From contig NC_043005.1 of assembly GCF_006345805.1 (NCBI RefSeq), positions 93,930,001-93,994,000 of the forward strand: a DNA stretch of 64,000 nt. The letters are read 5' to 3'. Positions 1 through 64,000 of this stretch are shown here, piece by piece (positions within the stretch are counted from its first letter, which is position 1; each line of letters opens with the position of its first letter). The notes under the pieces were generated by a model, which worked only from the letters and a program-made list of their open reading frames with translations, was not told the DNA's origin and did not search any database. Both the position numbers and the translations under genes were made by a program. Source of the stretch: Octopus sinensis (Eukaryota).

Positions 1-167
1 CATATGAACCAATATCAAGGCAGGAAACACAAAAAAGGAAAGCAGTGTCGAACTCTCTCCTTCACCAAAAGCCAATCACATAGAATTGACCATTAAAGAG
101 GTGATTACACTGGCATTTCCCCAGCATGGTCACAGCCTTAGATGCTGAAGCATGTAATATATATATA

Positions 168-375
168 TTTCTTTACTACCCACAAGGGGCTAAACACAAA
201 GGGGACAAACGGATTAAGTTGATTACATCGACCCCAGTGCATAACTGGTACTTAATTTATCGACCCCGATAGGATGAAAGGCAAAGTCGACCTTGGCGGA
301 ATTTGAACTCAGAACATAACAACAAACGAAATACGGCTATGCATTTTGCTAACGTTTCTGCCAGCTCACCGCCTT
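168..375 (+). mobile_element. SINE-like repeat, family A (gattacatcgaccccagtgc...aggatgaaaggcaaagtcgacc...gaatttgaactcagaac)
   Basis: The same block recurs at about 43830-43940, 58900-59040 and 59090-59300. Confidence 0.65.
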
Positions 376-542
376 CATGTAAACATATATATATATATAT
401 ATATATATAATTATTTAAAGCATATTACTCTACCACTGGTATTTGAGTACTCTTTTTTCCACTTGTTTCACATTTATGTTTACTCCGGTATATATATATA
501 TATATATATACTTTATTTAAGCAGCAGAAAATTCAACAAAAT

Positions 543-580
543 CTGTTACTCTGAGTTTCTCGTTGCCGTTCATCAGACAG
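543..580 (-). ncRNA. Minimal type I hammerhead ribozyme motif
   Basis: Minus strand reads ctgt-CTGATGA-a-cg-GCAA-cg-a-GAAA-CT-cag-AG-TA-acag. Stem I ctgt/acag; short stem II with a GCAA tetraloop; stem III ACT/AGT; predicted GUA cleavage between 547 and 546. Confidence 0.7.
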
Positions 581-1501
581 TTTTTGCTAAATGGAACATA
601 TATATAATTCAATCTATACTCTTACAAACGCTACACCTTAAAAAGAAATGGATTGTTTATTGGCCTTTAGAAAAACGGTCAATCTTCGAGCGATAAACAA
701 AAAGGTCAAAAATATATGTATATATATACTTATAAAAAACTTATAAAAATTATAATAAAATCGAGGAAAAAACCTATTGCGTTAATGAAGACAGTACAAA
801 TTAATGCATAGAAATTAAACCTGTAAAATACTGCATACATATTGATATTAAAATCATAATATTCAACATACACAAAAGGATGCGCGTAAACGCCATACAT
901 ACATATACAGACGTAGAATATGATCTAAATTATACACATAAAAGCATGTGTACATATATTCACGCAAACCGTCTCGCACGCAAGCTAAAATTCATCTATG
1001 TAGCAATTCTCATATACTGAGCAGGAGGGGAACGACCCTTTCTTTCGTTCCCCTCCTTGCTCAGTATATGAGAATGCTAATAGATGAATTTTAGCTTGCG
1101 TGCGAGACGGTTTGCGTGAATATATGTACACATGTTTATGTGTATAATAGATTCATATTCATACGTCTGTATATGTATGTATGGCGTTTACGCGCATCAT
1201 TTTGTGTATGTTGATATATATTGTGGATTTAATAAAATGTATGCAGTATTTATAACAGGTTTAATTTCTATGCATTAATTTGTACTGTCTTCATTAACGG
1301 CAATAGGTTTTTTCCTCGGATTTTATAATTTTATAATTATAAGTTTTTTTGATATATAACATATATTTTTGACCTTTTGTTTATCGCTCGAAGATTGACC
1401 GTTTTTTCTAAAGGGCCAATCAAACAAGTCCATTTCTTTTAAAGGTGTAGCGTTGTAAGAGTATAGATTGAATTAATATATATGTTCCATTCTAGCAAAA
1501 A

Positions 1502-1538
1502 CTGTCTGATGAACAGCAACGAGAAATCAGAGTAACAG
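1502..1538 (+). ncRNA. Degenerate copy of the minimal type I hammerhead
   Basis: ctgt-CTGATGA-acagcaacga-GAAA-tcagagta-acag. It lacks the C after GAAA and has a G>A change in stem II relative to the 543-580 copy. Confidence 0.5.
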
Positions 1539-1789
1539 ATTTGTTGAATTTCTGCGCTTAAAATAAAGCATATTACTCTACCACTGGTATTTGAGTACTC
1601 TTTTTTCCACCTTGTTTCACATTTATGTGTTTACTCCGGTATATATATATCTATATATATTATATATATATATATATATATATGCATATACACACACAAT
1701 CATCATCGTTATCATCATCTTTTAACATCAGTTGCCCATACTGACAGGAGTTGGTCAGTTAGACCAGAGATGGCAGGAATTCCATATGG

Positions 1790-2762
1790 TGTACACAATA
1801 TAAGCTATGGACACACAAGAGGTGCAATGGGAAGTTATCAGAGACGGTAGTGTTTGTATGTGGAAGATGCACAGGAGCCATAAAAACTACAGATACTCAG
1901 GAAATTGATTCTCTCAAATGCCCTGGTGGCTCATTAGCTAGAGGTAGGGGATAATTTCTGCTATCTAGAGGACCAAATTAGATGTGGGGGAGGATGCACA
2001 GAAAGTATGATAGCTGGAATAGAAATAGGATGATGGAAATTCAGAGAGCTTTTATCTTTGTTGGCTACAAATGGTTTCTCACTCTGAGGGTAAGAAAGAG
2101 TGTATGATGCATGCTTGTGGACAGCAATTCTACATGGTAGCAAGACATGGGCCCTGAATGCAGAGGACAGGCGAAGGCTAGAGAGGACTGAGGTTAGTAT
2201 GCTCTGATGTGTAATGTAAGTGTACATGTTCAACAGAGTGCTAGTGTATTGGGAGAGAAGTTAAGCATGAGAGGAATTAGATGCAGTTTGTAAGAGAGAA
2301 AACTATGCTGGTTTGGTAATGCCAACTGCTGAACAAGTGCCGATCTCTCAAAGTGGATGAAACATGTGGAATAGGGGGACCTAGGAAGACATGAGATGAA
2401 GTACAGAAAGACGACCTCAGGATGCTGAACCATTCAGATGAGATGAAAAAGGACCAAGATACCTGGCATCTTGCTGTACTCAAGAAGATTCATCCTCCAC
2501 AGCAAAAGTGTTAACCCCTCCCCCACCGGCAAAGAGGATTGACCTGCAAGAGTTGCGTGCCTGTGCCATGTAAAAAGCACTTGTACTGGTGCCACATAAA
2601 AGTACCCACCACACTCTGTAAAGTGGTTGGCATTAGGAAGAGCATCCAGCCAGAGAAACTCTGCCTAATCAGACAGGAGCCTGATGTGGCTCTCCAGCTT
2701 GCCAGCTCTGGTCAAAGGGCCGAATCCATGTCAACATGGACAATGGACGTTAAATGATGATG
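1790..2762 (+). mobile_element. Decayed RTE-clade LINE 3' fragment with 3' UTR and (TGA)n tail
   Basis: Decayed LYDAC...AILHGS.TWA and TWDEV-like C-terminal motifs. The tail gtggttggcattaggaagagcatccagc...gacgttaaatgatgatg is shared with many copies in the window. Confidence 0.7.
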
Positions 2763-2779
2763 TCAGTCTTTTTCTTCTT

Positions 2780-3640
2780 TAAAGAAAGAACCGTTTTTAC
2801 TTTATTTTTTTGCAGAATAATTGACTATGAAAAATTAGAATCCCTCAATTTGTGGGAGAGACATGGAATCCTTCCTTGGAATCCATGCTGGATGGACAAA
2901 CAAGGAGATTTCAGACTTCCTCAATATCAGCAGAAGGATGATGGAAAAGGTCAGACAGAAGCTGGAAGATTCAGGGTTTGACTACAAGACAGAGAGGAAA
3001 ATCAGAGCACCAGAATTTGCCCCTGAAATCCAGATCATCAACAATAACTCCAGTAAGTCAATGTGTGTAATTGAACAGGAGAAAGGAATGGATGAAAAGC
3101 TCAACAGGATGGAGGTGCATGAGGAACAGTTACTACTTTTCATACCAAAACAAGGGAAGAGACAATTTGTGTCCAAGGTGATGCAGGGAAAGTGACTCGA
3201 GCACACCAAAAAGCTGATCAACATGTTGAAACAGCTACTGGAGTCAGACATGCTGTGGGTCTTCTCAAATGAGAAGAATTTCCACCAAGACCAGAAATTT
3301 AGCACCGAGAACAACTCATCTGACTGCAACCTCCTTGACTTCTTTGTGTGGGGCATAGTGGAATGAAAGACCAACGAATCCAGCTACAACAAGAAAGATG
3401 AGCCGAGGGCCAGGATTACCAGGGCCTACTAAAATGGGAGATAGTAACAAAGGCCTGTGGTTCAGAGGTTGCCTGGTGGCTGCCATCAAGGCCAAAGGTA
3501 GGTTCATTGAGTGAAAAACAAAATATGTCATGAAGATAAACCGATCTGAATTTGATGAATATATCTGAAAAACTAAAAATACAGTTTATTTTTACCAGAG
3601 CAGTCATCATTTGAACGAATACCGTCCACACCCAGCAGAG
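2780..3640 (+). mobile_element. Tc1/mariner-superfamily transposase relic
   Basis: HTH-like N-terminus (WTNKEISDFLNISRRMMEKVRQKL). SSDCNLLDFFVWGIVE at about 3316-3363 is a variant of the SPDLNP(L/I)D/E motif. Multiple stops and deletions. Confidence 0.7.
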
Positions 3641-4734
3641 CTGAAGTTACTGCATACTTCCTACACTAAGCATACAAAGTACTACATGCGAACCAGAAGG
3701 ACCCCCTCTAAGTTTCTTTCACTGCACACTTTCTACAGTGATTAGTGAAGAAGCGGGGGTAAAGTAGAGCTGCAATATCCCTTAGTCCTGTCACACTGGG
3801 GAGCTCAAGTATTGGCAAACAAGGGGAGGAAATGTAGAGTTGTGAGGCTCCTTTGGTCTTATCTTGCTGAGGGTTTATAAAACTCTCTAGAACTGGTGCC
3901 ACAAGAGAATGTACACAGTGCATTCTGTAAAGTGGTTGGTGGTAGGAAGAGTATCCATCTGTAGGAACCAGATCAAAATGAAAACAGAGCTCCTCCCACT
4001 TAAGAAAGAAGTCAGGATGTGGTGACCCATCCAATGCAAGTTAGCAGAGAAAGAAAACCTAAAATAATGAAGATGATCCTATATCATCACTCTAAAGGCC
4101 TGATCTAACTGCCTCAATTTAGTAATTTCCCTTCAGAGTAGAACATCTGTTTATCCACATTTTATACCTGTTCTGGTACAGTGCTGCTTCTGTGGTAGGA
4201 TCTTTTAATTTTCTTTGACAAAACAAAAGCATAATTTTGAATCAAAGAAAAAACATAACTGGATGCTAATGAAGGCAAATTCAGGTTTTGCTTGAAAGAA
4301 TAAATAAACTAATCAATATCTAACACAATAATCTTGTCATTGATTACACACACTTAGAAAGACCATAGCAACCTGCAAACTACTCAGCAACAACACATAT
4401 TAAACCACTTATTTCCATGCCACAACTGAAGTGGACTTAGACTATCAGACAGAGAGTCTACTTGTTACAACAATAACTTCTACTGCTAACATCCTGTCAT
4501 CTGAATGTAGCTGTTCTTATTGTTGAATCAGTTCAACCTTTATCCAACCACAGTCATACAATATATACATTTTTTTATGAAGTAGTATAGCTCAAGCTAT
4601 ATTATCCAATGCACCCTTCTTTCGTATAAAACATGTGGTTTGAGGGATATCTAGACGCTGTTTCTAACAGGTTGAGAAACCATGTAGTGGTTCTGTTGTT
4701 GGCTTATCTGAATTTAATTTATTTCCTTGTAGTT

Positions 4735-4900
4735 GCAGATATGGATGAGTGGTTAAAACACCTTCCTGGTCATGTAGTCTAAGGTTCAGTCCCACTCATA
4801 GCAAATTCGACAAGAATTTTCTATAAGCCTCAGGCTGACCAAAGACTTCTAAGTGGATTTGGTAGACAGAAACTGAAAGAAACTTGTTGCATGTGTGTAT
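4735..4900 (+). mobile_element. tRNA-derived SINE family B, head fragment
   Basis: gagtggttaa...ggttcagtcccact...gctgaccaaag...ggatttggtagacagaaactgaaagaa matches the copies at 10883 and 26812. Confidence 0.6.
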
Positions 4901-5128
4901 ATGCACACATTAAAGGCTTCCACCATTTTTTCCTCAGTGTCAACCTAATACACCTTGTTTGTCGTTCTTTCACCTTGTCTTTGTGTTTTTATTTTTAAAC
5001 CAAATAAATATCATCATCATCGCTTAATGTCCGCCCTCCATGCTAGCATGCATGGGATGGTTTCACAAGAGCCAGCCAGGCAGAAGCCTGCACCAGACTT
5101 CCATGACTGTTTCATATATATATATATT

Positions 5129-6705
5129 CTAGCATTATGACCCGTTGTTGCCGGGTCATAGTGCTAGTGCATATATATATGTGTACATATTACATGTACA
5201 TCTATATATATACATCTACACATAAAATACAAAATACAAAGTTATATCTTGATATCGCTAGTGATAACAATACTCAAAATATATAACAGACTAGAATTGT
5301 AGGCCCGTCTCTTGCAATTTCGATCAATTGTATCTTGTCCTCCCTCTTGTATAGAAGTGTGGCTACAATCCAGCCTACCTCTACTTCTGGGAGGACATTT
5401 TTAATTTTTATCCGGGACGTCCTACGTCCCAGATATAAAGGTAAAACTAAAATATTTCCACTTTGCAAGGTTCGAGTCGAGTACTCCCTTGCACGCTCCG
5501 TTGACTTGAACCTTGCTTCTATTGTGGCAAATTTACCGCCTCTAGTTAGATAGCTTTCATAGTCACACCAAGACACTTTTCAATGGTGCTTTCCTCCAGG
5601 TGTTCAGATCTTTTTTTTTTCTCTACATTGTATACTTTATAGACAATAGTCTTTTCTTTAATTTAATTTTTTATTTCATTTGGTGGTGTTATCCTAGATT
5701 CACCGTCTTTGTCGGTGATCAATCCGAAATCGGTTTGTATTTCTTCCATTTTAATGAGTTCGTGCCCGCTGACGGCTGCAGCGAAATTCATTTTTGGACT
5801 TTCTTCTATCGAAGGCGTTTTAACAAAAATGCTTCTGTATAGACGGTGAAAATATTGTCAATTTCCCCAAACAGGGACACAATTCAATTTTTAAACAACC
5901 AAAGATCCTTCTCCCAAAGTGGGAGGGTTACGGTTTACAATTATTTAACAAATGCAACACAACAACGTTTCCCTTTCGAGGAACCAACAAACGTGATAGC
6001 AATAGTTAAACAGGAATAATAATATCAACAAACCTTACGGTGTATCAAAAAGCAGCACGCAGTTGAAGCTATAGTTCTTTATGTATAAGAAATAAACCAA
6101 CAGCAGTACTCAGTAGAAGCAGCTGTTCGAGAAAACAGACATTACATACAGCCAAACTTCATATAGATACTTAATGCTAGCTAATTAGCAGATAATCTAA
6201 TGTAAAAGCCGTGGTAAAAAATATGTGCACAGCTACTCCATTTCTGCACACTAATTTTATTTTTAATTTATTCCCATTCATGTGAAACCACTTATTCAAG
6301 TTCAAGTCATTGATGCAATTTTATACCAATTGCTATTTTTACTTTTGTTATGTTACGATTTAATTATTATATTATACTTTAGTTTGATTTTAATTATTAC
6401 TTACTACATATAATTCAATTGTTATTATTATCTCTAATTTTTATTGTTAAAGTGAAAGTATCTGACATAAAATAGAGAAATGTTTTTGTTTCACTTTTAA
6501 CATGTAATACTGAAATAGTGGAGAAGATATGATATTGCTATGGGCTCGCCCTAGGCAAGAAGTTGAACATTTTTTTTGCCCATGAAACTACATGGACCCT
6601 AAGTAAGGCATGTGTAAAATTTGAATGAAATTGGTTGTGTAGTTCTCAAGTTTTAAGGAAACACACAGACAGACAGATACATATTCTCAGTTTTATATAT
6701 ATAGA
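5129..6705 (-). mobile_element. Non-autonomous Helitron carrying a decayed ORF1/gag-like fragment
   Basis: Minus-strand 5' end A|TCTATATATATAAAACTGAG at 6705. 3' end CTAG within a 16-bp hairpin (5129-5167). A second family member lies at 9510-10443. Confidence 0.65.
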
Positions 6706-6709
6706 TATA

Positions 6710-9270
6710 CTAGCAGAGATACCCGGAGTTGCCCGGTTACATTCAATTGAAGAATTAGACTTTTCTGTATATATAGAATTAGACTATATGTATATTAATA
6801 TAAATACATGAAAGTACATGAAGTTTGTTAAAAAAAAGGGGATCATGTATATACCTCATGGTTGTTCAGATTATAATACCTCGTTGTAAACAATGTTCCT
6901 TGTTTTTCCTTGTGGAGCATATACAAAAAGGTTTCTTTTGGTTCCTACTCTTGAGCAGCCAACATGCAGCTGCCCATGCGAGAAGCAGGGCTCTTCCAAG
7001 AGAAGACCAGCTACAGAGATTTGTTAATGGACATGGCAAAGCTGACACGAAGGGGGGAATTACAGTCTTCTAAATGTAAATGGAATTTCTGCTCCTGATG
7101 GAGTAAGAGGAATTCTTGGAATAAAGACGTCATCACCTTTTCGACATCCAGAAAGAATGATCGCCTCGATAACGTGTGACATCATTTTCTTTATCACCAG
7201 TCATGTTCCATTGCAAAGTCTTGGTGGTTCCAGACTGTGGAGTAGCATTACAGGAGTTCCAACTTTAAGTGCTAATATGTGTGGAGGTAGTCCAGGAGGC
7301 TCCAGTGAATTGAGAAATTCAGGAGGATAGTTCACAACTTCATTTATATCTGGAATTGTATCAACAGACTTGTAAGTGTGTATAGTGCCGGGAAGAGAAT
7401 GCATTAACTGTTGATTAATTTTGTTAACAGCGACATTTTTTTGAGCTAATATTGCTCTTTCACACAGCCAATTGTGATTTTGGTAGTTTTGTGTGAAGTT
7501 GGGAAAGACTTTGTTTTTGAGGTCATCTACAGAATTAACAACAGAGGAAAATGACCACACTTCCATTTGTCCTGCAGCATCGAGAGGCATCTTGCCTTCA
7601 CCAAGTGTCAAAATGTCCTGTGTAAACTTTGTGGACATTTTGTTGCCGTGTAGCTGAGCTCTCATGTTAGTGGTGAGACTGAGGATTGTAACATGATGCC
7701 ACAGGGTAGAGGACTTTAGGCATGCTTGGACTTCATCCGCTCTAGTGCCTTTCGGAATGACAGGAAGAGTTTGCCTGAAATCACCTGACAACAGAAGCGT
7801 TACACCTCCCATTGGAGCCTGACAGTCTCGGATGTCTTTCAGGGCTCTATCTAATGCTTCCAAAGCTCCCTTGTGAGCCATAGTGCACTCATTCCAGACA
7901 ATTAAATGACACATTCTAAGTACTTGTCCCTGATCTGAGCTTTTGTTGATGTTGCATGAAGGCATTTCGGATGCTGCTAAATTGAGAGGGAGTTTAAAAG
8001 TTGAGTGTGCTGTCCTGCCACCGGGTAATAAAGTAGCTGCAATGCCAGAGGAGGCTTCAGCTACTGCAATGTCCTGATGCTGCCTAACTTCTGCAAGGAG
8101 AAGCTTTGTAATAAATGTTTTTCCTGTCCCTCCAGGAGCATCGAGGAAGAAGATTCGTCCCTCACGTTGGCGTACACTGTTAAGAATAGTTCTGTAGGCC
8201 TACAGCTGGTCCGGGAGTAATTTAGGCTCATTTTCAACAATGTACTTTGAAAGCGCTTGAGTGGCGTAGGTTGTTTCACGAATGACAGTAGTGGGAAGGC
8301 TATTTGACCCTGACCTGAATGCTTGTGGCAGGCCATACGTCGTCAATTCATTTCCACCCAGTTTAGCAATTCTGTCTTCAATGTCAATGAGTGTTTTGTT
8401 ATAGATTTCATTGCTGATACCCTCCATGTCAGGATAGAGCAGTTGAGCTTGGCGCAGAAAGTCTTCAGCCTGGTTGCCTCTATATTTGAGCCATAGAGTG
8501 GCCAGATCACACAGTTAGCATGTCTGTAGTAATACTGCAAATAGTGCCCTGAGACTTTTAGGTGATTGTGATAAAGCAGCCTCTCCTAAAGTTGCATCCC
8601 ATTGTGTACCATCTTCTAGCAGACCTTGTCGATAGCAGGCTTCTCAGTATGTTGTGCAGACATGTCCATGAATGGTTTTTAGGACCTGGAAAGACGTTGG
8701 CCCTCTGACCTCATGCAGTAGTAGACGAAGGTAGAAGCTCTGTTGTTGAGTGGGATGCGCTGTGTATACTCACCCAAGGCAAGTGTGAAACTTAATGCCA
8801 GGGTATCCATGAACATTCTGACCTGCTTTCCGTGGGGCCCATTTTTTTCCATTCCAAGTGTAGTACGATGGAATCTGTGGATACAGCAAGGATTGAGTGA
8901 ATGGATCCATTTGACAAAGCATGAAGAATGCAGTGAGTGTGCTATCCCTTGGTTCCTCTGCCAACAGAGAAGCATTAGCATCGGTGAAGTACACTCTTTG
9001 ACCATTTTCCAGGTGCACTGCAAGCTGTTGAATGGTGAGGTGTCGTTGGTGAATTGGAAAGCCAAAGATGCGCCAGAAAGCCTCATTGCTACTTATGTAC
9101 CGTCCCACCTGATAATGCGTGACCTCATCCTGGCAGTATTCTTGTTGAAGTCCAAACATTGCAGCGTCAGAACCCTTGTTTACATATTTGCAAACATACT
9201 TGATGGATTTAACGGAGTTACAAAACTCAACGTTGATGTGGGCATTGAAAGTCTTTGACAGGACTGGGAA
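6710..9270 (-). mobile_element. Helitron Rep/Hel (PIF1 helicase) element, 5'-truncated and frameshifted
   Basis: GRYISSNEAFWRIFGFPIH and LAVHLENGQRVYF; Walker A DAPGGTGKT at about 8120-8146; ASSGIAATLLPGGRTAHS; LLLSGDFRQTLPVI; LCNGT. 3' hairpin ccggg-caac-tccgg, then CTAG|T at 6713-6709. Confidence 0.92.
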
Positions 9271-9299
9271 GTATGGAACAATCCATCTATTATCAATAT

Positions 9300-9445
9300 T
9301 GTGCTGTCCGATAGTTGCTGTGAAACCTCCGTCTACTGGTTTTCTGCATCAGCAGTTGAGGCAGCAGACACATGCCAAGTCATCACACAGTGGGACTGAA
9401 CCCAGGACCATGTGTTTGGAACGTAGTTTGTTACCACACAGCCAC
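9300..9445 (-). mobile_element. tRNA-derived SINE family B, head fragment
   Basis: Reverse complement of gtggctgtgtggtaac...cctgggttcagtcccactgtg. Confidence 0.6.
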
Positions 9446-9509
9446 ACCTGCCCCTATGTATGTATGTGTGTGTGTGTGCGTATGTGTAGCTATATTATGC
9501 ATGTATATA

Positions 9510-10443
9510 TGTGTATATATATGTGGAAATATTACATGTACATCTATATGTAGACATCTATACATAAAATACAAAATACAAAGTTATATCTTGATATCGC
9601 TAGTGATAACCTTGCAATTTTGATCAATTGGATCTTGTCCTCCCTCTTGTATAGAAGTGTACGGCTGTAGCAAAATTCCTTTTTGGACTTTCTTCTATCG
9701 AAGGCATTTTAACAAAAATGCTTCCGTAAAGACGGTGAAAATATTGTCAATTTCCCCAAACAGGGACACAATTCAATTTTTAAACAATAACCAAAGCCCC
9801 TTCTCCGAAAGGGGGAGGGTTACGGTTTACAATTATTTAACAAATGCAACACAACGTTTCCCTGACAAAGAACCAACAAACGTGATTACAATAGTCAAAC
9901 AGTAATAATAATAACAACAAACATTTTTGATGTATCTCCATTTAAGTGAAACCACTTATTCAAGTTCAAGTCATTGATGCAATTTTATACGAATTGCTAA
10001 TACACACACACACACACACACACATAATAAGGGTGAAAAATTGAATATTAATTTGATTAATATGAATTGAAAACCAGTGGTGTAGCATATAAGACCATAG
10101 CGAATCTTCTTCTAGCAAAAAGGATGACCACTGTTAATGGTTCATCCCTGTTATATAATACTTTCACTTTAATAGTTTCAGTATTAAAATGAAAGTGTCT
10201 GCATTACAGTAGAGAGATGTTTTTGTTTCACTTTTAACACGTAATACTGAAATAGTGGAGAAAATATGATATTGCTGTGGGGTCGCCCTAGGGAAAAAGT
10301 TAAAATTTTCTTTGCCGATGACACTCCCTGGACCTTAAGTGAGGCATGTGTAAAATTTGAATGAAATTGGTTGTGTAGTTCTCAAGTTTTAGGGAAACAC
10401 ACAGACAGACAGACACACATTCTCAGTTTTACATATATAGAGA
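9510..10443 (-). mobile_element. Internally deleted sibling of the 5129-6705 Helitron
   Basis: Collinear blocks match about 5190-5270, 5310-5360, 5772-6035, 6280-6335 and 6440-6705. It has the same TC-start 5' end; the 3' hairpin is missing. Confidence 0.65.
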
Positions 10444-10469
10444 GATATATATATGGTGTATATATATCA

Positions 10470-10872
10470 TCATCATCAATCGCTGACAGTACCGCCTGAT
10501 CGGCACTCATGCCAGTGGAACGTTAAAACCATATTTGAGCGTGATTATTGCCAGGGCCACGGATTGGCTCCCGTACCGGTGACACATGAAAAGCACCATT
10601 CGAGCGTGATCATTGCCAGTGTTGCCTTTCTGGCAACACTGGCAACATTTGAGTGTGGTTGTTGCTAGTGCTACCGGACTGGCTCCGGTGCAGGTAGCAC
10701 ATAAAAAGCACCCACTACACTCTCGGAGTGGTTGATATTAAGAAGGGCATCCAGCTGTAGAAACTTAGCCAAATCAGATTGAGCCTGGTGCAGCCTCTGG
10801 CTCACCAGTCCTCAGTCAAACTGTCCAACTCATGCCAGCATGGAAAGCAGATGTTAAATGATGATGATGATA
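10470..10872 (+). mobile_element. RTE-type 3' UTR/tail fragment
   Basis: Repeated gccagtg...aaagcaccat units, then cactacactctcggagtggttg...catgccagcatggaaag...(tga)n. Confidence 0.7.
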
Positions 10873-10882
10873 TATATATATA

Positions 10883-11093
10883 GGCGTAGGAGTGGCTGTG
10901 TGGTAAATAGCTTGCTTACCAACCACATGGTTTTGAGTTCAGTCCCACTGCACGGCACCTTGGGCAAGTGTCTTCTATGATAGCCTCAGGCTGACCAAAG
11001 CCTTGTGAGTGGATTTGGTAGACAGAAACTGAAGGAAGCCCATGCTGGAGCACTACCTTTAGTCGAGCAAATCGATCCCAGGACTTATATATA

Positions 11094-11129
<36 letters not shown>

Positions 11130-11352
11130 TGTATGTATGTGTATATGTTTGTGTGTCTGTGTTTATCCCTTCAACATCACTTGACAACTGATGCTGGTGC
11201 GTTTACGTCCCTGTAACTTAGCAGTTTGGCAAAAGAGAATGATAGAATAAGTACTAGGCTTACAAAGAATAAGTCCTGGGATCGATTTGCTCGACTAAAG
11301 GTGGTGCTCCAGCATGGCCACAGTCGAATGACTGAAATAAGTAAACGAAAAG
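10883..11352 (+). mobile_element. Full-length tRNA-derived SINE family B with an internal inverted 48-bp copy of its own tail
   Basis: tRNA-like head gtggctgtgtggtaa...gagttcagtccc, central microsatellite and tail ccagcatggccacagtc. 11041-11088 is the reverse complement of 11269-11316 with 1 mismatch. Confidence 0.75.
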
Positions 11353-11375
11353 AATAAAAGAATATATATACATAC

Positions 11376-11715
11376 ATCATAATTATTGTCGTTTAACGCC
11401 CGCTTTCCATGCTGGCATGGGTTGCATGGTTTGACTGAGGACTGGTGAGCCAGAAGGCTGCACCAGGCTCCAATCTGATCTGGCAAAGTTTTTACAGCTG
11501 GATGACTTTCCTAATGCCAACCACTCCGAGAGTGTAGTGGGTACTTTTACATTCCACATGCACAAGGGCCAGTCTGGTGGCACTGGCAACGACCATGCTC
11601 GAATGTTGTTCTTCCCGTGCCAGTAAGGCAACGCTGGCAATGATCATGCTTGGATGGTGCTTTTAACGTTTCACTGGCACAAGTGCCAATCAGGCAGTAC
11701 TGTCATTGGCCACAT
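11376..11715 (-). mobile_element. RTE-type 3' UTR/tail fragment
   Basis: Reverse complement of the shared tail and UTR repeats. Confidence 0.65.
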
Positions 11716-11744
11716 CAGCGATTCTGATACACCATATATGTATA

Positions 11745-13170
11745 TATCATCGTCATCGTTTAATGTCCGCTTTCCATGCTAGCATGGGTTGGACAAATGA
11801 CTGAGGGCCGGCAAACCAGATGGCTGCACCAGGCTTCAATCTTGATCTGGCAGAGTTTCTACAGCTGGATGCCCTTCCTAACGCCAACCACTCTGAGAGT
11901 GTAGTGGGTGCTTTTACATGCCACCGGCACAGGTGCCAGTAAGGCGATGTTGGTAACGATCACATTCAAATGGTGACTTTTACAGGCCACCGGCACAGGT
12001 GCCAGTAAGGCGATGCTGGTAACGATCACGTTCAAATGGTGTCTTTTACATGCCACCGGCACGGAGGCCAGATAGCCACTCTATCGAATTTGATTTTGAT
12101 CTTTGATTTCACTTGCCTCAACAATTCTTCGCAAGCTGAGTTTTAGTGTCCAAAGAAGGAAAAGGTACGCATAAGTGGGCTGGTAACACCCCTGGCATAG
12201 GCCACAAGATCATGGTCTCATTTGGCTTGCTGGGTCTTGTCACGCACGGCATATTTCCAAAAGTCTCGGTCACTAGTCATTTCTTCAGTGAGGCCCAAAG
12301 TTCGAAGGTTGTGCTTCACCACTTCATCCCAGGTCTTCATGGGTCTACCTCTTCCACAGGTTCCCTCAACTGCTACGGTGTGGCACTTTTTCACACAGCT
12401 GTCCTCATCCATTCTTGCCACATGACCATACCAGCGCAGTTGTCTCTCTTGCACACCACATCTGATGCTTCTTAGGTCCACAATTTCTCTCAAGGTACTT
12501 ACACTCTGTCGAGTATGCACACTGACATTACACATCCATCGGATCATACTGGCTTCATTCCTTGCAAGATTACTCGTCCTCAGCAATCACAGCCCATGTT
12601 TCACTGCCATGTAGCATGGCTGTTCGTACACATGCGTCATACAGTCTACCTCTTACTCTGAGAGAGAGGCCCTTTGTTACCAACAGAGGTAAGAGCTCTC
12701 TGAACTTTGCCCAAGCTATTCTTATTCTAGCAGTTACACTTTCAGCGCACCCACCTCCGCTACTGACTTGGTCACCTAGGTAACGGAAGCTATCAACTAA
12801 TTCTAGTTTTCCTCCCTGGAATGTGGCAGAAGTTGTTCTCTGCGCATTTTCAGTGTTTATTGCTCCCGAGCATCTGCCACATACAAAAACTATCTTCCTA
12901 GTTAGCCTCCCTTTGATATTACTGCACCTCTTATGTGTCCATAGCTTACCCTGGGTACATCTTATAGAGTTTCTACCTACACCTCTACTACAGATTGAGC
13001 AGGGCCATCTACCTGAATGGATTTTTGGTTTGCCTGCCTTCCTACTTATTAGGACTTTGGTTTTAGCTAGGTTGACTCTAAGGCCCTTCAATTCTAATCC
13101 TTGTTTCCACACCTGAAACTTCTCCTCCAGTTCTGATAGTGAATCAGCAATTAGAGCAAGGTCATCAGCA
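11745..13170 (-). mobile_element. RTE-clade LINE, 5'-truncated (RT C-terminus, 3' UTR, tail)
   Basis: ORFs 12570-13112 and 12218-12586: GLRVNLAKTKV, FRYLGD, RIRIAWAKFRELLPLL, QLRWYGHVARM, GRGRPMKTW. Tandem UTR repeats of about 59 bp. Confidence 0.9.
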
Positions 13171-13184
13171 TAGAGGAGCTATAT

Positions 13185-13542
13185 ACACTGTCCGTTCGTG
13201 ACCGTTTGCCAGCTCTGTCTGGCCCCGTGTTGGTGACACGTAAAAGCACCATCCGTTCGTGTCCGTTGCCAGCATCGCCTGGCCCCGTGCCAGTGACACG
13301 TAAAAGCACCATCCGTTCGTGGCCGTTGTGCCAGCTCTGTCTGGCACCTGTGCAGGTGGCACGTAAAAAACACCCACTACACTCGCGGAGTGGTTGGCGT
13401 TAGGAAGGGCATCCAGCCGTAGAAACACTGCCAAATCTAACTGGGCCTGATGAAGCCTTCCGGCTTCACAGACCCCAGTTAAACTGTCCAACCCATGCTA
13501 GCATGGAAAACGGACGCTAAATGATGATGATGATGATGATGA

Positions 13543-13545
<3 letters not shown>
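13185..13545 (+). mobile_element. RTE-type 3' UTR with three ~59-bp tandem units and (TGA)n tail
   Basis: ccgttcgtg..gccagc...ctggccccgtg..gtgacacgtaaaagcaccat x3, then the shared tail. Confidence 0.7.
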
Positions 13546-13585
<40 letters not shown>

Positions 13586-13591
<6 letters not shown>

Positions 13592-13881
13592 CACGTGATC
13601 ACGTGACCGACCAGACCATCAGATGTTGCTACACATCACTGGTCACAATGCATTCGCATTGTTTTTAGCCTTCGAATGACGCCACCCCGCTGGCTAAGCG
13701 AGCAGGCCAACAGAAGAAAGAGTGAGAGAAAGAGTGGTGAAAGAGTACAGCAGGGATCACCACCCCCTGCCGGAGCCTCGTGGAGCTTTTAGGTGTTTTC
13801 GCTCAACAAACACACACAAACGCCCGGTCTGGGAATCGAAACCGCGAGTCTGCTGCCCTAACCACTGGGCCATTGTGCCTC

Positions 13882-13882
<1 letters not shown>
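13586..13882 (-). mobile_element. tRNA-derived SINE (second family)
   Basis: Minus-strand head ggaggcacaaTGGCCCAGTGGttagggcagcagactcgcGGTTTCGATTCCcagacc has Pol III A-box and B-box-like motifs. Confidence 0.7.
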
Positions 13883-13938
<56 letters not shown>

Positions 13939-15870
13939 CATATATATGTGGTGTATATATAAAGGGAGTTTTGGGGAGTGGCTATTTGAGGTGTTCTCTG
14001 TCATTTTGTATTTATGTCTGAAAGGGACAAAAGCACTAAATAATACATTTTATCCAAATCCTGACTACCTTCTTTTTCTTAAAATATAAAATCGTATATA
14101 TATAAAAGGTATGAATTTTCTGTAAGAAACCATTCATGATATGAATCCCTAAAAGAGATGAACGTGCTAAATAAATAGTCTTTATCTAAATCCTAACTAA
14201 TTTTTCTGAATATATATCTATACTATAATGGAGGAAGCTGCTTATTAATTAGGTGCTGCATCACTTTTGTTAAGTTTTGTCAGTGAACACATTGCAGTTT
14301 CAAAGCAACGAAAATATTTGACATAAATGGGTATTTGTGTGTTCTTGAATGGTTTGCAAATATCTTCCATGCTGTAAACTGTTTTTCTTTCAGCACAGGA
14401 TCTCACACCTCAGTAAGTTTTTAAAATCACTGTGATTAAATGCCAGCAATGGACCTTCTTAGGCTCTCCAATATTTTAATTTCTAAACAGAAGCAATCGG
14501 GGGCAGGGAGTGGGGTTGCAAAGAAATTCCTTATTTCTCAAATTTTGTTTTTTATAGCATATAAATGTATTTATGGGGGAAAATATTGAAAAACATCAAT
14601 ACATGCAAGAGTGCTAAAGAAACAAGGAGAGCTGTCTTCGAATGTACTAGAAAAAACAGCCAAATCACCCTTAAATCACTTTTCCTTCTGAAAATATTAA
14701 CAATTCAAAAAAATTTTTATACCGAAAATGCTCTTCCCATGGTTTTGAAATGAAGGAAGAAAAAAAAGTCAAAATATGTCCAGAGAGGGATGGTGAGGGA
14801 GGTGGGGGTGTTAAAAGAAAGTTTTGAAAACTTTTTCATACAAAGATGCCCCTCCCCCAACACCATCTTTTTGAAAGCTGTGGTTTAAAAAAATTGGGGA
14901 AAATCCCCCCCAAATTTCTTTATAATCATAATCTATGCCATTTGAAAGGGATTTGTATAAAATTTCATTAAAAGATTGTGAATTTTTTTGAAACTCTTCT
15001 TGCCACCCCCTCACAAAAATTCTTTCCCATAAATCCCTATATACTCTGAAGCCACACCATTTAAGTGGTATTTGTAGAAAAAGTATTTAAAGTCAGGGGC
15101 GTATACATCTGTATCTATACGATTTTTTCATTTCATGCTTATTTCATTCATTGTTTGCAATGTTCTCAACACACACACACCCACTGCAAAGATGGGCCGC
15201 TGAATTGAAATCTCTATGTTGCTTTGAGAGGAGGGTAAAACTTGACAAACTGCTTCTTCCGCTGTTGTTGGACTACCGTGATGTTTGTTTAAAAAGGAGA
15301 GATTATGACAGTGATAAAAATAATGAAAGCAATATTTACTAAGCACATGAGCACTATTATACAAAGAAATAATTAGGCATAAAATATAAAAATTATTAGA
15401 AATTGGAATCAAAAGTGAAAATATTATCAAGGAGCTAGCAGAAAAACCACCTGGAGGATGGTCTTTCTACTAGTATATATAATGAAAATCATTGAGGTAA
15501 GTTTTTTTATGGCTGAATGCTTTTTTTGTTGTTAACTCACCCTTGTTTCTAAGCAGGATATTATTTTCCCTATTTTTTTTTTTTAACATGACCAGCTCAA
15601 TGGCCAGACATGTTTCAAGGAAAATTGCAAACAAACGAAACCATTTTGTTTACTACAATCAAAACTAACTCAGCTAAAGATGCAGCTTCTACATAAGCAA
15701 ATATGAAGTTTCTATAACACCATCACCAATATTCATCATCATCATCATCATTTAACATCCGTTTTCCATGCTGGCAAATCTACATCATATTAACAACAAC
15801 TGGGAATAAAGGAAACCAGGATGGAAAAGTCATGAAAAGCTAAAAAATGCAATAATGAGAAATTACTTAC

Positions 15871-15950
15871 GCTTTGTCACCAGATCGGTTGACAACCACA
15901 AGGTATTTTGAGATCTTTTTACCATTATCAACAAGACCAGCTCGGACACT
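15871..15950 (-). CDS. OCRL/INPP5B: Second coding exon of the OCRL/INPP5B-like gene (SVRAGLVDNGKKISKYLVVVNRSGDKA)
   Basis: Acceptor ttttatgcAG at 15952-15951 and donor GTAAGT at 15870-15865. The 80-nt exon is open in phase 0 to phase 2 and continues the exon 1 reading frame. Confidence 0.78.
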
Positions 15951-17149
15951 CTGCATAAAACTGGGTTAAGGAAATTGGCAGAAGAGAAAAAGTTTTAAAA
16001 AATACTGGATGTCAATATTTTCTTTTTAAATCAATTTATGAGAATGGTTAATATAATTAATCATGAACTAAGACATTGAGAATATCACATGGTATTTACT
16101 AATGGTAATTTGGGTAAATTAATTGACCCTGAATCATTGGGATTCAATTCCCTTCCTCTTATCACCCATACAGTCTCCTGCTCATCTTTCATCCTCAGAA
16201 CATCATCCTTCTCTAATTCCTATCCCTTCCATGGTTCTCCTGTAGGCATCAACTTGCAGTTCTTCAAGAAGAACATCAGCCAAATTAACCCTTCTGATAT
16301 CAATCTGCCTGAAATTACCCCCAGTTCTAGGATACAAACTTCATGTTTTAAAGTGATCTTTAAAGTTAATTTATGCTCAGACACTCGCTTAATAACGACC
16401 CTTTATTGCTAAATTCTTCATGGTTTTCAAAATTAATTGAAACAAATGCAGTATGTTTCAACAGAAATATTTTTAACAAAAGGGTTGAAGTGATCCAAAT
16501 TAAAACCTTCCATCAAAATTGCTCGTTAATTGATGTTAATAACACCAGCTGCATAATAAAGTTGTTATCAATTTCTTCATTATTTCAAAAATATTTCCCC
16601 ACAAATATGGTAATAAAAGGGTTAAATTCACTTGTCTGTGATTATCATAGGTTTAGAATCTTTCCCTTGTGTAAACCATTAAAAAAAACCCTTAAAACTA
16701 AGGATTTATTGATGTTTTTAAGCCCTCCTCCTTTAAAATGAGTTGCAAATGAAGTGGTAAGGTATTAGGTTGAATCAATCAAGACAAAACAAGATCTGAT
16801 TTATTGCCTGGAATATCCTTCATTTGAGGATCACTTTAGACAAGATATCAAATTACTTTGTTATTGACTTATCTTCATGGCAAGCTCATTTGTTGTCTTG
16901 AACATAGTTTTACTCAGAGAACTTTACTACAAACATATTTTAGAAGCTTTGGTGCATGCAATGTAAAACAAAAAAAAAAGTATTCACATAGTTTAACCTA
17001 GTATTTTATCACTTTTACTCTTGTGGAACTTTTGAAATACATTCCAAGTCTCAGAAAATCCTACATAAAAATTATTTATTTTAATTATTTTCTTTCCCTT
17101 TCATTAAGTTAAATTTCCCAAGAGAATACATAAATCATAAAACTACTTT

Positions 17150-19322
17150 CAAATGTTGACTCAGTAGAGGGACCATCTATCCGAATAGACAGCACCCTGG
17201 TGGATAAAGCAATTAAGGGTATGAAGCTTGTAAAAGCCCCTGGCCCATCAGGAATCACTGCTGAGATGCTTAAAATATCTGGTGGCGTGGGTTATGGCTT
17301 AGTCACACGTATTGTAATCAGGTAGTTCATAATAGAGTCATACCCAATGACTGGCGTAGCAGCACCATAGTCAACTGTTACAAGGGTAAGGGTGATCCCT
17401 TAGATAGAAATAACTACAGGGGTATGAAACTGCTGGATCAGGTGATGAAGGTCATGGAGAGGGTCATAGCCCAACTAATTAGGGAGAGAGTCTGTTTAGA
17501 CGAGATGCAGTTTGGTTTTGTGCTGGGTAGAAGCACCACTGATGCTATATTCCTGGTACGGCAACTGCAGGAGAAATACCTAGCCAAAGATAAACCCCTA
17601 TACATGGCTTTTGTAGACTTGGAGAAAACCTTTGACAGGGTCCCCCAATCCCTTATCTGGTGGGCCCTCTTATTCATCATAGTCCTCCAGGTAATAACAG
17701 AGGAATTCAAGACAGGTCACTCCTGGGAGCTTCTCTATGCTGATGACCTAATCCTCATACTAGAATCACTGCCAGAACTAGAAGAAATTTCAGGTGTAGA
17801 AGCAAGGTTTAGAATCGAAGGGCCTTAGAGTCAATGTCACAAAAACCAACGTCTTAGTAAGTAAGAAGGTGAACACATCATGCACCCCTTCGGGTAGATG
17901 GCCGTGCTTGATCTGTAGAAAAGGTGTAGATAGAAACTCTATAAGATGTAATCAGTGTAAGCTATGGATGCCTAAGAGGTGCAGCAACATCAAAGGAAGA
18001 TTAACCGGGAAGATAGCTTTCATGTGCAGCAGATGCACAGGAGCAATAAACATCACAGATGCTCAGAAAACAGATTCCTTCACATGCCAAGGGGAGAAAC
18101 CAGAAGTAGTTGATAGCTTCTGTTACCTAGGCAACCAAGTCTGTAGTGGGGGTGAATGCTGAGAGCGTTACCACTAGAATAAGAATAGCCTGGGCAAAGT
18201 TCAGAAAAATCCTACCTCTACTGGTGACAGAGGGCCTCTCTCTCAGAGTGAAAGGTACATTGTACGATGCATGTGTGCAAACTGCCATGCTTCACAGCGG
18301 TGAAACATGGGTCGTGACTGCTGAAGACATGTGTAAGCTCAAAAGAAATGAAGCTAGCATGATCTGTTGAATGTGTAATGTCAGTGTGCATACATGACAG
18401 AATGTAAGCGCTCTGAGAGAAATGTTGGACATAAGCAGCATTGGATGTGGTATGTACGTGACCATACCTGCGCTGGTATGGTCACGTACTACAGATGGAT
18501 GAGGAGAGCTGTATGAAGAAGTGTCACTTCTAAACAGTGGAAGGAACCTGTGATAGAGGGAGACCTAGGAAGACATGGGATGAGGTGGTGAAGCATGACC
18601 TTCTAACGTTGGGCCTCACAGAGGCAATGACGAAAGACCAAGATCTCTGGAGATATGCTGTGACAGAGAAGACCCAGCAAATAAAATGAGATCACAGCTG
18701 TAGCCTACGCCAGTGTCGCATAACCAGCCCACTCAAAAAGTACCTTTGGATCATAGGGCCACATGCTGTGCTTGAGGAGACCTATTGAATCAAGTACATC
18801 AACATCAAATCAAACCACAATCAAATGGAAATTGTGATTGTGGCTGATGCCAGCACTGCCTGTCAGGCACCCCGTGCCAGTGGCACATAAAAAACACCAT
18901 CCAAACATGGTTGATGCCATCCCCCTCACCCTGACTGGCTTCTGTGCCAGTGACATGTAAAGAGCACCATTTGAATGTGACTGATGTCAGTGTCACATTG
19001 ACTGGCTCCTGTGCTGGTGACACATGAAAAGTACAATCCGAATGTGACCGACGTCAGTGCCCCTTGACTGGCTCCTGTGCCAGTGACATGTAAAAGCATC
19101 ATCCAAATGTGGTCAATGCCAGCCCCTTCTGGCCCCTATGCCATTTGACATGTATAAACCACCCACTATACTCTCGGAGTGGTCGGTGTTAGGAAGGGCA
19201 TCTAGCTGTAGAAACACTGCCAGATCAGATTGGAGCCTGGTGCAGTCTCCTGGCTTCCCAGACCCTAGTCGAACCATTCAACCCATGCTAGCATGGAAAA
19301 CAGACATTAAACGATGATGATG
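17150..19322 (+). mobile_element. RTE-clade LINE, decayed, with an internal deletion in RT
   Basis: KAPGPSGITAEMLK; QFGFVLGRSTTDAIFLVRQLQEKY; AFVDLEKTFDRVP; LLYADDL. 3' UTR repeats and tail to about 19322. Confidence 0.9.
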
Positions 19323-20379
19323 AATTAAACACACACACAAAAAAACACTCACATAGACCAGTTATATGCAAATACCTCGCAATCAAGTAATTTTGGATTT
19401 AGTTCCACAGTTTAGCATCTTGGGTAAGTTTCTTCTACTATAGCCCTGGGTCAACCAAAACCTTGTAAATGGATTTAGTAGACAGGAACTGAAAGATACC
19501 TATCATATGTGTATACATGTGTAAGTATATATTTACTTTGTTTGTATGCATTTTTCACTGACTGTAAACAATGCTTGCAGTCTGTATGGAAAGCATGTAT
19601 GGAAAGCATGGAAAGCATGTCCAGACTATTTGTTAAGAGAAAGGGCTTTTGAAAATTTTGCTCCTGTCACATGCCAGCATGGAAAAGCAGGCATTAAAAC
19701 AATGATGATAATGACAATATGTGCAAATATATTTATCTCTATTTCTCCCTCGTGAGCTTGTGAAATCATAGGATTCCAGTAAGACTAGTTTAATCTGTAA
19801 CAATAAACAATTTTAATTATAGAAAATTATAAATTTTTTCATTTATTGTTAGTCAATAAATAAAGCATGATTACGAAGGTTTTATATTTCACCTTAAAAA
19901 TTTGAAAAAATTATATTTGCAGTAGTTCAGCAGTTCTCAACTATTTTATAATTCAGTGCCCCCACCACCACCACCACACTTCAATGAATGATGTTTTACA
20001 TATATACCTTGTCTCCATGTTTTGGCAATCACTACCACCAAAGCAGATTATTTTAATTAAACAAAACCTGGTTTTGATCATTGATTTAATATCCTATTTG
20101 TTTATATGATTTTTCATGTTAGCATAGGTTTGATGGGCAGGTACTGAAGGCAGAATTTTTTTATGCTTAGATACTCTTCCTGTTACACTTATCTGTTTTT
20201 CGAGTAAAAGAAATTTTTTTATTTTATTGTAGAAGAATTTGTAAACCCAGAGCTAATGGATTTGTTTATAATGTCAAGAGATGTCACCAATCGCAGCCTA
20301 GTTACAAACTGTCACCAGTGTTTGCAACCCAGCTCCAAGTAGTGATGGTCATCATATGCAGCCAGAGTCCAGCACAGAT

Positions 20380-20570
20380 TGTAGCCATTCACTCCACCTC
20401 ACTGGCACACACAAATGAATTCCTTTCGGTTTCTACCCAACAAATTTCTTCACAAAGAATTGGTCATCTCAGGGTAGAAGACATTTGTTTAAGGTGCCTT
20501 CAGTGGGCCTGAACCAAAAGACATAATTGAGAAGTGAACTTCTTAACCACACATCCATACCTGTGCCTTA
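20380..20570 (-). mobile_element. Decayed SINE family B head
   Basis: tcctttcggtttctacc...gtgggcctgaacc...ttaaccacacatccatacctgtgcc is the reverse complement of the family B head. Confidence 0.5.
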
Positions 20571-21479
20571 TATAATGACATGTTAATGGACTTTGCCACA
20601 TCAACACTCATGTCACTGTTCACTGATAACACAATGGCCTACTCAGTCTTCAGTCGAAAAGATGTTTTTTTTTAAAAATGTGTTGTACTTGATTTAAATA
20701 TTTTATCTCTCACAAAAATCACGATTCTTCTAAACACCCAGCAAGCCACCTCCCTATTACACTCCTTTGACATTTACTTGTCCTCTAGTGGGTTCACAAT
20801 GCCTTCCACCACCACTAACAAAGAGGTGCTATCTCCCAGGGTAAGAACCACTGAAGTAATTGAAACAATTGTTACTGGGTTAAATACTTTATATTTGTTG
20901 GGAAAATACTTTATATATTTAATAACAAAAAACTTATTGGTTTAACATCCACTTTTCCAGGCTTGCAAATGTCAAATAGAATTTATTGAGGTAGATTTTC
21001 TATGGCTAAATATCCTTACCAAACCTCACCTGTTTCTAAGCAAGGTAACGTTTCCCCATGGCCAGATATATTTTCATGGGGGATTGGAAACAAATGATAC
21101 TGCTTGTATGGTGGGGATGCTTGTTTACAACTACCAAGCAATGTCAAATCAAGGACACACACACACATTTCATATTCAATGATTGAAAGGATAAAAATAG
21201 TTCAACTTGTATTGTGGATCACAAACGGTTGGCATTGATTGGTCAACCACATCAAAGGATGAACAAATGGAAACTGAGAAGTGCTATGTGATGTTTATAT
21301 TGAGGAGGGTGGAGACAGAGGACAACAATGTTTCAATGAGCCAATGTGACCAATGACTGAGGACAACCTGAGCTAGGTGAGATCTGTGGTTGGAGCAAGA
21401 AACCAGTCAGAGGTAATATGGTGGTGGAGTGGTACAGAAGATAGAGCCAGAAAGCTAAGAGACGGTGCCAGAAAGAATG

Positions 21480-21730
21480 ACAGAGTAGAAATGAGCTGAA
21501 GGAAATATGTCTAAGAATTATCAGATGTAGTGTGCAAGAGTGTGTAGTTTACTGATAGAAACACATGATGAAAATGGAAGAGAACAGCTGGGTAAAGAAG
21601 TTTCAAGCAATTTATGTAGAAGACATTTGTGGAAAAGGAAGACTGACAAAGTTTGGGAAGGAATGGTAAAAGCTGAGTCCAGGAAGCTGAAACTCTCGAA
21701 AGAGATGACAAAAAATAGCAACAAGTAGCT
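21480..21730 (+). mobile_element. Highly decayed RTE 3' fragment
   Basis: Resembles ...cagatgtagtgtgcaagag...gatgaaa...acagctgggtaaagaag...tggaaaaggaagac of other copies. Confidence 0.45.
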
Positions 21731-22699
21731 AGATATTGTGCTCCGCAACACCTGTCCAATCAATGTAAATATGGAAAAAAATGAAGGTAAAAATAAACAT
21801 CGATAATGACATTGATAATGATCTCTATTCTGTCAAATCTGATTTAATTGGAAGGAGAGAAAGAGTAGGAAAGCAGCTAATTTGAATATTTGTATAACAT
21901 GAGAAGGTATGAGAAAATTAATATACCATAATTGGTAACGATAAGATTTTGAATAGGAAATAATATAAAAAAAAAAGAGACGAAACTATTTCACCAACTC
22001 TTTCATCTAACTATGTGAAATACGTGTGTAGGAGAATGAAACAAAAGATCATATGCAGAAAAAAATTATTGGCTATAAATAATTAGCAGAGACAAACTGG
22101 CAAACTCTTTAATTGGTTTCAGTCATTGAACTGTGGCCATGGTGGAGCGCTGTCTTCCAAGTTTGAGTTGATAAAATTGACCTTCAGTGCCTACTTGAGA
22201 TCAGTCTGTTTTTGTTGAGCCAATAAGAAGACCAATGACATTTGCCAGGCATTAAGAAAAAAAACAAAAACAAACAATTTGATGGGCTTCCACATAGTTT
22301 GTGTTTACCAAATTCCACTCACAAGGTATTGATTGGTCTGACACTAACCCTAACTGTCCAAGGACAATTAAAACACAAACATACTCAGACACAACACACA
22401 CACGAACAAACACATATACACACATGCGCACACACAACACCTTGACAAATACCAATCACACACACAACACCAGGACAATCATAACAACACAAACATACTC
22501 AGACAGACACACACATAATATCCCCACCAACACAAAAAACACACAAGCATACACACGCACTCACAGATGCACACACTCGAACAAACACATACACACACAC
22601 AACGCCCTAAAACATATTAATCACACACACACAAACGTTCACACATATACACACACCTGGTATTAACTGCAGAACTCGAAATGTAGTTTACAGCATAAG

Positions 22700-22976
22700 A
22701 TGCATAGAAGGTGCTTGTAAAGACATGAACATGATGTACATAGGGGAGACGTCTAGGAACATTGTGGAACAGATAAATGAACATCTAAGACAATATGACG
22801 ACAGAAAACAGTCCTCCATACTCTACCAGCATGCCAAAGACCACCATGGAGGCAACTTGGGTCAACTTGACATCCGCATCTTATCCAAGCACCCAAAAGA
22901 CCCAACACTCAGACAAATACAGGAGTATGTCTTTATAAATGAAACCTCCCCAATACTAAATAGGAAATATACATAG
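22700..22976 (+). mobile_element. Penelope-like element GIY-YIG endonuclease fragment
   Basis: MYIGETSRNIVEQINEH...SSILYQHAKDHH...RQIQEYVFINETSPILNRK, flanked by CA-rich tracts. Confidence 0.7.
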
Positions 22977-23706
22977 CAGATATCGTACCTCCGTACCCAC
23001 AGTTCACACAGGTAGAGTAGAATAGTTAGTGGGCTGTTATGTAGATAGATGTATGTATGTGTGGGAGTGAGTGTGTGTATGGACATGTACTTTTCTTTTT
23101 GTATGTAAGCATATGGATATGAAAATAAACAGATCAACATACAGACAGATAGGTACATAGGTTATAAGAGCAGACAAGCACACATATGCAAATGGAGACT
23201 GAAACACATGACCATATACACACACACACTTTACTCCACACAAGGACACATATGGAGACACGGATCCACACATACAGAGATGCACATCCATACATACAAA
23301 CATGGTACATAGTTGCATAACACACACAAGGAGACAGAGGTGCATACATATACAAATACACACACGCATACATAGAAAATACACAAACACAGACATGCAA
23401 GCACACACACAGGATACATCCATACAGATGCACACATATATACATATGCATACACACATATACACATACAATGCAAACATACATATGTACATGCATAGGC
23501 ACACACACACTAACCCACACATGCACACAAACAAAAGGGAACACAGTGTAAATAATGGACAGAGTCAAGACTATTGAAAAGGTTGCAAGACAACGAAAAT
23601 TTTAGGAAAATAAAAATAAGGAATAAATGGAAATTTTACCGGTGAGTGTGTTACATTATAAGACTCTAAAAGAAAATGAGTCTCCCCTGACACAACAGAA
23701 TATATA

Positions 23707-23758
<52 letters not shown>

Positions 23759-23790
23759 CTATATATATATATATATATATATACTTAATA

Positions 23791-24471
23791 ATTAGGGTTC
23801 AGCAAAGATTTGCTTTACCACATACCGAAGTTTAGAAATAGCAGCCAAAAAACGTTAGCTATTTCTTCTACTTTAAAAAGGGACTCCCAGAAAGACCAAA
23901 ATACTTGAAAACAATCCACACAGGCAGAGAGGAAAAGTAACGAAAATCAATCAATATCTGGTCACCTATGGTGACCATAGGTACATAGGTTATAAGAGCA
24001 GACAAGCACACATATGCAAATGGAGACTGAAACACATGACCATATATACACACACACTTTATTCCACACAAGGACACATATGAAGACACGGATCCACACA
24101 TACAGAGATGCACATCCATACATACAAACATGGTACATAGTTGCATAACACACACACACACAGACATGCACACACAAGGAGACAGAGGTGCATACATATA
24201 CAAATACACACTTACACACACGCATACATAGAAAATACACAAACACAGACATGCAAGCACATGAATATGCAGGATACATACATCTGGTCACCATAGGTGA
24301 CCAGATATTGATTGATTTTCGTTACTTTTCCTCTCTGCCTGTGTGGTTTGTTTTCAAGTATTTTGGTCTTTCTGGGAGTCCCTTTTTAAAGTAGAAGAAA
24401 TAGCTAACGTTTTTTGGCTGCTATTTCTAAACTTCGGTATGTGGTAAAGCAAATCTTTGCTGAACCCTAAT
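23791..24471. repeat. Fold-back structure: 186-bp inverted arms around a ~310-bp copy of nearby sequence
   Basis: 23791-23976 is the reverse complement of 24286-24471 (1 mismatch seen). The spacer resembles 23149-23425. Confidence 0.85.
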
Positions 24472-24730
24472 GGGTACAACCTCTTCCGCAAGGACCGCAT
24501 TAACCGCCGTGGTGGTGGTGTGATGGTCGACGTTCGTTCAAATTTTTCAGTAATTCCTTGTGCCGATTTGAACGAATCACAAGAAGAAGTTTTTTTCTGT
24601 GACGTACGTATGACCATGTCAACAATCCTGCTTGGTGCTGTTTATCGTCCCCCAAATTACCATCGGGACACACAGCTTTGCGATATCCTCCGAGCTGCTG
24701 CCAGGAAAACAGCCACTTATGTTTTTATTG
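24472..24730 (+). mobile_element. CR1/L2-group LINE AP-endonuclease fragment
   Basis: GYNLFRKDRINRRGGGV...TILLGAVYRPPNYH; same family as 59386-62760. Confidence 0.8.
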
Positions 24731-24809
24731 AAATGATAATGATGCTACACTGTCCTTTGGTTTACATGGTTTATACTTTCACACTATTTTGGCTTGCATC
24801 CAATTTTTA

Positions 24810-25120
24810 TATCTTTTATTCTTTTACTTGTTTCAGCCATTTGACTGCGGCCATGCTGGAGCATTGCTTTGAAGAATTTTAGTCAAACACATCAAACCCC
24901 TAGTACTTATTTTTCCTAAAGCCAGGTACTCAATGTATCAGTCTCATCTGCTGAACTGCTAAGTTATGGAGATACATACACACCAACATCAATTGTCAAG
25001 CGGTGTGTGTGTGAGGGGACAAACACACGCACACATATGTACAATGGACTTCTTTCAGTTTAGTAAAAGACACTTGTCCAAGGTGCCACAGTGGGATTGA
25101 GCCTGGAAGCAAACTTCTTA
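24810..25120 (-). mobile_element. SINE family B, decayed, near full length
   Basis: Reverse complement of the tail (ttacttgtttcagccatttgactgcggccatgctggagc) and the head (gacacttgtccaaggtgccacagtggga). Confidence 0.65.
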
Positions 25121-25387
25121 AAGTCATTTCCTCATTTCTGTTTTCCTTCCACTTCATTTCTTTGAAATTGAGGTAGAACACATTCGAAAGTAACAGAATT
25201 AGAACAGTCATCTGTTTTTATATTTTGTTAAAAATATTGAATAACATTAGAACTTCAAGTGTCGAGGAAGTTTATTTCTCTTGAAATTAAAATTAATTTA
25301 ACTTCAAAAAAGGGAATGGTTCGACAGAAAGAGCAAAGGAGTTTAACAGGAACTAAGGAACTGTTATAATAAAAAAACCCAGTTATA

Positions 25388-26178
25388 AGTGGATAAGGAA
25401 GAAAGAAGATATCCTCAAATCAGAGATCTGACACAAATTCTTGCAACAGAAAGGCCTCTGCTAAAGATACCCAATGTGCCATGCGGTAGTGTTAAAGCAA
25501 CTGACACATTAGTCCTCTACCCAAATAAGTCCATTCATTGAAAAGCCTGGTTCTATGAAGTTGTTGAAGGTGAACATCTTAAAGCTAGGCTCAGGTTTAC
25601 ATGGGTAACACTCAGTGAAAATCTCAAGTGTCCTCAACAATCCTCAAGTTTAGTTAGCCAAGAAGTTCATTGCACTAATGGAAACCAGCTAAATCCAGTA
25701 GAAAACCAGTAATTAAGCACTCTGAATTGATTGCAGGAAGCTTAGTTATGAAGGTGTTTCTAGAAGGAAAATTGTTGAGAAACTGGAAGGCAGGATGTGT
25801 GGGTTATAAAGTGATAAGCTTAGAGAAATGAACTTCAGATGATGTTCGAAGGGAAAGAAGGGGAGGGGAAAGAGATAGGGCATAATTGGAGAGAAAATGT
25901 TAGCAGGAATGAGAGGGAAATGGAAACAATAGGGGAAAAACAGAAAATGATGGGAGGGGAGGGGGCGTTTATAGTGAGATGGTGGTGGGGTAGAGTGTGA
26001 GAGGATGAATAAAAGAGAAAAATATCTGAAAAGGTTCACAGAAATTTAGTGTTTCACAAATTGTCATATGTATAATTAACTCCTCTCATTAATAAATGGT
26101 TGAATTAAATAATTCTCTTCCTCACCATTTTATTATATTCCTGTATTTCCAATAAATGATGTTGTCACTGCTGTTGTA

Positions 26179-26217
<39 letters not shown>

Positions 26218-26658
26218 TTTCTCTAAGCTTATCACTTTATAACCCACACATCCTGCCTTCCAGTTTCTCAACAATTTTCCTTCTAGAAACACCTTCATAA
26301 CTAAGCTTCCTGCAATCAATTCAGAGTGCTTAATTACTGGTTTTCTACTGGATTTAGCTGGTTTCCATTAGTGCAATGAACTTCTTGGCTAACTAAACTT
26401 GAGGATTGTTGAGGACACTTGAGATTTTCACTGAGTGTTACCCATGTAAACCTGAGCCTAGCTTTAAGATGTTCACCTTCAACAACTTCATAGAACCAGG
26501 CTTTTCAATGAATGGACTTATTTGGGTAGAGGACTAATGTGTCAGTTGCTTTAACACTACCGCATGGCACATTGGGTATCTTTAGCAGAGGCCTTTCTGT
26601 TGCAAGAATTTGTGTCAGATCTCTGATTTGAGGATATCTTCTTTCTTCCTTATCCACT
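25388..26658. repeat. 445-bp apparently perfect inverted duplication with a 381-bp spacer
   Basis: 25388-25832 is the reverse complement of 26214-26658. The right arm begins at the end of a (TA)n tract. Confidence 0.9.
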
Positions 26659-26811
26659 ACTCTCAGATGTCTTGTAAATGGTCATGAGCATTGCTATCTC
26701 CTTAGTATAATAACAAAAAAAGGGAATAATAGAGATACCAACATGCATATACATACAAACACAGATATGTCCACCATATGGAAAAAAAACAACAACATTG
26801 CATACATCCAG

Positions 26812-27235
26812 AGGCATGGCTGTATGGATAAGAAGTTTGCTTCTAAACCACGTGGTTTTGGGTTCAGTCCCATTGTATGACACCTTGGGTAAGTGTCTAC
26901 TATAGCCCTAGGCTAACCAAAGCCTTGAGCATGGATTTGATATATGAAAACTGAAAGAAGCTCATCGTGTGTGTGTGTGTTACTGTCTCCTTGTCTTGAT
27001 ATAATGTGACTGTCATAAATAAGTGTCACTGCCATACAAGCAGAGTACTTCATCACCAATATTCTATAAAAAAAAAACTGGTGGTGGAGAAATATTATCT
27101 TACTTGAAAACAGGTGAGGATTGATGAAAGAAAAGGAATCTGGCAAAAAACAAAAAAAAAAATCTACCCCAACAAGATCTGACTAAACTATGTGAACAGA
27201 AGAAAAGTAGAAGTTTAAACAATGATGATCACTAC
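26812..27235 (+). mobile_element. SINE family B with an alternative body
   Basis: ggcatggctgtatggataagaagtttgcttc...gggttcagtccc...aagccttgagcatggatttg. Confidence 0.6.
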
Positions 27236-28486
27236 ACACACATACACACACACTCAATTATTATTACATATGCTAAAGGGTAGGAGAATTCAAGTTGTAT
27301 CTTGAAAGAAGCCTTGATAGCTTTTCCTTTTGAAGGATTGTCCTGAAGCCAAAAGCGATTTGCAATAAAATGGCAAACCACTAATTTGCAACCTTTTATT
27401 TAAAAAATAAAAAATAATACTAACATAGAAATAGTTTAAAACTTGCCCATAACCCTTTTATCGTTCCACTTAAACCTGCTCCTGATTCTATAATACAAAC
27501 TTATTGTTTCAAAATGATCTCAACCTTTAATCAAAATTTTTAATGTTCCAAACACCAGCTTAATGAAGACAAAGTAATTTTATTAAATTCTTATTTTAAA
27601 AATTAATCGAAAGGCAATTTATTTCAAAAGAAATATTGTAAAAGGGTTTTTTTTTTTATTACCTCTGCATGCCACACCGATCGTTCTTCTGCTGTCAGAA
27701 ATATTTCTACGAAACAGAGCTCCTCTCATGTTTTAGAATGTAATGTCTCTTGTCATTAGATATAATTAATCCTGGCTAGCACTCCTTGTTGCTCTGCTCT
27801 ATCTACTGCATATCTGGATTCCATCTGATTCAGGTTTCAACTATCAAACAATCACTCTCCACAACCAATACTTCATCATTTCAACTCCCAGTGCCCCCCC
27901 CCGCCCCCATATTTACACCACTCTGACACACCCATTAAGATTTCTCAATGTCATCTCATTATTTGTTGCTATCATTCACGGATGCACGCCACCTAAACAT
28001 GTTACTATCTTCTCCAACAATTTTTTACCCTGATTCCCACATATCCTAGTGGTAGCTTTTATTCAGGGACCAAACAATATTACAAAAGCAAAATGTTCCC
28101 CCATCATGTTGGTATCTCAAACAATGATGTCGCCAATGATGATAAGTGGTGATAATGACCACCACCACCACCATGGTCAACAACAAACCTTTTTAAGGCC
28201 ATTTTCCCTGTAAACCTCCTGTTACCATATTTTTGTTGAAATACTCTGCCTTTGTTTCAATTAATTTTGAAAATCATGAAAAATTTAGTTATTCTTAAGC
28301 TGCTGTTTGAAGCTTAAATTAATATAAATTAAGATGAAAATTTGATGGAAGATTTAAATTCATATCACTTTAAAACAGGAAGTGTTATATCCTAAAACTG
28401 GAGGTAATCTCAGGTAGGTTGGCATCAAAACGATTGACGTGAGAGTTAACTTTGTGAGGCCCATGGCAGTCATCATAGTTCCTATT

Positions 28487-28678
28487 TTAACCCTTTTAGC
28501 ATTCAGATTACTCTCGCAAATGTAATCTTTATTTATTCATGAGATTTTCACAATGTGACTGCTTATCTTTAGAATGACATTGTACGATAGATGTGAGAGG
28601 CCAGATCTGGCCAGTTTCAACATAAAACTGGTAAAATATTTAAGCTGGATATGGCCACTTAGGACACTAAAGGGTTAA
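28487..28678. mobile_element. piggyBac-like MITE
   Basis: TTAA|CCCTTTTAG...CTAAAGGG|TTAA; 184-bp non-coding interior. Confidence 0.6.
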
Positions 28679-30479
28679 GGCAGTATTTTATGACCAGATG
28701 CACTTCCTGTTGCTAACCTTTTTATAAAATGCAAAAGATACAATATACCTGTTGAAAACTTTAAAATCTTTACAACCAGAAGAATATGTGCCTACAGGAC
28801 AGCTACTTCTTTCCAGTTTCTCTGTTAAGCAAATAAATTTCTCTTGTCTTAAGGCATATGAAATGCTGGCACCTGTTCCTCAGTTACTTTCACAGTCATC
28901 ATCATCATCATAATGTCCTCTTTTCTATAGCTGGATGGGTCAGATGAGTGTTGTTGAAGCAGATCTTTCCATGGTTGAATGCTTTTCCCGTCACCAACTC
29001 TCACATGTTTTTAAGTTAGGTAATATTTCCCCTTGTCCTTCAAATAGCAAACAGCCCCAAGGTTGGACATGCATTAAAGGATGGATTGTCTTTTTGGCCC
29101 CACAAGGCATAAGCTGAGTAGATGTGGGTGGGCGGTTAGCAAAATCGCATGGGAAAGTGTGAATGAAGGGTGGTGAGGCAGAGTGCAAAATGTAGTTTTA
29201 TACTTAATATTGTGTGCTGGGCAGGATTTTAAACTTCATCCAGTGGTGGGGCTCCAGCTTGGGGAGAATAAAATTATCTCCTAGTTACTTCTATTCACAG
29301 ATCTGCCCTGGTTCAGGGTAGCCCTATCTGTCAAATAACAGATAGTCTTGTGGTAGATGTATACTATGCTCAGAGGAAGGGTTGACTCTTAAACATGGGT
29401 CACATAATCTCAGCAGTGTGTGGACATGTCCTGACTTCACATGAACCAGTTCTCATGTATAAGGATTAAAAAGACCTTGTGCCTTAAGGATAAGTTTGGG
29501 GAAACAGGATATAAGCAAACTGTTGCTTCATTTCCCAAGAAAAATCATGAATCTTCAGACTTTGGCAATCATAGAACTTCAAAGTCATATACTTTACCTG
29601 TCTAAGTAATTTTACTGAGGAGCTAGTTAAATCGTGAATATACATATTAAATTAAGGTTTTGGCCAACCAATGTCAGCATGGAAAGTGGACATCCAATGA
29701 TAAGGTTGTTATTTTAAAGGGAGTCTAAAATAACAAGGGAACATTTACTGATGAGGAGGGGATTCAATACTGAAAGAACAAATAAGCCATCAAGGTAAAC
29801 CTTAATGCTACAGTCAATACAAATATTAATAGCATGTCAGAAGGGATTCACCCATTACAAAAGAAAAAAACCCCCAGAAATATAGAGTATTCCATGTTGA
29901 AATAGTTCAATTTTACTTCTTAGAGTTGTGGAAAGTCAATATTTTTAGTTCTCTGTTTTACAACTTACATTTTCATATAACATACAACAAAATAACAAGA
30001 AAGGATTCCCAAAATTAAGGAGGAGCAATCACATGCAGTGATTCAGGCACCATTCACACAATCCCAGACTACTCTGATACACAAAGGTCTTCCAGTTCTT
30101 GTTACCAAGCCTTATTTATCCATGACATCTTTACCTTTACCAACATCTTCAAAATGGAAAAGCTCTAACTGGAAACCTTTCAACTGTGTCCACTACACAA
30201 CTTCCTTTAACATAAAAAAAAAATCAGACAGACTACCTGTTCTTCCTTGCCAAAGGAGAGCACAGTGTTGGTCTTCGTGAGAGATTCAGCTGATGGTCAA
30301 ATCTCTCCATATAAAAGCTGTTCAACATAAACTCACAAATCACCAATGAACAGACACTTAAAAAGTGTGCCAGACAGTTTCATCACCCTATTCGGCATCT
30401 AATATGGAGTCACTTACCAGTGGCACCAACATGTCCGTGCCACAGAGTTTATTTCAAAATGACCAAAACTCACCCCAAA

Positions 30480-31170
30480 GTACTGCTATGACTTTTGGAT
30501 ATTGTCCATAATCCCTGACCTGAAAGTCTTCTAAACAAGAGTACACAGACTGTCCTTGTCAAGATCTAGAATTAATTCTAGGCCATTGTTATTTATATCA
30601 TCCACTAATCTTTTGTAGAATGCAAGGGTTGACCTTCCATTGACCAGACGGCCCAAGTAGAGTGCTGGGAGTGCTTGGCAACATTCTAGATGCCAAATGA
30701 CATAAGTCATCTAACTTGATCCAAAATTGCAGCTTTTTAGTTGAAGAGTCATCAAGAAATCTCTGGAACCGTATCAAACTCACCATATGTTTTGTGCATC
30801 ATCAGCTACAGTCTCCTGAAACTCCCTTGCAGTGGATGTTGGCAGCAGAGAGACCTGACCAGTAGAACTTGTCCCTTTTACAAGAAGCAAAGTTGCACAT
30901 ACTCCCATTCAGTCAGATGATTTCTTGAACATGGCACAATGGTCAGGAAGTAGTAGTAGACCCCTGAAGTGATATTGAGGTTAGCTACTTCCACTTGCCA
31001 AGGACATCTTCCTCAAAGTCCATTTCTGAGTAAGACTGGTCACCATGTTTATGACTGCTTCCTAGTTTTTTGCATGAAGTGGAAGTTTCTAGAGATCAGT
31101 TTAGTGCATCTCTAACCAAACAACTGACATTTGCCTTGAAGGACTGCAGGAATAATGGTCTTCTAAGGGT
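30480..31170 (-). mobile_element. Very decayed LINE 3' fragment (RTE-like)
   Basis: Minus frame LGRLVNGRSTLAFYKRLVDDIN resembles LINE RT C-terminal tails; many stops. Confidence 0.3.
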
Positions 31171-34100
31171 TAACAAGTATAAATAAAGCAAAAATTAGTA
31201 GGTTATAACCTGGGCATAAATTAGGTTTAAAATGATAAAAGAATGAAACAGATGTCTAATTTATATTAACATATTGTTCATACAAATATCATTAACATAT
31301 TGTTTTGTTTATTAAAAAGGTCAGTTTTCATGATCAAGCAACAAAGTCAAGTAATGCTTTATATCAGCAGGTTAAAAGTAATTTGTCATTTTGGAATTAT
31401 AGCTGCATGAAGAGTGGAACTTGGCTTAAGAAACTTAATAGTTATGGAGTTGCTTTCAAAACACAATACAGGTAGTTACTCTAGAACCCAAAAGAGCTCA
31501 TAATAATTAGTGCTCAGCCTATTTTGTAGACTTAAAGTGAATGAGGAATAAACCTTACAGTACATAGGATGGCTGTCAGGCTGTTTGAGGTAACATTCTC
31601 AGAAGAGATAATATCAATTTCTGGCAACAAGATGAACTGAGGCACAACTTATTATGTTGTCTGTATAAATATGTAAGGGCCTCTGTTGGTCAATGTTGAC
31701 TGTGTACCTGTAGATACATGTGCAGGAATGGACAAGATTTCTTTTAGGAAGACTGGCAGTTATACTGCATGCAAGTCTTTCCTCTCCACAAAGCCGTTTT
31801 TTATTCAAGGGAAAGGCTGCCAACTTGGGTTGCTACATGTTGGCAATAGATGTGTAAAAATTAACACTTCCTTTCTCCAACCTTAGATTTGAAACCGAAT
31901 CTAAAGATTCTCACTTGTTTGAGCCACCACTGACCAAACAGGCGCAAAAGAAATTCGTCCTGTCATAAAAAATTGATCGATTGTCTCCCTTCCACCTCCG
32001 ACCTCACCCATGTCAGGTGAAGGTCAAATGGAGATTTAGGCACAATCTCTCCTGTGGTATGTCTGTCCTTCTAGCTGCCATGGCTGGTTATAAATACAGT
32101 AATCAGCAAAGGGGACAGACAGAAAGGATCTGGGATGCAGAGACACACATAGCCGACCAGTATTTTCTCAGATGAACAACACATACTGACACAAAACATA
32201 TTCATTTCTACATCATATCCACAGATGTATCCTGTTGTTTTCCTTCTCCAGCTCAAAGCAGTTGGCAACAAATTGATGTAGACAAAAATTGTGTATACCA
32301 ACAGAAAACGCAAGTCCCATAAAGATATTATTTAAACTATAAATCGATGTCATTCCATTTTGGAAGGCATCCACATGCCTATCGCATCTGTTCACCTCAA
32401 CACCTGATACACACCTTTTCCACCACAGATATATTACAAGCATTGCTGTCAGAATGCAGAGAGCTGATACAGATATCACAAGTCATCTTGCCCAACTTTC
32501 TAATAGTTCTACCAATCCACTTGGTTGGTAGTCTTTTTATAATCAACCCCCAAAAGAATGAAAGGAAAAACTGACCTTGGCAAGATCTGAACTTAGAACA
32601 AATATCATGAGACTATTCTATTGAATGCTCTAATCACTGCCAAGTTGTCACATTCCAAATAAATAAATTTTATTTTGGTGGATTTAAATACAAATTATAT
32701 AAGCAGGTAAGTCACTGATCCAATCATTTTGCTTCTTTACAAAAGATAGTTGTGGGACAGCTGCTTGAAAAGGCCAAAAGCTCAAACCAGAAGACATAGT
32801 TCACTGATAACTTCAAGCAACTTAGTTGAAACATTATACAAAGGAAGCGGTTAGGGTTAATATTTGAAGTTAACATTATACAAGAGTTAGTTGGTGTTAG
32901 AAAGGACATCATATGTGAAGTTTGTAAAAATGACTAAATTACAGAACCACTTTGATCCTGCTCATATACAATGGCATGAGGTGCTGTGAAGAACAGATGA
33001 CTCATAGAACTGACAGAGTCAACTTTTAGATTTGAGTAAATTTATACTACATGTATTGAATATGTTTTTCTCTAGTCTGGAAATCCAAATGTATACACAT
33101 GAGACTTCCCCTGGTTGGCCTTGAGCTATGGTAGAAGATAGCTGAGGTGTCACAGAGTGGGACTGAACCCCAAACCAGACAGACTGGTTACTGACAAATG
33201 AAAAAAAAAAGAGCTTTTAAAGAGGCCCGGATATCATCATCATCATAATCACTTAACATTTGATTTCCAAGCTGGCATGAGTTGGGTGGTTTGACAGGAG
33301 CTGGCCAGGTTCCATGTCTGTTTTGGTATGGTTTCTATGGCTAGATGCCCTTCCTAACAATAACCATTTTATAGATTGTGCTTTTACACAGCACCAGCAT
33401 TGATGCATTTACATGGTACTGGCACGAATGCTTTACATGTGGCACCAGTACCCACAAGCCCACAAGATTAGGAATGCAGGAGACATAATTGCATGCAAGA
33501 ACAACCAAGTTTTTACTAAGCAAACTGCCAGGAGACTCAGTCCCCTGTCATCCCCTCTGTGAGTCCCAACATCTGTAGATCCTTTCTCACCACTTTGTCC
33601 ATCTTTCTGGGTCTACCCCTTCCCACATGTTCCCTCTACAATTAGAGATCAGCATCTCTTGATGTGTCTTCATTCATACACATTACATGATTGTACCAGC
33701 ACAGTCTTCTCTCTTGCAAACTATGTTTAATTCATTTTCGTTTTTGCAATTCTTACATGCTCTCCATACAGTGTAGTTTGGATGATCTTGAAAATGTAGA
33801 GATATTTGTTTAAATAATCATCACAAGGGTTCCACATCTCCCCACCACCATTGTTAAGCTGTCATATATCTTCACAAATCAATAGATTTTCTCTGATAAT
33901 GACTTGTTTGTTTCATTAATCATTGATCTCACTATAATTAGAGAAAGAGAGTGAACAGCTGTTGTTTCTATAGGAAACGTTTGTGTACCAGATGGATTAA
34001 ACAATCCAATGGGGGAGTACCTTTTGAACTGCTAGAAATAACAGTCAAATTTCCTCCAAATCACATCATATTGTCTTAGAAAATAAGAAAAGCAAGGACA

Positions 34101-34565
34101 CATTGGATAATGTAATCTTAGATACACTCTTCTAATATAATAAATGCAAAAACTAGTTTCTGCATGTCTGTGTGTCATACTTAGACCACCTCCCTTCACT
34201 ATTCAATGACACTCTTACTATTCCTCATGATGGGGTGAGAGTAATAGTAGGCATAGAGACAGTGAGGGTGGTGGCGAAGAGAGAGAGAGAGGGGAAGAGA
34301 AAGAGAGACAAAGAAATTTAAGGGAGAGTTGATGATGTTTTATTCAAAGTAGTAGTGTTGATGGTGGCAGTGGGAGTAATAATAAGAGAGAGAGAAAGAG
34401 GAAGATGATGTACAACTTTGTTTAACCATATCTCCTTGATAGAAATTCCTGTTGCTAACATTCTGAACACTCATTTTTATTTTATTTTTTGCTTTCTTTA
34501 ATACATACACACACATATATAAAATAGACTTTAAATGAAATACAGTTTCCCCAAAATCAAACATA

Positions 34566-34877
34566 TCTAATATAATAAATGTGAATGTCAGTGTGTGTCA
34601 CTTTTTCACCTCATAGCCCAACATATGCCATTTTGGAATTAGGCTGACTCTGTGAGTAAATTAGAAACATTCCAGGCCGAATCTGCACCTGCAATCCTGA
34701 AATTTTGGATTCCTGTGTTTTCAGAACTGCAAATGTTTTTGGTAATTTTTTTACATGATTTTTGCAACAAATATGAACATCATTGAGATATGACTCTGGA
34801 GGAAGCAATGCAACAAATTTTCCAAAAGAAGTCAAAGATCTGTTTGCAGATCTTCCCATTCAAAAGCTATATACTAG
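34566..34877 (+). mobile_element. Small non-autonomous Helitron
   Basis: A|TCTAATATAATAAATG start; hairpin aagatctg-tttg-cagatctt (34835-34854); CTAG|T end at 34874-34878. Confidence 0.5.
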
Positions 34878-37859
34878 TTTAAAAGCCGCCTGATAAGAAA
34901 TAAGATGGTCATGACTGGAATGTTTTTGATCATAGGTCAGCTCTATTTGGGTTAACTTGGTGTTTAACAACAATAAATAAGACAAGTTATAGAGAGGCAA
35001 AAAACATTTACATATAAAAACTCATAGCCTTTAAGAAATATTCTAAAAGATATTGGTTCCTCAGATAAGGATACAACTCCTATTCAAATAAGCTTGCCAT
35101 TTCTCATTTTCCTACATTTCACCCACCACCACTCACCAAAACCCAATGCTACACATTTTCTACAGTCTTTACCCTTTCTGGCAATATGCACTCTTTGATA
35201 AGTCACCCCCTGTCCCTGTTTACTCTTCAACAGTTAACCTAGTTCCTACTAAACATCAACAGCACTGACTTCTCTAAATTATTCACAAAACATTCCAGTT
35301 TAAAACTTTTGTTACCATATTTCTGTTGAAATATACTCTCTTAGTTCCAACTAATTCTGAAAGTTAGTAAAATAACACAGTTGTTATTAAACTGGACTTT
35401 GAAACAAATTAACTTGGAATTTTCATAGATTTTAATTTAGATCACTTTAGACAGGAAAATTATATCACAGGGACAGTTGGCATTGAAAGAATAAAGGTAA
35501 CCAAAAATACAAGAATATCAGCATTCCTTACATATGAAGGCAACATCTATTTTATTACCATCATTTTAAGGCCTACATTTCAAAGCTTGCATAGGTCAGA
35601 TGGAATTCATTAAGGCAGATTTTCTATAGTTAAATGCCTTTCCTGTCAGCAATTGTCACCAATTTCCAAGAAAAGAATTATTTCCCCATAGCCAAACGTC
35701 TTTCACAGAAGATTGGAAACAAACACCACCACTTGTATGACAGTGACATTCATTTGCAACCACCAGTGATGTCAAGACAAGGCTGTGTGCTCACATAGAC
35801 AAAAGCCATCTTTTAAATACACTCACAAGGCTTTCGCCAGCCTTGGGCTGTAGCAGAAGGCATTTGCTCAAGGTGTTGCACAATGAAACTGAACCCAAAA
35901 CCACATGTCTGGGAAGCAAGCCTCTCAGCCACACAACCATGTGTGTGTGTACATGAGTGAGTACGTATTCCCTTTCTCTCAACCCATATGTGCTGGCTGT
36001 AAACAATGAGTCACCATTTATCTAAATGAGTCATTTACATTCCTTCACAGCCATGGCCAGACTGTTCAGTTTGTTATTCTAGGGGAAAATATTATTTATT
36101 CTTGGCAACAGATAAGGGCTGGTGACAAGAAGAGCATCCAGCCATAGAAACCTGTTTCAGCAAAGTTATTGTGTAACCCATATAAGCATGGGAAAAAAGT
36201 GGTTAAAACCGATGAGGATGATTTGTTATAAAGGCATAAAACCCCAAATTTACAGGAACATTGTTTGTAATATCTCTATACTTTCCAGAAGCAGACATTG
36301 GTGCTTGATGCAATTCTCACCAGCACCTGTCAAACCATCCAACCCATGCCAGCATGGAAAGCGGACATAAGTGAAACAAGCCTAGCTAGGAAATAAACAT
36401 GAGCCACAGATTTGGTTCCCTGACTATCACTACAGTCAGGTACCTTAATCTTTCCAACACACATAACACAAATACTAATTCACTTGTAACCAATAACCCA
36501 CTGGCCATCATCGAAGAGAGCAACAGATTTCATTATCAGGGGAGGAATGAATACCATTGAATAACCATGCAGAAAGAGTGATGAACGCAATAATGAGGGA
36601 GTATGGTGGACAAAGGAGGGCTTATGGGGGAGGGGGACGACAAGAACGATGGTAACTCATTGAGTTAGTGTTGATAATCTTTTATCTTCTTTTGCTTGTT
36701 TTACTAAATGAACTGCGGCACCAACTCGAAGGGGTTTAATTGAACAAATCAATCCCCACTACATTTATTTTTTTAAAATCTGGTACTTATTCTATCCATC
36801 TCTTTTGCTGAACTACTAAGTTAAACAGATATAAATAAACCAACACCATTGCTTCCTCCAGAGTCATATCTCAATGATGTTCATATTTGTTGCAAACATC
36901 ATGTAAAAAAATTACCAAAAACATTTGCATCTCATATAATAAATCTCAGTGTGGAGTAATAAAAGTAGTGATGGAAAGAGAACAACACACCCACACACAC
37001 ACAAGTAAAAGGGAAGAGATAAGACAGACAAAATATTTTACTTCTTGAAGCAGTTCCCAGAACAAGACTTCCATTATGTGCAGCAGTAAACGAAAGCAAT
37101 TCTTTATGTCCCTGGAAGAATCAAAACACTCCTTCAGCAAACAGTGACTTCACAGCAATGGAGAAAATAACATGACCTTTTTTTTTATCAATGGGTTTTA
37201 TTCATTTGATTAAATAGATCTGTTTAGAGAAAAACCTGGTCTTTAATCATGCCACAAACTTCTCACTCCTACATCTGGAGTGTATTCTTTAAAAAGAAAA
37301 ATTGGCATTCCTCTTACCACCACCACCACCACTACTATACTGTGTTAATAAATTCCATTCAGTGAAAATTTTGCTCAGGATGGGATCGCCTAGTGACTTA
37401 ATACAGCCCTGCTTAGACCTTTTTGATACCAATCTGTCTGAGAGCCCCTGGTACTATGATGCAAACTTCCTGTTTTCAAGTACACCAAATTAAAAAAAAA
37501 CCTTACATTGAAATGTCATGTTAATTAATGTTCCAAACACTAAGTTAATAATGACACAGCTATTTTACTAAATTCTTCATTATTTTCAAAATTAAATGGA
37601 ACGAAGATGGTGCTTTTTAACAAAAGTACTAAATAGCACAGTCGACTGTGCCAGGATTTGAACTTAGATAAATGTATTCACTGGATATGGCAAACTTCAC
37701 ACACTTCTTGAAATAACGTTACTGCGAAATATTATAACTGGGGTGAATAAATTTACAAAATTGTTATCAGATGTAGGTAATATATATCCTCTTTTCAATA
37801 CTAAACCAATTCATTAAAAAAAAACAAGTTTCTCACATCCCCCACCTCTCTCTAGCATG

Positions 37860-38330
37860 TGCTATATCATAAGACATCAACAATCATGGACCACCAAACT
37901 TTACTGTCCTCCACATTCACCTTAAACACATTATGAACCAGTCTTTCTGAAACCAGATTGTAAAGCCAATCTAGTATCTTCTTTCTCTCTCTTCCCTGAT
38001 TCCTTCTTCCTTTTAATTCCCCATTTGTCACCAAATGTTCTAGGTTTTTCTTCTCATGATATCTAATGAACTGAGCTTGTTGTCTCCTTACGTTGTCGAG
38101 TAACTTTCTGGTGATCTTTGCCCATCTAAGGGTGGCGATATTTATCACTATCTTCAGAAATCTTCTAAGGGACCATATCTCAGCAGCATTGATAAGCTGT
38201 TGAACTTCTCTGCATGTGTTCCAAGTTACATAACCCTATGCAAGGATGGCCACTCAGGACAGTGTGTTGTGTTCTTGTGTAAAATAAAATGCATTTTATG
38301 CTGTTCCAATCAACTCATCGGTAAATCAGT
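37860..38330 (-). mobile_element. Decayed RTE-clade LINE 3' fragment
   Basis: RRQQAQFIR...NLEHLVTNGELKGRRNQGRER is a typical RTE RT C-terminus. Confidence 0.6.
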
Positions 38331-39529
38331 CTGCAACAGACTGGTGCCCTATCATCAGAAGGCAACAAAAAAAAAAAGAAAAAGAAAAAAGAAAAAAGGG
38401 CCACTGCTGTCGCTTCCCTGAGAAAAATCATGAATCTTCAGTCATTGCAATATATAACAGTTCTTGAATTAACAATATTTTTATTAGATGGTGGTTTAGT
38501 GGTTATTACAATGAGTCATGGGAATTAGCAGGACTAGATGGGGACACACACGCACACACACCATTTCCTAGCATATGACACTCATTTAATGTTTGTCAAG
38601 TGTCACTGATAACAATGTATCCACCAGATTAAATTGAAATGAAACTACTGATGATAAAATTTGGTAACACTATAGAATACCATGCAATGGAGACCAACAC
38701 AGTGTGAACACGCAAAAAAACACACTTATTCCTCCATCATTTTCATGTCAAAATAAATATTTTCTGAGTACACAGTTTTAATTAGAATCCTCCTAAGTTC
38801 TACATACAGTGGGAACGTATTAAAGCCCTTTTCGGGGCTACTTTATTTGAATTCTTACTATTGGGTAATTAATTTTATGTTATTAATTAACTGACTTCAC
38901 AATTTGGGTATTCATAACTTATTGGGAATTCCTAGAAACAAGATCCTTTGTAAGACAGTTCGGTATTCTCTGTAAATGCACAAAAACTGTTTTAAGGGCT
39001 ACATACTTTGAATTGTTGTTACTGGATTAGTGAAACAATTATGAGAATGGAACCAAGGGATATGCACCGCTTTCCCGGGAATTACCGGCTACATCAGCTA
39101 GTATACAAATTACATACACACACATACATACATATTAGACAGAAAACAATGATTTCTGAATGAAACAAGATTTTAAAAAAATGTAGTTAGTAATTTATAA
39201 AGAAAAAATATGGGGCACACTAAACTAAACCCTTTTAAAGTTGGTGCACTTCATTGTTGGGCAGTACAGTCACATACATATACTAAGACAGACACACACA
39301 CACACACATACATACATACATTCATGCACACCTCTGGACAAATTCCACCTATACCTGGATACAACTCACTCAACAAGAACCCCCAACTCAAATGGGCTAT
39401 GATACTACAAAACTTGACTTAAAAAGGGTTTAGCAAATCTTATCAGATATTAAGTTAGACATGGTCAGGACCAATCTTTGGTTGAAATATATCTAAGTTT
39501 TTATCTAGATATGTGTGTGTGTGTGTATG

Positions 39530-39603
<74 letters not shown>

Positions 39604-39959
39604 CTAAAACAATACTCCCTTCCATGAAGAGGACAAAAAGAAAGGCAGCAAAGAGGGGAAAATGTCTACTCCCCAAAGATGATATTCAGATGTAGTGTGT
39701 AATCCAACAAACAGTAGGCTCCACCCAGATGTGAAAAGGGTAGCAGCTGAACAAAAATCCTTTTTGTGCATGGCACAAAAGATTGCCCAGCAGCTGACCT
39801 GGCTACAAACACAAACTTGAAACAACACACAAGGCTACCACTAACACCAACAAAGATGTCACAATAGTATTTCTTCTAAGTATCAGAGGGCTGTTGCACA
39901 TCAACTGTAAAACAAAAATCTAATTCCTGAGAGACCTTGCTGCATGCAATCAAGTTCTA

Positions 39960-41290
39960 TGTATAGCACTTGTGGAAACGTATCTTAGACCTAAAACAAG
40001 AGATGCAGAAATACACATACTACAATATGTTGTCATATGCTCAAATAGAAAAGGAGCCAGGGTGGAGTTGCTGTGTACATCTGAGAGGACCTCATGCCCC
40101 AGGTCCTGCTGTCATATCCAAATTCAGTTTGTGACACTCAAATTGTACACATAAGACCACTTAATTTTGTCATATGTACTACATATTGTTCACCGAATGC
40201 TCCAAATCATACAGGTAAGTTTGAAGACTGCCTAGCAAAGATAGAAGTTCTCACCAAACTGGAACAACACATCAGTGTATTCCTTTTGAGTGACTTTAAC
40301 TTCCTCACTGTGGGATAGCCTGAGGGCCTATGCTCCCAGGAATGAAACACCACCAGCAAGCACAGGCAGAGACCCTGCTTCACCTTATTAATGCTTCTTT
40401 CATGGAGCAAACTGTGCTGTAACCAACCAGCTTCAAAAACAATATGGACATTATCCATAATGTTAAAGTGACACCAACACTGGTCTCAGATCACAACATA
40501 ATAGAGCTGTCTGTGTATGGACCAAAAGCCCCTGTAGATGTACAGCCTATAAGAAGCATCCAAAATGTCTCCAAACTGAATTTTCATAAAGCAAATGGGA
40601 AGTTTATTGAGAAAGAGATCCTCATTAAATGGCCTAAATGTCTCTCCACACCAGACATTGACATGAAACACAAACAAGCCATATGTGACAAATCTGTCCC
40701 ACAGCACAGGACCAACATACACAAAAACAGGATCCCTAGGGAAAGGAAGATTCTTATGAACTGGCAAAGACTACAAACCACCTGAACAAGCACCCCAAAA
40801 GTGGTAGGAGTCTCACCTGGAGAGAGTGTCATTGGAGATTGTTAAAAGTTTGCATCAATCTCATGAAAAGCAGAGCAGATAAGAAATCTTGGGTTATAGA
40901 AAATATCAAGTCAAACTTTAAAGCTTTCTTTAACTTTGCCAAAGAAACAATCTCAGTATGCCACAAGATAGGACCCCTCTTTCAAAACAATAGCTCCAGC
41001 TCCCTCACAGGAAACCCAATGAGGATAAGTGAAATACTGAACGAACAGTTCCAAAGTGTGTTCACTACACATCTGGGACACAGGCAAGTGAACAAACCAG
41101 CAAAATTCTTTGCCACTTTACCTGTAACTAAAGAGGCAAAAGTTGATTACCTCAACATTAAAGAAGATGTAACACTGGCCATAGATGGGGTTGATACAAA
41201 CTCAGCTGCTGTCCCTGATGGATTCCCAGTGATCCTCCTCAAATCGTGCAAACAAGCCCTTGCAAAACCACTGCACACACACACACATGC
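39960..41290 (+). mobile_element. Decayed CR1/L2-group LINE (AP endonuclease to start of RT)
   Basis: FLLSDFNF; SDHNIIEL; KAFFNFAK; NSAAVPDGFPVILLKSC. Confidence 0.75.
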
Positions 41291-44200
41291 ATATGATGCA
41301 CCAGTTTTGCCGTATGAAGATCCGACGACCTACTCTTTCTTTGTCAGTCATAATGCTTATGTCGAATGTGACATTTAAGTGCCACCAATGATTTGCAGAA
41401 AAGTTCACAGATCCTGCAACTGAAGCCTGTTAATGCTGGTTGCAACAAAGATTTTAACACCGTTTTGACACAATGATCTTCATTTTGTTCGTACCAAGGC
41501 TGTTTGCACAAAGGTGTTGTGAGTTATCTTCCCTCCCACCCATCCACTCTCAGTTTTTCTGTTCCACTCATGTCTACTCATCAGTGTCACCTTCTAGTGA
41601 CACTGAGCACCTCATCATGCTATGTATCTCTTTGCAGTTACCTACCGATTCAGTTCTCACTCTCTCTCTTAAATATCAAAAGTCAAGCAGCTCCTCTACA
41701 ACAAGAACATGCTCTGCCCCACCCCCTTCTACCTTAACCCACATCTGCTATCATGGAGCTCCTCCCTTGGGGTTTGGAGGCTTACAAATTGCATGGCAAC
41801 CTCACCAGTGCTGGTGGTATGAGAAAAGCACCCAGTGTACACTGCACAGTGTTTGACTTTAGGAAGGGCATTCATCCATTGAAATCATTAAAGCAGGCAC
41901 TGGAGCACGACGTGCTCCTTGGATTCACTGAAGCCTGTCAAACTACCCAATCCATGTCAGTATGGAACACGGACATTTTGACCATTATGAAATATCTGGC
42001 ACGATCAATTTTACATCCACTTTCAATGCTGTCATAAGCTGAACAAAACAGATAACATTCTACAGCCAGATGCTCCTCCGGTTGCCAACATTCATTTTTT
42101 AAGGAAGGTACTTTTTTTTTACTGGTGTTCCTACAACGAAATTGCTCAATGGAAGCATAAACATAACTGATGATGATTTATACACACGCAAGATCATTGT
42201 AATGTCGTTGTGCAATCAAAACATTTTAATAAATAGTTTCACCTATGACAATTCGTCTGTGAAGAACAATTAGCAGCTTCACTCATCTATCGCATCATTA
42301 TTAAAAAAGAAAAATCTTCAACGCCATAACTGCCAATTAATTTATTTTAATTAAGTATTTATAACTTCATCTTTATTTTGCAAAGACGTGTGAAGACAAC
42401 TGTTTACAAGTAGAAAAAGATATATAAGTGAAAGAAATTTATCGATGGCTCGCAGGCAGAGACAAGTAATGTGATTCAGGGGTATCCCAGAGAAAACAAA
42501 AACTGCAAAACGTTATTTCTAGAACTTTAGAATCTTATTTAAATGTGTAAAAAATTCTTTCATTTGCTCTTTTCACAAATTTACCTTCCCATGAAAGAAC
42601 TTAAGTTTAACAAATTTAAAATTGTACAAGGACTTTATGACGCGTGTGTGTGTGTAACAATGGAATTTTATGAGTGGAGTGGTAGACAATTTGTCTGGTT
42701 GTCAGTTAATGCAGTATTTCCTCAAGGTCTGCCAGGGATTGTTAAATTCGTTGTCACACTTCCCATTCTTAAAACTAAAAATAAATAACTGGTGTAATGT
42801 GTGAATGAGATGTCCTCGTTAGTCACTACCCTAAAACCGTTTGTAAACTAAGTAGGTCATGAGGTGTGGCCACATTCTAACCGCTTCTATATTGACTTTT
42901 TCCTTGTTTTATTAAAAAGTTACACGACTCATGTTGTTGTCAGATTTTCTAAAAGAATGGAACGTTTGCACAAACAAAAAAAGAAAATCTTATAGTAAGT
43001 CTAATGAGGATTATATGCAATAACGAAATTGTCTAACATATTATTAAAGTGCTTTTAATAGGAAGAAAAAAGGTGTGGCGAGAAATAGAGTTAAAATGAC
43101 TTTGTTATATCGCTAGAGACACCAATTGGTTACCTGTATAAAAAGGCTACCATATAAAACAGTACAACATTGTGTCCACTAGCAAGGAAACGGAAATAAA
43201 AATTACTATTAGGTGGAGAAACTAAACTTCATATTATATTTCAGTACCATGAATATAAAGCTAGGGTAACTCTTTGTTGTCGTTCAGCTGCAGGTCAGCC
43301 ACGATCTAGCAGAGCTATGATGAAAGGCATTCCGCTACGATCATCCATTCATTTCTTACGCACACGTTACTCAACGTGTCCGTTTCTTAAACAGGCGTGA
43401 CTTGAGGGGGATATTTGTCGCTTTCTAGCAGGTTGAAAAACCACCGACTTCCTTGTTGATTATGTAATTGGAGGAGGGGGACTGACAACTTTTATCTGAG
43501 TCCCAGATCCATTCATGTTTTCCTGTGATATCCAGGAAACAATTCACATGTATATCTAAGTATGTGGATACCATAATTTTTGTTTTTTCCTTCCTGGATA
43601 AAACAACACTATGTTAATAATATGTTATGTAACGGCTACGCAATAACATTTTTTATCTTACACCTTGACAATAGTTTTTATAGCTAACAAGTATCAATAT
43701 TTCAGGTTAGTCGTGTTTCTGTTTCAAATCTTAGTCAAAATTAAATATAAGTAGTAAATATAAAAACGGTATGAATCACAATGTGAGGGCAACGTGTATA
43801 GCAGTTTCTAATTTACGCATCAGGTAAGAAATTTGGAGGGAGGAGCAATTCGATACGGTCGATCCCAGGACTTGATTGGGACTCCGGAGGGATGAAAGGC
43901 AAAGCTGATCTCAGTGGAATGTGAATTAAGATTATGTAAAGTATCAGAAGAAATACCGCAAGGCATAAAACCAAAAAAAAATTTTAATCATCAAATACGT
44001 CAAACACTTCCAAGAAAGTTGTAGAAATCCAGACGTCATTCTTGCACGTAAGCTTCCCTCCTGATGAAGAGGCTTGGCTGGAAAAGGGTGAATGACGTCG
44101 TCTCTTCAAACCCGACACTCTGTAGACCAATATCGAAGGAATGATGAAATATGAACCTGTATGGGGATCGGTGATTAAAGCTAGTGATAGATAATAGAGC

Positions 44201-44617
44201 TTAAAAGGTAAAAAACGTAAAACGTGATATAAAAGGCTGGGACAGTAAGTTATCGGGACTAGAGTAATGAATAAATGGATTTACCAACCCAGTGCTGCAT
44301 TGATGAATGATATATAAATGAATAGATTGCCTTAATCTGTACCACCCTCCATTTTTTTTTTATGATACGATATAACGCGTAAATTACCGTATCTTTTTGA
44401 AACGTTTGATGAAAATAAACACGTGTTGGCAATTAGAGGAAATAAACATGATCAACGTTATCTTCGTTACACATGATAAGAGAAAATATAGCTATATTTC
44501 AATAACCTGAAAAAAGAATAGACAAATGGTACAATGAAATAAAAGCTTTTTAAAGGAAAGAATAATGATTCTAATACATTTCAAGTAGCTCAGAAAAAAA
44601 AGAAAAGAAAAGGATAC

Positions 44618-44674
44618 AATCAAACACTTCTCATCATCGGCGAGTAATTTTTTCACCAAAGGTAATGCTTCCAT
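44618..44674 (-). CDS. OCRL/INPP5B: First coding exon of an OCRL/INPP5B-type inositol polyphosphate 5-phosphatase (MEALPLVKKLLADDEKCLI)
   Basis: ATG at 44674, 5 nt after an acceptor (tttactcaacAG at 44681-44680). The 57-nt phase-0 exon ends at GTATCC. Spliced to 15950-15871 it reads MEALPLVKKLLADDEKCLI-SVRAGLVDNGKKISKYLVVVNRSGDKA, which aligns by eye to the INPP5B N-terminal PH domain as recalled (MDQSVAIQETLAEGEYCVIAVQGVL...RLLGLV...EHA). Confidence 0.78.
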
Positions 44675-45277
44675 TATACCTGTTGAGTAAATCCTAAGTA
44701 AACTTGAGCAAATACATATGAAATAGAGATTTCCTATTGAATTCCAGTTCGGTTCTGTTTATTATATATATATACATCCAGGGGAAACAAATAGAATATT
44801 CTTTGTATTTCTAAATCGGACAATAGTTCCGACGGGTTACTATTGAATGGCAGCTGTTGAGGACATTCAAAGTAGAAGATAAAATTGAATAGCACACGGT
44901 AAAGCGTTCACATGTCTGCAAAATAGTTTATATTTTTGGTTTTCTTGTAGCTAAAAGAAAGTAGAGAAAGATCGAATTGTACATCTGTATTCATTTCTAG
45001 TTAGAAGAGAAAAAGAAAGTCCTCTTTTTGTATTTCAGGACATCGAATTCTTCCACTCGCATATTGTGTCCCAAGCAACTAAACAGATTTTTTAAGATGC
45101 TATGTAATATCTGGCGAAATTATAGAATTTACTGCACGTAGGAATGACAAGTGTATATTGTCATTTCTCCGTGCATTATTCATACATTTGTCATTTCTAC
45201 AGAAAAGCTCAGATAAGACGATGGCGATGCTAAAAATAACAATATGGGCAAGTATGCCTTAATGCTTTTTTTCTTAC

Positions 45278-45450
45278 GGTTTTGTAAGGAGTGCATTCAA
45301 AGTTCATCTCCGATGTTTCTATTCAGTCTTACGAGTTGGTCAACTGCTTCTTCTTCTCGGCTGTTGCCAAAATTCCGGTCATCAAAACGAACCAACAGGT
45401 TCTCACAGTTGAAACGTTTTAATTTCATCCAAGTCTGTTTCGACAGCTTT
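45278..45450 (-). other. Putative non-coding 5' UTR exon of the OCRL/INPP5B-like gene (upstream limit uncertain)
   Basis: Donor ACC|GTAAGA at 45277. Non-repetitive sequence, visibly richer in CpG. The downstream ATG exon starts with an acceptor, so an upstream exon is required. Confidence 0.4.
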
Positions 45451-45943
45451 CTTACTGTGAATTATTTAGTAATTTGAAGGATGTGGAATAATTGTAACTG
45501 AGTAGGAGATGTTGAGACAATTATAAATCATAGAAACAGCTGATCGATGCATCAATTTGAAAATAATCCAAGATAATGTTGTTGGTTTGCCATGAAGACA
45601 CAGAACCGACATTATATGTACAACAGAGCTAATGGATTTAGTTGCGTATTCAAACTTGGACAATATTGAGGCCGGGACGAAAGTTTTATTTGTTTTTAGT
45701 TCCAATCTAACACGAAATAAAACTTTGTAAAAAAAAATTAAATAAAAGATTTTTAAAAGATTAAATCTTTTTTACGAAATTATAAGAATTAATTTTATAT
45801 ATTCGAGATACAAATTTTCACAATGTATACAGTGACTGAAAATCTATGTGTTTGGGAAACAAATAAATGCAATAATCTCTTATTTACTAAACACATATTT
45901 TTCTTTATTTGTTACATATATAATGTGTATATATATTATATAT

Positions 45944-46005
<62 letters not shown>

Positions 46006-46118
46006 AATGTTTCGTTTGTAGTAGCACCACGTTTACCGTCGGTTTCCGTAAACAACTTTTATTTTTTTACATATGGCTTTGCGGGAATATTTGAAGTAAT
46101 GAGAGCGAAAGAGACTAA

Positions 46119-46218
46119 NNNNNNNNNNNNNNNNNNNNNNNNNNNNNNNNNNNNNNNNNNNNNNNNNNNNNNNNNNNNNNNNNNNNNNNNNNNNNNNNNN
46201 NNNNNNNNNNNNNNNNNN
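46119..46218. other. Assembly gap (100 N)
   Basis: Run of N. Confidence 1.
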
Positions 46219-46890
46219 AGAACGGGCCAAATCAATTAACATTCAAGACCTACGAAAACCCAAACACATCCACAGTACAGTAAATAGCCTCCCCTATCTC
46301 TCAACACACAACCCAAGGAATGCAGAAGCTTACACTATTATATACAACAACATTCCACAACTAAATCAAGACCCACGCCTGAAAAAATACTGGCAGCTCA
46401 TAAAATAATAAAAAGTAAGAGACAACCTAAATCCCTAAAAAACCTCCTTACCAACGCAAAATTACACAACACAAACCCACCGCCCACCATCAAAAAATGT
46501 GGTCGCCCCAACTGCAAGACCTGCATCCACCTCATTGAGGGATCGTCGTACAAGTTCCACTCGGGACACACATTCATCATAAAAAATAATTTCACGTGCG
46601 CATCAAAAAATTTACTCTACGTCATAAGGTGTGAAGGATGCCACGAAGACTACATAGGCAAACGAGCCTTACCCTCAGAGAAAGAATGACAGTTCACCGA
46701 CAACAACTGAGGGACCCCTCCACAAGACAGATACCACTAAGTGGACACTTAGACCTTTGTGCACACAATAAGTCCCCCAAATTGTTAGTCTTCCCACTAT
46801 ACCAATGCTCGGACAACACCACAGACCAAACACGAATAAATAAGGAAAGTAATCTTATTCAAAAATACAGACCACAACTAAACATACTCT
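46219..46890 (+). mobile_element. Penelope-like element linker and GIY-YIG fragment
   Basis: IIKSKRQPKSLKNLLTNAK; KCGRPNCKTCIHL; FTCASKNLLYVIRCEGCHEDYIG; RMTVHRQQ...PLSGHLD. Confidence 0.8.
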
Positions 46891-47039
46891 AACATACCCC
46901 TGGACACACATCCAGAGCAAGCACACAGGGACACGCGCACACTCACAGCATATCGTGCGGGCGGGCACATGCGCGCATCGGCACGCATAGGACACACTAG
47001 CGGGCATTGACCGCACACATACGTGGCACGTACACGCAT

Positions 47040-47441
47040 GCATTATATATATGTAGGTTATGTATGTGTGTGAGTGTTGTGTGTGTGTGTGAGTGTGCAC
47101 GTTGTGTGTGCGCGTGTGTATATATATGTGTGTGTGTGTGTGCACTGTATGCGTGTGTGTGTATGTGTGTGTGTGCATGCGTTGTGTGTGTGCACGTGTA
47201 TATATATATGTGTGTGTGTGTGCACTGTGTGTGTGTGTATGTGTGTGTGTGTGTGTGTTGTGTGTGTATATGTGAGTACATTGTTTGTGTGTGTGTGCGG
47301 TATGTAGAGATATATTTGAGTGTGTACGCTATAGGTTTGTATTTTGTGTGTGTGGGTGTGTGTGTGAATTTTATATATATATGTGTGTGTATATGTGTGT
47401 GAAAAAATATATGTATGTGCATGTATGTATGTATGTATATG

Positions 47442-47472
<31 letters not shown>

Positions 47473-48077
47473 ATGTGTGTGTGTGTATATATATTTGCAT
47501 GTATATGTGTGTATAAACATGTGCATTATTTGCATGCGCATTGTGTATATGTATATTGTATGTATGTGTATTGTATATGTATGTGTACAATTAAGTGTAT
47601 ATATGTGTGTGTATGTGTGCATTGTATATATGTATATTGTAGGTGTGCTATATATGCATGAATACATGTATATACGTTGCGTGTATATATATGTATGCAT
47701 TGTGTATGTATGTTATGTGTGTGTGTGTCTATATATATTATATGTATGCGTACGTGTATGTGTATGCATTGTATGTATATTGTGTGTATATGTGGTATAT
47801 CTATGTATGTGTATGTAAACACTATTTATATGTATATATGTATATATGTATATGCATTGTCTATATATATATATATATATTATATGTATGTATTGCGTAT
47901 GTATATTGCATGCATATATTGTGTATGTGTATTATATACATGCTGTGTATGTGTATTGTATGTGTATATATATGCTAGGTGTATTTGTGTGATATTTATA
48001 TTATGTATATATGTGTGCGTGTGTTGTGTGTGTGTGTGTGTGTGTGTGTTGTGTGTGTGTGTGTGTATATATGTGTG

Positions 48078-48118
<41 letters not shown>

Positions 48119-48255
48119 GTGTGTGTGTGTATATATTATATATGTGGGTGCGTTGTGTGTGTGTGTGTGTGTGTTGTGTGTATGTGGTGTGTGTTTGTAT
48201 ACTATGTGTGTGTGTGTGTGTGTGTTGTTGTTGTGTGTGTGTGTATATATGTGTG
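47040..48255. repeat. ~1.2-kb compound (TG)n/(TA)n microsatellite
   Basis: Seen directly. Confidence 0.95.
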
Positions 48256-48914
48256 TGACAAACAGACGCTGTCTGACCAGCAGGCACACGGACACATCTA
48301 TTCACACCCGCATACTCACCTCCCAATAACCCCAAAATCACTGATACTTGAAGGGGAAGTATAAACCAAACTGGGTACACATCCTTTTTTTTTTTTTTTC
48401 TTTCAATTCAACTTTTCTGCTAAAACAAACAGGTCAGTAAAAAACAAATTCTCGCCTTCGATTCAAAATATTCCGAGATGTCTAAAATATCCATTTTAAT
48501 TTTCTCTGTCAATATTACAAGCTTTCTCACCAAACTATTACACTTCCTTATGTCTTTAACATGTCCTTTCTACCAAAGACTGTATATATATACATGTAAT
48601 GTGACAATTTGCGACAACCAATAATTAACGCAACCAAATTTCCAATAATATATTTGTTTTATTCTTTTCTGCCAATTTTTCCAAATATTCTCATCACACT
48701 ATTGAACTTTTTTATACTATATTTATACATGTAATGTGACAATTATGTATAAAAAAACATTTTGAATTCATAATATTCAATGTGACAATTATGTAAAAAA
48801 CTTTTTTGAACCCATAATATTCAATGTTACTTTTGACAATCTTTTACCAAAGAGTGAAAACGGTTAAGTAAATAAACATCGTTTAAATTGCATTTTCAAA
48901 CCTTTTTTCATATA

Positions 48915-48970
<56 letters not shown>

Positions 48971-49009
48971 TAATACATATATATATATATACTATATATA
49001 TACACATAT

Positions 49010-50592
49010 ATGTTCGTTGGCTATGTTGAGGCCCAAATATTCTCAAATTTCACTGGTCCCACTCCTGAACTATATTGTCGTTACATTGACGACATTATCG
49101 GTGCCACCTCACTCTCCCTTGAACATCTAGATCTTCCTCTCTTTGTCCAATATTTCCATCCAGCCCTCCACTTCACTTCCACTCTCCAACACCTCTGTCT
49201 CCTTCCTCGACATTTCGGTTAGCATTCTTCACTCCACTCTTACCACCTCCATTCACTACAAACACACAGACTCACACTCATACCTCAACTTCTCTTCCTC
49301 CCACCCAGAACACACCAACCTTTCCATCCCCTATTCCCAATTCCTCCGTCTACGTAGGCTCTGTAGTGACGACCATGACTTTGAGACTCAGTCTCAACGT
49401 ATGGCTCACCACTTCACCCTACCCACGTAGGGTGAAGTGTATTCATCTCCAGTCCGACCCGTCCACTTCACACCTCTTCCCTAACCGACCCCTCCCCTCT
49501 TTCAAACGAGCCCACAACCTTCGAGACCTTTTGGTCCATAGCTCCTTCCCTGACCCTACCTCCCAACCCAGCTCGTTCCCCTGCTCCCGCCCACGTTGCC
49601 GCACTAGCCCTTACCTCTCCAACACCACCCTCCTCACTAGCACCCATCATCGACCCTATCCCATCATCCACTCCTTCACCTGCACCTCCAGCAATATTAT
49701 CTATTGCGTCTCTTGCTCTCTCTACCATTCCTTGTACATCGGACAAACGGGACGCCGCTTGGCTGACCGGTTCGCGGAACACCTTCGTGACATCCACCTT
49801 GCGAACGACACAACAGTCTCCGCCATTCCGCTCCACCGGTCACTCCTTGCAACACCTATCTGTGTTCGGTTGTCCTTACACAGAGGCCATCCGGATTCCC
49901 GTTTGCGCGTGAATAGGAATTAATCTTCTCACTTCGCTCTTATATGCCATTGGGTCTCAACTCTCCCCCCCTCCTCACCTACCGTTCACCGACCCTACCT
50001 CTTCAGTCCTCATCCTTTCCCCCCTACTCCCTTCCCTTCTTCCCTCTTTCTCTCCCTCCTTCCCTCTTCCCCTTCCCTCCCCTCACTCCCTTCTCTTCCT
50101 CTTCCTCTCCCTCCTCTCTCTCCCCCCCTCCTCTCCTCCCCCCCCTCTTCTCCTCTCTCACACTACACACACGACTTTACACATCACATCATATATGATG
50201 TGCCATACTAATACATACACCAACCCTATACATACAACGTCCAGACCTCTCATACGCACTAATACTCTCTCATACACACACACCCACACACACCCTCATG
50301 TTGGAGCTGGTCAATCAACCCTATTATCTCCCCTAATTTCGCTCTCGCGTCTCATGTTTGATCTTTGACTTCTGGCTGAAATCAGATCGCCATGTTGGTT
50401 CGTTAGTTACTGCACGCATTTTTTCTCTCCTTCTTTCTGTGTTTTTTTCTCTCTGTGTATCTTTCTGTTGAAGAGCGTAGGCTCGAACATTAAAGACTTG
50501 TTTTATTTATATTTCCTGAGCGCCATACTAATACAATTGTTTGTTTGTTTTCCACCTGCCTTCGTCTTTTGTCTATTTCTAAAGCTTCCCGT
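49010..50592 (+). mobile_element. Penelope-like element: RT C-terminal half, GIY-YIG endonuclease and 3' pseudo-LTR-like region
   Basis: YCRYIDDI; YKHTDSHSYLNFSSSHP...IPYSQFLRLRRLCS; CSRPRC; FTCTSSNIIYCVSC...LYIGQTGRRLADRFAEH. The 3' region ends in (TA)n. Confidence 0.88.
50460..50496 (+). ncRNA. Degenerate hammerhead-like motif in the Penelope 3' region
   Basis: tcttt-CTGTTGA-a-GAGC-gtag-GCTC-GAAC-atta-aaaga. Stem I tcttt/aaaga and stem II are present, but the core deviates (CTGTTGA, GAAC). Confidence 0.4.
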
Positions 50593-50632
50593 TATATATA
50601 TATATATATATACATATATATTATAATATATT

Positions 50633-50667
<35 letters not shown>

Positions 50668-50739
50668 TATATACTACATACATATCTATATATATATATA
50701 TACATTATATATATATACATACATATATATATAATATAC

Positions 50740-50814
<75 letters not shown>

Positions 50815-50834
50815 TATATATATATATATATATA

Positions 50835-50872
<38 letters not shown>

Positions 50873-50900
50873 CATACATATATAATATATGTACATATAC
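50593..50900. repeat. (TA)n-rich microsatellite
   Basis: Seen directly. Confidence 0.95.
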
Positions 50901-52307
50901 ACATACATATAGATATTGCATATGTTTATTTGAATGATGAAGTATATTTTGTATTTATATGATAATATATTTTGGATAATGAAAAGTTTTTATTGCTACA
51001 GTCATTTAACAAAACTACTTCATTATTCTGTGGTTTACACAACCACTTGCATGCACTCCCCCCCCCCCCCCACCACTGTTTCATTAAAGAATATGTCTGC
51101 CTTTATTGATAAACAGAAAAAAGTTTATCATGAATGCCTAGTTTTATACTTTTCATAATGGAATGACTGTAAAGCAACAGTTAATGCATGTACATGTGTG
51201 TGTGTGTGTGTGTGTGTGTTTATCTGTGTTTGCTTGTGTATAGGTATTGATATATAAACAAAACAAACACATAGTTTACACAGAGGCAGTTATATGAACA
51301 TTTGTACGCCGGAATTTGTGTCTGTAAATCTGTGTGTGTGTGCCTTTCAAAAATAAGTCCAAAGCAATAACATTTGACTAGAAGAATACATGACAAATCC
51401 AGTGACAACTAATTAAAAATATTTCACTTTGGCTGTTTTTTTCCTCCTTTTATTTGTTGCTGTCTTTCATGTTTTCCTATCTAAAAATATAGAAAAGTGA
51501 GAACCAAAGAACTCAGCTTTCCAGTGCCGTTAAAGAATGTATCCATTTCATATATTGCATAAACAAAACTATCTTCTTTGTCTCTTAGAAACCTAACAAA
51601 AGATTGGTTATCATAGAAAAATCCTATTTTTTCATTTGTCAATGTCAAAATAAAATAAAATAAAAAAGCTACATAGAACTATTGATTCATTAAGATTTTG
51701 TGTGAGAATAAACTTAATTCTAATAAAAATGCTTGAGTTTTCAGTTATTTTTCTAAATTATTTTCTTCTCTCTCTTTCTTTCTGTAATATATCGAAATGA
51801 TGTTACATGATGTTCTTTTCGTTGAGAAGGATTTGCATTTCTGTGATTCTAAGCAAAATACTGAAGATAGCAGAAGGTAGATTTACTTATGAGCGGCAAA
51901 CAAGCTGTGCATTTATGTGTGTAAGTAGACGTGTGTCAGCATAAGAGAGTATGCATATGGGAGTGTGTATATATATTTGAGTATTGGAGTATATATAGAT
52001 ATATATATTTATGTGTATGTATATATGTGTAGTGGGCTAGATTTGATGTGCCATATCAATTTGATATGATGTAGCCCACTACTGAATGTAGCGTATAGAT
52101 GTAACGCTTCAAGGTTTTCCCGTCAGAGTAACCAGTGAACATCAAAGAATTAACTCCAAGAAGGAAGAAATGTTATTTACATATATTCATTCGTTTACCC
52201 GACAGGTTGTTACAGAGACAGTAGCAATTCTAGTGATAGTGACGACAAGGATGACTTGCTGGTTAGTAGTTGATCTGTAGAAAAAGGTTGTCTGTTAGTA
52301 GAGAGGA

Positions 52308-52521
52308 AAAGAGTAAGGCAGTCATGGTGCTGACTAGAAAGGAAGAAAAGATAAAGGCAGCATCAACTTTTTTATGGCCGAAAGCCTCTCTTCGCATGTC
52401 GAGTGAAGGGAAGTAAAGAGTAAGGCAGTCATGGTGCTGACTAGAAAGGAAGAAAAGATAAAGGCAGCATCAACTTTTTTATGGCCGAAAGCCTCTCTTC
52501 GCATGTCGAGTGAAGGGAAGT
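52308..52521. repeat. 107-bp perfect tandem duplication
   Basis: 52308-52414 = 52415-52521. Confidence 0.9.
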
Positions 52522-53559
52522 GCTGCTCTTGGTTAAGGCTGATGCAAAAGCGGGTGTTGCTCCTTGGTCTGGCTGACACAGAGGAAGAGATAGAAAATTC
52601 TCTGTTATATAGGCTATGGTCAGTAATGTAAGTCAAACCTAAAACAAAGGAGTGACCTTTCCTTGACCAGTACAGGTCCTAGAGGGTAGAGTGTTTCCTC
52701 ATCAATCAACTAGTGTAGAGGATTTCCTGCTCGTTTTGACAAGCAACAAGCTGGTGGATTTGGTTTCAAATCTCAGGCAGGGTCAAGCTAGACCCCGACA
52801 TATGTATATATACATATATGTTAATTATTGTATGTATGCATATGTATATATATGTGGATGTGCATGTGTACATGTATGTGGGTTTATCCATTTTTGTGTC
52901 TGTGTGGATAACTGTATATACAAACGTATATGCGTAAAGGTGTTTTATCCATTTTACTACTCTTGTTTATCCATATCAAAGACCCATGTCAGCTGTTTAC
53001 AAACAACTTTAATTTCATCTAATAACCCTTTGAGGCCAAACCAGAGCATGCCTTCCCCTCCTCTTGCTTTGTTTTCTTCTTCTTCCTCTTCCTTATACTT
53101 CTCCCCTGCTTCCTTCCCCTATCCCAACCCTGTTAATGAGCTCTACATTATAAACTTAAACTTTTCACTCTCAGGCTGAATTTAGGTGAGTCAAGTCATC
53201 TGGCACAATGTCCTTTTTCTTGAGAAGTTCTAATTGTTAATTCTTATCTGTATTTCCCTGATGAAAATGGGTTTTCTGTATGATGTAACACTTCTGTTCA
53301 TCAATAAGAAAACACATCTGAAACAGCTGCGGTGAACTGCAATCCATCTTGGATCTGAAGTCTGTAGTTGATGGTGGAATAGGTGCAGTGAGTGTCCCCA
53401 TGTATGACATTGGTGACATGTGTTTTCTGTCAGGTACTTGTGAATGTATGGGTTCACCGTTGCACTATCACCAACCCTTCTTTGGTGCTTTTACTATTTA
53501 AATACCTGATTCTCTTGAATCCTGGAGATTTATATATATATATGGTGTGCTAGAGAAAT

Positions 53560-54285
53560 GACAGCGTTGGTATGGTCATGTGATGCATATGGACAAGGAC
53601 AGCTGTGTGAGGAAGTATTGTACTCTAATGGTGGAGGGAACCTGTGGGAAAGATAGACCCAGGAAGACATGGGATGAAGTGGTGAAGTGCAACCTCTGAA
53701 TGTTGGGCCTCACAGAGGCAATGACAAATGACTGAGACCTGTGACGATGCACCATGCTTGAGAAAACCCATCAAACCAAGCGAGATCAGTTGTGGCCAAT
53801 TCCAGTGTCATGTAACTGGCCCTTTAAAAGTACCCTTCAATTTTTGGACAATAGGCTGTGCTTGTGAAGACCTGTGAAGCCGAATGAAATTGTATTTGTG
53901 GCCATTGGCATTGCCAATGCCGTCTGACTAGCACCTGTGCCGGTGCCATATAAAAAGCTCTGATTGAACATTGGGCCTCATGGAGGCAGTGACAGGTGAC
54001 TGAGACCTTTGGCGATATACTGTGCTGTGTAGACCTGCCAAGCCCAGTGAAACCGTAGTCGTTTCCGATGTCAGTGTTAGGTCAATGGTACCCATGCTGG
54101 TGGCATGTAAAAAAAAACCCCACTACACTCTCAGCGTGATTGGGATTAGGAAGGACATCCAGCTGTGGAAACCTTGCCAAATCAGCTCGGAACCTGGTGC
54201 AGCTCCCTGGCTTACTAGCTTTCAGTCAAACTGTCCAACCCATGCCAGCATGGAAAACGGATGTTAAATGATGATGCTGATGATG
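53560..54285 (+). mobile_element. RTE-clade LINE 3' fragment, UTR and tail
   Basis: WYGHVMHMDKDSCVRK...GKDRPRKTWDEVVK; shared tail ending (tga)n. Confidence 0.75.
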
Positions 54286-54739
54286 TTCATATGGCACCAT
54301 GAGAGAAGAGAGAGAGACAAAATAAACTAGCAAAAAAGATTTTACTGCTAATTTTTTTTTTTGCTAGTTTATTTCGTCTCTCTCTCTCTCTTCTCTCATG
54401 GCATGATATGAGCATTTAAGGTGGTTTTAAGGTCAGGGTTTTGACTGCTATTTCAGCATGGTGGTATCTCTCAGATACCTTAAATTATAGTTTTAAATAA
54501 TTATTACCTTTGTATGGTATTTATTTCCATGCTGGCCACTTGATAAGATCGATATTATCCTTATTTATAACTTTATATATGTATATATATATTATGTACA
54601 TAAATTATTAGAGAGTTATCCACTATGTGGATAACTCTAGTGCTAAAAATAGCTCCGAAGCAACCACAGAAGATCTGTTTCCAACTAGAATCAACATACA
54701 TTTAACGGAAGGAAAGTGAAATACAACGAATAAAATATA

Positions 54740-54765
54740 TATATGTATATATATATATAACTTTA

Positions 54766-54797
<32 letters not shown>

Positions 54798-54832
54798 CAT
54801 ATATATAACTTTATATATGTGTGTATATATAT

Positions 54833-54863
<31 letters not shown>

Positions 54864-54921
54864 CATACACATATATATATATATATACATACACACACAC
54901 ACATATATATATATACACATA

Positions 54922-54981
<60 letters not shown>

Positions 54982-54988
54982 CATACAC

Positions 54989-55038
<50 letters not shown>

Positions 55039-55048
55039 CACACAACAT

Positions 55049-55103
<55 letters not shown>

Positions 55104-55203
55104 CGTATATATATGGCAGTGCCCCAGCATGGCCACAGCTTGTGAGCTGAAAATAAATAAAATTTTAAAAAATAAAAATATATACATATATATATATATA
55201 CAC

Positions 55204-55255
<52 letters not shown>

Positions 55256-55347
55256 ATATATATATACATATATATATACATATATATATACATATTATAT
55301 ATATATATATGTATATTATATATGTATATATATATGTAATATATATG

Positions 55348-55414
<67 letters not shown>

Positions 55415-55426
55415 GTATATATTATG

Positions 55427-55479
<53 letters not shown>

Positions 55480-55505
55480 GTATATATATATGTATATATA
55501 TATAA
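54740..55505. repeat. (TA)n/(CA)n microsatellite with an embedded ~80-bp repeat fragment (55113-55195)
   Basis: Seen directly. The fragment recurs inverted at about 56035-56120. Confidence 0.9.
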
Positions 55506-55972
55506 AATAAATATAAGAGAGTGGTCACTATATGGCTCACTCTAGCACCAGTTAATCCAAAAGGTTTCAACCACAAAAATACATGTTTCCCATGAAAGTC
55601 AGTACGATTGTTAGCTCACACGGACAGGGCAAATAAAAAATAACAAAAATACAGATTATTTTGGGACAATTGTTTCGCTATTAATGAATTAAATGTAATT
55701 TTACTTACAAAAAAATCCACTTGTAGCTTGTCAGCCAAAACTATCTGGATGAAATCCACTCAATCACACGCCAGATTTTACCATAACGATAAATACGCGT
55801 GTGGTTCAATTGATTACATCCGACGTTATAATTCAAATGCCCCAACTAACAGCGCGCCAAACTTTCACGGAAAACAAATACAGCATTTAGAAATAAATGC
55901 AGCATAATTATAATTAATTAATAAGGGTATACTATTAAATTAGTATCTAATTCTCTCACCCTTATTAATTAA

Positions 55973-56018
<46 letters not shown>

Positions 56019-56269
56019 GTGTGTGGCGCGCTATATATATATATGTATATATTTTTTATTTTTTAAAATTTTATTCATTTTCAGCTCACAAGCTGTGGCC
56101 ATGCTGGGGCACCGCCATATATATACGTATATATACGTATATTCAACAATAGTATTAAGGAATGACCCTGACAGGCCGTTCAACTCACTTGAAAGAGCAG
56201 CTAAACTCAAACCGCAAAATAGTAGTTATTCTGAAACTAAAGGAGAAATAAAAACATTTATCCCCTTCA

Positions 56270-56365
56270 ACTTTGTACTATGCATAGTTTCGACGTTTTT
56301 ACGTAATCGAATTTAATTAAATTAAATTAAATCCGTTTACGATTGGCTTGTCTCATCAGAAAAGT
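56270..56365 (-). ncRNA. Antisense-oriented sibling of the extended hammerhead
   Basis: Same core on the minus strand. The stem I base next to the core is T instead of G, giving a T.C mismatch. Confidence 0.65.
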
Positions 56366-56910
56366 AGCCAAAGAAAAGGAAAATATATACACACGAGGCA
56401 GCACCATCGAAGCTTCGAGTTTATATGTCCTAAATTTTCAAAATCCACCGTAACCGCGCCATCTACTCAGCAGCAAATATAAACTGCTGATACAATTTCA
56501 GAATTAGTCAAAAAATCATTAATTAATCAATATAAGGGTAGCAAAAAAATTCAAGAAAAATTTTCTGCAACCAGCGGTCAAGTGAGAAAGTAGAAATAGT
56601 CACAGACTATATAGTATATTCAACAATAGCATTAAGGAATGACCCTGACAGGCCGTTCAACTCACTTGAAAGAGCAGCTAAACTCAAACCGCAAAATAGT
56701 AGTAGTCGATTTCGAAAATTTAGGATATATAAACTCGAAGCTTCGATGGTGCTGCCTCGTGTGTATATATTTTCCTTTTCTTTGGCTACTTTGCTGATGA
56801 GACAAGCCAATCGTAAACAGATTTAATTCAATTTAATTAAATTCGATTACGTACACACACACCACATATATATATATATATACACATACACATATATATA
56901 TATATATAAT

Positions 56911-56955
<45 letters not shown>

Positions 56956-57224
56956 CACACATATATATATATATTATATATATATATACATACACACAAA
57001 CATATATATATATATATATATATAGATATATATATATATAATATATATATATATATACGTATATATATATATACGTATATATAAACTGCTGAAATTGTAT
57101 TAGCAGTTTATATTTGCTGCTGAGTAGATGGCGCGGTTACAGTGCATTTTGAAAATTTAGGATATATAAACTCGAAGCTTCGATGGTGCTGCCTCGTGTG
57201 TATATATTTTCCTTTTCTTTGGCT

Positions 57225-57320
57225 ACTTTGCTGATGAGACAAGCCAATCGTAAATGGATTTAATTTAATTTAATTAAATTCGATTACGTAAAAACGTCGA
57301 AACTATGCATAGTACAAAGT
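57225..57320 (+). ncRNA. Type I hammerhead ribozyme with a 55-nt stem II insertion
   Basis: actttg-CTGATGA-GAC-[55 nt]-GTC-GAAA-CTA-TGCA-TAG-TA-caaagt. 6-bp stem I, 3-bp stem II base, 4-bp stem III with a palindromic UGCA loop; predicted GUA cleavage at 57314/57315. Confidence 0.78.
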
Positions 57321-57941
57321 TGAAGGGGATAAATGTTTTTATTTCTCCTTTAGTTTCAGAATTACTACTATTTTGCGGTTTGAGTTTAGCTGCTCTTTCA
57401 AGTGAGTTGAACGGCCTGTCAGGGTCATTCCTTAATACTATTGTTGAATATACATATATATATACATACATATATATATATATATATACATATACATACA
57501 CACATACAGACACACACACACATATAAAAGGAGAGAGAGAGACATACAGACAGACTACCAGAGAGATAGACAGAGATGAATATAGGTCTATCAAATACCA
57601 TATGAAATAAATTCTTGATTTCTTAAAATTATTTCCAACCTTTGAGGATGTATCATAATTACCGAATGGCAATTAAGAGCAGCTCCACTGAAGAAGGGAA
57701 GATAATATCAAGAGTCAAAAGTATATAGACTTCTCCTTCATAACCTACAACCTGTGTTGAAATCTCTGTTACCTGTTGTTTAGAAGTATTTAAAAAGAAC
57801 TAAACTGAACCAACTTACTTTTTTTTTTCCCCTCCTCATAAGTGAACAAAAAGCCCTGATTTGACTAATGAATCTTGTAGACTATTTCATTTCATTTTAT
57901 ATTTATTTAAGTCCTGATTGATCCTCTCCTTTTATTGTCAA

Positions 57942-58310
57942 CTAGCAGTATCGCCCGGTGTTGCTCGGGTTTGTAAGGGAAATAACTATATAAGCATTTT
58001 TAGAGAGTTATAGCCAAAAAATAGCAAAAAAATGCATTAAAAATGGAAAAAAAATGATGGTAAATTTTTTTTAAATCGTTAACTCATCGTAGACATTTTT
58101 AGAGAGTTACTTCCCTTATATAATAGCGAAAAAAATGCATTAAAATGGAAAAAATGATGGTAAATTTTTTTTTAAATCGTAGACTCATCGTAGACACGTG
58201 CGCTAATACCCAGAAGGGCTCGATATGAATCATGACTATAAGATAGTGGGAGTAGTTAGGAATCTAAATCGTAGGAGACAGACACACAACTTGACTTTTA
58301 TATATAAAGA
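57942..58310 (-). mobile_element. Non-autonomous Helitron with canonical termini
   Basis: Minus strand A|TCTTTATATATAAAAG...cccgagcaacaccgggcg...CTAG|T, with an imperfect internal tandem duplication of about 90-100 bp. Confidence 0.8.
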
Positions 58311-58849
58311 TGTATTTGTGTCACTTTCTACCTCGCCATTTCTTTTGCCTCTTTATAATTGTAACCTTGGAATTGAAATGACAAATGCTATGAGTGATGT
58401 CATCTCCTCCATGGACGCCAACTACCTCAGCCAAATGACTGAAGTTGTGAAGATTTCTCAGCTATGTTCAGCCCCTCACAACAACTTGGGAAGAAACCAG
58501 GCCCCTGATCTTGATTTAAAAGCTTGAGAATGACCCTCCTATAATGGATATGGGACTTTCTCCCCCTCCTGGCCTAGAAGCACCATGAGAATGAGAATGG
58601 GATGATCATGAACTGCTTTGGTTAGATGGGGCTACAAAACTGGCCCCAACTATCTGTGAATAATGAGAAGTAGACCCTACTACAGAGCATTACCCTGTTT
58701 GCTCTCTGCTATCTAACCCCCATAGTACTATAATGGAATGGGTACGCTACAGTACAAAAGACCTTGAATTCAATAAAAAGGCAAAGAACTATAAAAAATA
58801 GGACACGGTCATAAAACTATCTTGTTTTGAAGGATCAAATTAATAATAA

Positions 58850-59043
58850 CAATAATCCTTTCTACTCTAGGCACAAGCCCTGAAATTTGGTGTGTGGAGG
58901 GGGGACTAGTCGATTACATCAACCCCAGCACTTTATTTCATTGTATTTATTTCACTGACTCAGAACTCAGAACATAGCAACAAACGAAATACCACTAAGC
59001 ATTTCTCCCAGCATGGTAACGATTTTGCCAGCTCTCCGCCTTG

Positions 59044-59094
<51 letters not shown>

Positions 59095-59300
59095 GTTTCA
59101 AATTTTGGCACAAGGCCTGCAACTTTAGGGTAGGGGTAAGTTGATTATGTTGACCCCAGTGCTCAACTAGTACTTATTTTATTGACTCTGAAAGGATGAA
59201 AGGCAAAGAGTTAACCTTGATGGAATTTGAACTCAATGTGAAATACTGCTAAGGATTTCACCCCATGTGCTAAATGATTCCGCCAGCTCACCACCTTACA
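58850..59300 (+). mobile_element. Two family A SINE-like fragments separated by (AAT)n
   Basis: gattacatcaaccccag...gaactcagaac and gaccccagtgc...aaggatgaaaggcaaag, as at 168-375. Confidence 0.6.
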
Positions 59301-59385
59301 TTGCTGCCATTGAATTTCTGGATGGCTTTGGTCTCTAGGGGGTGGGGTGGCATAGGAAGGAGACAGGCTGTTCAGTAGATCTGCT

Positions 59386-59387
59386 GT

Positions 59388-59428
<41 letters not shown>

Positions 59429-62400
59429 AATTATTGTATACAGTGCTCAGGTGCACCACAACTTGTCAGAAAGTGCATATAAAGTATATGCAGTAATGTA
59501 CAAATGTCTGGAAAGCGAACAATGTATGAATCAGATACATGCTTGTGTGTGTATGGAGGAGAGAAAATCAGGTGTAGTGTTGGCGAATCTCAGGAAGCAT
59601 GGAAGTTTTGAAGGATGCAGTGCTCCGACAACTAACAACTGATGCCGGCAGTTTGTTCCATGCTTCAGCAACTCTCAGCGTGAAAAAATGTTTCCTAAAG
59701 TCATGGGAGCTGTGCTGTTTTCTGACTTTGTAAACATGTCCACGGGTGCAGAGTTATTGTTTGTAAGATGGTTAATAATTTTATGGGTATCTGCCAAGTC
59801 AGCTGCCAGACGTCGGAGTTTCAATGTGTCCATGCCCAGGGAAGTAAGGCGTTCAGAATATGGCAAATGCCTGATGGAGGGTATTCTTTTGGTTGCACGT
59901 CGCTGAACAGCTTCCAGACAATTAATATCCTGGGCAAGATAGGGGTTCCAGACCGGTGATGCAAATTCCAGGTGAGGTCTTACCATAGCTATATAAAGCC
60001 GCTGATAGATAGCCGGAGAGTGGCTCACAAAGGACTTGGTGAGTGATGCCAAGACACCCTCAGCCTTCTTGGCAATTTTGGCGATGTGTTTTGCCCAACG
60101 CAAATCGCTGTCAACAATAAGACCCAGGTCATGTTCACACAAAGACTTTTTGAGATTAGTGTTGTGGAGGGAGTAAGTGGACGCTGGGTTTCTCCTCCCA
60201 AAATGCATGGTGGAACATTTGTCCACAGCCAGCTTGAGTTGCCAGTCCATGATCCACTGCTGCATTGTGTCCTGGTCTGCTTGCAATAGAGATCTATAGT
60301 GCACAGGATCTGACCTCTTTATTTCGAGGTACAGCTTGATGTCATCTGCATATTTCAGCACTGTGGAATTCTTTAAGTTGGCATCTATGTCATTAACATA
60401 TGCAACAAACAAAAGGGGGCCAAGAACAGATCCCTGTGGTACACCAGATGTCATCTCATAGGGTGAAGAGTGCTGTCCTAGAACTGTGACAACCTCTTTT
60501 TGGCCGAAAATAAAGGACTTCAACCAGTTATAGAGTTCGTCTCTTACACCCAACACAGAGAGTTTCACCATAAGTCTTTTGTGTGGCACAGAGTTAAAAG
60601 CCTTAGCAAAGTCTAGGTAAACCACATCCACCCAGGATCCACGATCAGTGATTTGGGTAACGTCCTCAAGAAACTCGATGAGTTGATTACAGCAGCTGGA
60701 GTTAGGAATAAATCCAAATTGTGACGGCTGGATGAGGCTGTGAGACTTCCAGAAGTTCCAGAGGATTTCCATCAGTTTGGCGATGCAGCTAGTAAGATAG
60801 TTGACAGGCGATGTGTGGTCACCTTTTTTGAACAGAGGGATAACACTGGCAGTTTTCCACTGCTCTGGAGTAACACCATTGTCAAGACAGAATTGGAAGA
60901 ATAGAGAAAGTTGGCTTAGAAGAAGGTACCCACCGTGTTTGAGAAGTAGGTATGTAACACCATCGAGACCAGGAGAGGCATAGTTGCGTTTATTCTTAAG
61001 GTGGCATTGTAGCATTGCTGGTGTAAATTGCATAGTAGATATAGAGTCCGGTGTCAGTGGTGATGAAGATGGAACATTTTGGTCTTCGACAGTAAAGATG
61101 CTGGCATAGCATCCAGCAATGATTTCTGCACATTCTTTGGGATTGCCAGTAATCTGTCCTGTGTGGGGATTGTGAAAGGGGACCAACTGGAGAGTGAGGT
61201 CTCTGCTTTGAGTGCACATACTTCCAGAACACTTTGCTGTCAGGGTTGGTTGCAATGCATTGTTCAAATTCAAGCACTGCCTTTTTTGTCACCTGCTTGA
61301 GGTGGTTGGCTGACCTATTGCGCTTTTTCCTGTTGATCTCTGATTTGTGCAATTTGTATTCCTGTTCAGCATCACGGCGTCCTTTCCTGGCAAGTTGGAC
61401 TGCTGCAGTCTCCCAAATTGCACTGTTGGGTGGTTTTTTATGCTTGCATGGTACTGATGCTGCACATGCCGCCCATATTGAATTCAGAATGTTCTAGAGT
61501 ATAGTGTCCACATCTCCAGAGGCATAGAATTCGAGCCAGTTTGGGTGTTGCAGCTCAGTACAATAAGAGCTCCAGTCTGCTTTATTCCAGTCAAAGCAGG
61601 CAGTTTGAAGATGGTTGTGTTTTTTGTTACAACCAATCAGAGACAAGTTGGCCATGATCATGGAATGATCAGAGTCACCTAAAGGTTCTTCAGTAGTGAC
61701 ACTAATGATTGTTTCAGGAGAAGCGGTAAGTAGCAGATCCAAAGTGTTGTTACCCCTTGTGGGGGAGGTAATGACTTGGGACCAATTTGAATTCAGCACC
61801 AGTTCAAGGAAATCGTCTGCACTTTGTGGCCAACAGAAGGCCTCCCAGTCAATCTCAGGGAAATTGAAGTCACTCGCAATATAAACATATGTGGCTGTTT
61901 TCATGGCAGCAGCTCTGAGGATATCAAAAAGCTGTGCGTCTTGATGATAATTTGGTGGGCGGTAAACAACTCCAAGCAGAACTGTTGACATGGTCATGTG
62001 TATATTGCAGAAAAATACTTACTGCTGAGATTGGTTCAAATCATCACAAGGGATTGCCGATAGATTTGATTGAACATAAACAGAGTGCAGAATGTGCCCA
62101 TGTTTCCATGACTGTGATGAAATCTGGATTGATACTTTTGAAGTAAGAGTCAAAAAGATGTACCTTGTTGCATAAACTACGAGCATTCAAGAACAGCAAT
62201 TTGTATCTGGATTTGAGATGATGATATACAGGGGATGGCTGATTGTTCTTGGATAGTTTCCCAAGATTTTTGTATTGCCAGTTGTTGTTGTGGGTGCAGT
62301 TTGCTCAGTCCAACTGGTATCCCTTATCCACGACTCACCAGAATTGATAAATTTCCAGATTTGCCCATCATCGCGGAGGCTAAATCTTTCCTGTGGCACA

Positions 62401-62729
62401 GAGTTGCGATTTAGGGAAGCTACAGATCTTAGCTTTGGGCGTACATCAGGTGGTAGGCCAGGACGTGTCCTAAAGGTGATTCTGTTTTCGCGCCGAGCCC
62501 TATCAGCAGCCAGATGGTATGCCTGCGCCTCAGTAAAGTTTGAAAACATCAGCCTGATCAGTCTGGGTTTGGTCGGCCAAGGCGGAAAGCACTTTTTGGG
62601 GGAACACAGCTGAGGTCCTTAGATGCGTTTCCAGTGAATGCCTGCAGATCTACCACATCTTCCGGCACTCCGATGGCAATTACCTCATGAGTGGCTGATT
62701 CAGCAACTTATGAATGCCAGTGAGGGAGG

Positions 62730-62760
<31 letters not shown>
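59386..62760 (-). mobile_element. CR1/L2-group LINE: ORF1 remnant and nearly complete but frameshifted ORF2, simple-repeat tail
   Basis: APE: VYRPPN, SDFNFPEIDW, LDLLLT, SDHSMI. RT: SPGLDG, QFGF, DFAKAFNSVPH, GVPQGSVLGPLLF, YADD. The 3' end adjoins the (AAT)n tract at about 59386-59426. Confidence 0.92.
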
Positions 62761-62764
<4 letters not shown>

Positions 62765-63399
62765 AAGATTTTGGTGAGGGTAGGTGCTTTGGGTCCCTGG
62801 GGAAACCAATACAAAGGCTAGTGGTGGCCATTATTGATTTCAAGCAGCCGGAGCTACATATTACAATTTAAAATATGTGTCTATATGTAAGTGTACGTGC
62901 GCGCCTGCATGTGTCTGCGTGTTTCTGAGCGTTTCAATTTATATGCAATTTATAGAGTTTTCCCTCAATGACTTCTAAAAAGCTCAAAAGAAAAAAAAAA
63001 TTACACAACACTATAAGACGAAGGGAAACAACTCTGTTAAGCACTACTAAAATATGTCTAACAAAATGAGGGAAACTATTCCGATTGTTGTGGATATTAT
63101 TTTACAGATTTTAGAAATGGGTATGTACGCACGATCGCGCGCGCCCACACACGGACAGACAGACACACTCACGTACCGCATGTATGTGTATCTGTGTGCC
63201 TATGTAAGTGGGCACATGCACATATATGTGAGTGTGTGCACCTGCATACACACATACAGGCAATCACACACACACACATTCACACAATAAGATAACCGTG
63301 AGAAAAGCTTGGTGTAAGTGACTATACATTTGTAGTCCTTGAGAAGGCCCAAGAGAAAGTTCATTGCTCTGTTATCTGGTAGTCACTAAGAATATAGAA

Positions 63400-63545
63400 C
63401 GCAAAAAAAGAAAACTGCATTGGTATAGGCATATAATATATATGGACGATGACAGCTGCATAAAATGCCGAGTGCTTATAGTAAATGATGAAAGAGGAAA
63501 ACCTAGAAAGACAGGACGAAATAGGGAAAGATGTTCATCATCACA
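63400..63545 (+). mobile_element. Short decayed RTE C-terminal fragment
   Basis: KLHWYRHIIYMDDDSCIKCR...RGKPRKT. Confidence 0.55.
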
Positions 63546-64000
63546 TACATTGGCTGCATTCGTCTTCTACTCTTCCTCTGACACTCCATCTTCTCTCACT
63601 GCATTCATCTATTGTGCCCTCATCACCTTGCCCCTCTTTTTCTCACTGCCTTTTCTTCACAGCTTCTCCACTGCTTAAAAAATATACACCTGTCAATCCT
63701 TTCGTCTCATTCTGGCCAACCTCCACGATTCCCCACCTATCTTTAACCGACTCTCTCCCTGTAGCTTGCATAGTTCCTGCTCACCCTCATTTCTATAGCT
63801 CTCTCATGCACCCTTCGACATACCTCATACTCCTTACAACAAGGGACACCAAACTAGTTCTCCTTTACACAACTCACCCCATCGTCCTTACCACCCTGTC
63901 GCTCTGTCCTGTTCATTAACCTTTGATATACTGCTCTTCCCCATCACCCTTCCATTACTTACCCCAACATCATCTCCTCGGTTACCTTCCTCCCACTACA

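What the first reader, a model, noticed from the sequence alone, without database searches (positions are those of the whole stretch)
15951..44617. A 28.7-kb minor-spliceosome (U12-type) intron in the OCRL/INPP5B-like gene, filled with transposons
Seen in sequence: 5' splice site GTATCCTTTT and branch point TTCCTTAAC 16-17 nt from the AG. A nearer AG at 15962-15961, only about 4 nt past the branch A, would shift the frame. The next intron starts GTAAGT (U2 type). Established: these are the U12 consensus signals, and U12 introns are rare and often conserved in position across animals. Inference: an ancient minor intron has expanded to nearly half this window with LINE, SINE, MITE and PLE insertions. 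It could be rate-limiting for expression of this phosphatase. I cannot confirm whether the orthologous vertebrate intron is U12.
Basis: partly seen in the sequence, partly recalled or inferred. Interest (0 to 1): 0.7.

Follow-up and report, generated by a model that had tools for sequence, protein, structure and literature searches.

The report
Conserved minor-spliceosome intron in octopus OCRL/INPP5B
The first intron of an octopus OCRL/INPP5B-type phosphatase gene is a 28.7-kb U12-type (minor-spliceosome) intron at the same codon position as the catalogued U12 intron of vertebrate INPP5B and OCRL, so it is a real but ordinary ancient minor intron that has grown long in a repeat-rich genome.

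Summary
Observation confirmed. On the minus strand, exon 1 (ATG 44674 to 44618, MEALPLVKKLLADDEKCLI) is followed by GTATCCTTTT. TTCCTTAAC lies 15-16 nt before the CAG ending at 15951, and exon 2 (15950-15871) ends at GTAAGT.

The joined peptide is 96% identical to residues 1-46 of Octopus bimaculoides XP_014774614.1. That protein carries a full INPP5B_PH domain (53 bits).

I fetched four vertebrate loci: gibbon INPP5B, fish INPP5B-like, frog OCRL and woodpecker OCRL. Each has a U12-type intron in phase 0 in the same alignment column. Their termini vary (AT-AG, GT-AT, GT-AT, GT-AG).

The gibbon donor equals the INPP5B minor-intron donor listed by Olthof 2019. Sheth 2006 lists an INPP5B AT-AG U12 intron conserved between human and mouse. 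The intron therefore predates the protostome-deuterostome split.

About 30-37% of the intron is recognisably repeat-derived. It contains LINE reverse-transcriptase fragments and a GIY-YIG (Penelope-like) fragment. SINE and MITE calls are unverified. A long minor intron is expected in a genome with long introns.

No RNA evidence was available. The catalytic part of the gene lies outside the window. "Rate-limiting" is untested speculation.

The parts
44618..44674 (-). Coding part of exon 1 of the OCRL/INPP5B-type gene: ATG at 44674-44672, 19 codons, MEALPLVKKLLADDEKCLI. The 5' UTR extent is unknown.
   Evidence: Read directly. tblastn of O. bimaculoides P0001 residues 1-19 gives 100% identity, and this is the only such match in the window.
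44609..44617 (-). U12-type 5' splice site GTATCCTTT, phase 0, after the Ile19 codon ATT.
   Evidence: It matches the U12 consensus at all 9 positions. It is a very weak U2 donor, matching the U2 consensus only at +1 to +3.
15951..44617 (-). Intron 1, 28,667 nt, U12-type with GT-AG termini.
   Evidence: The junction is fixed by P0001. The same position and phase hold a U12-type intron in four vertebrate loci.
15965..15973 (-). U12 branch-point sequence TTCCTTAAC. The branch A is at 15966 or 15967, 15-16 nt from the 3' splice site.
   Evidence: It is the only TCCTTAAC in the window.
15951..15952 (-). 3' splice site AG (…TTTTATGCAG|AGT).
   Evidence: It keeps the frame CLI|SVRAG as in P0001. The nearer AG at 15962-15961 is 4-5 nt from the branch A and would shift the frame by 10 nt.
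15871..15950 (-). Exon 2, 80 nt, encoding SVRAGLVDNGKKISKYLVVVNRSGDK plus 2 nt of an Ala codon. This is part of the N-terminal region of the PH domain.
   Evidence: tblastn of P0001 residues 20-46 matches here.
15865..15870 (-). U2-type donor GTAAGT of intron 2, phase 2. Intron 2 runs off the window start and is therefore longer than 15.8 kb.
   Evidence: exon 3 is not in the window. The same phase-2 boundary occurs in gibbon, fish, frog and bird loci.
17134..18733 (+). LINE fragment (reverse transcriptase, PHD finger, C-terminal region), antisense to the gene.
   Evidence: RVT_1 47.8 bits and PHD 19 bits. It is 78% identical in DNA to the copy at 12174-13180.
18926..19323 (+). Multi-copy unit with a 67-bp tandem repeat, probably a LINE 3' tail or a SINE-like tail. 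At least 6 copies occur in the window.
   Evidence: No tRNA-like head was found.
22611..22973 (+). GIY-YIG nuclease-domain fragment, the endonuclease type of Penelope-like elements.
   Evidence: PF01541 24.4 bits, above the 22.6-bit cut-off. There is a weak tblastn match to the GIY-YIG ORF at 49366-49923.
24448..24879 (+). LINE endonuclease-region fragment.
   Evidence: Positions 24610-24729 are 82% identical in protein to the ORF at 61494-61997. There is no Pfam hit.
33519..33806 (-). LINE C-terminal fragment, in the sense orientation.
   Evidence: tblastn E=5.6e-12.
39924..41375 (+). Run of ORFs resembling the endonuclease to reverse-transcriptase N-terminal part of a LINE.
   Evidence: Judged by eye plus a weak Exo_endo_phos_2 hit (E=0.09). 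This is low confidence.

Best explanation
Intron 1 of the octopus orthologue of the OCRL/INPP5B family (type II inositol polyphosphate 5-phosphatases) is a U12-type GT-AG intron.

**Proposed mechanism.** U11 snRNP would pair with the donor GTATCCTTT. U12 snRNP would pair with TTCCTTAAC, bulging a branch A 15-16 nt upstream of the CAG. The minor spliceosome then joins codon 19 (Ile) to codon 20 (Ser) in phase 0, inside the N-terminal region of the PH domain. The AG 4-5 nt from the branch A is probably too close to the branch point to serve as the acceptor.

**Origin.** The intron is orthologous to intron 1 of vertebrate INPP5B and OCRL, which is U12-type in both paralogs. It was therefore present in the bilaterian ancestor, before the vertebrate OCRL/INPP5B duplication.

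**Length.** The 28.7-kb size reflects retrotransposon insertions and other repeats in a genome whose introns are long in general. It is not a property of minor splicing.

**Shown:** the motifs, their placement, the junction in a sister-species gene model, the family identity, and the conserved position and U12 character in vertebrates.

**Inferred:** actual removal by the minor spliceosome in octopus.
For: **Sequence signals**
- The motifs and distances were read directly.
- The donor matches the U12 consensus at 9 of 9 positions but matches the U2 consensus at only +1 to +3. Intron 2 has a perfect U2 donor, GTAAGT.
- The joint chance of both motifs at homology-fixed sites is about 4e-8.

**Junction**
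- O. bimaculoides XP_014774614.1 (P0001) residues 1-46 are 96% identical to exon 1 plus exon 2.
- Only one exon 1 match and one exon 2 match exist in the window.

**Family**
- INPP5B_PH is the only Pfam hit for the joined peptide, aligning residues 3-43 to profile 3-43 across the junction.
- P0001 scores 53.2 bits over profile positions 5-144 of 145.

**Orthologous introns, all phase 0**
- Gibbon INPP5B...GTC ATC|ATATCCTTCC...tcttctcttgactctgagccgcAG|GCG.
- Fish INPP5B-like: AAA ATA|GTATCCTCTC...tatccttagcagccgtgcacAT|GCT.
- Frog OCRL: GAC CCG|GTATCCTTTAC...tttccttgactcgctgcacAT|GTC, about 21.4 kb.
- Woodpecker OCRL: CTG CTC|GTATCCACC...tttccttagcggcggtgcAG|AGC, 116 nt.
- In alignment A2 every junction lies between columns 19 and 20, just before the invariant Val21.
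- The gibbon donor ATC|ATATCCTTC equals the INPP5B minor-intron donor in Olthof 2019 (PMC6717393 supplement).
- Sheth 2006 (PMC1557818, Table 3) lists an INPP5B AT-AG U12 intron conserved between human and mouse.
- Intron 2 is also conserved, in phase 2, so exon 2 is an orthologous unit.

**Background.** Molluscs are comparatively rich in minor introns, and minor and major intron lengths correlate across species with rho about 0.90 (PMC10639083).
Against: - No transcript evidence could be consulted. The O. bimaculoides model is an automatic prediction whose RNA support is unknown, and its locus could not be fetched.
- The joined peptide was absent from the 5.8-billion-protein word index.
- The branch-to-acceptor distance of 15-16 nt is towards the long end of the usual range.
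- A pyrimidine-rich stretch (CTTTTTCTCTTCTGCC) lies upstream of the branch motif, so a U2-type 3' end cannot be excluded from sequence alone.
- Phase 0 is the phase that minor introns classically avoid, although the vertebrate orthologous introns share it.
- No invertebrate other than octopus was compared.
Confidence: 0.88

Rival explanations
1. The intron descends from a U12 intron but is now removed by the major (U2-type) spliceosome, that is, it has switched type. It has GT-AG termini and a pyrimidine-rich stretch near the 3' end.
For: - GT-AG termini are compatible with both spliceosomes.
- A pyrimidine-rich tract lies upstream of the branch motif.
- Type switching is a known evolutionary route (general knowledge; discussed in PMC10639083).
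Against: - Both U12 motifs are perfect consensus. A switched intron is expected to lose them.
- The donor ATT|GTATCC pairs very poorly with U1, matching only +1 to +3.
- All four vertebrate counterparts keep U12 motifs, and three of them have non-GT-AG termini that the major spliceosome would not normally be expected to use.
Confidence: 0.05
2. The gene model is incomplete. Exon 1 and exon 2 are not joined directly in the main transcript, because of unannotated small exons, an alternative first exon, or stepwise removal within the 28.7 kb. The real U12 intron would then be shorter or different.
For: - No RNA data are available.
- The reading frame stays open upstream of the ATG, with a possible acceptor (caacag|gtataATG) just before it.
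- A second GTATCCTT lies at 35074 on the same strand inside the intron.
Against: - The O. bimaculoides protein joins residue 19 directly to residue 20.
- Vertebrate genes have the same two exons adjacent, with the ATG in the first.
- The Pfam profile alignment is collinear across the junction with no gap.
- A second GTATCCTT is within chance expectation.
Confidence: 0.05
3. The two motifs are chance matches next to chance open frames, and there is no gene here.
For: - Each 8-mer alone occurs at chance frequency in the window.
- Exon 2 is only a 32-codon open frame.
Against: - The joined peptide is 96% identical to the N-terminus of a protein with a significant INPP5B_PH domain.
- The joint placement probability is about 4e-8.
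- Intron positions are conserved on both sides of exon 2.
Confidence: 0.01

Closest known systems
Intron 1 of human and mouse INPP5B, a U12-type AT-AG minor intron listed in Sheth et al. 2006 (PMC1557818) and Olthof et al. 2019 / MIDB (PMC6717393)
   Same: - Same gene family.
- Same position: after codon 19, an Ile, immediately before the invariant Val21.
- Same phase 0.
- U12 donor xTATCCTT and a TCCTTxAC-type branch site 12-16 nt from the acceptor.
- Followed by a conserved phase-2 U2-type intron.
   Different: - Termini are GT-AG in octopus and AT-AG in mammals.
- Length is 28,667 nt, against 366 nt in gibbon and 345 nt in mouse.
- The octopus motifs are closer to the full consensus: TTCCTTAAC, against CTTCTCTTGAC in gibbon.
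Intron 1 of vertebrate OCRL (the Lowe syndrome gene), U12-type. Two minor introns are listed for mouse Ocrl in Olthof et al. 2019.
   Same: - Same aligned position and phase.
- In the woodpecker the junction reads GLL|SVAGAEV, against CLI|SVRAGLV in octopus, also with GT-AG termini.
- The frog OCRL intron is also long, at about 21.4 kb.
   Different: - OCRL has a shorter N-terminal lead: 10-13 codons before the intron instead of 19.
- The frog intron ends in AT.
- That the human OCRL donor GCC|GTATCCGCC follows Ala13 is inferred, not read from genomic DNA here.
Conserved ancient minor introns of metazoans in general (Larue and Roy 2023, PMC10639083)
   Same: - A minor intron retained at one position across bilaterians.
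- Terminal dinucleotides drift among subtypes.
- Length scales with the genome's general intron length.
   Different: It is in phase 0, the phase minor introns are classically biased against.

Membership tests
U12-type (minor-spliceosome) intron | 5' splice site [A/G]TATCCTT starting at +1 | tested here: met
   GTATCCTTTT at 44617-44608, matching the consensus at 9 of 9 positions.
U12-type (minor-spliceosome) intron | Branch-point sequence close to TTCCTTAAC | tested here: met
   Exact TTCCTTAAC at 15973-15965. It is the only TCCTTAAC in the window.
U12-type (minor-spliceosome) intron | Short, constrained distance from branch A to the 3' splice site (roughly 10-20 nt; from general knowledge) | tested here: met
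   15-16 nt. The four vertebrate counterparts have 12-14 nt.
U12-type (minor-spliceosome) intron | Poor fit to the U2-type donor consensus | tested here: met
   ATT|GTATCC matches CAG|GTRAGT only at +1 to +3. The neighbouring intron 2 donor is GTAAGT.
U12-type (minor-spliceosome) intron | Positional orthology with introns already classified as U12-type | tested here: met
   Same alignment column and phase as U12-type introns in gibbon INPP5B, fish INPP5B-like, frog OCRL and bird OCRL. The gibbon donor is identical to the catalogued human and mouse INPP5B minor-intron donor.
U12-type (minor-spliceosome) intron | Removal depends on U11/U12/U4atac/U6atac snRNPs | not testable with these tools
   No transcript or functional data are available. 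No minor snRNA genes are in the window (Rfam found nothing). The literature reports minor introns in Octopus sinensis and molluscs.
OCRL/INPP5B family (type II inositol polyphosphate 5-phosphatases) | N-terminal INPP5B/OCRL-type PH domain (PF16776 / PF16726) | tested here: met
   - The window's 46 aa give PF16776 as the only hit, at 18.5 bits and E=0.0018. This is below the 29.2-bit gathering score because only 41 of 145 profile positions are encoded here.
- The O. bimaculoides protein, 96% identical over those 46 aa, scores 53.2 bits at E=3.8e-14.
OCRL/INPP5B family (type II inositol polyphosphate 5-phosphatases) | 5-phosphatase catalytic domain followed by ASH and RhoGAP-like domains | tested here: inconclusive
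   - tblastn with human OCRL finds no catalytic-domain match in the window.
- Exon 3 onwards lies beyond the window start.
- The octopus model P0001 is truncated at 281 aa.
- In the fish and bird loci the PH-domain exons sit directly upstream of the catalytic, ASH and RhoGAP exons.

The most novel reading that the evidence does not exclude
The 28.7-kb, transposon-laden U12 intron is not removed in one step. Internal U12-like signals, such as the second GTATCCTT at 35074, or TE-derived sites would drive stepwise or decoy splicing. This intron would then be a real kinetic bottleneck, or a regulatory switch, for the octopus OCRL/INPP5B phosphatase. Nothing here tests this. The internal donor-like site is within chance expectation.
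Probability: 0.04. Interest if true: 0.5.

Novelty: new member of a known kind. Interest (0 to 1): 0.22.

Why it matters
The value is mainly confirmatory.

- **Dating.** It places the minor intron at the start of OCRL/INPP5B in or before the bilaterian ancestor, and before the vertebrate duplication that produced the Lowe syndrome gene OCRL.
- **Subtype drift.** One orthologous position carries AT-AG, GT-AT and GT-AG termini in different lineages while remaining U12-type.
- **Annotation.** Automatic pipelines mis-splice or split genes at this intron, so it is a useful landmark for repairing OCRL/INPP5B gene models.
- **Length.** The large size is what a repeat-rich, long-intron genome is expected to produce. 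It is not evidence of special regulation.

Tried and rejected
- **Word-index protein search with the joined 46-aa peptide.** No hit. The exhaustive HMMER search was needed to find the octopus protein.
The catalytic domain is absent and the PH domain is too diverged.
- **Fetching genomic loci.** The O. bimaculoides (P0001), Alosa (P0020) and Tiliqua (P0026) loci are not on record.
- **PDB sequence search with the peptide.** Only a spurious titin match.
- **Literature search for a remembered human OCRL variant name at c.40-14.** Nothing found. The claim that human OCRL exon 1 ends after codon 13 therefore stays an inference from the catalogued donor GCC|GTATCCGCC.
- **Translating whole intron frames for Pfam.** Replaced by selected stop-free segments.
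- **SINE.** No tRNA-like heads and no Rfam hit.
- **MITE.** Three inverted-repeat pairs were found, but none has a target-site duplication.
- **Invertebrate relatives other than octopus.** All hits of the profile search were vertebrate.
Full report
**1. What is in the sequence**

The gene is on the minus strand.
- **Exon 1.** An ATG at 44674-44672 opens 19 codons (MEALPLVKKLLADDEKCLI) ending at 44618.
- **Donor.** GTATCCTTTT follows directly.
- **Acceptor.** At the other end the sequence reads ...GCCAATTTCCTTAACCCAGTTTTATGCAG|AGTGTCCGA. The intron ends at 15951.
- **Exon 2.** It runs 15950-15871 (80 nt; SVRAGLVDNGKKISKYLVVVNRSGDK plus two bases of an Ala codon).
- **Intron 2.** It begins GTAAGT at 15870.
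- **Branch site.** The two A residues of TTCCTTAAC are 16 and 15 nt from the last intron base.
- **Nearer AG.** The AG at 15962-15961 is 4-5 nt past them. Using it would add 10 nt and break the frame.
- **Length.** The intron is 28,667 nt and contains no assembly gap. The only N run in the window is 46119-46218.

**2. Is it more than chance?**

Taken alone, the motifs are not above chance. GTATCCTT occurs twice in the window (2.4 expected) and TCCTTAAC once (2.2 expected).

The signal is their placement. Protein homology (section 3) fixes the two exon edges independently. The composition-based probability of finding ATCCTTT after the donor GT, and TCCTTAAC within the permitted distance of the acceptor, is about 4e-8. 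Empirically, only 2 of 3,952 GT sites and 4 of 3,631 AG sites on this strand qualify.

The donor is also a very poor U2-type site: ATT|GTATCC matches CAG|GTRAGT only at +1 to +3. The next intron has a textbook U2 donor.

**3.

- A word-index search with the joined 46-aa peptide found nothing.
- Human OCRL found no catalytic-domain match in the window.
- Pfam's only hit for the joined peptide was INPP5B_PH (PF16776). Residues 3-43 aligned to profile positions 3-43, so the alignment crosses the junction. E was 0.0018. Exon 2 alone gave no hit.
- The exhaustive HMMER search found one strong match. P0001 has residues 1-46 96% identical to the joined peptide.
- P0001 is XP_014774614.1 of Octopus bimaculoides. 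It scores 53.2 bits (E=3.8e-14) against INPP5B_PH over profile positions 5-144 of 145.

The window is therefore from an octopus closely related to O. bimaculoides. It holds the first two coding exons of its OCRL/INPP5B-type gene, and the exon 1 to exon 2 join exists in an independent gene model.

Mapping P0001 back gives one match for residues 1-19 and one for residues 20-46, and nothing for later residues. There is no nearer copy of exon 1. Exon 3 lies beyond the window start, so intron 2 is longer than 15.8 kb. The catalytic, ASH and RhoGAP-like parts of the gene could not be examined.

**4. Is the orthologous vertebrate intron U12-type?**

Yes, in both paralogs. Published catalogues already say so:
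- Sheth et al. 2006 list INPP5B with a U12-type AT-AG intron conserved between human and mouse.
- The supplementary tables of Olthof et al. 2019 list two minor introns each for mouse Inpp5b and Ocrl. In each gene one lies at the extreme 5' end. The listed donors are ATC|ATATCCTTC (INPP5B) and GCC|GTATCCGCC (human OCRL).

I then read four genomic loci directly.

| Locus | Sequence at the intron ends | Termini | Length |
|---|---|---|---|
| Gibbon INPP5B | ...TGC GTC ATC\|ATATCCTTCC...tcttctcttgactctgagccgcAG\|GCG GTG CAA | AT-AG | 366 nt |
| Fish (Rhinichthys) INPP5B-like | ...TGC AAA ATA\|GTATCCTCTC...tatccttagcagccgtgcacAT\|GCT GTG GAG | GT-AT | 407 nt |
| Frog (Anomaloglossus) OCRL-like | ...GAC CCG\|GTATCCTTTAC...tttccttgactcgctgcacAT\|GTC GTG GAA | GT-AT | about 21.4 kb |
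| Woodpecker OCRL-like | ...CTG CTC\|GTATCCACC...tttccttagcggcggtgcAG\|AGC GTG GCC | GT-AG | 116 nt |

The gibbon and fish introns follow codon 19. The gibbon donor is identical to the catalogued human one.

All four are in phase 0. In a MAFFT alignment of the real N-termini (A2), every junction falls between columns 19 and 20, one residue before the only invariant internal residue, Val21 in octopus numbering. The frog gap placement is ambiguous but compatible.

The boundary after exon 2 is conserved as well, in phase 2:
- octopus GC|GTAAGT
- gibbon and fish GC|GTGAGT
- frog GT|GTAAGT
- bird GG|GTGAGT

Exon 2 is thus an orthologous unit, flanked by a U12-type intron on one side and a U2-type intron on the other.

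The simplest reading is that a U12-type intron was already at this position in the last common ancestor of cephalopods and vertebrates, before the OCRL/INPP5B duplication. Terminal dinucleotides have drifted since then, while the U12 donor and branch motifs were kept.

**5. What fills the intron?**

- **LINE pieces.** A reverse transcriptase (RVT_1, 47.8 bits), a PHD finger and a C-terminal region lie at 17134-18733 on the plus strand. This segment is 78% identical in DNA to a copy in intron 2 at 12174-13180. Further LINE fragments lie at 21481-21722, 24448-24879 and 33519-33806. A probable LINE 5' half lies at 39924-41375.
- **PLE-like piece.** A GIY-YIG nuclease fragment at 22611-22973 scores above the Pfam cut-off (24.4 bits against 22.6).
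- **Multi-copy unit.** A unit with a 67-bp tandem repeat at 18926-19323 has at least six copies in the window. No tRNA-like head or Rfam family was found, so 'SINE' is not established.
- **Inverted repeats.** Three pairs exist, with arms of 445 nt at 100%, 193 nt at 98% and 83 nt at 99%. None has a target-site duplication, so 'MITE' is not established.
- **Total.** Self-comparison finds a second copy within the window for 15.5% of the intron. The union of everything recognised is 30-37%. This is a lower bound because no repeat library was available.
- **Orientation.** Six of the eight strand-assigned TE pieces (including the non-coding multi-copy unit) are antisense to the gene.

**6. How unusual is the length?**

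It is not very unusual.
- Intron 2 of the same gene is longer than 15.8 kb.
- The frog OCRL counterpart is about 21 kb.
- Across eukaryotes, median minor and major intron lengths correlate with rho about 0.90. Molluscs are relatively rich in minor introns, and Octopus sinensis was part of that survey (Larue and Roy 2023).

The one slightly atypical feature is phase 0, which minor introns classically avoid. The vertebrate orthologous introns share it.

**7. What remains inferred**

- No transcript data could be consulted, and the O. bimaculoides locus was not retrievable. Use of the minor spliceosome in octopus is therefore inferred from motifs and orthology.
- The idea that this intron limits expression is untested.
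- A type-switched intron, now removed by the major spliceosome, is unlikely. Both motifs are perfect and U1 complementarity is minimal.
- An unannotated intermediate exon cannot be ruled out, but it is disfavoured by the collinear profile alignment and by the conserved two-exon arrangement.

**8. Verdict**

The result is a new cephalopod member of a catalogued, conserved minor intron. It is of modest interest, mainly for dating the intron and as a landmark for gene-model repair.

Noticed in passing
L001 1501-2019 (gibbon INPP5B), L004 1501-1730 (woodpecker OCRL), L003 and L004 gene tables, P0001: Automatic gene models mishandle this U12 intron. The gibbon model replaces Val-Ile by Pro-Gln by choosing a nearby GT...AG pair instead of the AT-AG sites. 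The woodpecker model reads intronic sequence (AVTVTVLSLAAVQ) instead of using GTATCC...CAG. In fish, woodpecker and octopus the PH-domain exons are annotated as a short separate gene, upstream of the catalytic-domain gene in fish and woodpecker.
   Followed up: partly
L001, L002, L003, L004 and window 15951-44617: One orthologous or paralogous intron position carries three terminal-dinucleotide subtypes while keeping U12 donor and branch motifs: AT-AG (gibbon INPP5B), GT-AT (fish INPP5B-like, frog OCRL), and GT-AG (woodpecker OCRL, octopus).
   Followed up: yes
window 25388-26658: A perfect (100%) 445-nt inverted repeat with a 381-nt spacer ending in a (TA)n run. It is either a very young foldback element or a palindromic assembly artefact. 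If it is an artefact, the intron length is slightly overstated.
   Followed up: partly
window 34728-36929: 83-nt inverted repeats, 99% complementary, bound a 2.2-kb segment. No target-site duplication was seen. The segment contains the window's second GTATCCTT (35074, minus strand), a possible decoy U12 donor that is within chance expectation.
   Followed up: partly
window 7204-9348 (minus strand): A Helitron-like element sits inside intron 2. It has a PIF1-like helicase ORF (PF05970, 211.8 bits; Pif1_2B 45.7 bits), with a further long ORF upstream of it.
   Followed up: partly
window 59675-61997 (minus strand): A largely intact LINE lies about 15 kb upstream of the gene. It has a 532-aa reverse-transcriptase ORF (RVT_1, 100.9 bits) preceded by a 167-aa endonuclease-region ORF. 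It is the same family as the fragment at 24448-24879 inside the intron.
   Followed up: partly
window 49366-49923 (plus strand) and 46390-46662: An ORF with a weak GIY-YIG match (16.8 bits, below the cut-off) and a related fragment. These are possible Penelope-like element remnants upstream of the gene.
   Followed up: no
window 46119-46218: A 100-N assembly gap lies about 1.4 kb upstream of the start codon. The promoter and 5' UTR region is therefore incompletely assembled.
   Followed up: no
window 22300-24260, 46997-48380, 50545-50937, 54600-55545: Long TG/TA/CA-rich microsatellite-like tracts produce many spurious long ORFs rich in Y, I, C, V, H and T on both strands.
   Followed up: no
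window 15865-15870 and L001-L004: Intron 2 (U2-type, phase 2) is also conserved in position between octopus and both vertebrate paralogs. Exon 2 is 80 nt in octopus, 83 nt in fish and frog, 81 nt in woodpecker, and 95 nt in gibbon.
   Followed up: yes
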